Shown: positions 1 through 64,000 of the stretch, one piece after another | How positions within the stretch are numbered: the first letter of the stretch is position 1 | Layout: the number at the start of each line of letters is the position of its first letter | DNA from: Alphaproteobacteria bacterium | GTDB lineage: Bacteria; Pseudomonadota; Alphaproteobacteria; GM7ARS4; G965262615 | Length of the DNA: 64,000 bases | Reading direction: 5' to 3' | Assembly: GCA_965262615.1 (NCBI GenBank) | Contig: OZ253545.1 | Location: 384,001-448,000, forward strand | Notes under the pieces: model-generated | Told to the model about the DNA's origin: nothing | What the model saw: the letters and a program-made list of their open reading frames with translations, nothing else | Database searches by the model: none | Translations under genes and position numbers: made by a program

Positions 1-171
1 CACCATGACAGCACACACGACGCCGCCGTGTGCCATCACATCCAATGCGGGATTATGAGCGATGCCTTGCAGTGCCGTCAGCAAAAACAAATGCGCCGAT
101 GAACTGACGGGAAGAAACTCCGTCACCCCCTGCACAAAGGCAAGCAGCAGGAGGAGATCAAGAGAAATCAT
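1..171 (-). CDS. uppP: Undecaprenyl-diphosphate phosphatase, 5' part (runs off window)
   Basis: Manual translation from ATG at 171: MISLDLLLLLAFVQGVTEFLPVSSSAHL, the BacA/UppP signature. Confidence 0.9.
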   Translation of the reverse strand, partial: MISLDLLLLLAFVQGVTEFLPVSSSAHLFLLTALQGIAHNPALDVMAHGGVVCAVMV

Positions 172-898
172 TCACAAATTGACGAAAAGCCGCGCGTGGG
201 TCACTCGCGTGAATGATGGGACGACCCACCACGACATAGTCTGCACCCGCTTGATGGGCTTCTTGAGGAGTCAATCTGTGTGTGTGGTCATCACGCGCAT
301 GACTCGCGGCGCGCACGCCGGGGGTCACAATGCAACAATTCGGATGGTGCGCGCGCAATTGGGAAACGACTGCGCCCGAAGCGACAAAGGCGTTTGCTCC
401 GTGCCGCACCGCTTCATCACTGCGTTTGAGGAGGGTGGCATCATCCATGTCCCCATCGCTGGAGAGACGCGTCACAAAAAGACATATCGTTTGAGGATTG
501 TCACGCTTTGCCAATGCCTTGAGAGCGTGAGGCATCGTGCTGGGAGAGCCATTGACGGTGAAAAAGTCTATTCGCTTATCGGCGGGGATATTGTCAATGG
601 CATGACGCACGGTTTCTCCAATGTCCCCCAGTTTGAGGTCAAGAAAGATACGCTTGCCCTTTTTTTGCAAAAAATCCACAGCTTGAAAATGATACTTCAT
701 GAACAGCCGAAATCCCACTTTATAAAACGGCACATTGCCACCCATTTTTGTGACAAACGCCTTCATCTCACCAATGTCATCCATGTCCAATGAGACAATT
801 ACCCGCTCTGCCTTGGACAAAAGGGCTTGAGACCTTGCTTCAGGTAAGACTTCAGGGCTTCTCATCATGAGCAACGCCCCATCATACCAGCTAAACAA
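158..898 (-). CDS. pyrF: Orotidine 5'-phosphate decarboxylase (true start probably 868 or later)
   Basis: FLDLKLGDIGET, VTPGVR, GADYVVVGRPI motifs. Confidence 0.93.
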   Translation of the reverse strand: MFSWYDGALLMMRSPEVLPEARSQALLSKAERVIVSLDMDDIGEMKAFVTKMGGNVPFYKVGFRLFMKYHFQAVDFLQKKGKRIFLDLKLGDIGETVRHAIDNIPADKRIDFFTVNGSPSTMPHALKALAKRDNPQTICLFVTRLSSDGDMDDATLLKRSDEAVRHGANAFVASGAVVSQLRAHHPNCCIVTPGVRAASHARDDHTHRLTPQEAHQAGADYVVVGRPIIHASDPRAAFRQFVNDFS

Positions 899-926
899 TC
901 GTTTAGCAATTCACTAGAATGCCGTC

Positions 927-1787
927 ATGGAGCAGGTTATTTTCTTTGGCTACGGTTATACGGCTCGTCATGTGTCGCCGTTGTTGCGTCAGCAGGGATT
1001 TTCTTTGGTGGGCACGCGGCGGGGTGGTCAGACGGATGATGATGTGTCGGTTCTGCCCTTTGATGATGCTCGCCCCTTGCCATCGGATGTTGTGTCATCG
1101 GCGACTGGCATTGTTGTGTCCATTGCTCCTGATGAGCATGGTGGCGATCGGGTGTTGCATCATCATGGTGCGGCGTTGGCGGTTTCGCCTCATTTGCGTT
1201 GGGTGGTGTATCTCTCCAGCAGCAGTGTCTATGGGGATCATGGCGGTGCGTGGGTGGATGAAGACGATGAACTCAAAGCCACGCACGATGTGGGATGCCG
1301 CCGCATTCGCGCCGAACAGCAGTGGCGCGATTGGCACGCAGATGCTTCTCATGTGTCTCTCATCATCTGTCGTCTTGCTGGCATTTATGGCAGAGGACGC
1401 TCGGCTCTTGCATCACTCAAGCGGAGGCGCGCTCGGCGCATTGTCAAAAAGGGACAGTGGTTTGGGCGTATTCATGTGGAGGATGCAGCGTCCGTCATCG
1501 CTGCCGCCATTGCCGCCATGCCAAAGGGATGCACCATTTACAATGTTTGTGATGATGAGCCCGCGCCGCCTCAAGATGTCGTCACCTACGCCGCTCAATT
1601 GCTCACAATGACACCGCCGCCACTGGAAGACATCGCCACCGCGCGGCTCTCTCCCATGATGGCATCTTTTTATGAGGGCAGCAAAAGATTGCGCAATTCC
1701 AAGATCAAAAAGAATCTGGGCGTGTCGCTGCGCTATCCCACCTACAAAGACGGTTTGACCGCCCTGATGAGAGAATGGAGCGATTGA
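927..1787 (+). CDS. NAD-dependent epimerase/dehydratase (atypical SDR)
   Basis: FGYGYTA Rossmann motif, YLSSSSVYGD, RLAGIYG, RIHVED, YNVCDDEP. Confidence 0.85.
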   Translation: MEQVIFFGYGYTARHVSPLLRQQGFSLVGTRRGGQTDDDVSVLPFDDARPLPSDVVSSATGIVVSIAPDEHGGDRVLHHHGAALAVSPHLRWVVYLSSSSVYGDHGGAWVDEDDELKATHDVGCRRIRAEQQWRDWHADASHVSLIICRLAGIYGRGRSALASLKRRRARRIVKKGQWFGRIHVEDAASVIAAAIAAMPKGCTIYNVCDDEPAPPQDVVTYAAQLLTMTPPPLEDIATARLSPMMASFYEGSKRLRNSKIKKNLGVSLRYPTYKDGLTALMREWSD

Positions 1788-2509
1788 CCGAGCCAATCGA
1801 GATCGCGCGGCTCCGACAGGCGATGGTCACCATTTTTTAGCAGAATCAGGGCGGCATCGTCACTGCGAACGGCATTGAGAATTTGGTGCGAATAATGAAA
1901 TGGAACGCTGTCATCGTGCGTGCCATGAATCAGCCGCAAGGGGCAGTGAATGTCAATGGGCGCGTCCAGCAGATTGTGCGCGCGGCTGTCATCAATGAGG
2001 TGTTGCGTGATGGGATAGGGGTCGCCATCGGGATGAGACGATTCAATCATGACGGTTTCCCCTTGCGCCAGTTTTTCTTTGGTGTCGGTGGGCAATGGGT
2101 CATAAAGCAGTTGAGTGATGCAATCGGGCGCGGCGGCAATGCCCAGCAGAGCCGCCACTTTTTGAGGGCGAGCCAGAGCCGTCAAAAGCATCAGCCAGCC
2201 GCCCAAGCTTGAGCCCACCACAATCACATCATCATCGCCGGTCAGAGAATCAATCACCGCCAGACAATCCTGAAGCCACAGCGACACCGAACATTGCGCC
2301 AAATTGCCCGAAGACTCGCCATGGGCACTCAAATCAAAGCGGACGAAGCTGATGTCCATCGTGCGACACCATTCCTCAACAAAACAGGCTTTGCCGCCGT
2401 CTTTGTCGGAACGAAAGCCATGAATAAAAACCACATGCAGCGGTCGCTTGCATGACAATTGGACATAGTGTAATTGAGAGCCGTGCTCAGTGGTGAGAAT
2501 TGCACTCAT
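1742..2509 (-). CDS. Alpha/beta hydrolase (ABHD10-like)
   Basis: HGFRSD, GSSLGG nucleophile elbow, HGTHDDSVP, GDHRLS. Confidence 0.88.
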   Translation of the reverse strand: MSAILTTEHGSQLHYVQLSCKRPLHVVFIHGFRSDKDGGKACFVEEWCRTMDISFVRFDLSAHGESSGNLAQCSVSLWLQDCLAVIDSLTGDDDVIVVGSSLGGWLMLLTALARPQKVAALLGIAAAPDCITQLLYDPLPTDTKEKLAQGETVMIESSHPDGDPYPITQHLIDDSRAHNLLDAPIDIHCPLRLIHGTHDDSVPFHYSHQILNAVRSDDAALILLKNGDHRLSEPRDLDWLGQSLHSLIRAVKPSL

Positions 2510-2565
2510 GCATCCACCATAGAGCGATATGGTCTATGGGTAAAGGCTATGGTAGGAGTGAGGCG

Positions 2566-2639
<74 letters not shown>

Positions 2640-2653
2640 CACCAAGAGAAGAG

Positions 2654-2965
2654 ATGATGGAAAAGAAAGTTTTTATTTATCAAAAACAAAAAAAAGCAAC
2701 GCAATCGGCAGAACCTTCTGTGCGATGGTGTCTGGCATGGAATCATGACAGAGCCCCCATGGATAGCCTCACAGGATGGACGGGCAGTCATGCCGATGGC
2801 GCACCGCCATTGATGTTTGCCAGTCGCGAACAAGCCATCGCCTATGCCACCCGCGCGGGATTGACCTATCAGCTAGAAGAGCCGCCCCTCGCGCCCGTCA
2901 AAGGCAAAAGTTATGCCGCCCAATTTAAGAAAAAACCGCCAAGGCCCCGTAGCTCAGATGGATAG
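2654..2965 (+). CDS. ETC complex I accessory subunit (NDUFS4-like)
   Basis: IY..K.ATQS, DSLTGWTGS, F.SREQAIAYA pattern; typical position between tRNA-Pro and tRNA-Arg. Confidence 0.75.
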   Translation: MMEKKVFIYQKQKKATQSAEPSVRWCLAWNHDRAPMDSLTGWTGSHADGAPPLMFASREQAIAYATRAGLTYQLEEPPLAPVKGKSYAAQFKKKPPRPRSSDG

Positions 2966-3019
2966 AGCAGCGGATTTCTAATCCGCCGGTCGCAGGTTCG
3001 AGTCCTGCCGGGGTCACCA
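2943..3019 (+). tRNA. tRNA-Arg(TCT)
   Basis: Acceptor GGCCCCG/CGGGGTC, anticodon arm GCGGA-TTTCTAA-TCCGC, GGTTCGAGTCC, encoded CCA. Confidence 0.97.
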
Positions 3020-3030
3020 AAAGTGCGTCC

Positions 3031-5826
3031 CTAAAAAATAGAAACAGGTTTAGGCATTCTCGTATTGCTGAGCACTGCCACCGAGACATCAATCAGACCC
3101 TTTGCCGGTTCGCCTTTTTCATTGAGAATTCTAAACAACGCCGCTCTCCCTTGCATGCTTACCGTGAAAGGCTCATTGTACCATGTCCAGTTTTCGCCAT
3201 TGTGAATGCGCGTCACTTTAGCGCCGATGACCGCTCGTTTGCTTTCCGGTTCTATTTGTGGGGTTTCAAGAGCAATCAAGCCCGGACGGATGGGCCATTG
3301 TTGCGATGTATCATTGGTGGTGTTCAAACTTTTGTATTGTCTCGTTGTGATGTTCTTATCCAGTGCAAACACAATATCGCTTATGGTCAGCGTGGGAATA
3401 GAGTCATCTGTGACCGCATCGGTGATGGAGACCCGAACTTTGACGGAAAAACGACGCGTCGTGATGGCAGCGAAGGGATCTTTATAAACTGTGCTATTAT
3501 CACCATGGACGCTATAGCTGACCCGATAATTGGCATGGGAAAAAAATGCAAAACTGTAATACATTTCCAAAGCAAGATAGAAAGTCATTTCTTTGCCGAG
3601 ATCGAATGTCTCTGTTTCAAATTCAAAATTGCGCGCCAAACCGGCATAGCCTCCGATGGTGCTCGCCAGTTGACTGATGCCATTGTCTAAATCGCCGATG
3701 GTCTTATCTGAGCCAGTCTCTAATTGACCCTTTTGATTGAGAAAACATTTTTTAAAAGACCCTTTCCAGTTATTTGCTTGGGTGCTGTAGGAAAAGTCTA
3801 AATCACTTGTTTTGGAATAAGGAATCGTATGACGAATCGTTGTGGGTTCGGATAAAGCACTGCCGAAAGAGACGCTTTGGACGCGAAAAAAATAATGACC
3901 AAACGAAGGTGTTGAAATATCCAGAATAGTGTTCTTGGCATAGGGGAAAAGAGTTTCCATTTTGTTTAGATTCTTTCCGTAAGACACGCGAAAGTGTCTG
4001 TAATTCAAAGGATTTCTGACATCCCATGATAAGCGCAAAGTGGAGGAATTGATCTTTGTGACGCGCAGATTGGTGGGTTTGGGAGGAATGGCATCAAAAA
4101 CGGCATCATGGATGAAGACAATGCTCCAGTCGCTCATTTTGCCAAAAACATTCCCAGAGCGCAGGCGGAATTCATATTTAACCAGCTGTCCATAGTGAGA
4201 AATCAGAGCTGGGTCAATGGTGACATAGGTTTCGGTGAGTGCGCCATCAATGGTGAGGGACTGCCATGCTGTCGATCTTTTTTGGCGATAGTTCAATTCA
4301 TAATGGCGCACAGAGTCCGATCCATCGGCTTCCCATTGCACTAAGATGCGGTAGATGTACTTGCCGTTGGGGAATTGCTGGCGATACTGAATTCCTGAAT
4401 AAATGCTGACGCCACTGGGCGGGCGCAGTAAGGGACGGCGCGGCAACTGGCTATTGGGAGCGAGATCGCGACTGGAAGGCTCACCCAGATTCCAATCATA
4501 AATCGCCGCGGCATACTCACGCAGCAGCAGCGTGATGCCGCCGCCCATATCAATGCGCCAAGAAATGACGCGAAACAACTTATCCTTGTATCCCAATTGG
4601 GCGATGGTGACCTTCACCACATCCCACACGGCGATGGTGAGCGCGCTCAATTGGGCGGGAAATTCAATCATGGTGGATTGGCGCGCCTCTTCAAGGAAAA
4701 TTTTTGCCAAGTGGCGCGCTTCGGTTTCATCCGTGGTGGCGGGCAGTTCAATGTTGCGGGCGATACGGTCGCCACCATCTTGCGATTCATACATGTGATT
4801 GAGAACCATCGGGAACTCACACGCCTCCCAGTTGGCATCCTTATTGATAAAAGTGCCCCGCACCGCATTGAACAGTTCCGCTCGTGAGGGGCGAGGGGTC
4901 AATTTGATGGGGGCGCGCAGGTCATTTTCTGTCAGCCTGCCCACAGGCGTTGTGGCGACCCCCACATGCAGACGATACTTGCCATTGGTATAGACCAATG
5001 TGCCCGCACAGGATGTCAGCAAGTCTTCCAGAATGTTGGCACAGGAATCTTGCAAAATCACTTCGGTGTTGAGGCGATAGCGTTTGCGCCGCAATTGCTG
5101 GCGATTGATCACAATTTTTTCATCACAACTGTTGGCTGCCGCCTTCCAATAATTCCAATCAATCTCTGAGTCGCGCGCCATGCCACCATCGCTATGACGC
5201 AAGTAAGCCAATATGCATAACGCCGGATTATCACTCCATTTTATTTTTTGATCGCGAGGGTCATACACTTTCATCCCTTTGACATTCATCGTGATGGTGG
5301 GAATGCCGCGTGTCCAAATATTGGCATCCCATTCCACCCGTGCATACACATAGCAAATGCCATGTCCTCTGTGCGAGGTGCTCCAATCGGGGCATGCGGC
5401 AATCAAGTTTGTTGCGGGTTGATTGTTGTCGCCACTGAAAAATTCGGTGCGCACTTTATTTTTGATGGCATCGTCTGTGGCGTTGTAATCATCAAATTTA
5501 ATATTGCTCACCGCATGGCAGGCATGTCCCGCCAGAGCGATGACAAGGTGCAGGTATTTTTTATTGTGTCCCGAACTGTCGGCAAAGATGAGCACGCCTC
5601 CTGTGTTGATTTCACCGAAAACCATGCGTTGCGGCTCTGCGGATGCTCGCACATTATGCTTGCGTGTTTGTGCCGCTTGGTTGAGATTGACATTGCGCTG
5701 CTTTGAGCGAATCAAACCAAAAGAGACAATATCCAGCGTTTTGGAGACAGCCTTTGTCGTAAAACGCAGAGCCTTCTTGACCACTTTTTTGATGCCGCCG
5801 ATAAACCCGCCCATTACACTCTCCAC
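3031..5826 (-). CDS. Phage tail tip / host-specificity protein (J-like) with fibronectin-III-like C-terminal domains
   Basis: VKGMKVYDPR, WSDNPALCILAYL, AANSCDE, FNAVRGTF; FnIII-like PPKPTNLRV..LSW. Confidence 0.85.
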   Translation of the reverse strand: MESVMGGFIGGIKKVVKKALRFTTKAVSKTLDIVSFGLIRSKQRNVNLNQAAQTRKHNVRASAEPQRMVFGEINTGGVLIFADSSGHNKKYLHLVIALAGHACHAVSNIKFDDYNATDDAIKNKVRTEFFSGDNNQPATNLIAACPDWSTSHRGHGICYVYARVEWDANIWTRGIPTITMNVKGMKVYDPRDQKIKWSDNPALCILAYLRHSDGGMARDSEIDWNYWKAAANSCDEKIVINRQQLRRKRYRLNTEVILQDSCANILEDLLTSCAGTLVYTNGKYRLHVGVATTPVGRLTENDLRAPIKLTPRPSRAELFNAVRGTFINKDANWEACEFPMVLNHMYESQDGGDRIARNIELPATTDETEARHLAKIFLEEARQSTMIEFPAQLSALTIAVWDVVKVTIAQLGYKDKLFRVISWRIDMGGGITLLLREYAAAIYDWNLGEPSSRDLAPNSQLPRRPLLRPPSGVSIYSGIQYRQQFPNGKYIYRILVQWEADGSDSVRHYELNYRQKRSTAWQSLTIDGALTETYVTIDPALISHYGQLVKYEFRLRSGNVFGKMSDWSIVFIHDAVFDAIPPKPTNLRVTKINSSTLRLSWDVRNPLNYRHFRVSYGKNLNKMETLFPYAKNTILDISTPSFGHYFFRVQSVSFGSALSEPTTIRHTIPYSKTSDLDFSYSTQANNWKGSFKKCFLNQKGQLETGSDKTIGDLDNGISQLASTIGGYAGLARNFEFETETFDLGKEMTFYLALEMYYSFAFFSHANYRVSYSVHGDNSTVYKDPFAAITTRRFSVKVRVSITDAVTDDSIPTLTISDIVFALDKNITTRQYKSLNTTNDTSQQWPIRPGLIALETPQIEPESKRAVIGAKVTRIHNGENWTWYNEPFTVSMQGRAALFRILNEKGEPAKGLIDVSVAVLSNTRMPKPVSIF

Positions 5827-6281
5827 CCCATAAACGCACGGTCAATAGAAAATGACGCAAGCCCCCCCAAAGACAGAGCCTTGACAAAAACACCGCTTAA
5901 ATCCACCACCCCCACAATGGGCTGTCCAGCCGAGCCGCGAACGGAATACGAATGCACCAGAGCAATATCCCCGCGCTGCAAAAAAGAAGGCGATATTTTC
6001 TCAAAGTCTTTTAAGATCAGCGACAGTGCCCGCGGCAAAAAATGACGGTGGTCGTCATCATTTTCCTCGCGCAACAGAGCCTTCATCACATAATGAGATT
6101 TTTTGGCACTGGCGTAGGAAGGAACATTTCTCATGGGATTGTGATTGGTCATGGCTTTGATGGCACGGCTTGCGAAGTGACAGCAATCGCTTGTGCCAAA
6201 AACAAATGACTGTCCTTCCATGTGGGAAAAATAGTCATTGAGCCGTTGCTCCCAGTCGGTGAGGCGGGTGTGGGTGCTCAT
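5814..6281 (-). CDS. Tail-associated NlpC/P60-like protein (DUF6950-like)
   Basis: RLTDWEQRL, FVFGTSDCCHF, QRGDIALV; position just before the tip gene; ATG overlaps upstream TGA. Confidence 0.7.
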   Translation of the reverse strand: MSTHTRLTDWEQRLNDYFSHMEGQSFVFGTSDCCHFASRAIKAMTNHNPMRNVPSYASAKKSHYVMKALLREENDDDHRHFLPRALSLILKDFEKISPSFLQRGDIALVHSYSVRGSAGQPIVGVVDLSGVFVKALSLGGLASFSIDRAFMGWRV

Positions 6282-6874
6282 CACGCGCTGCCCCATTCAA
6301 TTTCTTGATGGGCGGTGCGCGTGACAAAAGAAAAAAACCGATCACTGCCATCGGTCGCCACATGGCTCTCGGAAGTGTAGCGTTTGATGCGAGGATATTC
6401 CCAGTCGGCAAGCAAATTTTTCAGCGTCAAAGAAATAGAGGCATCTTCGCCAAGAGATAGCGACATATTATCCATCCGACCCTGAAACAACAGCAGAGGG
6501 TCTTGAACCAATTGATGGTCGTCATCAAAAAAAACGATAAAAATCTTGCCATTGCGTCCTTGATAATGCTCTTGCAACGCCAAGGAAATCAGATGAGAAG
6601 GAATGCCACTCAATTGCAATTGCACACTGTAGGGACGAATTTCCGCTCCTTCTTCAAAAGAGGAGACCTCAAGCAAATCTCCCACCGCCGTGAAAATTTC
6701 CTTTTGATTGTCGTCATTGCTGTCAAAGGCGATATCGGAGGAGGCATCAGTGAGACGAATATGTCCCGAGAGAAAGTGCAAATCCACAAGAATGATGGGA
6801 CCAATCACCACGGAGGATTGGCTGGCTTGTTGCATCTGTTGCGAGATATGGCGAGAGGATTGTTGCGTCTGCAT
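6281..6874 (-). CDS. Phage baseplate hub / minor tail protein
   Basis: QLSGIP, YQGR, LFQGRMDNM, DRFFSFV..EIEWG; position in tail module. Confidence 0.72.
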   Translation of the reverse strand: MQTQQSSRHISQQMQQASQSSVVIGPIILVDLHFLSGHIRLTDASSDIAFDSNDDNQKEIFTAVGDLLEVSSFEEGAEIRPYSVQLQLSGIPSHLISLALQEHYQGRNGKIFIVFFDDDHQLVQDPLLLFQGRMDNMSLSLGEDASISLTLKNLLADWEYPRIKRYTSESHVATDGSDRFFSFVTRTAHQEIEWGSA

Positions 6875-7536
6875 CAGGGATAGCTCTCTATGAGTTCAAA
6901 TTGCATGGAGGCTTGATTCATTTTTTCAAAAGAGAATCGGCTTTGTTTGTCGTTGGCGAGACGCATGACGCAAAAACAATCATGGGTGATGATGCGACTG
7001 CCATCACGGGGCGGCAGGCGCAGCACAGGCGTGATGGCAAGATGAGCGACACCGTCAGACATCACAACGGCATCGCTGGTGAGGCTATGGAGTGCGTTGT
7101 GTCCATTGGCGAGCAAAATCGTGATGGTGTCTCCTTTTTTCAAGACGGTGCTGTCGCCATTTTTTTGCTGCCACCCTCGTGTGACAAGCTGCGAGCCCTT
7201 TTGATTCGCTCCCTTGATGACGGGCGCGCCACTGGCGTGTCCTTTGGGAGTTTTGCCATGAGGCGGAAAAAAGAGAAACTTCCTCTGAGGGCCATTGAGG
7301 GACAAAATAAATGCCGTCACCTGACGCACCATCTCTTCGCCATGAAGAGCATAGCTCACATGAGCGCGCCAGTGAGAATTGGGATTGGCGAGCAGTTGGG
7401 TGTAGCCCGTGAGGGGAGAGGTGTAGCTTTGGGTGTGTGTCACCAGTTCCCATTGCATGCGGGTGGGGGCTGGATTGGTCATCCAGCGGCGCAGCGAAGG
7501 AATGGTGGAGATGCTGATGCCTGAGTTTTGCGTCAT
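6874..7536 (-). CDS. Phage distal tail protein (putative)
   Basis: SPLTGYTQ, GANQKGSQL, LKKGD, ITPVLR; immediately follows tape measure. Confidence 0.65.
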   Translation of the reverse strand: MTQNSGISISTIPSLRRWMTNPAPTRMQWELVTHTQSYTSPLTGYTQLLANPNSHWRAHVSYALHGEEMVRQVTAFILSLNGPQRKFLFFPPHGKTPKGHASGAPVIKGANQKGSQLVTRGWQQKNGDSTVLKKGDTITILLANGHNALHSLTSDAVVMSDGVAHLAITPVLRLPPRDGSRIITHDCFCVMRLANDKQSRFSFEKMNQASMQFELIESYP

Positions 7537-7592
7537 GAGATGACAGCAAGGTAAGGGTTTTGCGGGTGATGGCTATGGCGTAATGGTGCGTG

Positions 7593-8534
7593 TTAGCGTC
7601 TTCCCATGGCGCGCGCATAGGAGCCACCCTCAAAAGAGCGGTGTGCGACTTCATCGGCGCCGGCGCGAGCGGCTTTTTGCACAATGCGCGGCTCTTCCTC
7701 CCGCAAGACGGCGCGAATGCGCTCTTCAACGCCTGAATCGGCGCCGCGCGCATCAATGTGATTGTTAATCACCACCGATGCTGACCCCCCGCCGCCACCG
7801 GCGGCAACGCCCAGCTCCCCCGAGGACAAACGGCGCAGCGGCATGATGGCTTCAGGTCCCGCCTCCCCCATCATGCCAAGCGGAAAGAGGGTGGATGAGC
7901 CCACAACGCCGCCGCGAGCAAAAGGAATCACCTCGCCGTGTTCAAACACGCCTCCTTTGGCAAAAAAGAAATTGGAGATTGTGTCCACAATGCTACCGAA
8001 ACCGCCGCCACCTAAAAAATTACCGATAAGACTCCCGCCGCCGCCTGATCCAACGCCAAACAAACTGCCCAATCCACCGCTCAGAGAACCAAAGAGCGCA
8101 CTAATGCCGCCGTCAATCAGTTTATCAAAAAGATTGCCGCCCAAGCCCTTCAAAATGCCGCCGATGTCCGGCGCATTCCATTCTCCCTTCAAAATGCCAT
8201 CCTTCAGGGTGTCTTTGAGCTCCGTGCCGATACTTTCGGTCGCCTCTTCAACTTCGTCTGAAAAATCTTTCGGCTTCAGCGCAATATCTGAGACAAAGTC
8301 ATTAAATCCTTTTTCAATGGCATTGGCACTGGCATCAAGGCTTTTGATTAGGCTCTCTCCGAATGAATCGCTGCCTTTGGCGGTTTTCTTGCTGCTTTCA
8401 GCAAGCTTGTCACTGCATTCTTCAAGTTTTTTGCTGTTGGCGGCGATGCGGTCAAAGGCGCGTTGCATTTCCTCCTGCTGTTCGGGGGAATAGTTAAAGA
8501 CGGCGGTGGTGAGTCTTCCTATGGGGGCTTCCAT
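7593..8534 (-). CDS. Short tail tape measure protein (313 aa)
   Basis: Helical N-terminus, Gly-rich middle, FAKGGVF/FARGGVV and GMMGEAGPEAIMPL motifs; AGAGGA RBS upstream. Confidence 0.85.
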   Translation of the reverse strand: MEAPIGRLTTAVFNYSPEQQEEMQRAFDRIAANSKKLEECSDKLAESSKKTAKGSDSFGESLIKSLDASANAIEKGFNDFVSDIALKPKDFSDEVEEATESIGTELKDTLKDGILKGEWNAPDIGGILKGLGGNLFDKLIDGGISALFGSLSGGLGSLFGVGSGGGGSLIGNFLGGGGFGSIVDTISNFFFAKGGVFEHGEVIPFARGGVVGSSTLFPLGMMGEAGPEAIMPLRRLSSGELGVAAGGGGGSASVVINNHIDARGADSGVEERIRAVLREEEPRIVQKAARAGADEVAHRSFEGGSYARAMGRR

Positions 8535-8564
8535 GGTGTATCCTCTGTGATGATGGGGAGGGAT

Positions 8565-9380
8565 ATGATGATGTGGATGCGTGTGATTGTTTATGGAACG
8601 GCGTTATCTTTCCTGTTGGCGAGTGATGGCTCGGCGCGTCAAAACAGCGATCTGGAAATAGCGCAGCTGTGCGGCATTGCTCACGAAATCATACCATTGT
8701 TGTCTTTGAGACATTGCAAGAAAATCGTAAAAACCGAGAGGGGAAGGAATTGTGACAGTGATTATTTAGGTTGCTATGAAGTATCGTTGCGTCATGCTGA
8801 AAGTGATTCTTTTGTCACTTCGAATAACAATGAGAAGAATGTTTATTATGAGTTACGGATAGAGGAAGAGAATTGTTACGGCGGTTACGGTACTTATTTA
8901 GGCTGTTATGAAGTATCATTGCGTCATGCTGAAAGTGATTCTTTTGTCACTTCGAATAACAATGAGAAGAATGTTTATGATGAGTTACGGATAGCGGATG
9001 CTCATTGTCGTGGCACTTATTTAGGCTGTTATGAAGTGTCATTGCGTCATGCTGAGAGTGATTCTTTTGTCACTTTGAATCGCAATGATAAGAATATTTA
9101 TTATGAGTTACGGATAGCGGATGCGGGTTGTCGTGGTGCTTATTTGGGTTGTTATGAAGTATCATTGCGTCATGCTGAGAGTGATTCTTTTGTCACTTTG
9201 AATCGCAATGATAAGAATATTTATTATGAGTTACGGATAGCGGATGCGCGTTGTCGCGGTGCTTATTTGGGCTGTTATGAAGTATCATTGCGTCATGCTG
9301 AGAGTGATTCTTTTGTCACTTTGAATCGCAATGATAAGAATATTTATTATGAATTTCGGGTCTCCCCATCGGGCGGGTAA
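8565..9380 (+). CDS. Secreted Cys-repeat protein, paralog 1 (5 repeats)
   Basis: Start reassigned to ATG 8565 (GGGGAGGG RBS, same MMMW start as paralogs); signal peptide; YLGCYEVSL...YYELRI repeats. Confidence 0.85.
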   Translation: MMMWMRVIVYGTALSFLLASDGSARQNSDLEIAQLCGIAHEIIPLLSLRHCKKIVKTERGRNCDSDYLGCYEVSLRHAESDSFVTSNNNEKNVYYELRIEEENCYGGYGTYLGCYEVSLRHAESDSFVTSNNNEKNVYDELRIADAHCRGTYLGCYEVSLRHAESDSFVTLNRNDKNIYYELRIADAGCRGAYLGCYEVSLRHAESDSFVTLNRNDKNIYYELRIADARCRGAYLGCYEVSLRHAESDSFVTLNRNDKNIYYEFRVSPSGG

Positions 9381-9382
9381 CT

Positions 9383-10189
9383 ATGATGATGTGGATGCGT
9401 GGAATTGTTTATGGAACGGCATTATCTTTCCTGTTGGTGAGTGATGGCTCGGCGCGCCAAAAAAGCGATCAAGCAACGGTGCAGCTGTGCCAGATTATTC
9501 ACGACATCATGCCGTTGTTGTCTGTGAGACATTGCAAGAAAATCTTACAAACCGAGAGAGGGAGGCTTTGTGACAGTGATTATTTAGGCTGCTATGATGT
9601 ATCGCTGCTTTATTCTGAAGACAGTGTTTTTTATGGATTGGGTCGCGATGCTCGGGATATTTATTACCAACTTCGGATAGAAGATGGTCGTTGTTTCGGT
9701 GATTATTTAGGCTGTTATGAAGTGTCGTTGCTTTATTCTGAGGACAGTGTTTTTTATGGATTGGGTCGCGATGCTCGGGATATTTACTATCAACTTCGGA
9801 TAGAAGACGGTCGCTGTTTCGGTGATTATTTAGGCTGTTATGAAGTGTCGTTGCTTTATTCTGAGGACAGTGTTTTTTATGGATTGGGTCGCGATGCTCG
9901 GGATATTTACTATCAACTTCGGATAGAAGATGGTCGCTGTTTCGGTGATTATTTAGGCTGTTATGAAGTGTCATTGCTTTATTCTGAGGACAGTGTTTTT
10001 TATGGATTGGGTCGCGATGCTCGGGATATTTACTATCAACTTCGGATAGAGGACGGTCGCTGTTTCGGTGCTTATTTAGGCTGTTATGAAGTGTCGTTGC
10101 TTTATTCTGAGGACAGTGTTTTTTATGGATTGGGTCGCGATGCTCGGGATATTTACTATCAATTTCGGGTCTCCCCATCAGGCGGGTAA
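9383..10189 (+). CDS. Secreted Cys-repeat protein, paralog 2 (5 repeats)
   Basis: Signal peptide; unit CFGDYLGCYEVSLLYSEDSVFYGLGRDARDIYYQLRIEDGR. Confidence 0.85.
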   Translation: MMMWMRGIVYGTALSFLLVSDGSARQKSDQATVQLCQIIHDIMPLLSVRHCKKILQTERGRLCDSDYLGCYDVSLLYSEDSVFYGLGRDARDIYYQLRIEDGRCFGDYLGCYEVSLLYSEDSVFYGLGRDARDIYYQLRIEDGRCFGDYLGCYEVSLLYSEDSVFYGLGRDARDIYYQLRIEDGRCFGDYLGCYEVSLLYSEDSVFYGLGRDARDIYYQLRIEDGRCFGAYLGCYEVSLLYSEDSVFYGLGRDARDIYYQFRVSPSGG

Positions 10190-10191
10190 CT

Positions 10192-10998
10192 ATGATGATG
10201 TGGATGCGTGGAATTGTTTATGGAACGGCGTTATCTTTCCTGTTGGTGAGTGATGGCTTGGCGCGTCAAAACAGCGATCTGGAAATAGCGCAGCTGTGCG
10301 GCATTGCTCACGAAATCATGCCGTTGTTGTCTTTGAGACATTGCAAGAAAATCGTAAAAACCGAGAGGGGAAGGAATTGTGACAGTGATTATTTAGGTTG
10401 CTATGAAGTGTCATTGCTTCATGCTGATAGTCTTGTTTTTTCCACTTCTAAAAGGAGCGAGAAGAATCTTTATTATGAGTTACGGATAGCGGATGCGGGT
10501 TGTCGTGGTGCTTATTTAGGTTGTTATGAGGTTTCGTTGCTTCATGCTGATAATCTTGTTTTTTCCACTTCTAAAAGGAGCGAGAAGAATCTTTATTATG
10601 AGTTACGGATAGCGGATGCGGGTTGTCGTGGTGCTTATTTAGGTTGTTATGAGGTTTCGTTGCTTCATGCTGATAATCTTGTTTTTTCCACTTCTAAAAG
10701 GAGCGAGAAGAATCTTTATTATGAGTTACGGATAGCGGGTGTGGGTTGTCGTGGTGATTATTTGGGTTGTTATGAGGTTTCGTTGCTTCATGCTGATAAT
10801 CTTGTTTTTTCCACCTCTAAAAGGAGCGAGAAGAATCTTTATTATGAGTTACGGATAGCGGATACGCGTTGTGATGATGATTATTTAGGCTGTTATGAGG
10901 TTTCGTTGCTTCATGCTGATAATCTTGTTTTTTCCACTTCTAAAAGGAACGAGAAGAATCTTTATTATGAGTTGCGTGTCTCCTCATCAGGCTGGTAA
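10192..10998 (+). CDS. Secreted Cys-repeat protein, paralog 3 (5 repeats)
   Basis: Signal peptide; unit CRGAYLGCYEVSLLHADNLVFSTSKRSEKNLYYELRIADAG. Confidence 0.85.
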   Translation: MMMWMRGIVYGTALSFLLVSDGLARQNSDLEIAQLCGIAHEIMPLLSLRHCKKIVKTERGRNCDSDYLGCYEVSLLHADSLVFSTSKRSEKNLYYELRIADAGCRGAYLGCYEVSLLHADNLVFSTSKRSEKNLYYELRIADAGCRGAYLGCYEVSLLHADNLVFSTSKRSEKNLYYELRIAGVGCRGDYLGCYEVSLLHADNLVFSTSKRSEKNLYYELRIADTRCDDDYLGCYEVSLLHADNLVFSTSKRNEKNLYYELRVSSSGW

Positions 10999-11000
10999 CT

Positions 11001-11804
11001 ATGATGATGTGGCTGCGTGGAATTGTTTATGGAACGGCGTTATCTTTCCTGTTGGTGAGTGATGGCTTGGCGCGCCAAAACAGCGATCAAGCAACGGTGC
11101 AGCTGTGCCAGATTATTCACGGCATCATGCCATTGTTGTCTGTGGACAATTGCAAGAAAATCTTAAAAACCAAGAAAGGAAGTTGTCGTGGTGATTATTT
11201 AGGCTGTTATGAAGTATCATTGCTTCATGCTGATAGTGGTGTCTTTTACACTTTGAATCGCAACGAGCGGAATCTTTATTATGAGTTGCGGATAGCGGAT
11301 GCGGGTTGTCGTGGTGATTATTTAGGCTGTTATGAAGTGTCGTTGCTTCATGCTGATAGTGGTGTCTTTTACACTTTGAATCGCAATGAGCGGAATCTTT
11401 ATTATGAGTTACGGATAGCGGATGCGGGTTGTCGTGGTGATTATTTAGGCTGTTATGAAGTGTCGTTGCTTCATGCTGACAGTGGTGTCTTTTACACTTT
11501 GAATCGCAACGAGCGGAATATTTATTATGAGTTACGGATAGCGGATGCGGGTTGTCGTGGTGATTATTTAGGCTGTTATGAAGTATCATTGCTTCATGCT
11601 GACAGTGGTGTCTTTTACACTTTGAATCGCAACGAACGGAATATTTATTATGAGTTACGGATAGCGGATGCGGGTTGTCGTGGTGCTTATTTAGGCTGTT
11701 ATGAAGTATCATTGCTTCATGCTGATAGTGGTGTCTTTTACACTTTGAATCGCAATGAGCAGAATATTTATTATGAGTTACGGGTCTCCCCATCAGGCTG
11801 GTAA
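11001..11804 (+). CDS. Secreted Cys-repeat protein, paralog 4 (5 repeats, four CRGDYLGC)
   Basis: Signal peptide; unit CRGDYLGCYEVSLLHADSGVFYTLNRNERNLYYELRIADAG. Confidence 0.85.
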   Translation: MMMWLRGIVYGTALSFLLVSDGLARQNSDQATVQLCQIIHGIMPLLSVDNCKKILKTKKGSCRGDYLGCYEVSLLHADSGVFYTLNRNERNLYYELRIADAGCRGDYLGCYEVSLLHADSGVFYTLNRNERNLYYELRIADAGCRGDYLGCYEVSLLHADSGVFYTLNRNERNIYYELRIADAGCRGDYLGCYEVSLLHADSGVFYTLNRNERNIYYELRIADAGCRGAYLGCYEVSLLHADSGVFYTLNRNEQNIYYELRVSPSGW

Positions 11805-11806
11805 CT

Positions 11807-12733
11807 ATGATGATGTGGATGCGTGTGATTGTTTATGGAACGGCGTTATCTTTCCTGCTGGTGAGTGATGTCTCGGCGCGCTCTCAAGAGACAGTGCTGT
11901 GCCACATTGTTCACAGCGTCATGCCATTGTTGTCTGTGGACAATTGCAAGAAAACCTTACAAACCAAAAGAGGAAGACGTTGTTCCAGTGACCGTTATTT
12001 AGGCTTTTATGATGTATCGTTGCTTTATTCTGCGGATGATATTTTTCGTGGATTGGGTGACGATCATCGGGATATTTACTATCAACTTCGGATAGAAGAT
12101 GATGGCTGTGCCAGTGACCGTTATTTAGGTTTTTATGATGTATCGTTGCTTTATTCTGCGGATGATATTTTTCGTGGATTGGGTGACGATCATCGAGATA
12201 TTTATTACCAACTTCGGATAAAAGATGGTGGTTGTTCCAGTGACCGTTATTTAAGCTGTTATGATGTATCGTTGCTTTATTCTGCGGATGATATTTTTCG
12301 TGGATTGGGTGACGATGCTCGGGATATTTACTATCAACTTCGGATAGAAGACGGTCGCTGTTCCAGTGCTTATTTAGGCTGTTATGATGTATCGTTGCTT
12401 TATTCTGCGGATGATATTTTTCGTGGATTGGGTGACGATGCTCGGGATATTTACTATCAACTTCGGATAGAAGATGGTCGCTGTTCCAGTGCTTATTTAG
12501 GCTGTTATGATGTGTCGTTGCTTTATTCTGCGGATGATATTTTTCGTGGATTGGGTGACGATGCTCGGGATATTTACTATCAACTTCGGATAGAAGATGG
12601 TCGCTGTTCCAGTGCTTATTTAGGCTGTTATGATGTGTCGTTGCTTTATTCTGCGGATGATATTTTTCGTGGATTGGGTGACGATGCTCGGGATATTTAC
12701 TATCAATTCCGTGTCTCCTCATCAGGCTGGTAA
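11807..12733 (+). CDS. Secreted Cys-repeat protein, paralog 5 (6 repeats)
   Basis: Signal peptide; unit CSSAYLGCYDVSLLYSADDIFRGLGDDARDIYYQLRIEDGR. Confidence 0.85.
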   Translation: MMMWMRVIVYGTALSFLLVSDVSARSQETVLCHIVHSVMPLLSVDNCKKTLQTKRGRRCSSDRYLGFYDVSLLYSADDIFRGLGDDHRDIYYQLRIEDDGCASDRYLGFYDVSLLYSADDIFRGLGDDHRDIYYQLRIKDGGCSSDRYLSCYDVSLLYSADDIFRGLGDDARDIYYQLRIEDGRCSSAYLGCYDVSLLYSADDIFRGLGDDARDIYYQLRIEDGRCSSAYLGCYDVSLLYSADDIFRGLGDDARDIYYQLRIEDGRCSSAYLGCYDVSLLYSADDIFRGLGDDARDIYYQFRVSSSGW

Positions 12734-12735
12734 CT

Positions 12736-13539
12736 ATGATGATGTGGATGCGTGGAATTGTTTATGGAACGGCGTTATCTTTCCTGTTGGTGAGTGATGG
12801 CTCGGCGCGATTCGATGGTCGTCAAGAGACGGTGCTGTGCAAGATTGTTCACGAAATCATGCCGTTGCTGCCTGTGACCAATTGTAAGAAAATCTTACAA
12901 TCTAAAAGGGGAAGTGAATGTTCCAGTGCTTATTTAGGCTGTTATGAAGTGTCGTTGCTTTTTGCTGATAGCCGTTCCTTTTATACTTGGGATAGCAAGG
13001 AAGGGAATATTTATTATGAGTTACGGATAGCCGATTCGGATTGTGTTGGTGCTTATTTAGGTTGTTATGAGGTGTCACTGCTTTTTGCTGATAGCCGTTC
13101 CTTTTATACTTGGGATAGCAAGGAAGGGAATATTTATTATGAGTTACGGATAGCCGATTCGGATTGTGTTGGTGCTTATTTAGGCTGTTATGAGGTGTCG
13201 TTGCTTTTTGCTGATAGCCGTTCCTTTTATACTTGGGATAGCAAGAAAGGGAATATTTATTATGAGTTACGGGTAGCTGATTCGGATTGTGTTGGTGCTT
13301 ATTTGGGTTGTTATGAGGTGTCACTGCTTTTTGCTGATAGCCGTTCCTTTTATACTTGGGATAGCAAGGAAGGGAATATTTATTATGAGTTACGGATAGC
13401 CGATTCGGACTGTAGTGGTGCTTATTTAGGTTGCTATGAGGTTTCATTGCTTCCTGCGAAGAGTCGTTCTTTTTATACTTGGGATAGCAATGAGGGGAAT
13501 ATTTATTATGAGTTTCGGGTCAACCCATCGGGCGGGTAA
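12736..13539 (+). CDS. Secreted Cys-repeat protein, paralog 6 (5 repeats)
   Basis: Signal peptide; unit CVGAYLGCYEVSLLFADSRSFYTWDSKEGNIYYELRIADSD. Confidence 0.85.
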   Translation: MMMWMRGIVYGTALSFLLVSDGSARFDGRQETVLCKIVHEIMPLLPVTNCKKILQSKRGSECSSAYLGCYEVSLLFADSRSFYTWDSKEGNIYYELRIADSDCVGAYLGCYEVSLLFADSRSFYTWDSKEGNIYYELRIADSDCVGAYLGCYEVSLLFADSRSFYTWDSKKGNIYYELRVADSDCVGAYLGCYEVSLLFADSRSFYTWDSKEGNIYYELRIADSDCSGAYLGCYEVSLLPAKSRSFYTWDSNEGNIYYEFRVNPSGG

Positions 13540-13544
13540 TTATT

Positions 13545-13860
13545 TTATTTTTGTTGTTTGAGACACTCGCGCTCCAGAATTTGAATTTTGTGAAAATCCC
13601 GTGGCGAGATATGCAGATGTGCGAGGCGTGCGGCAATGGACAGGGCGTTGTAATCCAGCCCAATCCACTGTCCTGAGGGAGCGATGCGCCACTGGGTGAT
13701 GACCAGCAAAAAAAGCCGCAACGCGCGCTCATTGGATGGCAACAGTGTGAATTCGTGCGGTGCGTGGGCATCAATCACCTCTTGCGGTGCGCCCAGAGCC
13801 TTGAGGTCATTGTGGCGGGCAGTGCCGTCCGTCAGGAGGTGACGGACGGCACCGATGAGT
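13545..13860 (-). CDS. Tail assembly chaperone, -1 frame extension (lambda T-like, DUF1799-like)
   Basis: TQWR, GLDYNAL, IQILERECL; frame is open from the slippery site at ~13860 to the stop at 13545. Confidence 0.8.
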
Positions 13861-13867
13861 TTTTTTC
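13822..13867 (-). promoter_or_regulatory. Programmed -1 ribosomal frameshift signal (A AAA AAC plus 13-bp hairpin)
   Basis: Minus strand GAA AAA AAC, 6-nt spacer, then GTGCCGTCCGTCA-cctcc-TGACGGACGGCAC perfect stem. Confidence 0.88.
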
Positions 13868-14191
13868 AGACGCTGCTCCCGACAAGGATTCAATATAAGC
13901 TTTGAGCAATGCCGCGCGAATGTAGGGGATGTCAATCATGCGCTTTTTCCAATGGTCATCAAAGGGCAGTGGCTGGTCGTGTTCATCCACTATGTCACGC
14001 CAGCCCACAAGAACCTTGTGAAGCAAGCGCACATCGCCATTGTCGCCATCATCCACCAGCTGACGCAAAGACTGCTGTCCCATCTCCACAAAGCAGGCGG
14101 TGAATTGTTGCTGCTGGATGCCGTTTTCTGAAGGCACGCTCACCACAATGGGGCACGCAAAGCGGCGGTCAATGATGATTTTAAAGCTCAT
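13832..14191 (-). CDS. Tail assembly chaperone (lambda G-like)
   Basis: Follows tail tube gene; VLVGWRDIVDE..PLPF; ends in EKN slippery site. Confidence 0.8.
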   Translation of the reverse strand: MSFKIIIDRRFACPIVVSVPSENGIQQQQFTACFVEMGQQSLRQLVDDGDNGDVRLLHKVLVGWRDIVDEHDQPLPFDDHWKKRMIDIPYIRAALLKAYIESLSGAASEKNSSVPSVTS

Positions 14192-14200
14192 GATGCGTGC

Positions 14201-15124
14201 CTATTGGGTGGTGATGGTGAGTTCATCATTGCCCTCATGGGGCAGCAGATGCATGTCAAATTTGAGGGTGCGAATGCCGTCTCGGTCACCGTAGCTGGGC
14301 TGTGTCAATTGAACTTTGGGCGCGCTCCATCCCACAACAGAGCCGCTTTTTGTGCCCAAAGTGAGCGAAAAAATGCCTGTGGCGGCGTTTTCCATCTTGT
14401 CAAAAAAGTTGAACGACGAGACGGACGGGTCTTTAATCTCAATGCTTCCTGTGGCGTGACGCTCCGTGATCTCCACCGATTCAGAATTCATGTAAGAGAT
14501 GAATGGCGCAGAGACTCCCATATCCAATGAGAGCGAGGCGGTGGTGACATTGCGTCCAAACAGCACCATGCTGGCGACCTCATTTTTTGACAGTGTGAGA
14601 GGCGTTTTGAAGGCACTGTAATTGGCATTGGGCAAGGATGCAGCCTCTGGAGTCTGGTAGAGTCCCCTGAAGGTGAAAGAAAGAGACGGGTAGTCGTTGG
14701 CGTTCAAAGAGGCATTGAAGGTGCCGCGCGCACCCGTGACCTTATGCAATGTGCCATCCTGATACACATAAAAAGTGAGGGAGGAAAAATGATCGGAGAT
14801 GGGCTTGTAGAAAACGGCGTTGCTGGTGCTGTTTTGCTTAAATCCGCATCCCTTGAGCAACAAAGCCCATGCGGGGGCGACATTTTTTGTTCCCGAACCG
14901 GCGGCGGTGACGGAGAACGATAATTGCACATGGCGATTGGACAGGGCGGCAAAATTGCCACCAAGCCACTGTTTGACGGCGGGCAGCTCTTTGCGTTCAG
15001 CATTGAGAGGCGATATGTCAAGATCGCTGACCTCAATGGCATTGGTGCTGGCGGACGGTGTGGCATCTCGAGCGTAAGAGCTCTCAAGGGCGGCGAGGAT
15101 GACTCGTTTTTTGGTCAGAGGCAT
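14201..15124 (-). CDS. Major tail tube protein
   Basis: AALESSY, LLKGCGF, HKVTGARGTF, LSFTFRGLY, YGDRDGI; position in module. Confidence 0.8.
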   Translation of the reverse strand: MPLTKKRVILAALESSYARDATPSASTNAIEVSDLDISPLNAERKELPAVKQWLGGNFAALSNRHVQLSFSVTAAGSGTKNVAPAWALLLKGCGFKQNSTSNAVFYKPISDHFSSLTFYVYQDGTLHKVTGARGTFNASLNANDYPSLSFTFRGLYQTPEAASLPNANYSAFKTPLTLSKNEVASMVLFGRNVTTASLSLDMGVSAPFISYMNSESVEITERHATGSIEIKDPSVSSFNFFDKMENAATGIFSLTLGTKSGSVVGWSAPKVQLTQPSYGDRDGIRTLKFDMHLLPHEGNDELTITTQ

Positions 15125-15133
15125 GGGATTCTC

Positions 15134-15571
15134 CTAAGGTTGGATGGTTTTTTGAGTGACGAATTGATCCTCCCACCACAGAACACCTTTGCCGAATTGA
15201 ACGAGGCGTCCTTTGATAAAATCGGGGGCACTGTGGGTGTCGTCTTGCTGTTTTTTGATGAGAGGAATCAGAGCCGTGCGCGCTTTGAGCACATGAGTCA
15301 GTTGTCCCAAAGAGCCGGTGTGGCGCGGTTGTTGATGAGACGCTTGATAGCACTGCAGAATGGAAAAGCGCACAGCGATTGTTTGTGAGCCATCGGAAAA
15401 ACGGCTGCTTTTGGCATTTTCCTCAAGGGGCACCACATATGCTGCGGGCAGCTGATGGGATGGCGGGGCATCTTTTTTGTTGGCAATCATCATCACCGAG
15501 CCACTGCTGGCAAAGAGGTCGTCAGCGGTCAGTTGGGTGATGATGGATTGAAAGAAACGGCGGCTGTCCAT
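15134..15571 (-). CDS. Tail terminator / neck protein (putative)
   Basis: PAAYVVPL, GVLWWEDQF; lies between adaptor and tube genes. Confidence 0.65.
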   Translation of the reverse strand: MDSRRFFQSIITQLTADDLFASSGSVMMIANKKDAPPSHQLPAAYVVPLEENAKSSRFSDGSQTIAVRFSILQCYQASHQQPRHTGSLGQLTHVLKARTALIPLIKKQQDDTHSAPDFIKGRLVQFGKGVLWWEDQFVTQKTIQP

Positions 15572-15575
15572 GATG

Positions 15576-15980
15576 CTAAAAGGAAGACAGCCGTGAGCCG
15601 CTCAATTGACGAGGATGAGCCTGCCATTTCACTTCATTGGTGTCTGTGGGTGGTTGGTTGAGATCGTAAGTGCCGTGGGCGATGTCTTCCAGCATTTGTT
15701 TGGCATCTTGATAGCGTTTGCGCACTTCGTCACTGGGGTCGGTGGTGTGAAGGCGAAAGCGCGCAATATCGCATGCCAAAATGGTGAGCAGAGGGAATGT
15801 CTCGGAGAGCGGCAGCTGATAGCGTTTGAGCAAGTAAATATTGATCTCGGCATCGGCATCCTCTAAGGCGCGCGTGACGATGCTTGAATTGATGGTGGTC
15901 TGATTGACACGGTCGGTGAGGGCAATGAGTTCATCTTGCCCAAATTTTTTCTTGAGGTCGTCCAAAGAGGCGTATGACAT
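15576..15980 (-). CDS. Mu gp36-like head-tail adaptor (DUF1320)
   Basis: MSYASLDDL, ALEDADAEINIYL..RYQLPL, ACDIARFRL. Confidence 0.88.
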   Translation of the reverse strand: MSYASLDDLKKKFGQDELIALTDRVNQTTINSSIVTRALEDADAEINIYLLKRYQLPLSETFPLLTILACDIARFRLHTTDPSDEVRKRYQDAKQMLEDIAHGTYDLNQPPTDTNEVKWQAHPRQLSGSRLSSF

Positions 15981-16038
15981 GGAAAAATCCTTGTTGGTGT
16001 GTGCCTCAGCCGTTGTGTGCGGCTGAGGCACGAGGCGG

Positions 16039-16938
16039 TTATGCGAGGCGCGGCTCTATATGAACATCCACCACATTGTGATTGACATTGGATGAGCCAT
16101 TGCTGAGTCGTTCGGCTTTGACGACCGCATAGGCGGCGGCACGCAAGGCGGGCGGAACGATGAGCAAGTTGGGCATGATATTCAAAGGACGCTCGTTGTC
16201 ACCTTTGAGGCTCATCATGGCACTCATGGCTTGATTGAAATTGTCGCTGGTGAGAGCAGCTTTTGAGCCATATGCCAGTTGCCACAATCCGTATCCTGCG
16301 GCGGCGCGTGCATCCACGCCGTAGATGTACTCTTTGCGGTAGAAGACATTATCATCGCCGTCATCATCTTTGCGCATGAGCGTGGGGGCTTTGCGAGTTT
16401 GATAGATGAGGGGTTTGATGGCGCGATGGCGATCCACGAGGAACCAAGGCGTTTTGTCACCGGTTTGCATGTTGGAGGCGGTTTTCTTTTTGCCATTGGC
16501 ATCGGTGACGGGATGACTGGTGTCAAAGAAAGGACGCCCGTCATAGCCTGTTTTGGTGAAGCCGTCATTGAGCAGGGGCCAGACGAGATCATCGGGCAGT
16601 TGAGCGGCGGCATCTCCCATGTTGGCGAACAGCAGTTTGTATGCGCCCAGTTGTTCGTCTTCAATGTCGTTGCGAGCAACGGCGAGGGTGAGTTCCCAGT
16701 CTTCGTTTTCAATGGAAAAGCCGTGTTGCGAGACTCCTCGCACCACGCGATCGCCCACCCAAGGACGCAAAGCGGGCAGATCGCCCAGCCAAGGATAGGT
16801 GTTACGCGTGGTATTAGAGGGGGCATCCATAGCCACATGGGAGTAGCTCGCCCGATGACCCTCAAAGGCTTCGGCGAAAGATTCATTGAAGCCCACATAA
16901 GCGGACTCAAGAATGTCGGGGGTGATGGTGATTGCCAT
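16039..16938 (-). CDS. Mu-like major capsid protein (gpT family)
   Basis: YPWLGDLP, WVGDR, YDGRPFFDTSHP, KPLIYQTR, YGVDARAAAGYGLWQLAYGS. Confidence 0.93.
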   Translation of the reverse strand: MAITITPDILESAYVGFNESFAEAFEGHRASYSHVAMDAPSNTTRNTYPWLGDLPALRPWVGDRVVRGVSQHGFSIENEDWELTLAVARNDIEDEQLGAYKLLFANMGDAAAQLPDDLVWPLLNDGFTKTGYDGRPFFDTSHPVTDANGKKKTASNMQTGDKTPWFLVDRHRAIKPLIYQTRKAPTLMRKDDDGDDNVFYRKEYIYGVDARAAAGYGLWQLAYGSKAALTSDNFNQAMSAMMSLKGDNERPLNIMPNLLIVPPALRAAAYAVVKAERLSNGSSNVNHNVVDVHIEPRLA

Positions 16939-16965
16939 AGTGATTAGTCTCCTTACGGTATGTGG

Positions 16966-17385
16966 TTAGTTGATGATGACCCAGACACTTTTGTTATCAT
17001 TGTCCAGAGCAAGCACTGTGCCTGCTGATTTGCGGGCATTGCTGTTGCTGTTGGTGCTGACGGTTTGGTCATCCATGGCATAGACGGTTGTGCCGATGTG
17101 TGACGGGGTGACCTTGTGGCTGTTGCTTGTGTCATTGTCAAACAGAAAGACACCTCGCTCCAAAGTGACAGTGGCATTGCCTGCGGTGGTTTGAGCATCA
17201 ATACCTGTTTGGGCGATGCCCATGATGGGGCTGTTGGCAGAAGCGTGTCCTGCCGGCACGGCATAGCCATGGCGATCAAGGGCGACCATAGCGCCGGCAT
17301 AGAGGGTGACCGATGCCGCAACAGAATAGGCAACGCTTGTGCCATCACGGCGAGCGGTCGGTTTGTCTTGGGTGAGCGCAGTCAT
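16966..17385 (-). CDS. Capsid decoration/cement protein (putative)
   Basis: MTALTQD, LYAGAMVAL, ERGVFLFDN, VYAMDDQTV; lies between protease and capsid. Confidence 0.7.
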   Translation of the reverse strand: MTALTQDKPTARRDGTSVAYSVAASVTLYAGAMVALDRHGYAVPAGHASANSPIMGIAQTGIDAQTTAGNATVTLERGVFLFDNDTSNSHKVTPSHIGTTVYAMDDQTVSTNSNSNARKSAGTVLALDNDNKSVWVIIN

Positions 17386-17403
17386 AAAGCTCTCCTTATG
17401 AGG

Positions 17404-18471
17404 TTAGAGGGTGGAAGAATCTGACGAATCACTGTCTTTGAAGCGCGCTCGCGCGGTGGCAAAACGCTGATGATCCAAATTCAGCTGGCGACAGATGGAT
17501 AGATCCGCTTCACTCAGCGCGGATTGGTGAGAAGACGAAGCATGAGAAGACGGTGTCACAACGGGGGTGAGGGTGGGCTGTCCTTGGAGAAATTGCTCAA
17601 AGCCTTCGGAATCTTGATTGTGATAGCTGATCGCCCACGAACGCAAGGACGGCGGAATTTTGCCTTTGGCAATCGCATCACTGATGCGTTGCTCGCGCGC
17701 TTGGTGGCTTGCGGTCTCTTGGGTCATGGCAAGGCTTTGTGCCAAGGATGATGCGTGGGCGGCTTGTTCGGAAATGATTTTGCTCAAATTCTCTTGCAAT
17801 GCTGACCAATCAGGATCGCCATTGGCATCGGTTTGAGTCACGCCGCTCAGTGTGAGCAATTGGGTGTAGGCATCGCGGGCGGCGGCGGTTTGTTGTTTCA
17901 GGTGAGCGATGGCATCCAAAATGGCTTGCAAGGACAATTCATCATTCTCCCTTTGAATATTGAGGCTTTGAGCAATGGCTTGTGTGGTGTCATGTGTCTG
18001 GTTATGACGGTCCACATTGAGTGCCTTGAGGGCGAGGTTCGGATTATTGGTCAAGCCGGCACGCAAAATACGAAGAATGATGCCGTCATCATCATGAAGA
18101 AAAACGGGACTCAAATAGCGGTATTCTCCTTGTTGAATGGCTTGAGCGGCTTTGGGAGTCCATTCCACATGTCCCCAGATGCCATCGTCTCGTTTTTCAA
18201 TGTCACGAATCCATCCAGCCGCAGGAGCTGCCATGCCCACACCGGGGCGAGCGGCATAATCGGTTTGATGGTCGTAATCAATCACCAAGCCTGTTTCTGA
18301 TTGGCTGGCGCGAATGACTTCATCTATGTTTTCAACATGATAGGGACCGCGTCCATCCTGCCCTGAAAAAATGCCAGACGGCAGCAAATGAACGCATGGA
18401 GGAGCTTTGCCTTCCAGCAAAACTGAATGAATTTCAAGACTCTCGGAAGAGGGATCTGTGTGGCAGCTCAT
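17404..18471 (-). CDS. Mu-like prohead protease/scaffold (gpI family)
   Basis: GQDGRGP, IDYDHQT, APAAGWI, VEWT, YRYLSPVF, AGLTNNPNL; AAGGAG RBS. Confidence 0.93.
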   Translation of the reverse strand: MSCHTDPSSESLEIHSVLLEGKAPPCVHLLPSGIFSGQDGRGPYHVENIDEVIRASQSETGLVIDYDHQTDYAARPGVGMAAPAAGWIRDIEKRDDGIWGHVEWTPKAAQAIQQGEYRYLSPVFLHDDDGIILRILRAGLTNNPNLALKALNVDRHNQTHDTTQAIAQSLNIQRENDELSLQAILDAIAHLKQQTAAARDAYTQLLTLSGVTQTDANGDPDWSALQENLSKIISEQAAHASSLAQSLAMTQETASHQAREQRISDAIAKGKIPPSLRSWAISYHNQDSEGFEQFLQGQPTLTPVVTPSSHASSSHQSALSEADLSICRQLNLDHQRFATARARFKDSDSSDSSTL

Positions 18472-18525
18472 GGATGCTCCTTGCTTGAGGTGGTAGCATC
18501 AAGATGAGCGGATTTGGAAAAATCG

Positions 18526-19338
18526 CTACGGCGTAATTGTGTCAGCGGGGCACTGGGAATCTGACACGGTGACCGATTCTGTCGTGAAGTGAAGCGTCAT
18601 GGTGTCGGTTTCCAGGGTCATTTTTCTTGCGGGTCCTTGCTTTTGCAAATGGATTGTGTATGTGGCGACGGGCGTTGGCATTTCTTGTTTTGTGGAGGTT
18701 GGATCGTAATAGCTCAATTGCACAGGCAGGATGCCTTGGCGCACCTGACCGATGATGGCGGTGGCGTTATAATAGTCAAGTTCTTGGGTGTGTGCCCCCT
18801 CAAAGAAGGGAAAATGAACAATGGTCTGACCATTTTCTGCCGCTTGCCACAGCAGTCGCTGCATGGAAATGGGAAAGCTGGGTTTGACATTTAATTTTTT
18901 GTGAAGATTCATGGGATTATCATAATCCACCGTGCTGTCTGTCTGGCGATGCGAAATTCGTCCTGCCTCCTGCACCAAAACATTCTTGTCTTTTTTGACA
19001 AATGTATCAAAGCGATACCATGAGCCATCGGCGGCTTCTTTTTGATGATGCTCCGAATAGAACTGTGTGACCATGCCGGCATGAGATGCGGTGCGCAATG
19101 CCATACGCGTCTGGGTCTCGTAGTGGGTGCAGTGAAAAATAACCCGTGAAGATAAAACTCCCAAGCCTTGTGAAAAAACATCCAATTGGCTACCTTGATG
19201 AGGTCTGAGCGCGACATCAATGCGGTAGGTCACATCATAATTGCTGACTTGCCGCGTGGGGTCATCGGCGAAGGCAGGGACAGTGGAAAAAAGGAGCAAT
19301 ACCCAAAACATCGTTACTAATGGTCGCAGGAGAATCAT
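18526..19338 (-). CDS. Periplasmic EipB/DUF1849-like protein
   Basis: Signal peptide; EAADGSWYRF, FPISM, FFEG, PVQLSYYD..PTP.Y resemble EipB family. Confidence 0.55.
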   Translation of the reverse strand: MILLRPLVTMFWVLLLFSTVPAFADDPTRQVSNYDVTYRIDVALRPHQGSQLDVFSQGLGVLSSRVIFHCTHYETQTRMALRTASHAGMVTQFYSEHHQKEAADGSWYRFDTFVKKDKNVLVQEAGRISHRQTDSTVDYDNPMNLHKKLNVKPSFPISMQRLLWQAAENGQTIVHFPFFEGAHTQELDYYNATAIIGQVRQGILPVQLSYYDPTSTKQEMPTPVATYTIHLQKQGPARKMTLETDTMTLHFTTESVTVSDSQCPADTITP

Positions 19339-19340
19339 GT

Positions 19341-22115
19341 ATGGATGATGAAATTTTATACGCTGCTAATCAATCTTTTTTAGAGGATGTGGAGCGTCGT
19401 TTGTCTTCTCATGGAGAGGGGGTGGATGCTCATTGGCAGTCATTCTTTGCGGGCTTTGCGGACTTTGCGGGGGTGCGTGAGAACGGTGAGGAAGCGTCAT
19501 CGGCTCGTTTATCGGAGGCGGCGTTGCGTCAGACATTGGGGGCCTATGGGATGATTCGTGGGTATCGGGCGCGCGGTCATTTATCGGCGACATTAGATCC
19601 ATTGGGGCTGACCAAACCACTCTTACAAGAGGATTTAGATCCCCATCACTACGGTTTTTCCGATCGTGACGGCAGCACGCCGATTTTCATCGGCGGCAGG
19701 CTGGCGGGATTACGCCATGCCACCCTCAATGAAATTTTGGATATTTTACGCCGTGCCTACGGTGGCAATGACACCGTGGAATACATGCATGTGGAAAATC
19801 CCGAAGAGCGTCTTTGGATTCAGGGAGTGATGGAGACACAAGAGGCGACATCAGCTCTTTCTCATGAGGAGCAGAGGTTGATTTTGCGTCAATTGATGAA
19901 GGCGGAAATTCTTGAGCATGTTTTGCAACGCCGCCATCCTGGGAGCAAGCGGTTTGGCTTGGAGGGATCGGAATCTTTTATTGTGGCGATGAATGGTGTC
20001 ATTGATGATGCCGCCGCTCGTTCAATGCAAGAATTGGTGTTAGGGATGGCACACAGAGGCAGAATCAATGCTCTGGCGCATGTGGTGGAGAGTCCGTTGC
20101 CGTTCATTTTTGGACGCTTTCAGGGTGGCGGCAAGACCCAGCATGATGAGCACAGCACGGGGGATGTTCTTTATCATGCGGGCGTCTCGGTGGATAAAGA
20201 AACGCAGCACGGTTCAATTCATCTTTCCTTGGTTGCCAACCCATCTCATCTGGAGTGTGTCTCGCCCGTGGTGCTGGGCAAGGTGCGGGCGCGTCAAGAG
20301 TATTATGCCACCCATGATTTGGATGCTGTCGATTCGGTGCTGCCACTGTTGGTGCATGGCGATGCATCCTATGCGGGGCAGGGAATTGTCAGTGAGACTT
20401 TTGATCTTTCGGATTTGGATTATTACCGTGTGGGGGGAGCGATTCATATCATCATCAACAATCAAATTGGCTTTACCACCGCCCCCTCCAAGGCTCGGTC
20501 ATCACGGTATTGTTCTGACAAAGCCAAAGCCATTGGTGCACCGATTTTTCATGTCAATGGCGATGATCCGGAGGCGGTATTGCGGGTGATGGGAATTGCA
20601 TGTGCCTTTCGGGCGCGCTTTCATAAGGATGTGGTGGTGGATCTCATGGGCTATCGACGGCATGGTCACAGTGAGATTGATGACCCCACCTTCACGCAGC
20701 CTCTGATGTATCGGGCGATTAAAAATCATCCCACAGTCACCGACATCTATGCTGAGCGATTGATGGAGCAATCGGTCATCACGGAATCTCAATATAAAAA
20801 GTGGCGCAAAGACATTGATGCCCGCTACAGTGATGCCTACAGACAGTCTGCCGACTGGCGGGACGAAAAAAAAGACTGGTTGCAAATGTACTGGAGTGGC
20901 TTTCAGGCACAAGACAGTGGGGCTTCCGCCAAGAATACGGGGGTGAACACACAATTGCTGCGTCAGTTGGGACGGACGATTTTCACGCCGCCTTCTCATG
21001 CCAATCTTCATGGCAAGGCTAAAAAATTGTACGAGGAACGCCTGCAAAAGCTCACAGCAGGCAAGGGCATTGATTGGGGGACGGCGGAATTGTTGGCATT
21101 TGCGACACTGCTTCATGAGGGGACATCCATTCGTATGAGTGGAGAGGATTCCGTCAGAGGCACATTTTCCAGTCGCCATGCGGCGTTGGTTGATCAAGAG
21201 ACTGGGGAGGATTTTATGCCATTGCGGCAGGTGCGAGACGATGTGTCGTGTGACATCATTGATAGCCCTCTCATGGAATTGGGCGTTTTGGGATTTGAGT
21301 ATGGTTATTCGCTCTCTTCCCCTCGTCATTTGGTGTTGTGGGAGGCTCAATTTGGAGATTTTGCCAATGGGGCACAGGTTATTTTTGACCAATTTCTCAC
21401 CTCATCGGAAGCCAAGTGGCTGCGGATGTCGGGTCTCGTGGTGCTGTTGCCTCATGGATACGATGGACAAGGACCGGATCACTCATCGGCTCGTTTAGAG
21501 CGATATTTGCAACAATGTGCGGCGGATAACATTCAGATTGCCAATTGCACCACGCCTGCCAATTATTTTCATTTGTTGCGCCGCCAGATGCATCGTCCTT
21601 TTCGCAAGCCGCTGATTGTGATGACACCGAAATCACTGTTGCGTCACAAAGAGTGCGTGTCAGATATCGGTGACTTTGCTGAAAACACGCGCTTTCACCG
21701 TTTGTTGGATGACGGCACTCACAAAGGCAAGAAGTCGGCTGAGCAGGTCACGCGCATCATTTTTTGTTGTGGCAAAATTTATTACGACTTGCATCAGATG
21801 CGTGTGCAAGAGAAAGTTCGTGACTGCGCTCTTATTCGTTTTGAGCAATTGTATCCGTTTGCGGGCTTGTCGGTGTCTTCGCTTTTGCAGCGGTATCCGT
21901 TGGCATCGGATTATGTGTGGTGTCAGGAAGAGCCTGAGAATATGGGAGCGTGGCGTTATATGCGCTTTCGCTTGACGGAGGTTTTGCCGCGCGGCTCTGC
22001 GTTGCGTTGTGTGTCTCGTGCGGCGGCGGCGAGTGCGGCGGTGGGACAAAAATCACGCCATGAGCGCGAGCAGCAAAAAGTGGTGCATCAAGCATTGGGA
22101 TTGAAGGGAGAGTGA
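19341..22115 (+). CDS. sucA: 2-oxoglutarate dehydrogenase E1
   Basis: KRFGLEG, GMAHRGR, NPSHLE, HGDASYAGQG, WEAQFGDFANGAQ, RKPLIVMTPKSLLR. Confidence 0.96.
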   Translation: MDDEILYAANQSFLEDVERRLSSHGEGVDAHWQSFFAGFADFAGVRENGEEASSARLSEAALRQTLGAYGMIRGYRARGHLSATLDPLGLTKPLLQEDLDPHHYGFSDRDGSTPIFIGGRLAGLRHATLNEILDILRRAYGGNDTVEYMHVENPEERLWIQGVMETQEATSALSHEEQRLILRQLMKAEILEHVLQRRHPGSKRFGLEGSESFIVAMNGVIDDAAARSMQELVLGMAHRGRINALAHVVESPLPFIFGRFQGGGKTQHDEHSTGDVLYHAGVSVDKETQHGSIHLSLVANPSHLECVSPVVLGKVRARQEYYATHDLDAVDSVLPLLVHGDASYAGQGIVSETFDLSDLDYYRVGGAIHIIINNQIGFTTAPSKARSSRYCSDKAKAIGAPIFHVNGDDPEAVLRVMGIACAFRARFHKDVVVDLMGYRRHGHSEIDDPTFTQPLMYRAIKNHPTVTDIYAERLMEQSVITESQYKKWRKDIDARYSDAYRQSADWRDEKKDWLQMYWSGFQAQDSGASAKNTGVNTQLLRQLGRTIFTPPSHANLHGKAKKLYEERLQKLTAGKGIDWGTAELLAFATLLHEGTSIRMSGEDSVRGTFSSRHAALVDQETGEDFMPLRQVRDDVSCDIIDSPLMELGVLGFEYGYSLSSPRHLVLWEAQFGDFANGAQVIFDQFLTSSEAKWLRMSGLVVLLPHGYDGQGPDHSSARLERYLQQCAADNIQIANCTTPANYFHLLRRQMHRPFRKPLIVMTPKSLLRHKECVSDIGDFAENTRFHRLLDDGTHKGKKSAEQVTRIIFCCGKIYYDLHQMRVQEKVRDCALIRFEQLYPFAGLSVSSLLQRYPLASDYVWCQEEPENMGAWRYMRFRLTEVLPRGSALRCVSRAAAASAAVGQKSRHEREQQKVVHQALGLKGE

Positions 22116-23269
22116 TGATGAAGACAGCAATTACCATTCCTCCGTTGGGAGAGTCGGTGGAGCAGGCGACCATTATTGAATGGATGAAGAAAGAAGGTGA
22201 TGTCATTCAGCAAGATGACATGCTTTTGACTCTTGAGACCGATAAAGTGACATTGGAAGTGTATGCTCCGATGGATGGGGTCTTGGTGGCGATTGATTGT
22301 GCGGCTGAATCGGTTGTGGAGAGTGGTTCGGTGGTGGGCTTTATTCAATCGGGCGATCAAGCCAAAGGATCTGCCAAAACTCGCATGACACCACAAGCAT
22401 CGCCATCTACTTCTGAGAAAAAACCGTTGCCAAAAAAGGTGACTAAGTCACAAAAGCCAATTGTTGCAAGACAATTGTCCAATGGGGAGGTGGAGGATGA
22501 CCACACACTGGACTGGCTTTTACGAGAACCCACAGAACCAAAAGAGCAAAAGACAGATTCATCGCCTTCTCGCGGTGAGCACACGATTCCATTGACGCCT
22601 TTGCGCCGACGCATTGCTGCTCGTCTCAAGGAGGCACAAAATCAGGCAGCCATTCTGACCACCTTCAATGAGGTGGATATGAGTGCAGTGATGGCTTTGC
22701 GCCGTGAGCATGGGGAGGCTTTTGTCAAGCGTCATGGGGTGCGACTGGGTTACATGGGTTTGTTTGTGTGTGCGTGCACCCATGCGCTGCGATGTTATCC
22801 GATGGTGAATAGTTATTTTGCGGATGATGGCATCACGCAGCATGATTATTGCGATATTGGCATTGCCATTTCTGTCTCCAATGGCTTGGTGGTTCCTGTG
22901 TTGCGTGATACCCACGCCATGGGCGTTGCCGATGTGGAAAAGGCGATTGTCTCTTACGCCGAGGCGGCACAGGAGGGGAGACTCAAGCCTCAAGATTTGC
23001 GCGGTGGCACATTCACCATTACCAATGGGGGTGTGTTTGGGTCAATGTTGTCCACGCCCATATTGAATCCGCCACAGTCTGCCATTTTGGGCATGCATGC
23101 CATCACCGAGCGGGCGATGGTGGTGGATGGTTCGGTGGTGGCGCGCCCCGTGATGTATCTGGCTTTGAGCTATGACCATCGCATTTTGGATGGCAAAGAT
23201 GCGGTGCTGTTTTTGCGGCATGTCAAAGAATCTATTGAAAAGCCTCAGAGGCTTTTGTTGTCACTGTGA
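22112..23269 (+). CDS. sucB: Dihydrolipoamide succinyltransferase E2
   Basis: Lipoyl ETDKV, TTFNEVDM, GGTFTITNGG, LSYDHR. Confidence 0.96.
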   Translation: MMMKTAITIPPLGESVEQATIIEWMKKEGDVIQQDDMLLTLETDKVTLEVYAPMDGVLVAIDCAAESVVESGSVVGFIQSGDQAKGSAKTRMTPQASPSTSEKKPLPKKVTKSQKPIVARQLSNGEVEDDHTLDWLLREPTEPKEQKTDSSPSRGEHTIPLTPLRRRIAARLKEAQNQAAILTTFNEVDMSAVMALRREHGEAFVKRHGVRLGYMGLFVCACTHALRCYPMVNSYFADDGITQHDYCDIGIAISVSNGLVVPVLRDTHAMGVADVEKAIVSYAEAAQEGRLKPQDLRGGTFTITNGGVFGSMLSTPILNPPQSAILGMHAITERAMVVDGSVVARPVMYLALSYDHRILDGKDAVLFLRHVKESIEKPQRLLLSL

Positions 23270-24675
23270 TGAAGTGTGATGTGGCGGTCATTGGAGCGGG
23301 GCCTGGAGGCTATGTGGCGGCATTAAGGGCGGCACTGCGCGGCTTGCGAGTGGTGTTGATTGATGCACGAGGGGCGGCGGGGGGAGCGTGTTTGTTTGAG
23401 GGATGCATTCCATCCAAGGCACTGCTTCATTCATCCTTGATTTTTTCCCAATTGCAGCAAGGAGCGTATGGGTCTCATGGCATTGTGACGGATGCCCCTC
23501 AATTGCGTCTTGCGGATATGATGGTGCGTAAAGACGCTATTATTGACCGATTGCAAACGGGAGTGTCTTTTTTGCTGAAAAAACGCAAAGTGACATTTGT
23601 GCAGGGACACGCGCATTTTGTCGGCGGACACCAATTGGCTCTTGTGGATGAGAGCGGCACTCAGTCTTCTCTTTCCTTTAAGGATGCCATTATTGCGACA
23701 GGCTCTGTGCCCATGATGCTTGATACCCTGCCGTGTGATGGCAGGCATGTCATTGATTCAACGGCAGCTCTCTCACTTGCTGCTGTGCCGAAGCGTCTGC
23801 TTGTGGTGGGGGCGGGATTTATTGGTCTTGAGCTGGGGTCGGTGTGGCATCGTTTGGGCTCAAAGGTGGAGGTGGTGGATATGGCGGGGCGCATTGCGGC
23901 GGGCATGGATGAGGAACTGAGTGCACACCTGGCGACAATCTTGCAACAACAGGGCTTGCGGTTTCATCTTGAGTCACGGGTGACGGCGATGACCATCAAG
24001 GACACACAGGTGCATGTGACGGTGCATGACAATAAAACCGACAAAACAACTGAATTGACGGTAGATTGCGTGTTGCAGGCGGTGGGTCGCCGTCCGTGTA
24101 CGGATGGTTTGGGCTTGGAAGAGACGGCGGTGCAAACGGATGAGCACGGCTTTATTCGCACACGGGAAGATTTTCGCACCGATGATCAACACATTTATGC
24201 CATCGGCGATGTGCGAGGCGGGGCACTGTTGGCGCATAAAGCCAGTGAGGAGGCGATTGTGTGCGTGGATGGCATGACGGGACGAGGGCATCGGCGCAAT
24301 TGGCTCGTGCCATCGGTTCTTTATACCGAGCCTGAAGTGGCAAGTGTGGGATTTTATGAGACACTTTTGCGCCAAAAAAATGTTCCCTACAAAAAAAGTA
24401 CCATTCCGTTCTCCTCTGTGGGACGCTCACTGACCAATGGACACAGTGAGGGGTTTATCAAACTGCTGGCACATCGAGACACGGATGTGCTGCTGGGGGT
24501 TCACTGCTTGGGACACGAGGCGAGCACCCTCATTGGCGAGGCATCGGCATTGTTGGCGCGAAGAGCGTCGGCGCGAGAATTAGCGGAAATTTGTCACGCC
24601 CATCCCACAAACAATGAGATTTTCAAGGAGGCGGCTCTCGCATCTCTTGGGGAGGGGTTGCATCATGTTGGCTAA
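23266..24675 (+). CDS. lpdA: Dihydrolipoamide dehydrogenase
   Basis: GAGPGGY, CLFEGCIPSK, GAGFIGLE, HAHPT. Confidence 0.95.
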   Translation: MMKCDVAVIGAGPGGYVAALRAALRGLRVVLIDARGAAGGACLFEGCIPSKALLHSSLIFSQLQQGAYGSHGIVTDAPQLRLADMMVRKDAIIDRLQTGVSFLLKKRKVTFVQGHAHFVGGHQLALVDESGTQSSLSFKDAIIATGSVPMMLDTLPCDGRHVIDSTAALSLAAVPKRLLVVGAGFIGLELGSVWHRLGSKVEVVDMAGRIAAGMDEELSAHLATILQQQGLRFHLESRVTAMTIKDTQVHVTVHDNKTDKTTELTVDCVLQAVGRRPCTDGLGLEETAVQTDEHGFIRTREDFRTDDQHIYAIGDVRGGALLAHKASEEAIVCVDGMTGRGHRRNWLVPSVLYTEPEVASVGFYETLLRQKNVPYKKSTIPFSSVGRSLTNGHSEGFIKLLAHRDTDVLLGVHCLGHEASTLIGEASALLARRASARELAEICHAHPTNNEIFKEAALASLGEGLHHVG

Positions 24676-25202
24676 AAAAGCGAGAAGAAATCGTCCACGA
24701 TGTCGGTGTCTTGCTCTTCTGGGGTGACTTCTTCTTGCCACAGGTGTTTTTCTTGGGTGATGTAATCGTCAATGTCTTTTTGATCCGCGACAGGAACGGC
24801 ATCAAGCAGTGTTTGTTCGCAGGAAAAGCGAGCCGTCCAGATGCATGCATCACCCAGAGACAGGCGGCGACACGATTGTTTGAGAGAATCCAGACACTGA
24901 CGGGCGGCAGTTTTACGGCGTTCTTCTAAGGGATCTTTGACAGATTCTTCTTGTTCCGTTTCTTCTTGGACTTCTTCTTGCTTTTCTTCCTCTTCTTCCT
25001 TTGGTATTGACACAGTTGCTTGCTCATCTGTGCTGGGTGGTGGCTCTTCTGGGAGCAAGAGGAGGTCGTCAATGCGATAATTGTAGTGGCAGTGCAGCTT
25101 GTCTTTGGCAAAATAGTGACAGACTCCGCCTTGTGCGGGTTCTTTATGGGCGTTCGCAAGGGATGGCATCAGTAGCAGGATTATGATGGCGAGGGACATC
25201 AT
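24672..25202 (-). CDS. Hypothetical secreted acidic protein with six Cys
   Basis: ATG 25202 overlaps xerC stop; signal peptide MMSLAIIILLLMPSLANA; Glu-rich linker. Confidence 0.6.
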   Translation of the reverse strand: MMSLAIIILLLMPSLANAHKEPAQGGVCHYFAKDKLHCHYNYRIDDLLLLPEEPPPSTDEQATVSIPKEEEEEKQEEVQEETEQEESVKDPLEERRKTAARQCLDSLKQSCRRLSLGDACIWTARFSCEQTLLDAVPVADQKDIDDYITQEKHLWQEEVTPEEQDTDIVDDFFSLF

Positions 25203-26128
25203 GAGCGGGCGCGCGGGTGTGATTTTTGGTAAGCTTGCATGAGATGGACGCGATCCACATGGGTGTAATGTTCGGTGCTGGCAAGAGATTGGTGTCCAAG
25301 CAGAGATTGTATGGTTCGCAAATCTGCGCCATCTTGCAAGAGGTGCGTGGCAAAAGCATGGCGCAAGCTGTGAGGTGTCAGTTGAGGCGAGAGTCCAAGA
25401 GCCGCGCGTTTGTGCCTGAGCCATTGCTGAATGACACCCACATGGATGCGTTTGCCTTGTGTGCCGTAAAAAACGGGATGATGGGATTCCTGCGGGAAAG
25501 GAAGTTTTTGGCGATAATGGGTCACCGCTTGTGTCACAATGGGAATGAGGGGAATGTGTCGCTCATAGCCGCCTTTGCCGATGACGCACACGGTGGCGGT
25601 GTCCATATGATGCCAATTGAGTCCCGCCACTTCGCCGACACGCAATCCGCTACCATAAAGAAGCATGAGGATGGCGTAATTGCGAGCGGTAATCCATGAA
25701 GGCTCACGGGATTTCATCGCAGACGCATCTTGAAACAGAGTTTGCAATTGATGATTGTGAGGCACATGAGGAAGGGGTTGAGGCGCGCGCCCGGTGTTTA
25801 TTTTTGTCATGGCGATGGCAAGGGGGCTGTCGGTGCTGTGAGTGAATTGCAGCCAGTGGCTGAGGGCGGAGAGACAGCGCGCCATGGAGCGTTTGCTCAC
25901 CCCATCTTCATGTCGTCTCGCAAGAAAGGCTCGAAATTGCGGCAAGGAACATGCCAACAAATCTTGAGTGGCGGGTGGTTTGATGGAATTCCCTTTTATG
26001 AATTGAGCCAATTGTCTCACATCGGCAACATAGGCGCGTCTGGTGTGACGGCTATATCCTTTGTGGTGCATGGCATCATTCCACAAGGAGAGGCTGTGTT
26101 CGTAGGATGATTTCGGTGTTAACGCCAC
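25199..26128 (-). CDS. xerC: Tyrosine recombinase XerC
   Basis: LYGSGLRVGE, GKGG, TPHSLRHAFATHLL, LLGHQSLASTEHY; lpdA-xerC-priA context. Confidence 0.9.
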   Translation of the reverse strand: MALTPKSSYEHSLSLWNDAMHHKGYSRHTRRAYVADVRQLAQFIKGNSIKPPATQDLLACSLPQFRAFLARRHEDGVSKRSMARCLSALSHWLQFTHSTDSPLAIAMTKINTGRAPQPLPHVPHNHQLQTLFQDASAMKSREPSWITARNYAILMLLYGSGLRVGEVAGLNWHHMDTATVCVIGKGGYERHIPLIPIVTQAVTHYRQKLPFPQESHHPVFYGTQGKRIHVGVIQQWLRHKRAALGLSPQLTPHSLRHAFATHLLQDGADLRTIQSLLGHQSLASTEHYTHVDRVHLMQAYQKSHPRARS

Positions 26129-28068
26129 TTCCTATTGATAAGCTGCTCACCTACCGATGGCAAGGCGATGGGGAGGCTCATTGTGGCACGCTGGTGGATG
26201 TGGAAGTGGGTCGCCGCAGGGTCACGGGATGCGTCTGGCACGATGATGACGACAAAAAGTCGTGGGATGAAAATCGCTTGAAAGAAGCATCACAGATTGC
26301 GGGCGCGCCGCGCTTTGGCTCTGATTTTATGTCATTTTTGCAATGGACGGCACACTGGAGCTACAATGCGCGCGGGCTCATTTTGAAAATGGCACTGGGA
26401 GCATCACTGCGTCTGAAAGGTAATTTTGACGCGAGCGATGCGGTGGAAGATAAAACGAAGGGGACATCTTTTGACTTGACGCAAGAGCAACAAACGGCAT
26501 GGCGGCGATTGATTGCAAAGAAATCGGGCGTGGTGCTGCTTGATGGAGTCACAGGCTCTGGTAAGACTCTGGTTTATATGGAGGCGATGGCTCACCACAT
26601 GGCATCAGGTGGTCAGGTGTTGGTTCTGCTGCCTGAGATTGCCCTTGTGCCTCAGTGGTTGTCGGTGTTTGAGGGGCGTTTTGGCTTTACGCCATTGTTG
26701 TGGCATAGCCAGTTGACACCGCGTATGCGCCGTCACACTTGGTTTTGTGCGGCGGCGGGCAATGCATCGGTTTTGGTGGGAACGCGCTCGGCATTGTTTT
26801 TGCCTCTGCCACGAGTGTCACTCATTGTGGTGGATGAGGAACACGACACCAGCTACAAACAAGAACAGGGAGTGATTTATCACGGACGCGACATGGCAAT
26901 CGCCCGCGCTCATCATGAAGGAATTCCCATTGTGCTGACATCGGCAACGCCCTCTCTTGAAACGGCAGCACATGTGGCATCAGGAAAATATGATTCCGTG
27001 CCACTAAAAAATCGCTATCAAGGCAGGTTGGCGACCATTCACACGATTGATATGCGCCGCCACGGAGCAACATCGGCGCGCTCTGATATCATCTCACCGC
27101 CACTGCAAAAGGCAATTCATGGAGCGCGAGCGCGAGGGCGACAGTGTTTGTTGTTTGTCAATCGGCGAGGTTATGCGCCTTTGACGCTGTGTCGGTCCTG
27201 TGGGCATCGGGTCACGGGACCTCAATGTGAGAATAGTCTTGTGTGGCATGTGTTTCGTAAAAAATTGATGTGCCATTACTGTGGATATGAACAAGACAAG
27301 CCGTCTCATTGCCCTGAGTGTGGCAAGAAGAATTTAATTCTGGTGGGCATGGGAGTGGAACGATTGGAGGAGGAAGCCAATCGTTTGTTTGCGGGAGAGG
27401 TCATTCGCGTTATTTCCAGTGATCGCATGGCGAAAAAATCGGCGTTGGAGACCACATTAAAAGAATTGCGAGAGGGCACGATTGGCATTGCCATCGGCAC
27501 ACAGATGATTGCCAAGGGGCATCATTTTCCTCATCTGGGATTGGTGGGCGTGATTGATGCCGATATGGGGCTTGCCAGTGATGATTTGCGTGCGGCGGAG
27601 CGATGTTATCAGACATTGCATCAGGTGGGAGGACGAGCGGGGCGAGAGAATCAGGATGGCGAGATTTATGTGCAAACCTACCAGCCGCATCATGCCGTGA
27701 TTGAGGCGTTGTGTTCTTATGATCGCGACCGATTTGTGTCATTGGAATTGAAAGGACGGCAGCGTTATGGCTTGCCTCCGTATGGTCGGCTGGCGGCGGT
27801 GATTGTCAGTGGACGCAATGGCGCACAGGTGGAAGAGGTGGCACAATCACTGGCAAAGAGCGCGCCGCAGCACAAGGAAATTCGGCTTTATGATGCAGTG
27901 CCCGCGCCCATTTTTATCGTGGCGGGAAGAAGGCGATGGCGGCTTTTGGTGAGCACGCAAAAGACCGACTATGCTCTGGCTTCCTACATGCGCTTGTGGT
28001 TGGGGCAGAAAAAAATACCCTCATCGGTCAAGATAGAGGTTGATATTGATCCCATGCACTTCTTGTAA
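26107..28068 (+). CDS. priA: Primosomal protein N'
   Basis: GVTGSGKT, DEEHD, SATPS, NRRGY, Cys cluster, KGHHFP, QVGGRAGR. Confidence 0.96.
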   Translation: MISVLTPLPIDKLLTYRWQGDGEAHCGTLVDVEVGRRRVTGCVWHDDDDKKSWDENRLKEASQIAGAPRFGSDFMSFLQWTAHWSYNARGLILKMALGASLRLKGNFDASDAVEDKTKGTSFDLTQEQQTAWRRLIAKKSGVVLLDGVTGSGKTLVYMEAMAHHMASGGQVLVLLPEIALVPQWLSVFEGRFGFTPLLWHSQLTPRMRRHTWFCAAAGNASVLVGTRSALFLPLPRVSLIVVDEEHDTSYKQEQGVIYHGRDMAIARAHHEGIPIVLTSATPSLETAAHVASGKYDSVPLKNRYQGRLATIHTIDMRRHGATSARSDIISPPLQKAIHGARARGRQCLLFVNRRGYAPLTLCRSCGHRVTGPQCENSLVWHVFRKKLMCHYCGYEQDKPSHCPECGKKNLILVGMGVERLEEEANRLFAGEVIRVISSDRMAKKSALETTLKELREGTIGIAIGTQMIAKGHHFPHLGLVGVIDADMGLASDDLRAAERCYQTLHQVGGRAGRENQDGEIYVQTYQPHHAVIEALCSYDRDRFVSLELKGRQRYGLPPYGRLAAVIVSGRNGAQVEEVAQSLAKSAPQHKEIRLYDAVPAPIFIVAGRRRWRLLVSTQKTDYALASYMRLWLGQKKIPSSVKIEVDIDPMHFL

Positions 28069-28122
28069 CGGAGCATCCCTTGTCAGAAGATGCTCTTTGT
28101 GTTAGGTGAGAGGAATTGACTG

Positions 28123-28692
28123 ATGGGAGGAGCTTCATCCACTTTAGAGCGCGTGGCGACTCGCTATGGGCGGGCGTTGTATGGCGCGGCACACGCACAG
28201 GCGAGTTGCGATGCGGTGCGCCATGATTGCGAGCGGCTCGCAACATTGCTTGAGGAGGTGCCAACACTCAGACGCTTCATTGCTAACCCCACTCATCGCC
28301 ATGATGACAAGGCGCGTGCTGTCTCATTGGTGGCGCGCCAGATGAAATGCCATGAGGTGACGGCGCGCTTTTTGCTGGTTTTGGCGCAGCGAGGACGGCT
28401 TGGGATTTTTGCCATCATTGCACGCCACTTTGCCGCTTTGTGTGATGAGGAAAACAATGTGATGACGGTCGCCGTCACATCGGCGCATCCTTTGACACAG
28501 CAACAGCAGCAGCAATTGGTGTTGCTGCTCAGTGATTATTATGGCAAGAGTGTGACTCTTGCGTTGCAGTTAAATGAATCTTTGCTGGGGGGATTGCGTT
28601 TGGAGGCGAATCATCGCCTCTATGATGCCTCCGTTGCCACCGCATTGCATGATATGACACAGCAATTAGAGATGAAAGGAATGGTGTCATGA
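28123..28692 (+). CDS. atpH: ATP synthase F1 delta
   Basis: RYGRALY, VTSAHPL, LLGGL; precedes atpA. Confidence 0.9.
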
Positions 28693-30241
28693 CAATTAAT
28701 GCAACGGAAATTGCCTCGTTGTTGGAAAAAGAGATTGCGGGCTTTGAACAAGAGACCGTATTGGAGGAGGTGGGTTATGTCATTTCGGTTGGCGATGGCA
28801 TTGCTCGTGTGTATGGTTTGGACAATGTGCGCGCGGGCGAGATGGTGTCGTTTGATGGTGGCATCAAGGGCATGGCTCTGAATTTGGAAACGGATAATGT
28901 GGGCGTTGTGATTTTTGGCAGTGACCGCACCATTAAAGAGGGGTCGGTTGTCAAACGCACGGGAGCGATTTTGGAAGCTCCTGTGGGCATGGGATTGCTT
29001 GGCAGAGTGGTGGATGCTTTGGGCAATCCTCTTGATGGCAACGGCGCGCTCAAGGATGTGAAAAATCATCGCGTGGAAGTGAAAGCACCAGGCATCATTC
29101 CGCGCCGCTCGGTGCATGAGCCTGTGCAGACGGGGCTTAAGTCCATTGATAGCCTTATTCCCATCGGCAGAGGACAGCGGGAATTGATTATTGGTGATCG
29201 CCAGACGGGAAAAACGGCGGTGATTATTGATACCATCCTCAACCAAAAAAAGGTTAATGATGCGGCAAAGAGCGAGCAGGAGAAACTGTTTTGCATCTAT
29301 GTGGCGGTGGGACAAAAACGCTCCACAGTGGCGCGGGTGGTTAAAACTTTGCACGATCATGGCGCGCTGGATTACACCATTGTGGTCTCGGCGACAGCGT
29401 CTGATGCCGCGCCCATGCAGTTTTTAGCGCCTTACACGGGGTGTTTGATGGGGGAATTTTTCAGAGACAACGGCAAGCATGCGGTCATTTTTTATGATGA
29501 TTTGTCTCGTCAGGCGGTGGCGTATCGTCAGATGTCTTTGTTGTTGCGCCGTCCTCCTGGCAGAGAGGCGTATCCGGGGGATGTGTTCTATTTGCACTCA
29601 CGCCTTTTGGAGCGTGCCGCTAAAATGAACGATGAGAACGGCGGCGGCTCGCTCACTGCCTTGCCGGTGATTGAGACGCAGGCGGGTGATGTCAGTGCCT
29701 ACATTCCCACCAATGTGATTTCCATCACCGATGGGCAAATTTTTCTTGAGACGGAATTGTTTTATAAGGGCATTCGCCCAGCTGTGAATGTGGGGCTATC
29801 GGTGAGTCGGGTGGGCTCGGCGGCACAAATCAAAGCCATGAAGCAGGTCGCAGGAACGATTAAGTTGGAGCTGGCACAATATCGTGAAATGGCGGCTTTT
29901 TCTCAGTTTGCTTCCGACTTGGATGCCTCCACTCGCAAAATGCTCGCACGGGGTGAGCGATTGACCGAATTGCTCAAACAGTCCCAGTATCAGCCGCTGG
30001 CGGTGGAGGAGCAGGTCGCCGTTATTTTCGCGGGAGTCAAAGGACTGCTTGATGAGTGTGAGGTCAGAGATATTTCACAGATGGAGGAATTGATTCTCCA
30101 AGAAGTGCGCCAAAAAGGCTCTGCCATTTTGAAAAATATTCGTGAGACCAAGTCTCTTTCTCAAGACGATGAAAAGAAGCTGCATCAGATCATCTCGCAG
30201 GTGGTGACGCAGCATCGACAAAGACAAAAGCGAGCATCGTA

Positions 30242-30242
<1 letters not shown>
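28689..30242 (+). CDS. atpA: ATP synthase F1 alpha
   Basis: [30 protein letters not shown]. Confidence 0.99.
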
Positions 30243-32535
<2,293 letters not shown>

Positions 32536-32537
32536 TC

Positions 32538-32921
32538 ATGGATCAGGCACTGCACTGCCGTCTGCTGACACCTCACAGCATCTGTTTTGAAGGGGAAGTG
32601 GAGCGGGTCATGATGCCCGGTCGTGATGGACGGTTTGGCGTTTTGCCCCGTCACATGTGGCTGCTCAGTGAGTTAAAAATGGGACTGGTGGTGCTGAAGA
32701 ACGCCAAGCAGCACCATTGCTTTTTTATTGATGGCGGATGCACGGAAGTCACGGCAAATTCTTGTGTCATTCTCGCCGATGACGCACAGGACATGGCGCA
32801 GTTTGACCGCAAAGCCTGCCAAAAAGACCATGATGCCGCCGTGCAAAAAGGAGACCCCATCAAAGCCTCTCGTTTGCACGCCATGATGCAAGCTCATGAT
32901 GCCAACAAGCGTCTCACTTGA
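32538..32921 (+). CDS. atpC: ATP synthase F1 epsilon
   Basis: LLTP, PGRDGRFGVLPRH, FIDGG.EV; follows atpD. Confidence 0.9.
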   Translation: MDQALHCRLLTPHSICFEGEVERVMMPGRDGRFGVLPRHMWLLSELKMGLVVLKNAKQHHCFFIDGGCTEVTANSCVILADDAQDMAQFDRKACQKDHDAAVQKGDPIKASRLHAMMQAHDANKRLT

Positions 32922-33399
32922 TAATGGCGCGCTGGCGCAATTCTGCAAAAACCCTTGTGTATGTCTCTCGTTTGAATGAAATGGCACACTCAATCACCTC
33001 GTTGGGTGATGCCCATCGCCAGCGAGTGAATTCGGGGTGCGAGGTGTCCAGATTGATGTGGGAGTCATCGCCATGAAAGCGCAGAGCAAACCACTTTTGT
33101 TTTTGTCCGATGAAGCGTCCGTTCCATAGTTTTTTAATCAATGGTGGTGGCAGGTCGTAATAATACCATCGCTGGCAGCTGCCCAGCACGGTGACAGTAT
33201 GTGACGGAATGGATGTTTCCTCTTCGAGCTCTCGCAGTGCCCCTGCGATTGGCTCTTCATCATCATGAATTCCGCCTTGGGGCATCTGCCATGCATCGGT
33301 TTTGATGTCTCTGCGTTGGGCGACAAAGATGTCGTCATGGCTGTTGAGAAGCACAATGCCCGCACAGGCGCGATAGTGGAAGTCAGATGGGACGCTCAT
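32914..33399 (-). CDS. rppH: RNA pyrophosphohydrolase (Nudix)
   Basis: WQMPQGGI, ALRELEEET, GQKQKWF, HPEF. Confidence 0.93.
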   Translation of the reverse strand: MSVPSDFHYRACAGIVLLNSHDDIFVAQRRDIKTDAWQMPQGGIHDDEEPIAGALRELEEETSIPSHTVTVLGSCQRWYYYDLPPPLIKKLWNGRFIGQKQKWFALRFHGDDSHINLDTSHPEFTRWRWASPNEVIECAISFKRETYTRVFAELRQRAIIK

Positions 33400-34705
33400 C
33401 ACGGCGCGCGATGGCAAGGCTACGCAATAAATCCAGTGCGCGCGCCAATTGATAGTCTTCAATGAGGGAGGGGTCGGTCACTGAATCGGTTTCGTTTTCG
33501 GCATTGTCTTGGCTTTTGCCGTGTTCCGTTCCTTTGTCCAATGCCCCTTCAAGGTCACTTTCGTGGCGGCTCTGTCCTTGTAGAAATTCAATGCGCCCTT
33601 GAGGAACAACAATATGAGGCTCAATGCCTTCGGCTTGAATGGAGCGTCCCGATGGCGTGTAGTAACGAGCGGTGGTCATGCGCAATCCGGTGTTGTTGGG
33701 CATGGGACGAATGGTCTGCACCGAACCCTTGCCAAAAGAGCGCGTGCCCATGATGATTGCCCGCTCATGATCGCGCAACGCCCCCGCCACAATCTCCGAT
33801 GCCGATGCCGAACCACTGTTAATCAAAACCACAAGAGGAAAGTCACGAGCCAAATCGCCTTCTTTGGCATTAAAGCGATACATGTCATCTTCATGACGCC
33901 CGCGGGTGGAGACGATTTCTCCATGATCCAGAAAAGCATCGCTCACGGCGATGGCTTGATCCAACAAGCCGCCGGGGTTGTTGCGCAAGTCAATCACAAA
34001 ACCCACCAAATTGGCGTTATCCTTTTTGATGGTGGCGATGGCTTTTTCCAGCTGTTGATAAGTCTTCTCATTGAAGGTGCTGATGCGAATGTAGCCCACA
34101 TCGCCTTCTTGACGAGATTTCACCGCTTGAATGTTAATCACATCGCGAATGATGGTCACTTCTTGAGGATCCACACCTTCGCGCAAAATCATCACACGAA
34201 TGGGCGTTCCCACCTTGCCGCGCATTTTGCGCACCGCCTCATTGAGAGTCATGCCAAAGACGGGGTCATCATCAATTTGACTGATAAAATCTCCTGCCTG
34301 CAAGCCTGCATTGGCGGCGGGGGTGTCATCAATGGGAGACACCACTTTCACAAGCCCCTCTTCCATCGTCACTTCAATACCCAAGCCACCAAAATCACCT
34401 CGTGTTTGTTCCCGCATCTCGTCAAAGGATTCCGCACTCAAAAAAGCCGAGTGAGGATCAAGAGAGCGCAGCATGCCATCAATGGCAGATTCAATCAGTT
34501 TCTTTGCCTCAGGCATCTCCACATAATCTTTTTGGATGATATCAAAAGCCTGACCAAACAATTGCAGCTGTTGATAGACATCTTCCTTCTTTTGAGGATG
34601 GGGCGATGGGGATTCGTTTTGAGCATGCGCGGCAGCAACGGACAGACATAAAACAGCCATCACCGCCAATCCTTGATACCTTGTGCTAAAAGAACGCATC
34701 GTCAT
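33383..34705 (-). CDS. ctpA: Carboxy-terminal processing protease (S41, PDZ)
   Basis: LDPHS, FGGLGIEV, DLRNNPGGLL, SASASEIV, SFGKGSVQ. Confidence 0.93.
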   Translation of the reverse strand: MTMRSFSTRYQGLAVMAVLCLSVAAAHAQNESPSPHPQKKEDVYQQLQLFGQAFDIIQKDYVEMPEAKKLIESAIDGMLRSLDPHSAFLSAESFDEMREQTRGDFGGLGIEVTMEEGLVKVVSPIDDTPAANAGLQAGDFISQIDDDPVFGMTLNEAVRKMRGKVGTPIRVMILREGVDPQEVTIIRDVINIQAVKSRQEGDVGYIRISTFNEKTYQQLEKAIATIKKDNANLVGFVIDLRNNPGGLLDQAIAVSDAFLDHGEIVSTRGRHEDDMYRFNAKEGDLARDFPLVVLINSGSASASEIVAGALRDHERAIIMGTRSFGKGSVQTIRPMPNNTGLRMTTARYYTPSGRSIQAEGIEPHIVVPQGRIEFLQGQSRHESDLEGALDKGTEHGKSQDNAENETDSVTDPSLIEDYQLARALDLLRSLAIARRDERPI

Positions 34706-34748
34706 GATTTTTCAACAAACGACAATATAGGAAATATTGTTTGATAAC

Positions 34749-35999
34749 TCAACCACCGCTTGTGTTGAGAGTCCATTGTTTTTGCTCAAACCATGTGACG
34801 GGATCGATGGGTGAGAGATGGTGGCGCAATTCGTAATGAAGGGTGGCGGGGTCGTCTTGTGAGGAGATCGTTCCGATGGGTTCGCTGGGTGTGACTTGTT
34901 GTCCGATGCCCACCAGAATTGTGGCGAGGTGGGACATCACGCTATGATACGAATCTCCATGATCAATGATCATCACTCGTCCCAAGGATTGAAATTGGGC
35001 GGCATAGATGACCGTTCCATACCACGGTGCTAAAACAGCCGTTCCCGCGGGAGCGGTCAGATTGATGCCATCTCCTTCTCGTTGCGATGACAGAATTTTT
35101 TGCAGTGGCAAAACAAGAGACTCCTTGCTTTGGGCAAAAGGCGCGCGCGGCGCAGTGCTTTCTGCGGATGAACTTTTTTCTTGAATTTCTTCTTGTGTGC
35201 GCTGGTGTGCCACTTGAGGATTGATGGAATGAGTTTCTTGAGTGTTTTCTTTTGGCGGCGATAGGTGTTCAATCAATTGACGCAAATCGGTGGCTTTTTT
35301 TGATAATTGGTCAATGCGTGCGTCCTCACTTTTGATTTGATAGGAGACTTTTTGCAATTGGTCTTGTTTGCGGCGAATCAATTGGTAGAGCTGGTCTTCT
35401 TCTTTTTGCAATTGGTCTTGCTGCTGTTTTTGCTTTTCTTTGAGAGCCGCCAGTTGATATCCTCGCTGTGCCACTTGTTCAATGGTGGTGCGGGTTTGGG
35501 TCATCATGTCGCGAAGGGGTCTTTCAATGGCGTTGAGAATGATGGCATTTTGCACACGGCGATGTGCCTCTTCAGCACCCATGATGGTGGCAGAATCAGA
35601 GCGCAACGCCAGCAGGCTCATGGCACTGACCACATCTTCTATTTTTTTACTGCTTGCCGATAGATTTTTGCGTTGCTGTTGTTGAGCCATGGCAAGGGCT
35701 GTCAGCTGCTGACTTGTGGCTCTGGCATCCTTTTGCAACTGATGAAGTCTTTGCGATTGTTTCGCAAGAGCATTGCTGACACGCGTCAGTTCGTCTTGCA
35801 ATTGGTCTTCATAGTCGGCAAGGCGTTTTTTTTGTTGCTTGGCTCTTGTGAGCTGGTCTTCAACGGTGGTCATGCGCTCTTGCGTTTGTGTGAGATCATT
35901 GCCGCCCGCGCGCGCCTCACCATGAATCAAAGTCATGGAGAGAAAAACAATTGCGATAAAGCGTGTCATGATGGCATTAAGGGCTAAAAATCGCTCCAA
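34749..35999 (-). CDS. envC: Murein hydrolase activator, EnvC-like (coiled coil plus M23)
   Basis: Signal peptide, long coiled coil, IIDHG, LHYELR; gpmI-envC-ctpA order. Confidence 0.78.
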   Translation of the reverse strand: MERFLALNAIMTRFIAIVFLSMTLIHGEARAGGNDLTQTQERMTTVEDQLTRAKQQKKRLADYEDQLQDELTRVSNALAKQSQRLHQLQKDARATSQQLTALAMAQQQQRKNLSASSKKIEDVVSAMSLLALRSDSATIMGAEEAHRRVQNAIILNAIERPLRDMMTQTRTTIEQVAQRGYQLAALKEKQKQQQDQLQKEEDQLYQLIRRKQDQLQKVSYQIKSEDARIDQLSKKATDLRQLIEHLSPPKENTQETHSINPQVAHQRTQEEIQEKSSSAESTAPRAPFAQSKESLVLPLQKILSSQREGDGINLTAPAGTAVLAPWYGTVIYAAQFQSLGRVMIIDHGDSYHSVMSHLATILVGIGQQVTPSEPIGTISSQDDPATLHYELRHHLSPIDPVTWFEQKQWTLNTSGG

Positions 36000-37510
36000 A
36001 TCAATGAGTGCCCATTCATGGCTTTTGGTTTCTCAAGTTCCATGATGTGCAAGATGGTGGGAGCAATGTCCGCCAAGCGACCTGTTTCTTTGAGTGTGAG
36101 ATTTTTGGCGGTCACGGCAATGAAGGGAACAGGATGCAGCGTGTGAAAGGTGTGAGGTTGTTTTGATGCGTCATCCACCATCTGTTCGGCGTTGCCATGG
36201 TCGGCGGTGACCAACACCGTGATGCCATGTTTTTGTGCCATATCGCACAATCGTCCGAGGGCTTGATCCACCGCTTCCACCGCTTGAATGGCGGCATCCA
36301 GCTGTCCTGTGTGTCCCACCATGTCGGGATTGGCAAAATTGAGAACGATGAGAGAATAGACATTTTGTTGCATGGCATGCAATGCCGCCTCAGTGATGTC
36401 ATCGGCGGACATGGCGGGGGTTTCGTCATAGGTTGCCACCCGTGGGGAAGGGATGAGCGCGCGCTCCTCACCGCCAAATGGCTCTTCTCTGCCGCCATTG
36501 AAAAAATAGGTCACATGGGCGTATTTTTCGGTCTCCGCCAGACGCAATTGCTTCAGATGATGATGGGCAATCACGCTTCCCAGTGTGTCTTGGGGAACAT
36601 AGGGCGGAAACATGGCATCAATGAAGCGATTGAGTCGCAGCGAATAGGAAGTCATGCCAATGGCGGCGGCAAAGGAGGGATGACGGGGGCGGTCAAATTC
36701 GTGCCACTCATCATCCAGCAGCGACAACAAAATCTGCCTGACTCGGTCGGCACGAAAATTGCTCATCAGCAAGCCATCACCATCGGTCACGCCGTCATAA
36801 TCGCCGATGACGATGGGAGGAATGAACTCATCGCTCAAGCCTTGCTCATAAAATGAGTGGATGGCAGTGATTGAATCGTTATGACGAGGCGCATCACCCA
36901 TCACGATGGCGCGCCAAGATTTCTCGGTGCGCTCCCAGCGGCGATCGCGATCCATCGTGTAATAGCGTCCGCTCATCGTGCCGATGGAGGCGCGCGGGCA
37001 GTCATGCAGGAGTGCAATGAAATCTTGCATGAAGGGAATGGCACTCATGGGAGCGGTGTCTCTGCCGTCCAAAATGGCATGAATAATGACCGTCACATCG
37101 GCATCATGCAAAGCTCTGACCAATTGAATCACATGATGCTGATGACCATGAACGCCACCAGGGGACATCAATCCCAACAGATGCACGGGCCCGCCTTGCA
37201 TGCGAGCGGCAAAAGAAGCAAAGGCATCATTGTGAATGATGCCGTGATCAATTGCCTCATTGATGCGCAGCACATCTTGCAAAATCACCCGCCCCGCTCC
37301 AATGTTGATATGCCCCACTTCCGAATTGCCCACCTGTCCATCGGGCAGACCCACATCCTTGCCGCAGGCATGCAGCAGGCAGTGAGGATAGCAATTCCAC
37401 AAGCGGTCAAAAACGGGGGTGTGTGCCAAATGAATGGCGTTATCGGGTGCATCGTCTCTCATGCCCCAGCCGTCAAGAATACAAAGCAAACAGGGAGAGA
37501 CGGCAGGCAC
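35984..37510 (-). CDS. gpmI: 2,3-bisphosphoglycerate-independent phosphoglycerate mutase
   Basis: ILDGWG, GNSEVGH, AETEKYAHVT, NPDMVGHTG, TADHGNAE. Confidence 0.97.
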   Translation of the reverse strand: MPAVSPCLLCILDGWGMRDDAPDNAIHLAHTPVFDRLWNCYPHCLLHACGKDVGLPDGQVGNSEVGHINIGAGRVILQDVLRINEAIDHGIIHNDAFASFAARMQGGPVHLLGLMSPGGVHGHQHHVIQLVRALHDADVTVIIHAILDGRDTAPMSAIPFMQDFIALLHDCPRASIGTMSGRYYTMDRDRRWERTEKSWRAIVMGDAPRHNDSITAIHSFYEQGLSDEFIPPIVIGDYDGVTDGDGLLMSNFRADRVRQILLSLLDDEWHEFDRPRHPSFAAAIGMTSYSLRLNRFIDAMFPPYVPQDTLGSVIAHHHLKQLRLAETEKYAHVTYFFNGGREEPFGGEERALIPSPRVATYDETPAMSADDITEAALHAMQQNVYSLIVLNFANPDMVGHTGQLDAAIQAVEAVDQALGRLCDMAQKHGITVLVTADHGNAEQMVDDASKQPHTFHTLHPVPFIAVTAKNLTLKETGRLADIAPTILHIMELEKPKAMNGHSLIWSDF

Positions 37511-37522
37511 TGACGACTTCCA

Positions 37523-38017
37523 TTATCTTTTGCTTTTTTTGAAAGAAACTTTCACAATTTCATAAGAATGCACACCGCCAGGGGTGGTGACTTCCACACT
37601 ATCGCCCGATGTTTTATTGATGAGGGCGCGCGCCAGCGGCGAATCAATGGAAAGACGCCCCTGATTGACATCCGATTCATCACCGCCAACGATTTGGTAT
37701 TCTTTTTTCTCGCCACTGTCTTCATCTTCTAAAAAGACATAAGCTCCGAAAATGACCCGATTGCCCGACAGTTTGCTGATATCAATGACCTCGGCATGAC
37801 CGATTTTAGCCTCCAATTCGGTGATTCTGCCTTCAATGAGTCCTTGTCGTTCCCGTGCGGCGTGATATTCGGCATTTTCTGATAAATCACCATGTTCGCG
37901 CGCCGCCGCAATGGCTTGAATCACGGCTGGTCTCTCGCTGTTTTTGAGATTTTCCAGCTCCGCTTTGAGCTTCTGATAGCCATCCATTGTCATGGGGTAT
38001 TTGACTGTATCACTCAT
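37523..38017 (-). CDS. greA: Transcription elongation factor GreA
   Basis: AREHGDLSENAEYHAA, SPLARAL. Confidence 0.97.
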   Translation of the reverse strand: MSDTVKYPMTMDGYQKLKAELENLKNSERPAVIQAIAAAREHGDLSENAEYHAARERQGLIEGRITELEAKIGHAEVIDISKLSGNRVIFGAYVFLEDEDSGEKKEYQIVGGDESDVNQGRLSIDSPLARALINKTSGDSVEVTTPGGVHSYEIVKVSFKKSKR

Positions 38018-38044
38018 GCTGCCCGTTCATTGTGGTGAAATCAA

Positions 38045-41000
38045 TCAGGACACAATGGCGGTATCAAAGTATTTTTGCAAGGGCTTGACATCCAAAGAAT
38101 GACTTTTCAGTGCCACAATTGTCTCCATCATGGCGGACGCTCCCGTGATGGTGGTGCAGTAGGGGATGGAACAGGTGAGTGCCATGCGTCTGAGAGTGAG
38201 GCTGTCTTTTTTTGCCTGTTCGCCATCACTGGTATTGATGATCAGTTGAAATTGATTTTTTGCGATATAATCCAAGCTGTTGGGGCTTCCTTCTTTGACT
38301 TTGCGAATGGGGGTGGTCTCAATGTCGTGTTTTTCGAGCCATTGGGCTGTTCCTTTGGTGGCGGCAATGGTAAATCCTGTGTCTTGCAGTTGCTGGGCAA
38401 TGACTTTCGTCATTTCTTTTTTGTCATTATCTCGCACGGAGATCAACACAGTGCCTTTTTCGGGAATGGTCGCGCCCGCCGCCAATTGTGACTTGGCAAA
38501 GGCGTAGGGAAAATGCGAGTCTATTCCCATCACTTCACCAGTAGATTTCATTTCAGGTCCCAGCAATGGGTCGCTGCCCGGAAAGCGATGAAAGGGAAAA
38601 ACTGCTTCCTTGACTGCTACATGTTTCGCTTTATTCCACCATGAGTCATGCAGATTGAATTGAGGCAGTGTTGCCCCCAGCATCAGCTGAGTGGCGATGG
38701 AGACAAGAGGCAGGCGCGATGCTTTGGCAATAAAGGGCACGGTGCGACTGGCTCGAGGATTGGCTTCTATGATGAAAATCTCATCGCCTCTGATGGCATA
38801 CTGCACATTGAGCAAGCCACAGACCTTCAATTCTTGTGCCAGTGCGGTGGTGTGTCGTTCCAGTTGGCTGATTATTTGCGGTGCGAGCGAGCGCGGCGGC
38901 AGCCAACACGCCGAGTCGCCCGAATGAATCCCCGCCTCTTCAATATGCTCCATGATGCCCGCAATATAGACATTGCCCTTGCTGTCCGCGAGGCTGTCCA
39001 CATCCACCTCAATGGCATCGTGCAGGAAGGAATCAATCAGCAAGGGTGATTGTTTGCTGATGGCATCGGCATTGTGAATGTACTGCTCAAGCATTGATTC
39101 ATTATAGACAATCTGCATCGCCCGCCCGCCCAGCACATAGGAAGGGCGCAAAATCACGGGAAAGCCGATGGTGCGCGCATGGCTCACGGCTTCATCGGCG
39201 GAATTGGCGGTGGCATTGCGCGGTTGTTTGAGGTGCAACTGGCTCACCAAACGACTGAAAAGCTGACGATCCTCACTGGTATCAATGGAAGACAGAGGCG
39301 TGCCCAGCAGGGGAATTCCTGCCTCATGAAGCGCGTGACTCAAGCGCAACGGCGTCTGTCCGCCAAATTGGGTGATGACACCCAGAAGGTCGCCACGGCT
39401 TTGTTCCTTGCGAGCGATGGCAATCACATCCTCCGCCGTCAGAGGTTCAAAATACAGGCGATCAGATATGTCATAGTCGGTGGAGACCGTCTCGGGATTG
39501 CAATTGACCATGATGCTACAAATTTCTTTTTCTTTGAGGGCAAAGGCGGCATGCACACAGCAATAGTCAAACTCAATGCCTTGTCCGATGCGATTGGCTC
39601 CACTGCCCACAATCATTACCTTGCGGCATGGGGGCGGGTCAGATTCGCAGCTGGCGGCGGCGTTGTGAGAAAAAGCATGATCATGCCATGTGCTGTACAT
39701 ATAGGCGGTGGTGGAAGGAAACTCACTGCTGCAGCTGTCAATGCGTTTGTAGATGGGACCCTGCAGCTGTGCTTTTTTTTGCTCATCATGCACTGTGGCA
39801 AGAGACTGCTTGGTTAGGTGGGCAATGCGCGCATCGCAAAAACCCATCGCCTTGAGTTGTGACCATTGATGCGCGTTGTGAGGCAGTCCGTCTTTTTGTA
39901 ATTGATGCTCGCGCGCCAAAATTTTTTCCAGCTCATGCAAAAACCAAGAGTCATAGTGGGATTGTTTTTGAATACGCTCAATGCCCAATTTGCGTCTGAG
40001 AGCTTCGGCGATGAGCAGCAACCGTTGCGGATGGGTGATGGCGAGAGCTTTGAGCAACGCCTCATCGTCCATGTCGCGCGCATAGGTGGGACAGTCCAAT
40101 CCTGTGGCTTTGGAATTGATGGCGCGCAAAGCTTTTTGCAGTGATTCGGCAAAGCTGCGTCCGATTGCCATCACCTCGCCCACCGATTTCATGGATGTGC
40201 CCAGCAAGGGGGAGCTTTCGGGAAATTTTTCAAAACTAAAGCGGGGGATTTTCGTGACAATATAATCCAGTGTTGGTTCAAAGGAGGCGGGTGTGACACC
40301 TCCGGTGATGTCATTGGCAATTTCATCCAGATGATATCCCACCGCCAGTTTGGCGGCGACACGAGCAATGGGAAACCCAGTGGCTTTGGATGCCAACGCC
40401 GAGGAACGAGACACACGGGGATTGGCTTCAATCACCAGCAATTGACCGTCCGCAGGATTGACGGCAAATTGAACATTAGAGCCTCCCGTCTCCACACCGA
40501 TTTTGCGTAGCACCGCAATGGAGGCTTCTCGCATGATTTGATATTCCTTATCGGTGAGAGTCAGAGCAGGCGCAACGGTGATGGAGTCTCCCGTGTGAAC
40601 GCCCATGGGATCCACATTTTCAATGGAACAGACGATGATGCAGTTGTCTTTTTTGTCTCGCACCACCTCCATCTCAAATTCTTTCCATCCCACGATGGAT
40701 TGCTCCACGATGACACTGCCCACAGGAGATGCGGCAATGGCGGCTTGGGTTTGGGTTTTGAGTTCATCCTCATTGTGAGCAATGCCGCCGCCATATCCTC
40801 CCAAGGTAAAGGAGGGGCGTAAAATCACAGGAAAGCCGATGGTGCGCGCCACCGCCAGAGAATCCGACACATTGGATACCTCCTCGCCGCGCACGCAACG
40901 CAAACCGATGTCGTGCATTGCTTGGCGAAATTGCTCACGCGATTCGGCTGTTTCAATGGCAGAGCGAGATGCGCCAATCAGTTCCACATCGTATTGGCGC

Positions 41001-41326
41001 AAAATTCCCGTCCCATCCAGCGTCACCGCAAGATTGAGGGCGGTCTGTCCGCCCATGGTGGCAAGCAGCGCATTCGGACGCTCAGACGCTATGATCTTTT
41101 CCAAAAAGTAAGGTGTCAAAGGCTCAATGTATGTGGCATCCGCCAGGTCGGGGTCTGTCATGATTGTGGCGGGATTTGAATTGACCAAAATCACTTTGTA
41201 GCCATCTTCCTTGAGAGCCTTGATGGCTTGCACACCGGAATAATCAAATTCACACGCCTGCCCAATCATGATGGGGCCCGCGCCGATGACCAGAATGCTG
41301 GATAAATCAGAACGGCGAGGCATCAA
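38045..41326 (-). CDS. carB: Carbamoyl-phosphate synthase large subunit
   Basis: [37 protein letters not shown]. Confidence 0.98.
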
Positions 41327-42891
41327 TCGCCTTCTCTTTTGAGGGCATCATCAATCAGAGCCACAGTCGCCTCAACGCCGTAGAAGGCGATGAAAGAACC
41401 CAAGCGAGGACCCTCACGCTGTCCCAACAAAACCCGATAGAGCATAGAAAACCAATCCTTACTGCTTTCATAGCCATTCTCTTTGCCACTGGCACGATAG
41501 GTGTCGTAGAGGCAATTTTGAATGGTGACACCATCATGCTGAGTGAGACCATCCAGTGATGTTTTCAAATCTAGCAGACAGTGCATGATGGGTTCATCGG
41601 GAATTTCATATTGTTTTTGCGGGAGAATAAAATCATGATAATAATTCATGGCACATGCCACCAATTGATCCAGCAAAGGATTCATACCTTCGTGAAGACG
41701 AGAATCATATTGTCTGAGAAAATTCCACAAGACCGATTCATGGTGGGCGTTGCAAGCGGATGCCAGATTGAGAATCATGGAGAACGCTGGCAGACCGCTC
41801 GCGTCTGGCAATTCGCCATCATGAATGATGGACAACGGGTTGGCGCGATGAGGTGTGGTTTGATTGCGATAGTTTTTCAATTCGTCCAGCCAAGCGTCTG
41901 TCATGCGCGGGATGACATCAAAATACAGACGCTTTGCTCGGCGCGGGTGTTGATACATGAAGTAGCGTAGTGAATCTGGCGGTGCGTAGCGCAGCCACTT
42001 CTCCATAGAGATTCCATTGCCTTTGGATTTTGAGATTTTTTCGCCATGTTCATCCAGAAAAAGTTCATAGATAAAATGGCACGGCGGCTTTTTATTGAGC
42101 AGGAGGCTGATTTCTGCCGACAGCTGCAAAGAATCGGTGAGATCCTTGCCCGCCATCTCATAATCCACATCCATGGCTGCCCAGCGCATTGCCCAATCGG
42201 CGCGCCATTGCAGCTTGACGCGCCCACCCGTCACAGGCGTGGTGATGTCGCGTCCCTCATGACGGTAAGTGATGGTGGAATCATGGATGTCGGTGGCAAC
42301 AATGGGCACTTCCAGCACGCGTCCTGTGGTGGGGCAGATGGGAAGAAAGGGACTGTAGTCATCGCGCCTCTCTTTTCCCAGAACGGGACGCACAATCTCG
42401 CACACCGCATCATGATGGAACAGAATCTTCTGTAACATTTTGTCATAGGCACCGCTTTGGTAGAGCTGCGTTGCCGATTGAAAATCATAAGAAAAACCAA
42501 ATTGATTGAGAAATTCCTGCAGCAAAGCATTGTTGTGAGCGGCGTAGCTCTCATGTGTGCCAAAGGGGTCGGGAATGGCACTCAGTGGCTTGCCCAAATT
42601 CTTCTCCAGCATGGCTGGCTGAGGAATGTGATCGGGAACGGAACGCAGACCATCCATGTCATCAGAAAAGACATATAAGTGAGTGGTGGCATTGGTCATT
42701 TTGCTGAAGGCTTTGCGTACCATTGCCGTGCGCGCCACCTCGCCAAATGTGCCAATGTGAGGCAGTCCTGAAGGGCCATAGCCAGTGGCAAACAACACAT
42801 AGCCCTTGTTGGGAATTTTTTCTTCTAAGTGATGCCAGAGTTTCTGTGCTTCCTTTCTGGGCCAAGTAGGGGCATTTGAGGGCTGTGACAT
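41323..42891 (-). CDS. lysS: Class I lysyl-tRNA synthetase
   Basis: [30 protein letters not shown]. Confidence 0.95.
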
Positions 42892-42964
42892 GGGGTGGTC
42901 GTGATGTTGCGTGTTGGTGATGAATATTTTATAACCTACCTATCACGCAACAGGTTCATCGGCA

Positions 42965-43291
42965 ATGACGAAACAGCAACAAGAACGACAAACGGCGCAA
43001 GTGATTACCGCTAATCGCTTGCTGGATGGTGAGGTGGTCTATAAGGCAAAGGGCGAGCGATGGGTGACGCGCGTCTCGCAAGCTCAGCTGCTCAATGACG
43101 ACACACAATGTGAAAATGCTCTGCAATGGGCGGCACAGCAAGAAGAGCAGTGCGTCATCACGGGAGCTTATGTGATTGATGTTTTTTGCGACAAGGACAT
43201 TGTGCCGGTCTCGCTGCGAGAGACCATTCGCTCGCAAGGTCCCACTTCTGAGAAATGGGTTGGCAAGCAAAGTGCAGAGGCGAGGCAATAA
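42965..43291 (+). CDS. DUF2849-like sulfite reductase-associated protein
   Basis: TANRLLDGEVVY, LRETIRSQGPT; directly upstream of sulfite reductase. Confidence 0.8.
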   Translation: MTKQQQERQTAQVITANRLLDGEVVYKAKGERWVTRVSQAQLLNDDTQCENALQWAAQQEEQCVITGAYVIDVFCDKDIVPVSLRETIRSQGPTSEKWVGKQSAEARQ

Positions 43292-44952
43292 TGTATCAGT
43301 ACGACACCTATGACCATGAAGCGGTGCAAGAGCGCGTCGCGCAGTTTCGCAAACAGGTGGCGCGCCGTCTGAACGGCGAGCTCACTGAGGATGAATTCAA
43401 GCCCTTGCGGCTCATGAATGGACTCTATCTGCAGCTGCACGCCTATATGTTGCGGATTGCCATTCCTTATGGAACGCTGTCATCAGACCAGATGCGCCTG
43501 CTGGCACATATCGCCCGCACCTACGACAAGGGATATGGACACTTCACCACGCGCCAGAACATTCAATTTCACTGGATTAAATTAGAAGAAACTCCAGACT
43601 TATTGGAGGAATTGGCACACGGCGAAATGCATGCCATTCAGACATCGGGCAATTGCGTCCGCAATGTCACGGCGGATCACTTTGCGGGGGCGGCACACGA
43701 TGAAGCCGATGACCCACGCATTTATGCTGAATTATTGCGTCAATGGTCTAGTTTTCATCCGGAGTTTTCCTATTTGCCGCGCAAATTCAAAATTGCCATA
43801 TCGGGCTCGCCGATTGATCGCGCGGCGATCAGTGTGCATGACATCGGCATTCGTCTTTTCCGAGATGAGAACAATCAGCTGCGCATGACTGTCACCGCTG
43901 GCGGCGGTCTGGGCAGAACTCCCTATCTGGGGTCTGTCATGCATGAGGCATTGGAGACGCAGCACCTGTTGTCCTTCATTGAGGCGATTGTGCGCGTGTA
44001 TAATGAATTGGGCAGGCGTGATAATTTGTATAAGGCGCGCATTAAAATTTTGGTGCAGTCGCTTGGCGGCGAGGTGATGCGCGCCAAGGTTCATGAGGAG
44101 TGGCATAAAATCAAAGATGGCGCGTTGGCTGTGCCGCCAGATGAAATTGAACGGATGCGTCAATTTTTTGCGCCGCCGTCATGGCAGCCATGTGACGCAT
44201 CCGCCGATGATGCCCTTGTGCAAGCACAGTGTCATGACAATGCTGATTTTGCTGCGTGGGTGAATCATAATGTGAGTTCTCATAAAATCGCGGGGTATTC
44301 TATTGTCACCATTGCCCTCAAAGGAAGAGGCGAGACCCCTGGAGATGCCTCCGCCGAACAGATGGAGGTGATGGCGAATGCCGCCGATGCCTATTCGTTT
44401 GGTGAATTGCGTATTTCCCATGAGCAAAATGTCATTGTGCCTCATGTGCGAAAGCAGGATTTGTATCCTCTGTGGCAGCAATTGACAAAGGCGCGTTTGG
44501 CTCATGCCAATGGAGGGTTATTGTCGGACATCATTTGTTGTCCGGGCATGGATTACTGTGCCTTGGCAACGGCTCGTTCTATTCCTGTGGCGCGCCGCAT
44601 TGGCGATCGCTTCAAAGATTTGAGCAGGCAGCATGATATTGGTGATTTGCGCATCAAAATATCGGGATGCATCAATGCGTGTGGTCATCATCATGTGGGT
44701 CATATTGGCATTTTGGGTGTGGATCGGCGCGGTGAGGAGTATTATCAGATTACGCTGGGGGGGCATGCGGGATCAGACGCTTCCATTGGTGAGATTATCG
44801 GTCCCGCCTTTTCCAGCGATGCGGTGGTGGACGCGGTGGAGACCATTGTGAATACTTATTTGCGTGTGCGGCGTTCCGATGAGTCTTTTTTGCACACATG
44901 GCGGCGTGTGGGCAAACAGCCCTTTAAGGAGAGTCTCTATGCGGCTTCTTGA
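43291..44952 (+). CDS. cysI: Sulfite/nitrite reductase hemoprotein
   Basis: HFTTRQNIQ, TSGNCVRN, LPRKFKI, CPGMDYC, SGCINACG. Confidence 0.9.
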   Translation: MYQYDTYDHEAVQERVAQFRKQVARRLNGELTEDEFKPLRLMNGLYLQLHAYMLRIAIPYGTLSSDQMRLLAHIARTYDKGYGHFTTRQNIQFHWIKLEETPDLLEELAHGEMHAIQTSGNCVRNVTADHFAGAAHDEADDPRIYAELLRQWSSFHPEFSYLPRKFKIAISGSPIDRAAISVHDIGIRLFRDENNQLRMTVTAGGGLGRTPYLGSVMHEALETQHLLSFIEAIVRVYNELGRRDNLYKARIKILVQSLGGEVMRAKVHEEWHKIKDGALAVPPDEIERMRQFFAPPSWQPCDASADDALVQAQCHDNADFAAWVNHNVSSHKIAGYSIVTIALKGRGETPGDASAEQMEVMANAADAYSFGELRISHEQNVIVPHVRKQDLYPLWQQLTKARLAHANGGLLSDIICCPGMDYCALATARSIPVARRIGDRFKDLSRQHDIGDLRIKISGCINACGHHHVGHIGILGVDRRGEEYYQITLGGHAGSDASIGEIIGPAFSSDAVVDAVETIVNTYLRVRRSDESFLHTWRRVGKQPFKESLYAAS

Positions 44953-45532
44953 GGATGGACGCATCACGACCGACCGATGGCTGTTCCTTGACGATGAACA
45001 AGAACTGCCCTCTCACCCCGCCATTGTTGTTTCTCTGGCTCGCTGGCAGCAGCAGGCTGATATGTTGCGGCAGTATCAGGGCGAGTTGGCGGTGTGTCTT
45101 GATTGTGCTCAAGGGGAGTCGCCTCGTTCCATTGTTGAGGATTTGCATTGTTTTGCCATGGTGGTGTTGCACATTAAAATTTTCAAAGATGGACGCGCCT
45201 TTTCTGCTGCGCGGCTGCTCAGAGAACGCTATCGCTACCAAAAAGCCATACGATTGCGAGGGGAAGTTTTGCCCGACCAATGGCTGTTTTATCATCGGTG
45301 TGGCGTTAATGTTTTTGAGTGGAATGACCAGTGGCGAGAGGCGGACTGGCGAGATGCTCTTGCGGAATTTTCTCATTCATACCAACCCGCCGCCGATGGC
45401 GCGGCATCCATCATGAGCTTGCGTCAAAGGCGTGCGAGCCAAGCTACCCGTCAAGATTCACTTGCCGCATCCCTTAAGAAAAACATCAGCCGCCGCAAAC
45501 AATGGCAGCAACAAAAAAGAGAAGCTCCATGA
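44939..45532 (+). CDS. DUF934-like protein
   Basis: [27 protein letters not shown]; follows cysI. Confidence 0.82.
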
Positions 45533-46083
45533 GCGTCATGCCCGACCACTGGATTCGCTCCATGGCACAATCGCAAAAAATGATTGAGCCTTTTGCCGAA
45601 ACTCTCAAAAAGGATGGTGTCATCTCCTACGGGGTGTCTTCATACGGGTATGATGTGCGGGTGGCGGATGAATTTCTCATTTTCACCAATATCAACAGTG
45701 TGCAGGTTGACCCCAAAGAATTTTCGGAAGATTCGTTTGTGCGTCATCAGGGGGATGTGTGTATCATTCCTCCCAATAGTTTTGTGTTGGCGCGCTCTTT
45801 TGAGTATTTTCGTGTTCCGCGAGATATATTGGTTTTGTGTTTAGGAAAATCCACCTATGCTCGCTGTGGGGTGATTGTCAATGTGACGCCTTTGGAGCCT
45901 GAATGGGAGGGTCATGTGACATTGGAGTTTTCCAACACCACGCCGTTGCCGGTGCGGATTTATGCCAATGAGGGGGTGGCGCAGTTTATTTTTCTCAAAG
46001 CGGAGAGTGATTGTGAGACATCCTATAAAGATCGCAGTGGGAAATACATGAAACAGCAAGGCATCACACTGCCGAAATTATGA
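45529..46083 (+). CDS. dcd: dCTP deaminase
   Basis: [33 protein letters not shown]. Confidence 0.97.
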
Positions 46084-46084
46084 C

Positions 46085-47251
46085 ATGGATGTTGCCCGTC
46101 TTGCTCACCAATTAATCTGCGTTCCCACCATCACACCGGATGATGGCTCGGGCGTTGCGATGATTGCATCACTGTTGCAGCCACTGGGTTTTGAGTGTGA
46201 GATTGTCTCGTTTGGTGATGGTGATTCTTCCATCCCTAATTTGTTTGCGTGTTATCCGTCTCGCGAGGCACTGCGTCATCGTCATTTTGCCTTTGCGGGT
46301 CATAGCGATGTTGTGCCTGCGGGGGAATTGTCGGCGTGGCGGCATCCGCCTTTTGACGGCGTGATTGAAGACGGCGTGTTGCACGGGCGTGGAGCGGTGG
46401 ATATGAAGGGCGGCATCGCTTGTTTTATTGCGGCGGCGGCGCAGTGGCGTGAAGAAATCAAAGAGGGCGGCATCAGCGTGTTGATCACGGGAGACGAAGA
46501 AGGAGACGCGGAGTTTGGCACAAAGGCACTCATGGAATGGCTGCAACAAAAAGACTTATTGCCGGATGTGTGTTTGATTGGTGAGCCCAGTTCAGCCACG
46601 CGAGTGGGAGATCAAATCAGAGTGGGACGCAGAGGCAGCGTACGCTGTCAGTGCATCATTACGGGAACACAGGGTCATAGTGCCTATCCTCATTTAGCAA
46701 AAAACCCGTTGCACTGTGCGGCGGATATGATGGGGCGGTTTTGCCGTCATGACTGGGATGCTAATATCAAGGAAATCATTGGCGATGCGCCCACCATCGT
46801 CACTTTCACCCACTGTCGAGCGGAGGGTGAGGCGAGCAATGTGACACCGTTATCGGCACAGGTGCGATTTAATGTGCGCCATCATCCCGCCCATGATGTG
46901 AATCGGCTCATCACCGCTATGGAGCGATTGCTGGATGAATTGTGTGGCGATGGCTTCACCTACGAACTGACTCATGAGCGGGCATCGGCGGCTTTTGTGT
47001 CTGACAACAAAGCTTGGCATCGCCGTATCGTGAGCATCATTGAGCGGCGCATTGGCATAAGGGCTCAAGAGACAATGGGCGGTGGCACATCCGATGGACG
47101 CTTCATCAGCAAATATTGTCCTGTGGTGGAACTGGGACTCGTCGGCACAACCATGCACAGCACTGAGGAATGCACATCCATCGTGAATTTATCAATTTTA
47201 GTGCAATTATATTACGACATTCTCGCTGATTTTTTCACAAAGAAACAATGA
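46085..47251 (+). CDS. dapE: Succinyl-diaminopimelate desuccinylase
   Basis: FAGHSDVVP, GRGAVDMKG, TGDEE, GRRGS, QGHSAYP, GGTSDGRF. Confidence 0.93.
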   Translation: MDVARLAHQLICVPTITPDDGSGVAMIASLLQPLGFECEIVSFGDGDSSIPNLFACYPSREALRHRHFAFAGHSDVVPAGELSAWRHPPFDGVIEDGVLHGRGAVDMKGGIACFIAAAAQWREEIKEGGISVLITGDEEGDAEFGTKALMEWLQQKDLLPDVCLIGEPSSATRVGDQIRVGRRGSVRCQCIITGTQGHSAYPHLAKNPLHCAADMMGRFCRHDWDANIKEIIGDAPTIVTFTHCRAEGEASNVTPLSAQVRFNVRHHPAHDVNRLITAMERLLDELCGDGFTYELTHERASAAFVSDNKAWHRRIVSIIERRIGIRAQETMGGGTSDGRFISKYCPVVELGLVGTTMHSTEECTSIVNLSILVQLYYDILADFFTKKQ

Positions 47252-47898
47252 AGGATTTTTATCAGCAATCGGTCGTGAAGCCATTGATGGCATCATTGAC
47301 TCTGCTGCACACGGGCACAGTGAGGAAAGAAGATTTTGGCGCGTCACGGGTGTTATGTGGACGCAGTTTTTTGTTGTTGTTGCCATTGGTGGTGCTGATT
47401 CATTTTTTGTTTTTTGTGGGTTCATATGGATGTCCTCGTGGTTGCGTCATCATGAATGATGACTTGTTTCACGAATCGCTCCTGCTTCGGTTGACTCATT
47501 GGTTATTGTTCATGATGGTGGTGCTGATTTATGGTGTGCGGTATTGGCGATTGTCGGAGTCGGTTATTTTTTCTTATGTGATTGCTCACAATTGGGCGAT
47601 ATTTTTGGCTGAATTGTTGGTTGTGAGTTTAAGCATTGTGATCAACAGTATCAGTGATCGCTGGATGCCCATTGTGGATTCTCCTTTTTACTTTTTATTG
47701 ACGGGCGTTCCGTTGATGGCATTTTTCATGGTGTATCAGTGGGAGGTGGCTCGCCGTGTTTTGGGGGTCTCGGCGTTGGCATCGGCGGCGGTGGTCTTTG
47801 TGGATATTGTGCTGATGAGTTGGGTGGATGCCTTTTCCTTTCCCCTTGCTTTGATGAGCAGTTTTGTGGCGGGATTTTTAACCTTTCTGATTGTGTGA
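47248..47898 (+). CDS. Hypothetical multi-pass membrane protein
   Basis: Several hydrophobic segments; ATGA overlap with dapE. Confidence 0.6.
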   Translation: MKDFYQQSVVKPLMASLTLLHTGTVRKEDFGASRVLCGRSFLLLLPLVVLIHFLFFVGSYGCPRGCVIMNDDLFHESLLLRLTHWLLFMMVVLIYGVRYWRLSESVIFSYVIAHNWAIFLAELLVVSLSIVINSISDRWMPIVDSPFYFLLTGVPLMAFFMVYQWEVARRVLGVSALASAAVVFVDIVLMSWVDAFSFPLALMSSFVAGFLTFLIV

Positions 47899-48630
47899 GT
47901 ATTGAATGGCAGTAAGACACAGTCCTTGAGGGGGTGCGGTTTGTCCTGCTGCGCGGCGATTTTTTTGCGCGAGAATATGAGGCATGGCATCGGCAGGGAG
48001 GTGACCGCGTCCAATATCAATCAATGTTCCCACCATGATGCGCACCTGCCGATATAAAAAAGAGCGCGCCGCGGCATGAATGATGAGACGCGAGCCCTGT
48101 TGATTGACCGTGAGCTCATCAAGAGTGCGAAGCGGTGATGAGGCTTGACAGCCTGTGGCGCGAAAGGAGCTAAAATCATGATGTCCAATGAGTGTGGTGG
48201 CGGCGTTTTGCATGAGGGACATTTGCAATGGAAACGGGACATGCCATAGATAGGCGGCAAGGCGCGCGGGGCGCGCGCGCCGATTGAGGATGGTGTATTC
48301 ATAGTGACGCATGGCGGCATGACGGCGGGCATCAAAAAGGTCACTCACCTGTTCGGCTTTGAGAATGCTCACATCCGAATTGAGATGGGCATTGAGCGCG
48401 AGAGGCAGCTGTCTTTCTTTGTGGGTGCGTGATGAATCAAAATGGGCGACTTGTCCTGAGGCATGAACGCCGCGATCGGTGCGCCCACTGCCGTGAAGGG
48501 TGATGGTTTCTTGTCCGTAGGCGGCAAAGGCTTCTTCTATGACCTGTTGCACCGAACGCTGTCCTGTCTGTCGCTGCCAACCACAAAAATGCGTTCCGTC
48601 ATATTCTATGGTGAGCTTATAGCGTGGCAT
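47878..48630 (-). CDS. truA: tRNA pseudouridine synthase A
   Basis: IEYDGT..GWQRQ, GRTDRGVHA, HDFSSFR, FLYRQVR. Confidence 0.96.
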   Translation of the reverse strand: MPRYKLTIEYDGTHFCGWQRQTGQRSVQQVIEEAFAAYGQETITLHGSGRTDRGVHASGQVAHFDSSRTHKERQLPLALNAHLNSDVSILKAEQVSDLFDARRHAAMRHYEYTILNRRARPARLAAYLWHVPFPLQMSLMQNAATTLIGHHDFSSFRATGCQASSPLRTLDELTVNQQGSRLIIHAAARSFLYRQVRIMVGTLIDIGRGHLPADAMPHILAQKNRRAAGQTAPPQGLCLTAIQYSHNQKG

Positions 48631-49564
48631 GACATTGTGTGTGTCGCCATCCGCGCATCAATTCGGCAAATTCCATGGTGCGTCCGCCTGCTTTTTTCAC
48701 CAGCAGGGGTGTGATGATGCCGTCTTGACAGACGAAATAGTGCTGGCTGATGTTGAGCTGTCCGATAGTTTCGGAGGGATTACATTGCTTGCCGACGGCT
48801 TTGAGAATGTGAACGCGAGTGGTGTGGTTGTTTTCACTGATGATATCGCACCATGCTCCTTGCGATGAGGCAAAGGCACGAATTTGCCCCAAGATACGCG
48901 CCACTGAGTGAGTGAAAGTGATGTGACGATCCTCCACGGTGAGACGGGGGGCGTAGCAGGCGTGGGTGTCATCTTGGGGCGTGGGTTCAGGGGTTTGATG
49001 GCGAGCCAGCAAAGTCAGATAATCGTGCGTTAATTGCTGTGCCAGCAAGGCAAGCTGGTGGGTGAGGTGCTGTGCATTCCATTGGCGGTCAATGGGAAGT
49101 TCTTTTTGCAGCAGGATGTCCCCTTGATCCAATTGTTTTGTCATTGCCATGAGGGTCACGCCTGTGGTGGCATCATCATGAATGAGGGCGTGTTCAATGG
49201 GAGATGCCCCTCGCCAGCGTGGCAACAATGAGGCGTGCAGATTGACGGCTGCAAAACGCGGCAAAGTAAGAATATTGGCAGGCAGCAGCAATCCGTATGC
49301 CGCCGTCACGATGACATCGGGCTGTGTGGCGCGCAAACTATGAATTGCCTCTTCATCCATGCGGTGCGGGGTGAGGCAGGACAGGTCATGCTGCTGTGCC
49401 CACTGATGCACGGGACTTTTCGTGAGGATGCTCCTGCGTCCCACTTTGGCGGGGGCGCGCGTCACCACTCCCACAACACGATGACCACTCGCCACAACCG
49501 CCTGCAAAGACGGAATGGCAAATGACGGCGTTCCCATAAACAAAATGCGTAATTTTTTGTCCAT
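48617..49564 (-). CDS. fmt: Methionyl-tRNA formyltransferase
   Basis: FMGTPSFA, AYGLLLP, NLHASLLPRWRGASPI. Confidence 0.95.
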   Translation of the reverse strand: MDKKLRILFMGTPSFAIPSLQAVVASGHRVVGVVTRAPAKVGRRSILTKSPVHQWAQQHDLSCLTPHRMDEEAIHSLRATQPDVIVTAAYGLLLPANILTLPRFAAVNLHASLLPRWRGASPIEHALIHDDATTGVTLMAMTKQLDQGDILLQKELPIDRQWNAQHLTHQLALLAQQLTHDYLTLLARHQTPEPTPQDDTHACYAPRLTVEDRHITFTHSVARILGQIRAFASSQGAWCDIISENNHTTRVHILKAVGKQCNPSETIGQLNISQHYFVCQDGIITPLLVKKAGGRTMEFAELMRGWRHTQCHATL

Positions 49565-49595
49565 ATTCCTTTTTTGTTTATGCTATCAAGCAGCT

Positions 49596-50783
49596 ATGAT
49601 TCAAGATGTGCGAAAGATTGATATTGCGGGAACGCGCGTGGTCATGCGGGTGGATTTGAATCTGTCGCGTGATGATGAGGGAAGGCTCATTGAGGGAAAT
49701 CGTCTGTGGCGACTGATTCCTCACCTGCGGCACATGGTGACTGGCGGGGCACAGGTGGTGCTTTTGTCTCATTTGGGTCGTCCTCAAGGGCACACGAATG
49801 AACGAGATTCTTTGCGCGGCGTTGCGGCGATGGTGCAGCGTCATGTGCCTGATGAACAGGTTCATTTTGTGGATGATTGTCTCAGCCAAGACATTGCGCG
49901 TCTGCTTCAAGACGGCGCACGCATCATTTTAGCGGAAAATGTGCGTTTTCATAAAGAGGAAGAAGCCAACGATGATGGCTTTGCTCAAAGATTGGCATCA
50001 TGGGGCGATATTTATGTGAATGATGCCTTTTCCTGCTGTCATCGTTCCCATGCGTCATGTGTGGCGATCACGCGTCACCTGCCGTCCTATGGCGGCGGCT
50101 TGCTGATGGAAGAGTATGAGACACTGCGAACAATCTTGTATGATGCCCCCAGACCCAGTGGCGCACTGATTGGTGGCGCAAAGATTGGCTCTAAGATTGC
50201 GGTGCTTGAGACGCTGGTGCAACGCTTTGATGTGGTGGTTGTGGGGGGGGCGATGGCGCATAATTTTTTGGTGGCGCGCGGGCATGATGTGGGTCGGTCA
50301 TTTTTTGAGCCGTCTCATGTGGAGACGGCGATGGCACTGGAAGAGATGGCGCGTCAGCATGAGGCATCCTTGCTGTTTCCTCTGGATGGCGTGGTGGGAC
50401 GCTCTTTGCATGATGCTGCGCCGCGCAATTTTTCTGTGGATGCCATTCCGTCATGGGGGGTGATGGGGGATGTGGGAACGGGGACGGTGGCGGCGGTGAT
50501 ACGGGCGTTGCCCACGATGAAATCACTGATTTGGAACGGTCCCTTGGGGGCGTTTGAACATGAGGCGTTTTCTCACGGCACACGCCACATCGGCAATGAG
50601 GTGGCACGGCTGACGCAGCACGAGGGCTTGCTCAGTGTGATTGGTGGGGGCGATACACTTTCAGCCTTGTCTCAGAGGTCGCTTGCTGACAAAATGAGCT
50701 ATGCGTCTTTGTCGGGCGGTGCGTTTTTGTCGTGGGTGGCGGGGGAGTCGCTCGCGGGATTGGAAGCCTTGCAGACGCAATAA
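49596..50783 (+). CDS. pgk: Phosphoglycerate kinase
   Basis: RVDLN, SHLGRP, ENVRF, VNDAF, WNGPLG, GGGDT. Confidence 0.95.
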
Positions 50784-50797
50784 GAGAGGGAGAAATC

Positions 50798-51841
50798 ATG
50801 GCACTGGTATCAATGCGTCAATTACTGGATTGTGCGGCTGAGGATGGGTACGGCTTGCCAGCCTTTAATGTGAATAACATGGAGCAGGTGCAAGCGATCA
50901 TGCGGGCGGCGCATCGGGTGGATGCTCCTGTGATTGTGCAAGCCAGTCGCGGCGCACGCAATTATGCGGGGGACGCGTTTTTGCGCGCTCTGATGGTGGC
51001 GGCGAGTGAGGTGTGGCCTCATATTCCGGTGGCGATGCACTTGGATCATGGCAATGAGCCTGCCACCTGCTTTTCCGCCATGCAAAACGGATTTACATCG
51101 GTGATGATGGACGGCTCTCTCAAGGAGGATGCCAAAACCCCCGCCTCGTTTGATGACAATGTGCGAGTGACTCAAACGGTGACCAAAGTCGCCCATGCTT
51201 TTGGCGTGACGGTGGAAGGTGAATTGGGCTGTTTGGGCTCATTAGAGACGGGGACGGGAGACAAAGAAGACGGACACGGCTTTGAAGGGACGCTGGAGCG
51301 TTCCATGTTGCTCACAGACCCCGATGAGGCGGTGCGCTTTGTGGAGGAGACCCATGTGGATGCGTTGGCGGTGGCGATTGGAACATCGCACGGCGCGTAT
51401 AAATTCAGTCGCGAACCCAGTGGCGATATTTTGGCGATGGATGTCATCAAAGCCATTCATAAAAAAATTCCCAATACTCATTTGGTGATGCACGGCTCGT
51501 CGTCTGTGCCACAGCACTTGCAGGATTTAATTAACGAGGCGGGGGGCGCGATGCCGCAAACCTATGGGGTGCCGGTTGAGGAAATCATTCAAGGAATCAA
51601 ACACGGTGTGCGCAAAATTAACATTGACACCGATTGCCGCATGGCAATTACGGGCACATGGCGGCGCATTGCGCAAGAGAAAAAAGCCGAATTTGATCCA
51701 AGACAATTTTGCATTCCCGCCTATCAGGAGATGGAGAATCTCTGTGCCAGTCGGTATGAGGCGTTTGGTTGTGGGGGACGCGCGTCTGGCATCAAGCCGA
51801 TTGCCTTGGAGGAGATGGCGCATCGCTACAAAAACGGATGA
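50798..51841 (+). CDS. fba: Class II fructose-bisphosphate aldolase
   Basis: [40 protein letters not shown]. Confidence 0.96.
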
Positions 51842-51848
51842 TGGTCTC

Positions 51849-52490
51849 GTGACGATTGCTCCTTCCATTTTAGCCGCCAACCATGCGGCTTTTGGTGATG
51901 CACTTGCCAGCATTGAACGAGCGGGAGCAGCGTCTGTTCATATTGATATTATGGATGGTCATTTTGTTCCCAACATTTCTTTTGGGGCGCAATTGGTGCA
52001 GGATTTGCGCGCCCTCAGCTCGCTGTTTTTTGATGTCCATTTGATGATTGACCCCTATGAGCCGTATTTAGAGTCTTTTGCTCAGGCGGGTGCGAACGGC
52101 ATCACCGTTCATGCCGAAGCCAGTGGGGATGTGGCACACGCGCTGGCGACAATTCGCTCATGGGGGTTGCGAGCAGGCATTGCCATCAATCCCAAAACGC
52201 CCGTGACTGACCGGTGGAAGGGAATGGTGGATCAAATTATTGTCATGACGGTAGAGCCGGGGTTTGGCGGGCAGAAGATTATTGATGGAACGGTTAAAAA
52301 ATTTCCTCAATTGCGGAAGATCTATGGGGATTCGGTCTCATTGGTGGCGGATGGCGGCGTGACTGTGGACAACGCGATGGGTCTGTGCACGGCGGGGGCG
52401 AATGTTTTGGTGGCGGGGACGGCGTTTTTTGATGCGGAAGATCAAGTGGCGTTTGTGCGGCGGTTGCAAGGAGAGCATCGGCATGGTTGA
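51849..52490 (+). CDS. rpe: Ribulose-phosphate 3-epimerase (GTG start inferred)
   Basis: IAPSIL, HIDIMDGHFVPN, DVHLM, MTVEPGFGGQ, DGGV. Confidence 0.95.
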   Translation: MTIAPSILAANHAAFGDALASIERAGAASVHIDIMDGHFVPNISFGAQLVQDLRALSSLFFDVHLMIDPYEPYLESFAQAGANGITVHAEASGDVAHALATIRSWGLRAGIAINPKTPVTDRWKGMVDQIIVMTVEPGFGGQKIIDGTVKKFPQLRKIYGDSVSLVADGGVTVDNAMGLCTAGANVLVAGTAFFDAEDQVAFVRRLQGEHRHG

Positions 52491-53826
52491 TTGTCTCATT
52501 AAGAATGTGACGCTGGTGACCCCCGATGCCATAGAGGAAGAGAGCTCCATTGCCATTGATAACGGACTGATTGTTGCGTTGGGAGACTATCCTTCCGCAC
52601 AACAGACGGTGGATGGCGGGGGGCTGCTGGCGATGGCGGGCATTGTGGATAGCCATGTGCACTGTCGCGAGCCGGGGGATTTTTATAAGGAGGATTTCAA
52701 GAGTTTTTCCAAGGCGGCATTGTTGGGCGGCATTACTTCTGTTTTGGATATGCCCAATAGCCAGCCGCCTGTGACATCGGCATCTGTGTTGAAGAAAAAG
52801 AAGGCGGCGGCGCGGGCGTCATTTTTTTGTGATTACGGCTTTTATGTGGGGGCGAGCGAGGCGAATTGTCATGATTTGGCACAGCTGGAAAAGATGGATG
52901 GCTGTGGCGGCATTAAATTGTTCATGGGCAGTTCCACGGGGGATTTGTTGGTGGAGGATGATGAGACCATTGGGATTATTTTGGCGCACGGCGAGGGCAT
53001 TGTGGCGTTTCATGCGGAGGATGAGGCGCGCATTCGGAATCGTCTCAAGCACCGTCTGAACGGTGAGCCGCGCAGTCATAGTGTGTGGCGAGATGAGAAG
53101 GCGGCGGCGTTGGCGTGTCGGCGGCTCATGGCATTGGCTCGCCGTCACGCGCCAAAGCGTCCGCTTCATGTATTGCATGTGTCAACTCAAGGTGAAGTGC
53201 GCGCCATCAGGCAAGGACAGCAGGCGGGCGTTAATGTGACCATGGAGGCGACACCTCATCATCTCATTCTAAGCGAGGACGATTATGACAATTTGCAAGG
53301 GCGCGCGGTGGTCAATCCGCCTTTGCGGGCGCGCCGCCACAGGGATTTTTTGCGTGAAGCGGCTCAGAAAGGATGGATTGACACCATCGGTTCAGACCAT
53401 GCCCCTCATTCATTGGTGGAAAAAGATGGCACATATCCCAATGTTCCTTCGGGCGTTCCCACCGCAGGATTGCTGCTGCCACTGATGATGCAGATGCATA
53501 GGGAAGGGATTTTTTCTTTGAATCGGTTGACATCATTGATGGCGGCAAATCCAGCGATGCGCTACCGCTTGTCGGGCAAGGGTCTGCTGCGGGTGGGGTA
53601 TGATGCCGATATTGTGCTGGTGGATGCCAAACAGACGCGCCGCATTGATGGCAGTGATTTTGCCATCAAGCCGTTTTTGGGCAAAAGCCAATGGTCTCCC
53701 TATGAAGGCAGGGAACTGACGGGATGGCCCCGCATGACATTCCTGCGCGGCAAAAAAATGACAGAAGACGGCGGCTATTGTCACGAATTTGCGTGTGGCG
53801 CGCCGCTGTGCTTTGATGTGGATTGA
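52483..53826 (+). CDS. pyrC: Dihydroorotase
   Basis: DSHVHCREPG, DMPN, KLFMGSSTG, HAED, VNPPLR, GSDHAPH. Confidence 0.88.
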   Translation: MVDCLIKNVTLVTPDAIEEESSIAIDNGLIVALGDYPSAQQTVDGGGLLAMAGIVDSHVHCREPGDFYKEDFKSFSKAALLGGITSVLDMPNSQPPVTSASVLKKKKAAARASFFCDYGFYVGASEANCHDLAQLEKMDGCGGIKLFMGSSTGDLLVEDDETIGIILAHGEGIVAFHAEDEARIRNRLKHRLNGEPRSHSVWRDEKAAALACRRLMALARRHAPKRPLHVLHVSTQGEVRAIRQGQQAGVNVTMEATPHHLILSEDDYDNLQGRAVVNPPLRARRHRDFLREAAQKGWIDTIGSDHAPHSLVEKDGTYPNVPSGVPTAGLLLPLMMQMHREGIFSLNRLTSLMAANPAMRYRLSGKGLLRVGYDADIVLVDAKQTRRIDGSDFAIKPFLGKSQWSPYEGRELTGWPRMTFLRGKKMTEDGGYCHEFACGAPLCFDVD

Positions 53827-54191
53827 GCCGTCAGCGTGACTCCCTGTTCGGCGGCTTCTTCAAGGGTGAGTTTTTGCAGCAGGGGGAGTTCTTTTTGAAT
53901 GGCGCGCCAGAGCCATAGGGCGATGTTTTCGGTGGTGGGATTTTCCAATTGGGGAATGTCATTGAGGTAGCGGTGGTCACACCGAGCAATGATGGGATGG
54001 ATGATGGAATCCAATTGGGCAAAATCCATGAGCCACCCCTTGTCTGGGTCCAGTGCTCCCGCAAGGGTGATGACGAGGCGAAAATTGTGACCATGCAAAC
54101 GCGAGCAGCAGTGCGTCTCATCCAATTGAGTCAGACGGCGCGCCGCGCAAAAATGATAACAACGATACAAGGTCAAATCGGGTGAGGTCAT
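53781..54191 (-). CDS. queD: 6-carboxy-tetrahydropterin synthase
   Basis: CSRLHGHNF, MDF, DHRYLN, ENPTTENIA. Confidence 0.92.
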   Translation of the reverse strand: MTSPDLTLYRCYHFCAARRLTQLDETHCCSRLHGHNFRLVITLAGALDPDKGWLMDFAQLDSIIHPIIARCDHRYLNDIPQLENPTTENIALWLWRAIQKELPLLQKLTLEEAAEQGVTLTAQSTSKHSGAPHANS

Positions 54192-54841
54192 GGGATGTTC
54201 CATAGTTTGTGCAATTGCAAACTCATACGCCAAGAAGGATGGCGGTTGCAATAGGTCATGATGTGAGCCATGTGGCGCAGCTGGCGACCGTCATCATTGG
54301 GCTGAATAAAACAATGACGAAAGTGACCTTGCTTGCGTATTTTTTGGCAATCACGCCACGACCAATGCTCCTGAGGCATGACGATTTTCAGCTCATCGCC
54401 GTGCCGTTGCACCAGACGCGATCCCGCCTTGGGACTGACGGTCAGCCAATCAATATCGGGTGGAACGGGCAGAGTGCCGTTGGTTTCGGTGGCAATAAAG
54501 AATTGTTTTTGGTGAAGGGCATCAATTAGGCAAGAATCCAATTGCAAAAGAGGCTCGCCGCCCGTGCAGACGATAAAAGGCTGAGTGTCATGATGATGCC
54601 GTTGCCACAGAGTCAATGCGGTGTGAGCCAGATCATCGGCATCAAAGATGCCGCCGTTCGTGCCATCAGTGCCCACAAAGTCGGTGTCACAAAAACGACA
54701 GATGGAAGAGGCGCGTGTCTGCTGCGCGCCAGACCATAAATTGCAGCCACTAAAGCGACAAAACACCGCGGCGCGTCCAGCATGAAAGCCCTCTCCTTGA
54801 CGCGTGACAAACAGCTCTTTGATTTTATAGCGGCGCGTCAT
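54188..54841 (-). CDS. queE: 7-carboxy-7-deazaguanine synthase (radical SAM, CX14CX2C type)
   Basis: QGEG, RFSGCNLW...CRFCDTDF, TGGEP, ETNG, VSPK. Confidence 0.94.
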   Translation of the reverse strand: MTRRYKIKELFVTRQGEGFHAGRAAVFCRFSGCNLWSGAQQTRASSICRFCDTDFVGTDGTNGGIFDADDLAHTALTLWQRHHHDTQPFIVCTGGEPLLQLDSCLIDALHQKQFFIATETNGTLPVPPDIDWLTVSPKAGSRLVQRHGDELKIVMPQEHWSWRDCQKIRKQGHFRHCFIQPNDDGRQLRHMAHIMTYCNRHPSWRMSLQLHKLWNIP

Positions 54842-55634
54842 GATGAATGAGAAGAGGGTCGGTCATGGCGCATTGCTTGAATGCCTCCATGCGCCAATGA
54901 CAGGAATCACATCGGCAACAGGGCGCGCCATCGGCAGCAGGATGATAGCAGCTGGAGGTCATGGCATAGTTCAATCCCAGTGAGAGTCCCGCTCGGATAA
55001 TATCGGCTTTGGTCATGTTGAGCAGAGGCGTGACGATGTCAATGGGCGGTGGTTGATTGTTTTCTTGAGCTTGCACACCTTTTTTTGTGGCGAGAGAAAT
55101 CAATTGCTTCCATGCGGCAAAATAGGCAGGACGGCAATCGGGATAGCCACTGTAGTCAATGTGATTAGCCCCCATCACAATGGCATCGGCATCATGACGC
55201 TCCGCCAATGCCAGTGCCACGGCGATAAAAATCGTGTTGCGCGCAGGAACATAAGTGGAAGGGGTGGAAGGGGTGGAAGGAATGTCATCATGCGGCTGAG
55301 CTGGTGGCACGGCAAGAGCCTCATCAGTAAGAGCCGAGCCGCCAATGTCTGCAAGGGGCAGAGGCAACACATGATGCGGCACTTTATAATGCTGTGCCAA
55401 CTGGCGCGCACAGGTGAGTTCATGGTGATGTTTTTGTCCATAGTGAAAGGAAAGGGCAATGATGTCGGCGTTGGCATGGTGCATCATGGCGAGGGTGGTG
55501 GCGGAATCCAGCCCCCCCGACAGCAACACAATTGCCTTTTTTGGTGCCTTTTTGGGGGGCTTGATTTTTTCATTTGCTGTGACGGCAGGCTTCATGGCAT
55601 GATGACGGATGGGGATGGAATCGCAATTCATCAA
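54825..55634 (-). CDS. queC: 7-cyano-7-deazaguanine synthase (start uncertain, possibly 55598 or later)
   Basis: LLSGGLDS, YVPARN, YSGYPDCR, SCY..C..CDSC. Confidence 0.95.
   Translation of the reverse strand: MMNCDSIPIRHHAMKPAVTANEKIKPPKKAPKKAIVLLSGGLDSATTLAMMHHANADIIALSFHYGQKHHHELTCARQLAQHYKVPHHVLPLPLADIGGSALTDEALAVPPAQPHDDIPSTPSTPSTYVPARNTIFIAVALALAERHDADAIVMGANHIDYSGYPDCRPAYFAAWKQLISLATKKGVQAQENNQPPPIDIVTPLLNMTKADIIRAGLSLGLNYAMTSSCYHPAADGAPCCRCDSCHWRMEAFKQCAMTDPLLIHHDAPL
55255..55280. repeat. 9-bp tandem repeat (GTGGAAGGG, about 3 copies) encoding PSTPSTPST in QueC
   Basis: Read directly from the sequence. Confidence 0.85.
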
Positions 55635-56769
55635 AGATGCTATTATTCGTCAAGCGATGGCGCAAGGGCTTGATGCCATTGGCTTTTGTGAGCCGCATAT
55701 TCGCAGACAGGCGCGCCAGCGATTTATTGAGCTGTTGCGTCAGGGGTATCACGGCGACATGGGATGGCTCAAGGCGCGCTTGCGCAAAAGATTGAACCCC
55801 TGCCAATTGTGGAGCAAGGCGCGCAGTGTCATTGTGGTGGGAATTTCCTATCGTCCGCAGCATGACCCTTTGGAGATTATCAAGCACAAACACAAAGGTG
55901 CGGTGAGCGTCTATGCCCGTATGGATGACTATCATCACATGTGCAAGCAGGTGTTGTTGCCATTGACGGCGTGGATGGAACGGCGGTTTTCGTGTCACGC
56001 TAAAATTTGTGTGGATAGTGCGGCGGTGATGGAGAAGCCTTTGGCACAGCAGGCTGGATTGGGATGGCAGGGCAAGCACAGCAATCTGGTGTCGCGCGAC
56101 TATGGCTCTTGGTTGTTTTTGGCTGAAATTCTGACCGATTTGCATTTGCCTCACGATGTTATGGGACATGATCACTGTGGTTCGTGTCGCGCCTGTTTGG
56201 ATATTTGTCCCACGCGCGCCTTTCCCGCGCCCTATCGGCTGGATGCTCGCCGCTGCATATCCTATTTGACCATTGAACATAAGGGCGTGATTGATCGCGC
56301 GCTGCGTCCCCTGATGGGCAATCGCATTTTTGGCTGTGATGATTGTCTGGCGGTGTGTCCTTGGAACAAGTTTGCTCGTGCGCCTTCATCACAGCAGTGG
56401 TTGCCTTATGGCGATGAGCAATTGCCCCGACTGCGTGACTATGTGTCTTTAGACGAGGAAGGCTTTCGGCGGATGTTTGCAGGCACGGCGGTGCGGCGCA
56501 TTGGACGCAATCGCTTTGTGCGTAATGTGCTCATTGCTCTGGGCAACAGCGGAGCGAGCCGTGATGGTGTTGTGATTGTTCCTTTGCTGCATGATTCATC
56601 CCCTTTGGTGCGCGGCATGGCGGTGTGGGCATTGGCACAATTGATGCCGCAAGAGTGGATGGCAGAGCAGGCGGCACAGCATCTGCCGCAAGAGACCGAT
56701 GCTCATGTGCGCGAGGAATGGCAGGTCGTGTTAGATTCAGCGTTAAATCCATCGCCCCGCGGTGTCTAA
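55609..56769 (+). CDS. queG: Epoxyqueuosine reductase
   Basis: VDSAAVMEK, GWQGK, CGSCRACLDICPT, CISYLTIE, GCDDCLAVCPWN. Confidence 0.95.
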   Translation: MGMESQFIKDAIIRQAMAQGLDAIGFCEPHIRRQARQRFIELLRQGYHGDMGWLKARLRKRLNPCQLWSKARSVIVVGISYRPQHDPLEIIKHKHKGAVSVYARMDDYHHMCKQVLLPLTAWMERRFSCHAKICVDSAAVMEKPLAQQAGLGWQGKHSNLVSRDYGSWLFLAEILTDLHLPHDVMGHDHCGSCRACLDICPTRAFPAPYRLDARRCISYLTIEHKGVIDRALRPLMGNRIFGCDDCLAVCPWNKFARAPSSQQWLPYGDEQLPRLRDYVSLDEEGFRRMFAGTAVRRIGRNRFVRNVLIALGNSGASRDGVVIVPLLHDSSPLVRGMAVWALAQLMPQEWMAEQAAQHLPQETDAHVREEWQVVLDSALNPSPRGV

Positions 56770-57690
56770 AATTGTGGCAAGGGCGCGCTGCACATTTTTA
56801 TGTCCGCTATGATGCCCGGACTCTTCGGCAAAAGTGAGCTGTGCCTTGTCACCCCATGTTTGCACAAGACGATGGGCTGTGGCAGGGGGGCAGAGCAAAT
56901 CGTAGCGCGCCGCCACCACCCGCAGAGGAATATGGGAGGGCACATCTTTTTGCCACCACGATGAGGGGAGGAAAAAATCATGACGCATGTAGTGCCATTC
57001 CAAAAAGGGCGAGCGGGGAAAATCTTGGCGGTCGGCGGCTTCTTGCCATGAGGGAAGGGATTGCTCGGAATTCAAATCGGAGAGAATGCGCTCATAATCG
57101 TGCCAAATCCAAGCGGCGGCGCGATCATCGGCTTGATGAGGATCGCGAATGAAGTCGCCCCACTGCGCCAGCAGCTGGTCATCGCTGAACGATTTTTGAC
57201 ATCGCTGCTCAGCGCGCTCTTTCAATTGATGCCACAGTTCAGGGCGAAACCGCATAGCATGGGTGGCAAACGCATGACGCACTTCGTCACGAGAGCCAAG
57301 AAAGACACTGCGTAACACCAGTCCCAACACCCGCTGCGGATAGTGCTGGGCATAGGCAAGGGCTAAGGTAGAGCCCCATGAGCCTCCCACCACCAGCCAT
57401 CGGTCAATGGCGGCAGTGGTTCGCAATTGTTCCATGTCGCGCATGAGGTGTTGGGTGCTGTTGTGTGTCATGTCGCAGTGAGGTGTGCTCATGCCGCAGC
57501 CTCGTTGGTCAAAAAACAATGCGTAAAATTTCGTGCGCCGCCGCGCAATGAACCGAATCTGCTGGTTGGTGATGCGTCCGCCAGGACCACCGTGCAAAAA
57601 AATCAGAGGCAAAGCTTTGGGATTGCCGATGCACTGATAGGCAACTCGGTGATGGTCGGGGGTGATGAGGGTGTCAGGGGAGCGATTCAC
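56743..57690 (-). CDS. pip: Proline iminopeptidase
   Basis: LHGGPG, DQRGCG.S, GGSWGSTLAL, RYDLLCP, SGH. Confidence 0.85.
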   Translation of the reverse strand: MNRSPDTLITPDHHRVAYQCIGNPKALPLIFLHGGPGGRITNQQIRFIARRRTKFYALFFDQRGCGMSTPHCDMTHNSTQHLMRDMEQLRTTAAIDRWLVVGGSWGSTLALAYAQHYPQRVLGLVLRSVFLGSRDEVRHAFATHAMRFRPELWHQLKERAEQRCQKSFSDDQLLAQWGDFIRDPHQADDRAAAWIWHDYERILSDLNSEQSLPSWQEAADRQDFPRSPFLEWHYMRHDFFLPSSWWQKDVPSHIPLRVVAARYDLLCPPATAHRLVQTWGDKAQLTFAEESGHHSGHKNVQRALATILDTAGRWI

Positions 57691-59162
57691 TGAACGGCGT
57701 GTTCCAATTGATAGGCGACATGAAACAAAGTGTCTTCACGCAAGGCTTGGGTGATGATTTGCATGCCGATGGGCAGACCGTCATCGCCATGCCCGACAGG
57801 AACGGAGATGGCGGGCAATCCCGCCAGAGAGGCAGGAACGGTGAGAATATCATTGGCATACATGGCGAGGGCATCTTGCGTCTTTTCTCCTTGAGCAAAG
57901 GCGGTGGTGGGGGTGGTGGGCGTGAGCAGAGCGTCCACATCGGAGAATACCTGATCAAAGTCTTTGCGAATCAGTGAACGCACTCGTCCCGCTTTGAGAT
58001 AATAGGCATCATAATAGCCGGCAGACAGAACATACGCGCCAATCAAAATGCGTCTTTTGACTTCACCGCCGAAAAATTGCGAGCGTGTCATTTCGTAAAG
58101 GGCATCAAGGGATGGTGCGTCATCAGGGGTGCGCGCGCCATAGCGTACGCCGTCATAGCGGGCAAGGTTGGAGGAGGCTTCGGCGGGGGCAAGGATATAA
58201 TAGGTGGGCAAGGCATAACGGGTATGAGGAAGACTCACCTCGCGCACCGTTGCTCCTTTGTCTTGCAGCCATTGGGCTGCGTCTCGCCACCGCTCGCGAA
58301 TGTCATTTTGAATGCCTCCGATGTCGTATTCTTTGGGGATGCCGATGGTCATGCCTTTGAGGTCATCGTGTTTTTTGTGATGAATGGGTGGTGGCGGCTC
58401 AGGAATGGAGGTGGCATCTTTGGCATCGTGTCCCGCCATGACGGCATAGAGCAAGGCGGCATCTTCCACCGTGAGGGTGAGGCTTCCTGCTTGGTCAAGA
58501 GACGAGGCAAAGGCGATCATGCCGTAGCGGGAGCATCGTCCGTAGCTGGGTTTGAATCCCACCAGTCCGCAGAATGCGGCGGGCTGTCGAATGGAGCCGC
58601 CCGTGTCGCTGCCTGTGGCAGCCAGTGCCAGTCCGCCCGCCACCGCCGCCGCCGACCCACCCGATGACCCCCCTGGAACAAGTGCCACACGGGGCGCGTC
58701 TTTTTTGCGATGAGGATTGCGCACCGAGCCAAACGCACTGGTCATGTTTGCCGACCCCATGGCAAATTCGTCCATGTTGCTTTTGCCCAACAACACGCTG
58801 CCCGCTTCTTTGATATGGCGAGAGACGGTGGATTCATAGGGGGGAATAAATTGCTCCAACATGCGAGAGCCCGCCGTGGAGACAACGCTTTCCGTGCAAA
58901 AAACATCTTTCATGGCGATGGGAAGACCCTCCAGTGCCCGAGCCGTTTTCGCCTTGAGATGTTTGTCTGATGCAGCGGCATCTGCCAGCGCGCGCTCGGA
59001 TGTCACCGTGATGAAAGCGTTGATGTCGGCATTGTCCCTGTCAATCTTTTGCAAAAAATGACGGGTCAATTCAGTGGCGGACACATCTCCAGCCAACAGT
59101 GCGGCGCGTGCCTGACTCAAGGACTGACTCAAAGAAGAAAATTCCATGCTAGTCTGTATCAA
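57687..59162 (-). CDS. gatA: Glu/Asp-tRNA amidotransferase subunit A
   Basis: NMDEFAMGS, PGGSSGGSAA, DTGGSIRQPA, SNLARYDG. Confidence 0.97.
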   Translation of the reverse strand: MIQTSMEFSSLSQSLSQARAALLAGDVSATELTRHFLQKIDRDNADINAFITVTSERALADAAASDKHLKAKTARALEGLPIAMKDVFCTESVVSTAGSRMLEQFIPPYESTVSRHIKEAGSVLLGKSNMDEFAMGSANMTSAFGSVRNPHRKKDAPRVALVPGGSSGGSAAAVAGGLALAATGSDTGGSIRQPAAFCGLVGFKPSYGRCSRYGMIAFASSLDQAGSLTLTVEDAALLYAVMAGHDAKDATSIPEPPPPIHHKKHDDLKGMTIGIPKEYDIGGIQNDIRERWRDAAQWLQDKGATVREVSLPHTRYALPTYYILAPAEASSNLARYDGVRYGARTPDDAPSLDALYEMTRSQFFGGEVKRRILIGAYVLSAGYYDAYYLKAGRVRSLIRKDFDQVFSDVDALLTPTTPTTAFAQGEKTQDALAMYANDILTVPASLAGLPAISVPVGHGDDGLPIGMQIITQALREDTLFHVAYQLEHAVQ

Positions 59163-59448
59163 TCACTTTGGGAACAGCGAAAAAATCTTGCAGTGGCATT
59201 GGCGCATTGGCGAGCAATGCCGCGCGGCGGTCGCTGTCATCATGGGTGGCATCGTCTCGCTGAGGCATGGTCACATTGCTAATATTAAGCAGGGGGTCTT
59301 CGTTGTCGGTATTGACTTCATTGAGCTGGTCAATCCACGCAAAAATGGCATCCAATTCATTGGCGTAGCGCGTGGCATCTTCATCACTGAAGGTGAGACG
59401 CGCTAAGCTCGCCACTTCATGCACTTTATTTTTGTCAAAATGAGCCAT
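59149..59448 (-). CDS. gatC: Glu/Asp-tRNA amidotransferase subunit C
   Basis: VASLARL, QLNEVNT, FFAVPKVI. Confidence 0.93.
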   Translation of the reverse strand: MAHFDKNKVHEVASLARLTFSDEDATRYANELDAIFAWIDQLNEVNTDNEDPLLNISNVTMPQRDDATHDDSDRRAALLANAPMPLQDFFAVPKVIDTD

Positions 59449-59483
59449 TCTGTTCCCTTGCCGATGGTGCTACTGTAAAGGCG

Positions 59484-59957
59484 ATGGATTCAATCCGCAA
59501 GTTTTATCATGGCATGCAGCGGGCAGGGCGAGGCACGATTCTTGCCCTTGATTCGGGTGCGCGCTGGATTGGTGTCGCCGTCTCTGATGACCATCACCGT
59601 TTGGCTCTGCCGCAAAATGCCTTTAGACGCGATCAAATTCCGTCTTTTGTGACCCATATCGCTCAATTGATGACTACGCATGGTTGCACGGGTGTGGTGA
59701 TGGGTTTGCCACTGCGTCTTGATGGCGGCATGGCGCGCGAAACGCAAAGAGCAAAAGATTTGGCACAGTCATTGCATCAAGAATTGAAAGTTCCCATTTT
59801 ATTATGGGATGAGAGATTTTCCAGTGAGGGCGCGACGCGCCTCATGAGCCACTCGCCCACTCGCAGAAAAAATGGTACAATGCGCCACAGCATCGCCGCC
59901 GCTTGGATTTTAGATGCCGTGTTGCAAAGATTACGCACAATGGAGCACACCTCATGA
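59484..59957 (+). CDS. ruvX: YqgF/RuvX nuclease
   Basis: LALDSG..IGVAVSD, VMGLP, WDERFSS. Confidence 0.9.
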   Translation: MDSIRKFYHGMQRAGRGTILALDSGARWIGVAVSDDHHRLALPQNAFRRDQIPSFVTHIAQLMTTHGCTGVVMGLPLRLDGGMARETQRAKDLAQSLHQELKVPILLWDERFSSEGATRLMSHSPTRRKNGTMRHSIAAAWILDAVLQRLRTMEHTS

Positions 59958-60715
59958 AACTCGCCGCATTATTGTTGGAATTGGAAGGATGCGTGGTGGA
60001 GACCGAAGACATCCATCGGCGTGCCTTCAATGTTGCCTTTCGTGAATTTGGGCAAACATGGCTATGGGATGAGGCACTCTATGGTGAGCTGTTAACCATT
60101 GAGGGCGGCAAGGAGCGTCTTAAACGCTATATTGAGCGCACCGCTCCCAGCATCAAGGAGCGCAGTGACTACAGCAATTTTGTTGATGCCATGCATAAGG
60201 CGAAAAATTTTGCTTTTCGGGAACTGGTGCGCTCGGAAGGCATTGCCTTGCGGCGCGGGGTGTTGCCATTTTTGCAGCAGGCACAAGCGGAGGATATTCG
60301 TCTTGCCATCACCACCTCTATGACGCAAGAAAATGTGACAGTGGTGTTGCAGCATGGATTGCAACCGCATTGTTCCTTTGATGTCATCGGCTGGGGCGAG
60401 CGGGTGGCGGCGAAAAAGCCCGCCACAGATATTTATGTCTGGACACTGGGGGAACTGGCTCTGCCGTCTGCCGCTTGTTTTGCCATGGAAAGCACTCCCC
60501 ATGGTGTCAAGGGATGCCTCAGTGCTGGCATTGGCGTGGCGGTGACCGTCACGCGCTATAGCCGTCAGGAAAACTTTGACGGCGCACAGGCGGTGCTGGA
60601 TGGATGGGGAGATGACAAAAACCCCATTGAGGTGATTGACGGCAATGCTCACGGACATCCCCATGTGACCCTCAATTTGATTCGGCAGTGGCATGAACAG
60701 GCATCTTCTGTGTAG
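59954..60715 (+). CDS. CbbY-like HAD-superfamily protein with degenerate motif I
   Basis: ETEDIHRRAFN, W...LYGELL..GGKER, KKPATDIY; ELEG replaces DxDG. Confidence 0.75.
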   Translation: MKLAALLLELEGCVVETEDIHRRAFNVAFREFGQTWLWDEALYGELLTIEGGKERLKRYIERTAPSIKERSDYSNFVDAMHKAKNFAFRELVRSEGIALRRGVLPFLQQAQAEDIRLAITTSMTQENVTVVLQHGLQPHCSFDVIGWGERVAAKKPATDIYVWTLGELALPSAACFAMESTPHGVKGCLSAGIGVAVTVTRYSRQENFDGAQAVLDGWGDDKNPIEVIDGNAHGHPHVTLNLIRQWHEQASSV

Positions 60716-62591
60716 TTGTGTGGGGCTCATCATGGCGATGGGTGCACAGGCACAAGGGCAGCCGTCAAGGGTTGCTCTGATTATGGACGACCAGCAGACG
60801 GTAACAGACACCATCACGCTTGGTATTCGTCTCCACATGGATGACGGATGGAAAACCTACTGGCGACACGGCGGTGATGCCGGACTGCCGCCTCATTTGG
60901 AATGGCACAAAACCGATGGTGTCCAAAACATTGCCTTGCAGTATCCCGCGCCACAAAAGTATCTCGATCACGGGCTGGAGACCATCGGTTATGCAAAAGA
61001 GGTGGTCTATCCCCTTGTCATTGAGACCAATGCTGATGCCGTCACCCTTGAGGGAACACTGGAATATGTGGTGTGTCGCGAGATTTGTCTGCCACTGACA
61101 CATCAATTGGATGCTCAGCTTGTGAATGGCAAGCCAGTCAAGGGAATTGAGGTGGATGGGATATCTTTGCAAAATGCTATGCGGCGTTTGCCCATCACGC
61201 ACAAACCCTATCCTTTTGAGGTGCGTGAGGCACAATGGGCGCGCCAGCATGATGGAAATCATGAGTGGCGCATCATGGCGACAAGACAAACGCCTTTTCA
61301 AAATCCCACCGTTTTTATTGAGACACTGCAATCTGGGCAAGATCAAGAGGGCAGCTTGTGGATTGGTGATGCCACGGTGCGCTTGTCTCAAGATGGCTCA
61401 CGGGCGTGGTTTCTCATGGCATCTGATGGCGAGCAAGACGCACCGCCTCAGCTGGCGCGTCTGACGGTGGTGGATGGCGATATGGCTGTGGAACAGACAA
61501 TGCCCGTCACATTCATTGTGCCGCAAAAAGAGACATCATCGTATTTTTTGTTGCTGCTCTTTGCTTTTGCGGGCGGGTTGATTTTGAATGTGATGCCGTG
61601 TGTGTTGCCGGTGCTGTCACTGAAGCTGCATGCCCTGCTGCGGCAAAATCATGATGCAACAACACCCCCGCGCCAATCCATGCTGTATCATGCGGTGGGC
61701 ATTTATGGGGCGTTTGGTTTGTTGGCATTGATGGTGTGGAGTCTGCAATCTGTGGGCGTGGCGGTGGGATGGGGTTTTCAGTTTCAAGAGCCAGTGTTCA
61801 TTGTGACCATGATGGTCATCATGCTGATTTTTGCCGCCCACTTGATGGGATGGATTCATGTGCGCGTTCCATCTCAATTGATGACCATGATGCCACGCGC
61901 CAGTGGTGACATTGCCAATGGAGCGTTTGCCACCCTGCTCGCGACTCCGTGTTCTGCGCCTTTTTTGGGGGTGGCGGTGGGATTTGCTCTGGTGGGAAGT
62001 GCCATGGACATGGCTTTGATTTTTGCCTTTGTTGCCACAGGATTTGCCGCGCCGTGGCTTGTGGTGGCGATGATGCCGCGCCTTTTATCGTATCTGCCGC
62101 GCCCTGGACAATGGATGGTGACCCTTGAGAGATTTTTCGCCGGGTTGTTGTTGCTCACGGCACTGTGGCTTGCCTCCATTGCCGCCACACAGTGGCAGCA
62201 GCGAGATGGTGAGACACGCGACTCTTTCTGGCACGATTTTACGCCAGAGAGCATTCATAATCATGTGGAGCAAGGACGGGTGGTCTTTGTGGATGTGACG
62301 GCTGATTGGTGTCTCACCTGTCGCGTCAATGAGGCGCGTGTGCTGAACACCGATGAGACGCGTGCATTGTTGTCCGAGCCGTCCGTGATTGCCATGCGCG
62401 CCGATTGGACACAGCGGGATGAATTCATCGGCACATGGCTGCAGTCTTTTGGTCGGTCGGCTTTGCCGTTTTATGTTGTGTTTGGAGAGGCTGCCCCTCG
62501 GGGAATTGTCTTGCCGGAATGGCTCACTCATGATACGGTGCACCGTGCTTTGATGAATGCCACAAACACACAAAAAGGGAGAGACTCATGA
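60693..62591 (+). CDS. dsbD: Protein-disulfide reductase, DsbD/ScsB family
   Basis: GWKTYWR..GDAG, CREIC, LNVMPCVLPV, ATPCSAPF, TADWCLTC. Confidence 0.88.
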   Translation: MNRHLLCSCVGLIMAMGAQAQGQPSRVALIMDDQQTVTDTITLGIRLHMDDGWKTYWRHGGDAGLPPHLEWHKTDGVQNIALQYPAPQKYLDHGLETIGYAKEVVYPLVIETNADAVTLEGTLEYVVCREICLPLTHQLDAQLVNGKPVKGIEVDGISLQNAMRRLPITHKPYPFEVREAQWARQHDGNHEWRIMATRQTPFQNPTVFIETLQSGQDQEGSLWIGDATVRLSQDGSRAWFLMASDGEQDAPPQLARLTVVDGDMAVEQTMPVTFIVPQKETSSYFLLLLFAFAGGLILNVMPCVLPVLSLKLHALLRQNHDATTPPRQSMLYHAVGIYGAFGLLALMVWSLQSVGVAVGWGFQFQEPVFIVTMMVIMLIFAAHLMGWIHVRVPSQLMTMMPRASGDIANGAFATLLATPCSAPFLGVAVGFALVGSAMDMALIFAFVATGFAAPWLVVAMMPRLLSYLPRPGQWMVTLERFFAGLLLLTALWLASIAATQWQQRDGETRDSFWHDFTPESIHNHVEQGRVVFVDVTADWCLTCRVNEARVLNTDETRALLSEPSVIAMRADWTQRDEFIGTWLQSFGRSALPFYVVFGEAAPRGIVLPEWLTHDTVHRALMNATNTQKGRDS

Positions 62592-63073
62592 CACAGAAGA
62601 AACAAGGAGACGCCATTCCCAGCACGGCACTCACCGTGATGGAGGCGGGTGCACCGTCACAATTATCGCTGCATGATGCGTCTCAAGGAAAGACCATTGC
62701 GGTGGTGGTGACACCGGGGGGATTCACGCCCACATGCTCCAATGACCACCTGCCGCCCTACATTGAGAAGGTGGCTCAATTGAACGAAAAGGGCGTTGAC
62801 GCGCTCTATTGTCTGAGCACCAACGATATTTTTGTGCTGACCGCATGGCACAAGCATCTGGGAGCTCCGTCTCAGCTGACGATGGTGAGTGATGGCAATG
62901 GTCACTTCACGAAAGAGATGGGCATGACGCTGGACCTTTCGTCTTTCGGCATGGGAATGCGTTCCAAACGCTATGTGATGGTGGTGCGCGACGGCACGAT
63001 TGAGCATCTTCTTGCCGAAGAAGGGGCGGGGCTTGAGCATGCAACGGCGGAGAAATTACTGGCAAGCCTGTAG
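62588..63073 (+). CDS. Peroxiredoxin (Prx5 type)
   Basis: [27 protein letters not shown]. Confidence 0.9.
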
Positions 63074-63490
63074 CAGGGCGGTGCGCGCGGCTTCATCCAC
63101 CCGCTCATTGCGTTCATTGCCGGCGTGACCTTTCACCCAATGCCAATGGACATCATGCTTTTGGCTGGCGGCGTGCAGTCGTTGCCAGAGGTCTTGATTT
63201 TTCACCTCTTTTTTGTCTTTGGTGCGCCAGTTGTTCGCCATCCATGTGGGCAGCCACTGGGTGATGCCTTTTTGCACATAGCTGCTGTCGGTGTAGAGAT
63301 GCACCTCACAAGAACGGGTCAGCGTCTCCAGTGCCATGATGGCGGCGGTGAGCTCCATGCGATTATTGGTGGTGACAGATTCGTTTCCTGAAATGAGGCG
63401 TTCTTTGTGAGCGGCGGACAACAAAGCCGCCCAGCCGCCGCGCCCCGGATTGCCCGAACACGCCCCATCAGTATGAATCGTCACTTTCAT
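63056..63490 (-). CDS. rnhA: Ribonuclease HI
   Basis: [32 protein letters not shown]. Confidence 0.97.
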
Positions 63491-64000
63491 GATTCGCCCC
63501 AGGCAATGGGATGGCAGGCATGAAAACGCAGGCGGGTGAGATAATCGTGCGGGTCTTTGACTTGATGAAGAGGTGATGCTGAACTCCAATCTTGCAGCCG
63601 CGTCAGCAAAAAACGCAAGGCACTGGCGCGCAAAGATACGGGGAGAAACTCTTTTTCCGACTCTTCAAAGGCGCGCACCGACTGATAGCCAGACCACAAA
63701 GCCTGTCCGCACGCAGCATCATAGCGATGAGACGAGTCAAAACACCACGCATTGACGGCAATGGCAAAGTCATAACACAGGGCATCATGACAGGCGAAAT
63801 AAAAGTCAATCACACCCACCAGCTGGTTGCTTTGAAAGAACACATTGTCGGGAAATAAATCGCCATGAATGATGCCCTTGGGGACATCGTCACGCCAGTG
63901 GGCTTGCAGAAAATTCAATTCCTGCTCAAGCACCAATGACAAGCCTTCTTGCCATTGGTCAATGTTTTGCTGCTCGTGCGTGATGATATCGCGCCATGCA
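63487..64000 (-). CDS. thrB: Homoserine kinase type II, 3' part (begins beyond window)
   Basis: [33 protein letters not shown]; thrB-rnhA order. Confidence 0.92.

What the first reader, a model, noticed from the sequence alone, without database searches (positions are those of the whole stretch)
3031..18471. Apparently domesticated Mu-head / short-tail virion module: possible new GTA-like particle
Seen: protease, decoration, capsid, adaptor, terminator, tube, chaperones, tape measure, distal tail, hub, NlpC-like and tip ORFs are all intact and tightly packed. Composition is host-like (33/60 GC at 16681-16740), and the module abuts core genes on both sides. No terminase, portal, Mu gpF/gpG-like, MuA/MuB, repressor or lysis gene is recognisable. 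Established: transposable siphophages such as D3112 and RcapMu combine Mu-type heads with non-contractile tails, whereas RcGTA does not use Mu gpT/gpI-family head genes. Inference: intact structural genes kept in such a compact genome suggest a host-maintained particle (GTA-like or tailocin-like) with packaging genes elsewhere or absent.
Basis: partly seen in the sequence, partly recalled or inferred. Interest (0 to 1): 0.75.

Follow-up and report, generated by a model that had tools for sequence, protein, structure and literature searches.

The report
Split, host-kept Mu-phage particle genes
A small-genome, probably sponge-dwelling bacterium keeps the head, short-tail and DNA-packaging genes of a Mu-type phage intact in two distant blocks, without the genes for copying, moving or bursting out, and trimmed the way gene transfer agents are, so it is a good candidate for an independently evolved gene-transfer particle, although no particle has been seen.

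Summary
The structural genes are real and intact, but not tightly packed: six opposite-strand, low-GC repeat genes (8565-13539) sit inside the tail operon. The packaging genes lie about 410 kb away (Mor-type activator, DUF2730, small terminase, TerL, Mu portal). No transposase, MuB, repressor, gpF, gpG or endolysin was found in this single-contig, 98%-complete genome. Three reductions look selected, not decayed. The small terminase is 80 aa and lacks the N-terminal DNA-recognition half; orthologues at 58-60% identity are 80-81 aa. The portal stops about where Mu's is cleaved. The tape measure is 313 aa (300-314 in six orthologue clusters). Strains from three studies carry the head and tube genes at core-gene-like divergence, and two bridge the module-eipB junction. 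Best reading: a host-kept, GTA-like particle from a Mu-type siphovirus (0.55 for DNA transfer, about 0.8 for host-kept in some role). Release route, expression and particles are unshown. Similar transposase-less sets occur in another alphaproteobacterium and, with a separate portal origin, in Nitrospirota. This scan noted such sets before in other genomes (unchecked notes); my nine literature searches found no Mu-derived GTA.

The parts
17404..18471 (-). Mu gpI-type prohead protease (355 aa); first gene of the head-tail block. Its partner block (Mor-type activator, DUF2730, 80-aa TerS, TerL, portal) lies outside the window at G000:C1:1514448-1518077
   Evidence: PF10123 E 6e-62; keeps 27 of 31 conserved columns; second block
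16966..17385 (-). virion structural protein of Mu-like heads (139 aa; 'decoration' is a guess)
   Evidence: phrog_1731 E 5e-34
16039..16938 (-). Mu gpT major capsid protein (299 aa)
   Evidence: PF10124 E 4e-112; matches solved gpT-type capsid chains 8rkc, 8rkx, 9jod; orthologues at 99, 86, 83%
15576..15980 (-). gp36 head-tail adaptor; probable ATG start at 15980
   Evidence: PF07030; a 2-base insertion in another strain falls just upstream of that ATG
15134..15571 (-). tail terminator / stopper (Mu gp37-like)
   Evidence: PF23840 E 4e-10
14201..15124 (-). non-contractile tail tube protein
   Evidence: PF18906; 27-35% to RcapMu, RC1, vB_ThpS-P1 and S-LBS1 tubes
13545..14191 (-). two tail assembly chaperone ORFs (13832-14191, 13545-13778)
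   Evidence: phrog_569, DUF1799; an A-run at the end of the first may be a frameshift site (inference)
8565..13539 (+). inserted array of six paralogous signal-peptide proteins with 41-aa cysteine-containing repeats; cargo, not phage; function unknown
   Evidence: GC 41-43%; only two real homologues among 50% representatives; adjacent to the chaperone in run X7 too
7593..8534 (-). short tape measure protein (313 aa)
   Evidence: phrog_1716 C-terminal part; six orthologue clusters 300-314 aa with the same ends
6874..7536 (-). distal tail protein
   Evidence: phrog_1302 E 2e-32
6281..6874 (-). tail hub-type protein
   Evidence: phrog_2048 E 3e-39
5814..6296 (-). DUF6950 protein (NlpC/P60-like position in the tail tip; activity not tested)
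   Evidence: PF22262; 27-28% to the ORFs before the tip gene in prophage loci L057 and L077
3031..5826 (-). tail tip / central fibre (931 aa) with fn3 domains and a lower-GC C-terminal third
   Evidence: phrog_5616, phrog_31, PF13550, PF00041; T5 pb3 match E 1e-9; GC 44% at 3031-3999
2943..3019 (+). flanking tRNA-Arg(TCT); no duplicated att-like end found
   Evidence: tRNA-Pro/NDUS4/tRNA-Arg block present in 4 of 4 genomes of the order
18526..19338 (-). flanking host EipB-like gene; junction with the protease gene conserved in other strains
   Evidence: PF08904; bridged by X7 record 27 and X6 record 21

Best explanation
The block is the head-tail half of a domesticated Mu-type transposable siphovirus that works like a gene transfer agent. 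Shown: all structural genes are intact; activator, terminase and portal sit in a second block; the genes for transposition, replication, immunity and lysis were not found; TerS, portal and tape measure are shortened, TerS and tape measure in the same way across relatives. Inferred: the Mor/C-type activator switches on both blocks in some cells; proheads form around a portal that needs no trimming; TerL, recruited by a TerS without its sequence-reading domain, fills them with headfuls of host DNA; a tail of about 49 nm is added; particles leave by an unidentified, possibly host-encoded lysis route; recipients take the DNA in with ComEC and DprA. A particle could not carry both blocks, so the system cannot spread itself.
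For: Second block found. Nothing else phage-like by tblastn of 1908 ORFs from 6 transposable phages and 1 prophage, by 33 chosen transposition, repressor, lysis and fibre proteins (only AmpD and a LexA-like hit) or by profiles of gpF, gpG and gp26 built from 29-40 homologues; Mu transposase C-terminus and gpF ring in 5 of 5 genomes chosen as full-prophage controls but not in G000. TerS: 80 aa, matches positions 98-185 of a 186-position gp27 profile (hhalign 95.7%; alignment); 3 of 3 homologues in the 44-140 aa range are 80, 80, 81 aa at 99, 60, 58%, against 173-239 aa in 35 of 35 prophage ORFs and 165-266 aa in 64 of 64 IMG/VR ORFs. RcGTA TerS likewise lacks the N-terminal DNA-binding domain (PMC6854486, passages). 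Portal 414 aa aligns to Mu gp29 26-409; Mu virions lack the last 124 of 512 residues, and their neck is portal, gp36 and gp37 only (PMC11915804, passages). Tape measure 300-314 aa in six clusters at 77-97% against 768-1351 aa in 14 of 14 prophage ORFs. Strains in 3 studies diverge 4.9-6.8% over listed module pieces and 3.9-7.9% over listed core pieces; junction to eipB bridged in 2 runs. 24 of 38 listed coding changes at third positions, no stop. ComEC and DprA intact; no RcGTA-type capsid in the genome.
Against: No endolysin, holin or spanin found, and no separate tail-fibre gene. No expression or particle data. The 5-kb opposite-strand insert leaves 30 bases before the tape-measure start, so the distal tail genes may be poorly transcribed. 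A shared late-promoter box, clear in 4 of 4 phage controls (scores 18-37, 0 of 1014 background), is not significant here (score 11, 5-6% of background). The proteins are divergent: tube keeps 21 of 38 and capsid 69 of 77 conserved columns, below the control minima of 31 and 70 (columns were defined on the controls). The one fully listed tract has pN/pS 0.34, moderate constraint only. The other three genomes of the order lack the set. 9 of 56 GTDB capsid loci also lack a portal within 8-10 kb, so broken Mu prophages are common. ComEC and DprA are in 4 of 4 order genomes, so they are not specific. A Mu-type T=7 head would hold about 37 kb, larger than known GTA heads (head size here unknown).
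Confidence: 0.55

Rival explanations
1. Host-kept particle with another job than gene transfer: a DNA-filled or empty short-tailed particle, or unreleased structure, used against competing symbionts, as a decoy or for contact with the animal host.
For: Same signs of maintenance; no lysis genes found; reduced symbiont genome; repurposing of GTA genes in symbionts was proposed in PMC9254644 (abstract).
Against: TerL with its conserved motifs, portal and a GTA-type TerS are kept, which only makes sense if DNA is packaged; no toxin or effector gene in either block.
Confidence: 0.22
2. An old cryptic Mu-like prophage, fixed in the lineage's ancestor, split by rearrangement and decaying slowly without function.
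For: Broken Mu prophages are common; lysis and fibre genes lost; foreign array inserted in the tail operon; divergent tube and capsid; promoter box not significant.
Against: All 13 + 5 ORFs open; TerS and tape-measure lengths fixed across orthologues down to 58% and 77% identity; whole genes missing with no remnants between neighbours; listed indels in the module in-frame or non-coding; excess of third-position changes.
Confidence: 0.15
3. A helper-dependent element: the blocks are switched on by, or supply parts to, an incoming Mu-like phage (satellite-like or interference role), not acting on their own.
For: Lysis, gpF and gpG would be supplied by a helper; a Mor/C-type activator could cross-talk with a related phage.
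Against: No att sites, integrase other than XerC/XerD or replication genes; no close relative among 50,697 phage records (best 48%) or in IMG/VR (best TerL 57%).
Confidence: 0.08

Closest known systems
RcGTA of Rhodobacter capsulatus (Rhodogtaviriformidae) and GTAs as defined in PMC9662315
   Same: Structural genes endogenised in several loci, no replication or integration genes, TerS without N-terminal DNA-binding domain (PMC6854486), short tape measure; residues 176-257 of the tape measure hit NCBIfam RcGTA_tape (95 bits).
   Different: Head, portal and terminase are Mu-type, not HK97-type (no PF05065 in the genome); the tape-measure hit is far below the 220-bit cut-off; no GafA-type DUF6456 but a Mor/C-type activator; no endolysin found; no experimental particle.
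Transposable siphoviruses with Mu gpT/gpI heads (JBD30/D3112 group, RS138, RC1, vB_ThpS-P1, RcapMu, StopSmel)
   Same: Late-gene order mor, DUF2730, terS, terL, portal, protease, phrog_1731, gpT, gp36, terminator, tube, chaperones, tape measure, tip; capsid 40-48%, portal 37-50%, TerL up to 41% identical.
   Different: No MuA, MuB, c, ner, GemA, Gam, lysis cassette, gp26, gpF, gpG or fibres; split between portal and protease; TerS, portal and tape measure shortened.
GTA gene sets in reduced Rickettsiales/Holosporaceae endosymbionts (PMC9254644, abstract only)
   Same: Phage-derived particle genes kept under selection in small symbiont genomes, role unclear.
   Different: Those keep RcGTA-type head and portal and lose tails; this keeps a Mu-type head and a whole short tail.
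Tailocins (F-type, recalled)
   Same: Non-contractile tail genes without a replication module.
   Different: Head, portal and terminase are retained; lysis cassette and fibres, which tailocin loci carry, were not found.

Membership tests
Gene transfer agent (PMC9662315 definition) | Caudoviricete-derived particle proteins | tested here: met
Gene transfer agent (PMC9662315 definition) | Mostly encapsidates random host DNA | not testable with these tools
   only indirect: TerS without its N-terminal half
Gene transfer agent (PMC9662315 definition) | Fully endogenised, often in several loci | tested here: met
   two blocks, no transposase, integrase or att repeat; genomic half of the criterion only
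Gene transfer agent (PMC9662315 definition) | Genes cannot be packaged whole | tested here: inconclusive
   blocks about 410 kb apart, far beyond a Mu-type headful; head size and packaged length unknown, and one block alone might fit
Gene transfer agent (PMC9662315 definition) | Vertical inheritance and co-diversification with hosts | tested here: inconclusive
   same junction and core-like divergence in strains; lineage-specific orthologue clade; no host tree could be matched to the orthologues; absent from the 3 other genomes of the order
Gene transfer agent (PMC9662315 definition) | DNA delivered to other cells | not testable with these tools
   uncultured organism
RcGTA family (Rhodogtaviriformidae) | HK97-type RcGTA capsid and RcGTA head-tail cluster | tested here: not met
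   PF05065 0 of 4 order genomes, control rings in Caulobacter; capsid is PF10124
RcGTA family (Rhodogtaviriformidae) | GafA-type activator (DUF6456; family link recalled) | tested here: not met
   control rings in Caulobacter
Functional Mu-like transposable prophage | MuA transposase and MuB | tested here: not met
   (positive controls ring in 5 of 5)
Functional Mu-like transposable prophage | One contiguous genome with repressor, lysis cassette, gpF and gpG | tested here: not met
Functional Mu-like transposable prophage | Mu-type head and packaging proteins (gpI, gpT, gp36, gp27-29) | tested here: met
Tailocin | Tail genes without head and packaging genes | tested here: not met
   capsid, protease, portal and TerL intact

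The most novel reading that the evidence does not exclude
Mu-type transposable phages are a repeated, unrecognised source of gene transfer agents: this sponge-associated lineage, another alphaproteobacterium (G203) and a group of Nitrospirota relatives each ended with a transposase-less, gpF-less, short-portal, short-tail set under a Mor-type activator, twice with a cut-down small terminase; here even the lysis cassette is gone, so release would use a host route.
Probability: 0.4. Interest if true: 0.85.

Novelty: new variant of a known kind. Interest (0 to 1): 0.66.

Why it matters
The recognised GTA families I read about (PMC9662315) do not include one built from Mu-type head genes, and loss of the TerS DNA-binding domain was proposed from RcGTA alone as the mark of a GTA (PMC6854486). 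A second, unrelated terminase family that lost the same domain and kept the shortened form across divergent relatives would support that rule and give a sequence signature (short TerS, mature-length portal, no gpF, short tape measure, no transposase) for finding GTAs now annotated as broken Mu prophages. It would also offer a route for gene exchange in a reduced animal-associated symbiont.

Tried and rejected
JGI metagenome scans with the capsid and the tape-measure alignment, and IMG/VR scans with both, found no relative, so no relative's whole locus could be read. Cluster-member look-up could not be made (database off). No RNA holder listed; this says nothing on expression. The structure of the repeat protein was uninformative (pLDDT 35) and the Atlas gave no usable hit; the tip C-terminus gave only unnamed viral clusters. 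The TerS-TerL complex prediction never ran, so binding is untested. Shared late-promoter box: not significant; a pattern fitted to both sites afterwards matches only those two sites and is no test. No CtrA or LexA-type box at either block (patterns recalled). tRNA-Arg as an integration site: rejected, no duplicated end and no integrase beyond XerC/XerD. PF02914 and PF11860 searches rang nowhere, controls included, and are not counted as evidence; PF09299 first rang nowhere and was repeated with positive controls. The single Amidase_2 gene is AmpD-like and in a host neighbourhood. The same-order capsid hit in G002 is an orphan gene. Common origin of the G000 and Nitrospirota portals: rejected. 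Homology of the Nitrospirota 80-aa ORF to gp27 is weak (hhalign 7.6%) and rests mainly on position. Run X11 gave only short low-depth pieces and is not counted.
Full report
Observation. The window is G000:C1:384001-448000 of a 1,542,258-base, single-contig, 98%-complete genome; the class search and the two-piece tmRNA fit an alphaproteobacterium (class name inferred), and runs holding the stretch include sponge and marine metagenomes. Thirteen intact minus-strand ORFs between 18471 and 3031 match a Mu-type head and a non-contractile tail. The module ends 11 bases from tRNA-Arg(TCT), without a duplicated tRNA end, and lies 37-53 kb from the GC-skew minimum.

The packaging genes are elsewhere. 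At C1:1514448-1518077, between yraN and rodA, lie a Mor/C-type late activator (phrog_836, E 4e-18), DUF2730, an 80-aa ORF, TerL (481 aa) and a Mu portal (414 aa). That is about 410 kb from the window block if the chromosome is circular. Together the two blocks give the late-gene order of RS138, RC1, vB_ThpS-P1, StopSmel, RcapMu and B3 with whole genes missing (lysis cassette, gp26, gpF, gpG, fibres) and a break before the protease. In Mu the C protein activates promoters at lys and I (PMC4461284, start of abstract in the listing), so the break falls at a natural transcription boundary (inference).

Nothing else of the phage was found. tblastn of 1908 ORFs from six phages and one prophage hit only the two blocks plus housekeeping-type genes. 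Thirty-three chosen transposase, MuB, repressor, ner, GemA, Gam, lysis and fibre proteins hit only AmpD and a LexA-like ORF. Profiles of gpF, gpG and gp26 from 29-40 homologues found nothing. PF09299 and PF04233 rang in 5 of 5 genomes chosen as full-prophage controls and not in G000. Only XerC and XerD-type recombinases are present. Phage lysozyme, GH108 and M15_4 were not found. These are searches by family, not a scan of all proteins.

Three parts are shortened. (1) The 80-aa ORF matches only the C-terminal half of Mu gp27-type small terminases (PF11985 positions 107-172 of 173; 98-185 of 186, E 1e-6 genome-wide; hhalign 95.7%; alignment). All 3 homologues found in the 44-140 aa range are 80, 80 and 81 aa, at 99% (8 members), 60% and 58%; longer forms were not searched there. 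Prophage gp27 ORFs are 173-239 aa (35 of 35) and 165-266 aa (64 of 64), measured from the first possible start. RcGTA TerS lacks the same N-terminal DNA-binding domain, proposed as the mark of GTA-type terminases (PMC6854486, passages; PMC7947584, passages). (2) The portal aligns to Mu gp29 26-409 and JBD30 portal 17-417; Mu virions lack the last 124 residues, and their connector is portal, gp36 and gp37 (PMC11915804, passages), all encoded here. 49 of 51 control portals are 504 aa or more, 66 of 67 IMG/VR portals 461 or more. (3) The tape measure is 313 aa; six clusters at 77-97% are 300-314 aa with the same ends, against 768-1351 aa in 14 of 14 controls. Scaling from JBD30 (180 nm, 1158 residues; PMC11445458, passages) gives about 49 nm.

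Relatives. No genome of the same family is held; of the three other genomes of the order none has the portal and one has an orphan capsid gene. In the protein collection the capsid has clusters at 99% (11 members), 86% and 83%, all 299 aa, then 55% or less; they form one clade on a long stem (FastTree). I laid 4 of 14 listed runs, from four studies, on 13545-23300. From the listed pieces (50 more not shown; my arithmetic): X6 differs 4.9% in the module and 3.9% in core genes, X7 5.0% and 6.8%, X12 6.8% and 7.9%; X11 gave short pieces only. X7 record 27 (15949-20894) and X6 record 21 (18399-19040) bridge the protease-eipB junction, and X7 continues into the repeat array. Of 12 listed indels (21 not shown) three fall in the module span: two of six bases and one upstream of the gp36 ATG. 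Of the 40 listed substitutions (of 1148, chosen by the tool as best supported), 38 are coding in the chaperone and tube genes: 24 at third positions, 19 of 32 codons silent, no stop; a 69-codon tract gives pN/pS 0.34.

Results against. No release mechanism is visible; CcGTA shows that lysis can depend on a non-phage system (PMC13236601, abstract), but nothing was tested here. The shared late-promoter box seen in 4 of 4 phage controls is not significant in G000. Tube (21 of 38) and capsid (69 of 77) keep fewer conserved columns than any control; TerL keeps 28 of 33, portal 49 of 58, protease 27 of 31, gp36 11 of 11, and the TerL motif residues are invariant across 16 aligned sequences (roles recalled). 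Broken Mu prophages are common: 9 of 56 capsid loci lack a nearby portal. ComEC and DprA are intact but are so in 4 of 4 order genomes. Related heads are T=7 with 37-kb genomes, large for a GTA.

Parallel cases. Among 80 GTDB capsid loci, L047 (Nitrospirae bacterium JdFR-86) has repressor, Mor, endolysin, an 80-aa ORF before TerL, a 417-aa portal, no gpF and a 172-aa ORF in the tape-measure position, between host genes. 20 of 61 genomes around it have a Mu portal, 18 with frames of 461 aa or less; of 18 such genomes tested, 1 has the transposase C-terminus and 1 a partial gpF; 8 of 15 fetched regions have a homologue of the short ORF before TerL (82-196 aa). The G000 portal groups with alphaproteobacterial prophage portals, and a joint clade with seven Nitrospirota portals is rejected (p-AU 0.0002 with, 0.0003 without the nested row L066; quick trees on 27 and 26 chosen rows). 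Of 35 of 400 other class genomes with a Mu portal I looked at seven; G203 has the unsplit form in 15 kb: Mor, DUF2730, a roughly 170-aa TerS, TerL, 440-aa portal, B3-type head, short tape measure and the closest distal tail, hub and tip among the loci I hold (27-43%), with no lysis gene in the block and no transposase or gpF match. Earlier unchecked notes of this scan describe similar sets in other lineages.

Comparison and verdict. It works like a GTA on genomic grounds but is not an RcGTA-family member, not a functional Mu prophage and not a tailocin. Of the six defining features in PMC9662315 (Introduction read) two are met, two inconclusive and two untestable here. Nine searches of the held library and passages of PMC13626063, PMC8987985, PMC12724379 and PMC5340873 showed no Mu-derived GTA; subscription journals and supplements were not seen. 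Odds: GTA-like DNA transfer 0.55, other host-kept role 0.22, decaying prophage 0.15, helper-dependent 0.08. Interest 0.66.

Noticed in passing
window 8565-13539: Six secreted-type paralogues with 41-aa cysteine-containing repeats, nearly identical within a gene and different between genes; only two fragments elsewhere are real homologues. Inserted antisense in the tail operon with 5 and 30 bases to its neighbours.
   Followed up: partly
window 7593-8534 and P0125-P0130: Tape-measure orthologues are mosaic: P0126 differs from P0125 at 23 of the first 105 columns but at 2 of the rest, suggesting recombination next to the repeat array.
   Followed up: partly
G000:C1:1513905-1514239 (L007): The 3' end of yraN is duplicated in tandem (171 bases, 89%) just before the packaging block, followed by a TTGACA promoter-like site and a possible 63-aa ORF upstream of the activator.
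   Followed up: partly
L047:350-17608 and L130-L143: Compact transposase-less Mu-like clusters with short portal and no gpF in Nitrospirae JdFR-86 and many of its relatives; L136 and L137 have the portal without an adjacent terL; their portals fall in two clades.
   Followed up: partly
L102:7789-20000 and L103 (G203:C1:793788-808806): Unsplit 15-kb Mu-like cluster without lysis genes, gpF or transposase match in another small alphaproteobacterial genome, with the same tail type as this window but a B3-type head.
   Followed up: partly
L009:17500-18423 (G002): Orphan Mu gpT capsid gene right behind a 2373-aa repeat-rich secreted-type protein gene in a same-order genome.
   Followed up: no
G000:C1:1509118-1510524 (L007): About four tandem copies of a unit of roughly 270 bases spanning the rdgB end and hemW start.
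   Followed up: no
G000:C1:1426947-1440388: Three copies of tRNA-Ser(CGA) about 6.5 kb apart in the lowest-GC 25-kb bin (45%), typical of stacked insertions.
   Followed up: no
G000:C1:828145-830352: Two tandem copies of a gene pair behind a tRNA-like stretch, one resembling a Panacea/SocA-type antitoxin by eye (label recalled).
   Followed up: no
L045, L049, L062, L080, L084, L085, L088, L095, L098: Nine GTDB loci with a Mu capsid gene but no portal within 8-10 kb upstream; several have Mor, protease, capsid and tape measure in unusual order.
   Followed up: no

What the first reader, a model, noticed from the sequence alone, without database searches (positions are those of the whole stretch)
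8565..13539. Array of six secreted variable-repeat proteins: a candidate diversified binding-protein repertoire
Seen: six head-to-tail paralogs separated by only 2 nt (TAA-CT-ATG). Each has a near-identical signal peptide (MMMWxRxIVYGTALSFLLxSD..A), a short two-Cys cap, and 5 repeats of about 41 aa (6 in paralog 5). The repeat scaffold C-x3-YLGCY(E/D)VSL ... YY(E/Q)LRI is constant. The segments between are gene-specific, for example HADSGVFYTLNRNERN, YSEDSVFYGLGRDARD and FADSRSFYTWDSKEGN. Differences between repeats of one gene are mostly third-position synonymous, so the + frame is under selection. The DNA is AT-richer than its flanks (spot counts 21/60 GC at 8761-8820 versus 31/60 at 31201-31260). 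I do not recognise the family. Inference: a multivalent fixed-scaffold, variable-loop protein set, such as lectins, adhesins, host effectors or phage-exclusion factors, with one specificity per paralog.
Basis: partly seen in the sequence, partly recalled or inferred. Interest (0 to 1): 0.92.

Follow-up and report, generated by a model that had tools for sequence, protein, structure and literature searches.

The report
Orphan secreted repeat-protein array in prophage
A small-genome marine bacterium carries six back-to-back genes, inside a dead prophage, for exported proteins that each show five or six copies of their own variable loop on a constant cysteine- and tyrosine-rich frame; no relative was found anywhere, and the proteins most likely bind something outside the cell.

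Summary
Six + strand paralogs (8565-13539; 267-308 aa) are joined by TAA-CT-ATG. Each has a Sec-type signal peptide, a two-Cys cap and 5 repeats (6 in gene 5) of 41 aa. The + frame is under purifying selection: pN/pS is 0.17, against 2.38 for the long antisense ORFs. Between paralogs the scaffold is conserved (dN/dS 0.08) and the 18-residue loop is not (1.37; 17 of 18 loop columns vary, against 3 of 15 scaffold columns). All six mature proteins have exactly 12 Cys.

The array lies head-on inside a prophage remnant, where the 5' half or more of the tape-measure gene is missing. No homolog appeared in any search that ran.

The 1.54 Mb genome is rich in secreted ankyrin and Sel1 arrays of the same AT-rich composition. 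Contigs of other runs hold the array borders and hint at other paralog combinations.

Best reading: an exported, disulfide-bonded, multivalent binding-protein repertoire, probably for host interaction. The function is untested.

The parts
8526..8564 (+). Leader of gene 1, with a strong Shine-Dalgarno-like GGGGAGGG a few bases before the ATG
   Evidence: Sequence read. Contigs of runs X1, X4 and X5 fit from 8526 onward but carry other letters before it (table 7). No sigma-70-like promoter was predicted upstream of gene 1.
8565..9380 (+). Paralog 1 (271 aa): signal peptide, two-Cys cap, 5 repeats; two loop variants (RHAESDSFVTSNNNEKNV x2, RHAESDSFVTLNRNDKNI x3)
   Evidence: GC 0.407, GC3 0.37.
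9383..10189 (+). Paralog 2 (268 aa): 5 repeats, one loop peptide (LYSEDSVFYGLGRDARDI) in 5 of 5 repeats; YYQLRI-type scaffold
10192..10998 (+). Paralog 3 (268 aa): 5 repeats; its first ~210 nt (signal peptide and cap) are 95-100% identical to paralog 1, then identity drops to 63-85%
11001..11804 (+). Paralog 4 (267 aa): 5 repeats, loop LHADSGVFYTLNRNERN(L/I)
   Evidence: Used as the query for most searches.
11807..12733 (+). Paralog 5 (308 aa): 6 repeats; repeats 1-2 have F instead of the second Cys, yet the mature protein still has 12 Cys
12736..13539 (+). Paralog 6 (267 aa): 5 repeats, loop LFADSRSFYTWDSKEGNI; its stop codon lies 5 nt from the stop of the convergent chaperone gene
7593..8534 (-). 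Tape-measure protein remnant (313 aa), C-terminal part only; diverges from gene 1 across 30 bp
   Evidence: PHROG phrog_1716, residues 25-311 on profile positions 655-930 of 943. Aligns only to residues 321-571/590, 389-567/631, 811-937/937 and 1114-1240/1281 of intact viral tape-measure ORFs.
13545..14191 (-). Tail assembly chaperone pair (DUF1799 T-part 13545-13778; G-part 13832-14191), which normally lies directly before the tape-measure gene
   Evidence: Pfam PF08809 at 4e-11; phrog_680 and phrog_569.
3031..18471 (-). Prophage remnant. Gene order: J-like fibre, tail proteins, distal tail protein, tape-measure remnant, [array], chaperones, tube, terminator, adaptor, major head protein, head protease. 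No portal, terminase, integrase or lysis genes.
   Evidence: The next ORFs are host genes: EipB-like at 18526-19338 and sucA from 19320.
2943..3019 (+). tRNA-Arg(tct) abutting the end of the J-like gene; probable old integration site (inference)

Best explanation
The six genes form one translationally coupled operon. They encode Sec-exported, disulfide-bonded, all-beta tandem-repeat proteins of a family with no detectable relatives.

Each protein has a short, probably helical two-Cys cap followed by five or six 41-residue units. A constant Tyr/Cys-rich frame (C-x3-YLGCY(E/D)VSL ... F ... YY(E/Q)LRI) holds two hydrophilic sub-loops around an invariant Phe. The loops are nearly the same in all units of one protein and different between proteins.

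The likely mode of action is multivalent binding by avidity: each paralog offers several copies of one binding surface for a repetitive ligand outside the cytoplasm, and the array offers about six such surfaces.

The bacterium has a 1.54 Mb genome with secreted ankyrin and Sel1 arrays of the same AT-rich composition, and relatives in runs labelled marine and sponge metagenome. The most likely target is therefore a host (or host-derived) surface, matrix or glycan, with the proteins acting as a lineage-specific host-interaction repertoire.

The array sits, moron-like, in a prophage that has since decayed. It evolves by homogenisation within genes and by exchange of modules (signal peptide, cap, repeats) between paralogs.

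Shown: real coding frame, export signal, conserved Cys count, scaffold/loop contrast, mosaic structure, prophage context, absence of relatives in the searches run.
Inferred: disulfides, fold, binding, multivalency, ligand, host role.
For: Anatomy:
- Six paralogs, with 5 of 5 junctions TAA-CT-ATG.
- Gene 1 has a strong SD-like GGGGAGGG.

Coding frame:
- Within-gene pN/pS is 0.17 in the + frame and 2.38 in the frame of the long antisense ORFs.

Export:
- 6 of 6 genes have a positively charged start, a 12-residue core of KD 2.14, and G/V at -3 with A at -1 before R25. None has a lipobox Cys.
- 6 of 6 mature proteins have exactly 12 Cys although repeat number differs; Tyr is 10%.
- A DsbA-family gene is in the genome.

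Scaffold against loop:
- Between paralogs, dN/dS is 0.08 for the scaffold and 1.37 for the loop.
- Variable columns are 3 of 15 against 17 of 18.
- Loop DNA p-distance is 0.04 within genes and 0.38 between genes.

Mosaic structure:
- Paralogs 1 and 3 have 97% identical caps but 39% identical loops, with a sharp break after about 210 nt.
- Signal-peptide pS between genes is 0.114, against 0.49 for the scaffold.

Genome context:
- 48 Ank_2 matches.
- A tandem ankyrin array whose members share a signal peptide, with GC3 0.37-0.44. The array here has GC3 0.34-0.40; core and prophage genes have 0.54-0.62.
- Sel1 arrays.

Other samples:
- Contigs from all four runs laid carry array pieces.
- The left border is bridged in X5 (record 18, 8077-8590) and the right border in X1 and X4 (records 7 and 15).
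- One X5 contig joins a paralog-6-type cap to paralog-2-type repeats inside the shared scaffold.

Precedent:
- Sponge-associated phages encode signal-peptide ankyrin proteins that lower phagocytosis (preprint 10.1101/608950, passages read).
Against: - No homolog, so nothing is transferred from a characterised protein.
- Both structure predictions are unusable (mean pLDDT 35.9 and 38.3). The fold, the disulfides and even the loop/strand assignment are unproven.
- No binding, expression or localisation data exist.
- No sigma-70-like promoter was predicted upstream of gene 1.
- The route beyond the periplasm is not evident. The only two T2SSF matches lie beside one of the two secretins in a Tad-like arrangement, the other secretin stands alone, and no VirB4 was found.
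- Loop dN exceeds dS in only 9 of 15 pairs, with 10-12 synonymous sites per loop. Relaxed constraint fits as well as diversifying selection.
- Loop identity within a gene may reflect recent homogenisation rather than selection for multivalency (within-gene loop pS 0.068, pN 0.032).
- The link to host interaction is guilt by composition and genome style only.
- The chimeric contig comes from a short-read assembly across a 32-nt shared stretch and could be an assembly path artefact.
Confidence: 0.45

Rival explanations
1. Phage-related protection. The array is a prophage moron whose exported products sit in the periplasm or on the surface and block other phages, by masking receptors, blocking DNA entry or acting as decoys. 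The paralogs would be diversified in an arms race with phage receptor-binding proteins.
For: - The array lies inside a tail module with foreign composition and opposite orientation, as morons do.
- The products are exported proteins.
- Loops evolve fast between paralogs.
- Array content seems to differ between samples.
- No obvious route beyond the periplasm was found, which would suit a periplasmic role.
Against: - No match to defence models: 0 of 5 proteins had a stretch passing on its own in PADLOC, and the one weak Cas1fv row scored 21.9 bits.
- No relative in 50,697 phage records or in IMG/VR. A widespread phage moron would be expected to recur there.
- The carrier prophage is dead (no portal or terminase, truncated tape measure), so the array is kept by the bacterium.
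- Its composition matches the genome's ankyrin and Sel1 genes.
Confidence: 0.15
2. Envelope housekeeping. These are periplasmic or cell-surface proteins that bind the bacterium's own wall or polysaccharide, like cell-wall-binding repeat modules. They may be matched to the many tandem glycosyltransferase paralogs of this genome.
For: - The repeats are Tyr-rich and all-beta, with a Sec signal but no evident secretion system.
- The genome holds tandem arrays of GT2-like (10 ORFs) and GT8-like (6 ORFs) genes and 18 tandem membrane-protein paralogs.
- The best, though insignificant, match among solved structures is the GW-module protein Lmo1076, E 0.49.
Against: - The E 0.49 match is chance-level.
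- No Pfam cell-wall-binding family matches.
- The glycosyltransferase arrays have near-average composition (GC3 0.50-0.56), unlike this array.
- Housekeeping envelope proteins are rarely lineage-restricted orphans with fast-evolving loops.
Confidence: 0.15
3. No function. The array is a recent selfish amplification of an ORF-like repeat, or decaying junk in a dead prophage.
For: - It lies in a decaying prophage.
- It is an orphan.
- No expression data exist.
Against: - All six ORFs are intact.
- pN/pS is 0.17 in frame and scaffold dN/dS is 0.08 across paralogs with dS about 0.8.
- 12 Cys are kept in 6 of 6 proteins and signal peptides are conserved.
- Array pieces and borders are present beside flanks that differ by roughly 8-14% in run X7 (table 8).
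Confidence: 0.05
4. Assembly artefact: a collapsed or inflated repeat.
For: - Repeats of 123 nt at 91-96% identity, and six paralogs, are hard to assemble.
- No listed contig of the four runs spans the array.
Against: - The genome is a single 1.54 Mb contig without N.
- Each paralog has its own loop sequence and all frames are intact.
- Both borders and several cap-to-repeat stretches recur in contigs of other runs.
Confidence: 0.03

Closest known systems
Phage-encoded secreted ankyrin proteins of sponge-associated phages (ANKp, 'Ankyphages'; preprint 10.1101/608950, passages read)
   Same: - A tandem-repeat protein with an N-terminal signal peptide and no membrane anchor.
- Carried on phage DNA in bacteria associated with marine sponges.
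- Proposed to be released and to act on the animal host.
   Different: - No sequence relation: Ank models do not match.
- Here the repeats are 41-aa, Cys/Tyr-rich and predicted all-beta, not 33-aa helical.
- There are six tandem paralogs, not one gene.
- The carrier phage is a dead remnant.
- No functional test exists.
This genome's own tandem array of signal-peptide ankyrin proteins (G000 about 994.5-1009.3 kb)
   Same: - Tandem paralogs on one strand with a shared, conserved signal peptide.
- Internal repeats.
- AT-rich composition (GC3 0.37-0.44 against 0.34-0.40 here).
   Different: - A different repeat family, recognised by Pfam.
- Not in a prophage.
- Genes are spaced by about 100 nt or more, not 2 nt.
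Prophage morons such as lambda lom and bor (recalled, not fetched)
   Same: An extra, host-benefiting gene set inside a late or tail region, with composition unlike the phage's.
   Different: - It runs head-on to the tail operon.
- It coincides with loss of the 5' half or more of the tape-measure gene, so it is not a neutral add-on.
- An own promoter and terminator were not found.
Multivalent tandem-repeat lectins with one site per repeat, such as the five-bladed tachylectin-2 or the RSL/PLL-type beta-propellers (recalled, not tested)
   Same: - Five or six repeats of about 40 aa.
- Predicted beta structure.
- Near-identical putative sites per repeat, which would give avidity.
   Different: - No sequence match.
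- No confident model, so a closed propeller is unproven.
- AlphaFold placed about three strands per repeat at very low confidence.
Diversity-generating retroelement targets (fixed scaffold, variable binding residues)
   Same: The concept of a constant frame with hypervariable ligand-binding positions, often phage-borne.
   Different: - No reverse transcriptase in the genome.
- Differences are not adenine-specific (165 of 308 involve A, and all six base-pair classes occur).
- Diversity here is stored as paralogs.

Membership tests
Any Pfam family | A match above the curated cut-off, with a stretch that passes on its own, shared by the paralogs | tested here: not met
- DUF7729 scored 33.4 and 24.9 bits (cut-off 25) in paralogs 6 and 4, and Cytotoxic scored 31.7 bits in paralog 6. 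None had a passing stretch.
- 2CSK_N scored 24.7 bits (cut-off 23.2) with one stretch, in paralog 5 only.
- Each family appears in 1-2 of 6 paralogs and on short pieces; scores are summed over repeats. I read these as chance.
Ankyrin-repeat effectors (ANKp-like) | Ank-type repeats recognised by Ank Pfam models | tested here: not met
   No Ank family appears among the hits for 6 of 6 paralogs at E up to 1.
Ankyrin-repeat effectors (ANKp-like) | N-terminal signal peptide without a membrane anchor | tested here: met
   Rule-based check only: charged start, hydrophobic core KD 2.14, G/V at -3 and A at -1 in 6 of 6 genes. SignalP was not available.
Prophage moron | Extra gene(s) within a prophage, with composition unlike the neighbouring phage genes | tested here: met
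   GC 0.42 and GC3 0.34-0.40, against GC3 0.54-0.62 for the phage genes. The array lies between the chaperone and tape-measure genes.
Prophage moron | Own promoter and terminator | tested here: inconclusive
   The consensus scan found no promoter-like site upstream of 8565 and no terminator after 13539. The scan covers sigma-70 consensus sites only.
Prophage moron | Leaves the phage's own genes intact | tested here: not met
   The tape-measure ORF is only the C-terminal 313 aa of a protein that is 590-1281 aa in four related viral contigs.
DGR variable protein | Reverse transcriptase with a template repeat | tested here: not met
   0 RVT_1 matches in the whole 1.54 Mb genome; the control rang in 3 of 14 genomes.
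DGR variable protein | Differences confined to adenines of the template | tested here: not met
   165 of 308 loop differences involve A, and all six classes of base difference occur.
Known anti-phage defence proteins (PADLOC) | A match to a defence-system model | tested here: not met
   4 of 5 paralogs tested had no row. One had Cas1fv at 21.9 bits with no passing stretch. Paralog 3 was not sent.
Beta-propeller or other repeat lectins | A closed fold with one site per blade | tested here: inconclusive
   The two AlphaFold2 runs gave mean pLDDT 35.9 (6-row alignment) and 38.3 (single sequence). Only 'all-beta repeats, helical cap' can be read, and that weakly. No fold search was run because low-confidence models give meaningless matches.
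Cell-wall-binding repeat or GW modules | A sequence match to the module | tested here: not met
   The best solved-structure match was Lmo1076 at E 0.49, with no passing stretch. No Pfam match.
Outer-membrane beta-barrel | C-terminal aromatic residue and few cysteines | tested here: not met
   3 of 6 proteins end in W and 3 of 6 in G. There are 12 Cys per mature protein.

The most novel reading that the evidence does not exclude
The array is a germline-encoded library of binders built on a previously unseen beta-repeat scaffold. Each gene displays 5-6 copies of one paratope-like loop pair. New specificities arise in a loop, spread through all units of a gene by intragenic conversion, and are re-paired with caps and signal peptides by recombination between paralogs and strains. 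The symbiont would use this library to recognise or mask variable host or phage surface molecules. This would be both a new protein fold family and a new way for a reduced-genome symbiont to keep a diversified recognition repertoire.
Probability: 0.25. Interest if true: 0.85.

Novelty: new variant of a known kind. Interest (0 to 1): 0.6.

Why it matters
Bacteria that live with animals often rely on secreted repeat proteins (ankyrin, Sel1/TPR, LRR) to deal with the host. Almost all known examples belong to families shared with eukaryotes.

This array is a well-formed repeat family with no detectable relatives. Its contrast between a constant frame and variable loops is unusually clean, so the likely functional surface can be read straight from the sequence.

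If it binds host or phage ligands, it adds a new recognition module to symbiosis biology. It would also offer a compact, disulfide-stabilised repeat scaffold of possible use in protein engineering.

The locus also shows how a dead prophage can be kept as the carrier of a host-beneficial gene set. And it gives a tractable case of concerted evolution within genes combined with module exchange between genes.

Tried and rejected
Homology searches, all blank for the array:
- Pfam, PHROGs and PADLOC.
- Sequences of solved structures (best E 0.49).
- The search for homologous proteins: single protein near length, repeat alignment near length, repeat alignment longer. Each scored 8000 candidates. Shorter proteins were not searched.
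- ESM Atlas, twice.
- Motif scans with tblastn confirmation: genome contigs twice, IMG/VR twice, JGI metagenome contigs once.
- tblastn against phage and plasmid records.
- Six-frame HMM or protein searches of 60 relatives, 400 genomes of the class and 400 of the phylum. The class search gave one chance-level row: E 0.0075, 48 aa, 2 internal stops.

These show 'not found with these queries', not absence. The motif scans need near-exact conserved words.

Structure:
- Two AlphaFold2 jobs failed to give a usable model.
- I therefore ran no fold search, and no complex prediction.

Expression:
- No RNA holder was listed among 13 runs. This says nothing about expression.

Habitat:
- Shares of 0.05-0.14 in runs that I did not lay (X6, X8-X13) are not used.

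Ideas rejected:
- The antisense ORFs (223, 222, 267 and 181 aa) as a repeat-expanded tape-measure gene. Their frame has pN/pS 2.38.
- A DGR.
- An internal rather than 5' deletion of the tape-measure gene. My recollection that the remnant's first residues resemble the start of lambda gpH found no support against four intact relatives.
- Target-site duplications or inverted repeats at the array borders. None of 9 nt or more was found.
- A canonical type II or type IV secretion route.

Papers:
- Three searches found no description of this family. They were aimed at sponge-symbiont repeat proteins, not at the sequence itself.
- I read only passages of one preprint.
- Supplements were not consulted.

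Full report
**Observation.** The window holds six head-to-tail + strand ORFs at 8565-9380, 9383-10189, 10192-10998, 11001-11804, 11807-12733 and 12736-13539 (271, 268, 268, 267, 308 and 267 aa). All five junctions read TAA-CT-ATG. Tandem Repeats Finder reports a 123-nt period with 4.8-4.9 copies per gene (5.8 in the fifth) at 91-96% matches.

Each protein starts MMMW(M/L)R(G/V)IVYGTALSFLL(V/A)SD..A. A cap of about 35 residues with two Cys follows, then five (six in gene 5) units of 41 residues with the constant frame C-x3-YLGCY(E/D)VSL ... F ... YY(E/Q)LRI. The array has GC 0.420 against 0.516 and 0.526 for the rest of the window. It also has a strong G- and T-rich strand bias (GC skew 0.26-0.31).

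**Which strand codes.** The array also has long antisense ORFs (223, 222, 267 and 181 aa). I counted synonymous and non-synonymous differences among repeats of the same gene in all six frames.
- The + frame gives pS 0.178 and pN 0.030 (ratio 0.17).
- The frame of the long antisense ORFs gives 2.38.
- The antisense frame that shares wobble positions gives 0.21, as expected for a mirror of the true frame.
- Of 396 pairwise differences, 259 are at third codon positions.

So the + frame is the one under purifying selection, and the antisense ORFs are by-products of the repeat.

**Export.**
- All six N-termini have a charged start and a 12-residue hydrophobic core (Kyte-Doolittle 2.14).
- All six have G or V at -3 and A at -1 before R25, with no lipobox Cys.
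- This is a rule-based reading; SignalP was not available.
- All six mature proteins contain exactly 12 Cys. This holds even for gene 5, which has an extra repeat but F in place of Cys in two units. Tyr makes up 10% of residues.
- A DsbA-family gene is present in the genome.

An even, conserved Cys count in an exported protein argues for disulfides (inference).

The route beyond the periplasm is open. The genome has two secretins. The only two T2SSF matches lie next to one of them in a Tad-like arrangement, the other secretin stands alone, and no VirB4 was found.

**Scaffold against loop.** I split the 33-codon core into scaffold (YLGCYEVSL and YYELRI) and an 18-codon loop.
- Between paralogs, dN/dS is 0.08 for the scaffold (dS about 0.8).
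- For the loop it is 1.37 (dN 0.57, dS 0.42).
- Across the modal repeats of the six genes, 3 of 15 scaffold columns vary against 17 of 18 loop columns (Fisher p 1.4e-5). The single invariant loop residue is a central Phe.
- Loop dN exceeds dS in 9 of 15 gene pairs, with only 10-12 synonymous sites per loop. Diversifying selection is suggested, not proven; relaxed constraint would look similar.

Within a gene the loops are nearly identical. Gene 2 has one loop peptide in 5 of 5 units, and the other genes have two or three close variants. Loop DNA p-distance is 0.04 within genes and 0.38 between genes.

**An unexplained detail.** Within genes, synonymous differences concentrate in the scaffold (pS 0.31) and are rare in the loop (pS 0.068). 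Scaffold DNA is only weakly gene-specific (p-distance 0.088 within genes, about 0.15 between). The nearest neighbour of a unit is often in another gene.

The simplest account is two processes acting together. Loops are homogenised within a gene. Scaffold tracts, being alike in all genes, exchange synonymous variants between genes by gene conversion. This is inference.

**Mosaic genes.**
- Paralogs 1 and 3 are 95-100% identical over the first ~210 nt (signal peptide and cap), then drop to 63-85%. Their caps are 97% identical and their loops 39%.
- Paralogs 2 and 5 have the most similar loops (72%) but caps only 62% alike.
- The signal-peptide codons are far more alike between genes (pS 0.114) than the scaffold codons (0.49).

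The genes are therefore assembled from modules with different histories.

**Not a DGR.** The genome has no RVT_1 match. Loop differences are not adenine-specific: 165 of 308 involve A.

**Context in the window.** The array lies head-on inside a minus-strand prophage remnant. Its parts, in window order:
- J-like central fibre (3031-5826)
- tail proteins (5814-6874)
- distal tail protein (6874-7536)
- tape-measure ORF (7593-8534)
- [the array]
- chaperone T- and G-parts (13545-13778 and 13832-14191)
- tail tube (14201-15124)
- tail terminator, head-tail adaptor and major head protein (16039-16938)
- head protease (17404-18471)

The next ORFs are host genes: an EipB-like protein, then sucA, sucB and lpd. 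So portal, terminase, integrase and lysis genes are missing. A tRNA-Arg abuts the J-like gene.

The 313-aa tape-measure ORF matches only the C-terminal parts of tape-measure profiles (positions 655-930 of 943). It likewise matches only the C-terminal parts of intact ORFs of 590, 631, 937 and 1281 aa in related viral contigs. So the 5' half or more of that gene is gone, exactly where the array sits. No direct or inverted repeats of 9 nt or more flank the array.

**Context in the genome.** The genome is one contig of 1,542,258 bases at GC 0.514.
- The six genes are the only copies of the family and of its signal peptide and cap.
- There are 48 Ank_2 matches.
- These include a tandem array of 11 ORFs at about 994.5-1009.3 kb. 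Several of its members share a conserved signal peptide.
- Low-GC islands coincide with these genes.
- GC3 is 0.34-0.40 for the array, 0.37-0.44 for the ankyrin genes and 0.35-0.47 for the Sel1 genes.
- GC3 is 0.54-0.62 for core and prophage genes and 0.50-0.56 for the glycosyltransferase arrays.
- Further tandem arrays exist: 10 GT2-like ORFs, 6 GT8-like ORFs, Sel1-repeat proteins, and 18 membrane-protein paralogs without a Pfam match.

The six-gene array thus belongs, by composition and architecture, with the genome's eukaryote-like repeat proteins. That is the basis for preferring a host-interaction role. It is association, not proof.

**Other samples.** Thirteen public runs hold part of the stretch, none on record as RNA. 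I laid contigs of four runs.
- The flanks are present in all four. They show few differences in X1, X4 and X5, and about 8-14% differences in X7, a run labelled sponge metagenome.
- The left border is bridged in X5 (a run labelled marine metagenome, from another study; record 18, 8077-8590). The right border is bridged in X1 and X4 (records 7 and 15).
- X1 may be the sample the genome came from, so it is not independent.
- X5 gives no cover at 85% likeness over the repeats of paralogs 1 and 4.
- One X5 contig (record 19, depth 77) runs from a paralog-6-type cap into paralog-2-type repeats, with 32 shared letters at the joint.
- Contigs of X1, X4 and X5 carry other letters before 8526. By my hand translation these read like the C-terminal end of a further paralog. 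The same three runs carry a different cap continuation after 12863.

These are hints that gene content and module combinations differ between strains. They come from short-read contigs and need long reads.

**Relatives and fold.** No relative was found in any search that ran (listed under Tried and rejected).

The weak Pfam rows (DUF7729, Cytotoxic, 2CSK_N) occur in one or two of six paralogs, on short pieces, with scores summed over repeats. I read them as chance.

AlphaFold2 gave mean pLDDT 35.9 with the six-row alignment and 38.3 with a single sequence. Both models show beta strands in the repeats, and the second shows a helix in the cap. No fold can be assigned.

**Reading.** The best-supported explanation is an operon of exported, disulfide-bonded, multivalent binding proteins. 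Each paralog displays several copies of its own loop pair. The set is kept by the bacterium in a decayed prophage and is probably directed at the animal host or its products.

The closest functional precedent is the signal-peptide ankyrin protein of sponge-associated phages that lowers phagocytosis (preprint 10.1101/608950, passages read). The present family is unrelated in sequence and predicted secondary structure.

Rivals are phage exclusion, binding of the cell's own envelope, no function, and misassembly. Their odds and refuting results are given in their own sections.

**Verdict.** It is a new, apparently lineage-restricted repeat family of a familiar general kind (secreted repeat proteins of symbionts; prophage cargo). 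Interest 0.6.

Noticed in passing
window 7593-8534 (-) and 13545-13778 (-): The prophage's tape-measure gene is only a C-terminal 313-aa remnant. It still has an SD-like AGAGGA and an ATG. The array fills the place of its 5' part, directly after the chaperone gene's stop.
   Followed up: yes
window 2566-2640 and 2943-3019 (+): tRNA-Pro(tgg) and tRNA-Arg(tct). The tRNA-Arg abuts the end of the J-like tail gene and is probably the old prophage attachment site.
   Followed up: partly
window 3031-18471 (-): The prophage remnant keeps intact-looking head and tail ORFs (931-aa J-like fibre, major head protein, protease). It lacks portal, terminase, integrase and lysis genes. Host genes start at 18526 (EipB-like) and 19320 (sucA).
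   Followed up: partly
window 8565-13539, scaffold codons: Within genes, synonymous differences pile up in the constant scaffold (pS 0.31), while the loop DNA is almost identical (pS 0.068). Scaffold variants are shared across genes. Gene conversion between paralogs is my guess and is untested.
   Followed up: partly
window 8077-8590, in run X5: The stretch across the tape-measure remnant start and the gene 1 start differs at 60 of 514 letters in the X5 contig. The next flank (7000-7823) differs at 17 of 821. The junction region evolves much faster than its surroundings.
   Followed up: no
G000:C1:994542-1009320 (-): A tandem array of 11 ankyrin-repeat ORFs. Several have a shared signal peptide (MK.WIFIALVLTI...). 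GC is 0.43-0.45.
   Followed up: partly
G000:C1:1358889-1385808 (-): Eighteen head-to-tail paralogs of about 500-aa membrane proteins with no Pfam match in the one tested. This is a very large array for a 1.54 Mb genome.
   Followed up: partly
G000:C1:720946-731502 (-) and 883176-888445 (+): Tandem arrays of 10 GT2-like and 6 GT8-like glycosyltransferase ORFs, which suggests diversified surface glycans.
   Followed up: partly
G000:C1:1115984-1132460: Two clusters of Sel1-repeat proteins with membrane-anchor-like N-termini.
   Followed up: partly
G000:C1:1216773-1222850 and 1460257-1460730: One secretin has two T2SSF-type genes nearby (Tad-like locus). A second secretin stands alone. No VirB4 was found.
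   Followed up: partly
window 25199-26128 (-): A tyrosine recombinase (Phage_integrase with SAM-like N-terminal domain) among housekeeping genes, 7 kb from the prophage remnant. It is probably XerC/D-like rather than the prophage's integrase.
   Followed up: no
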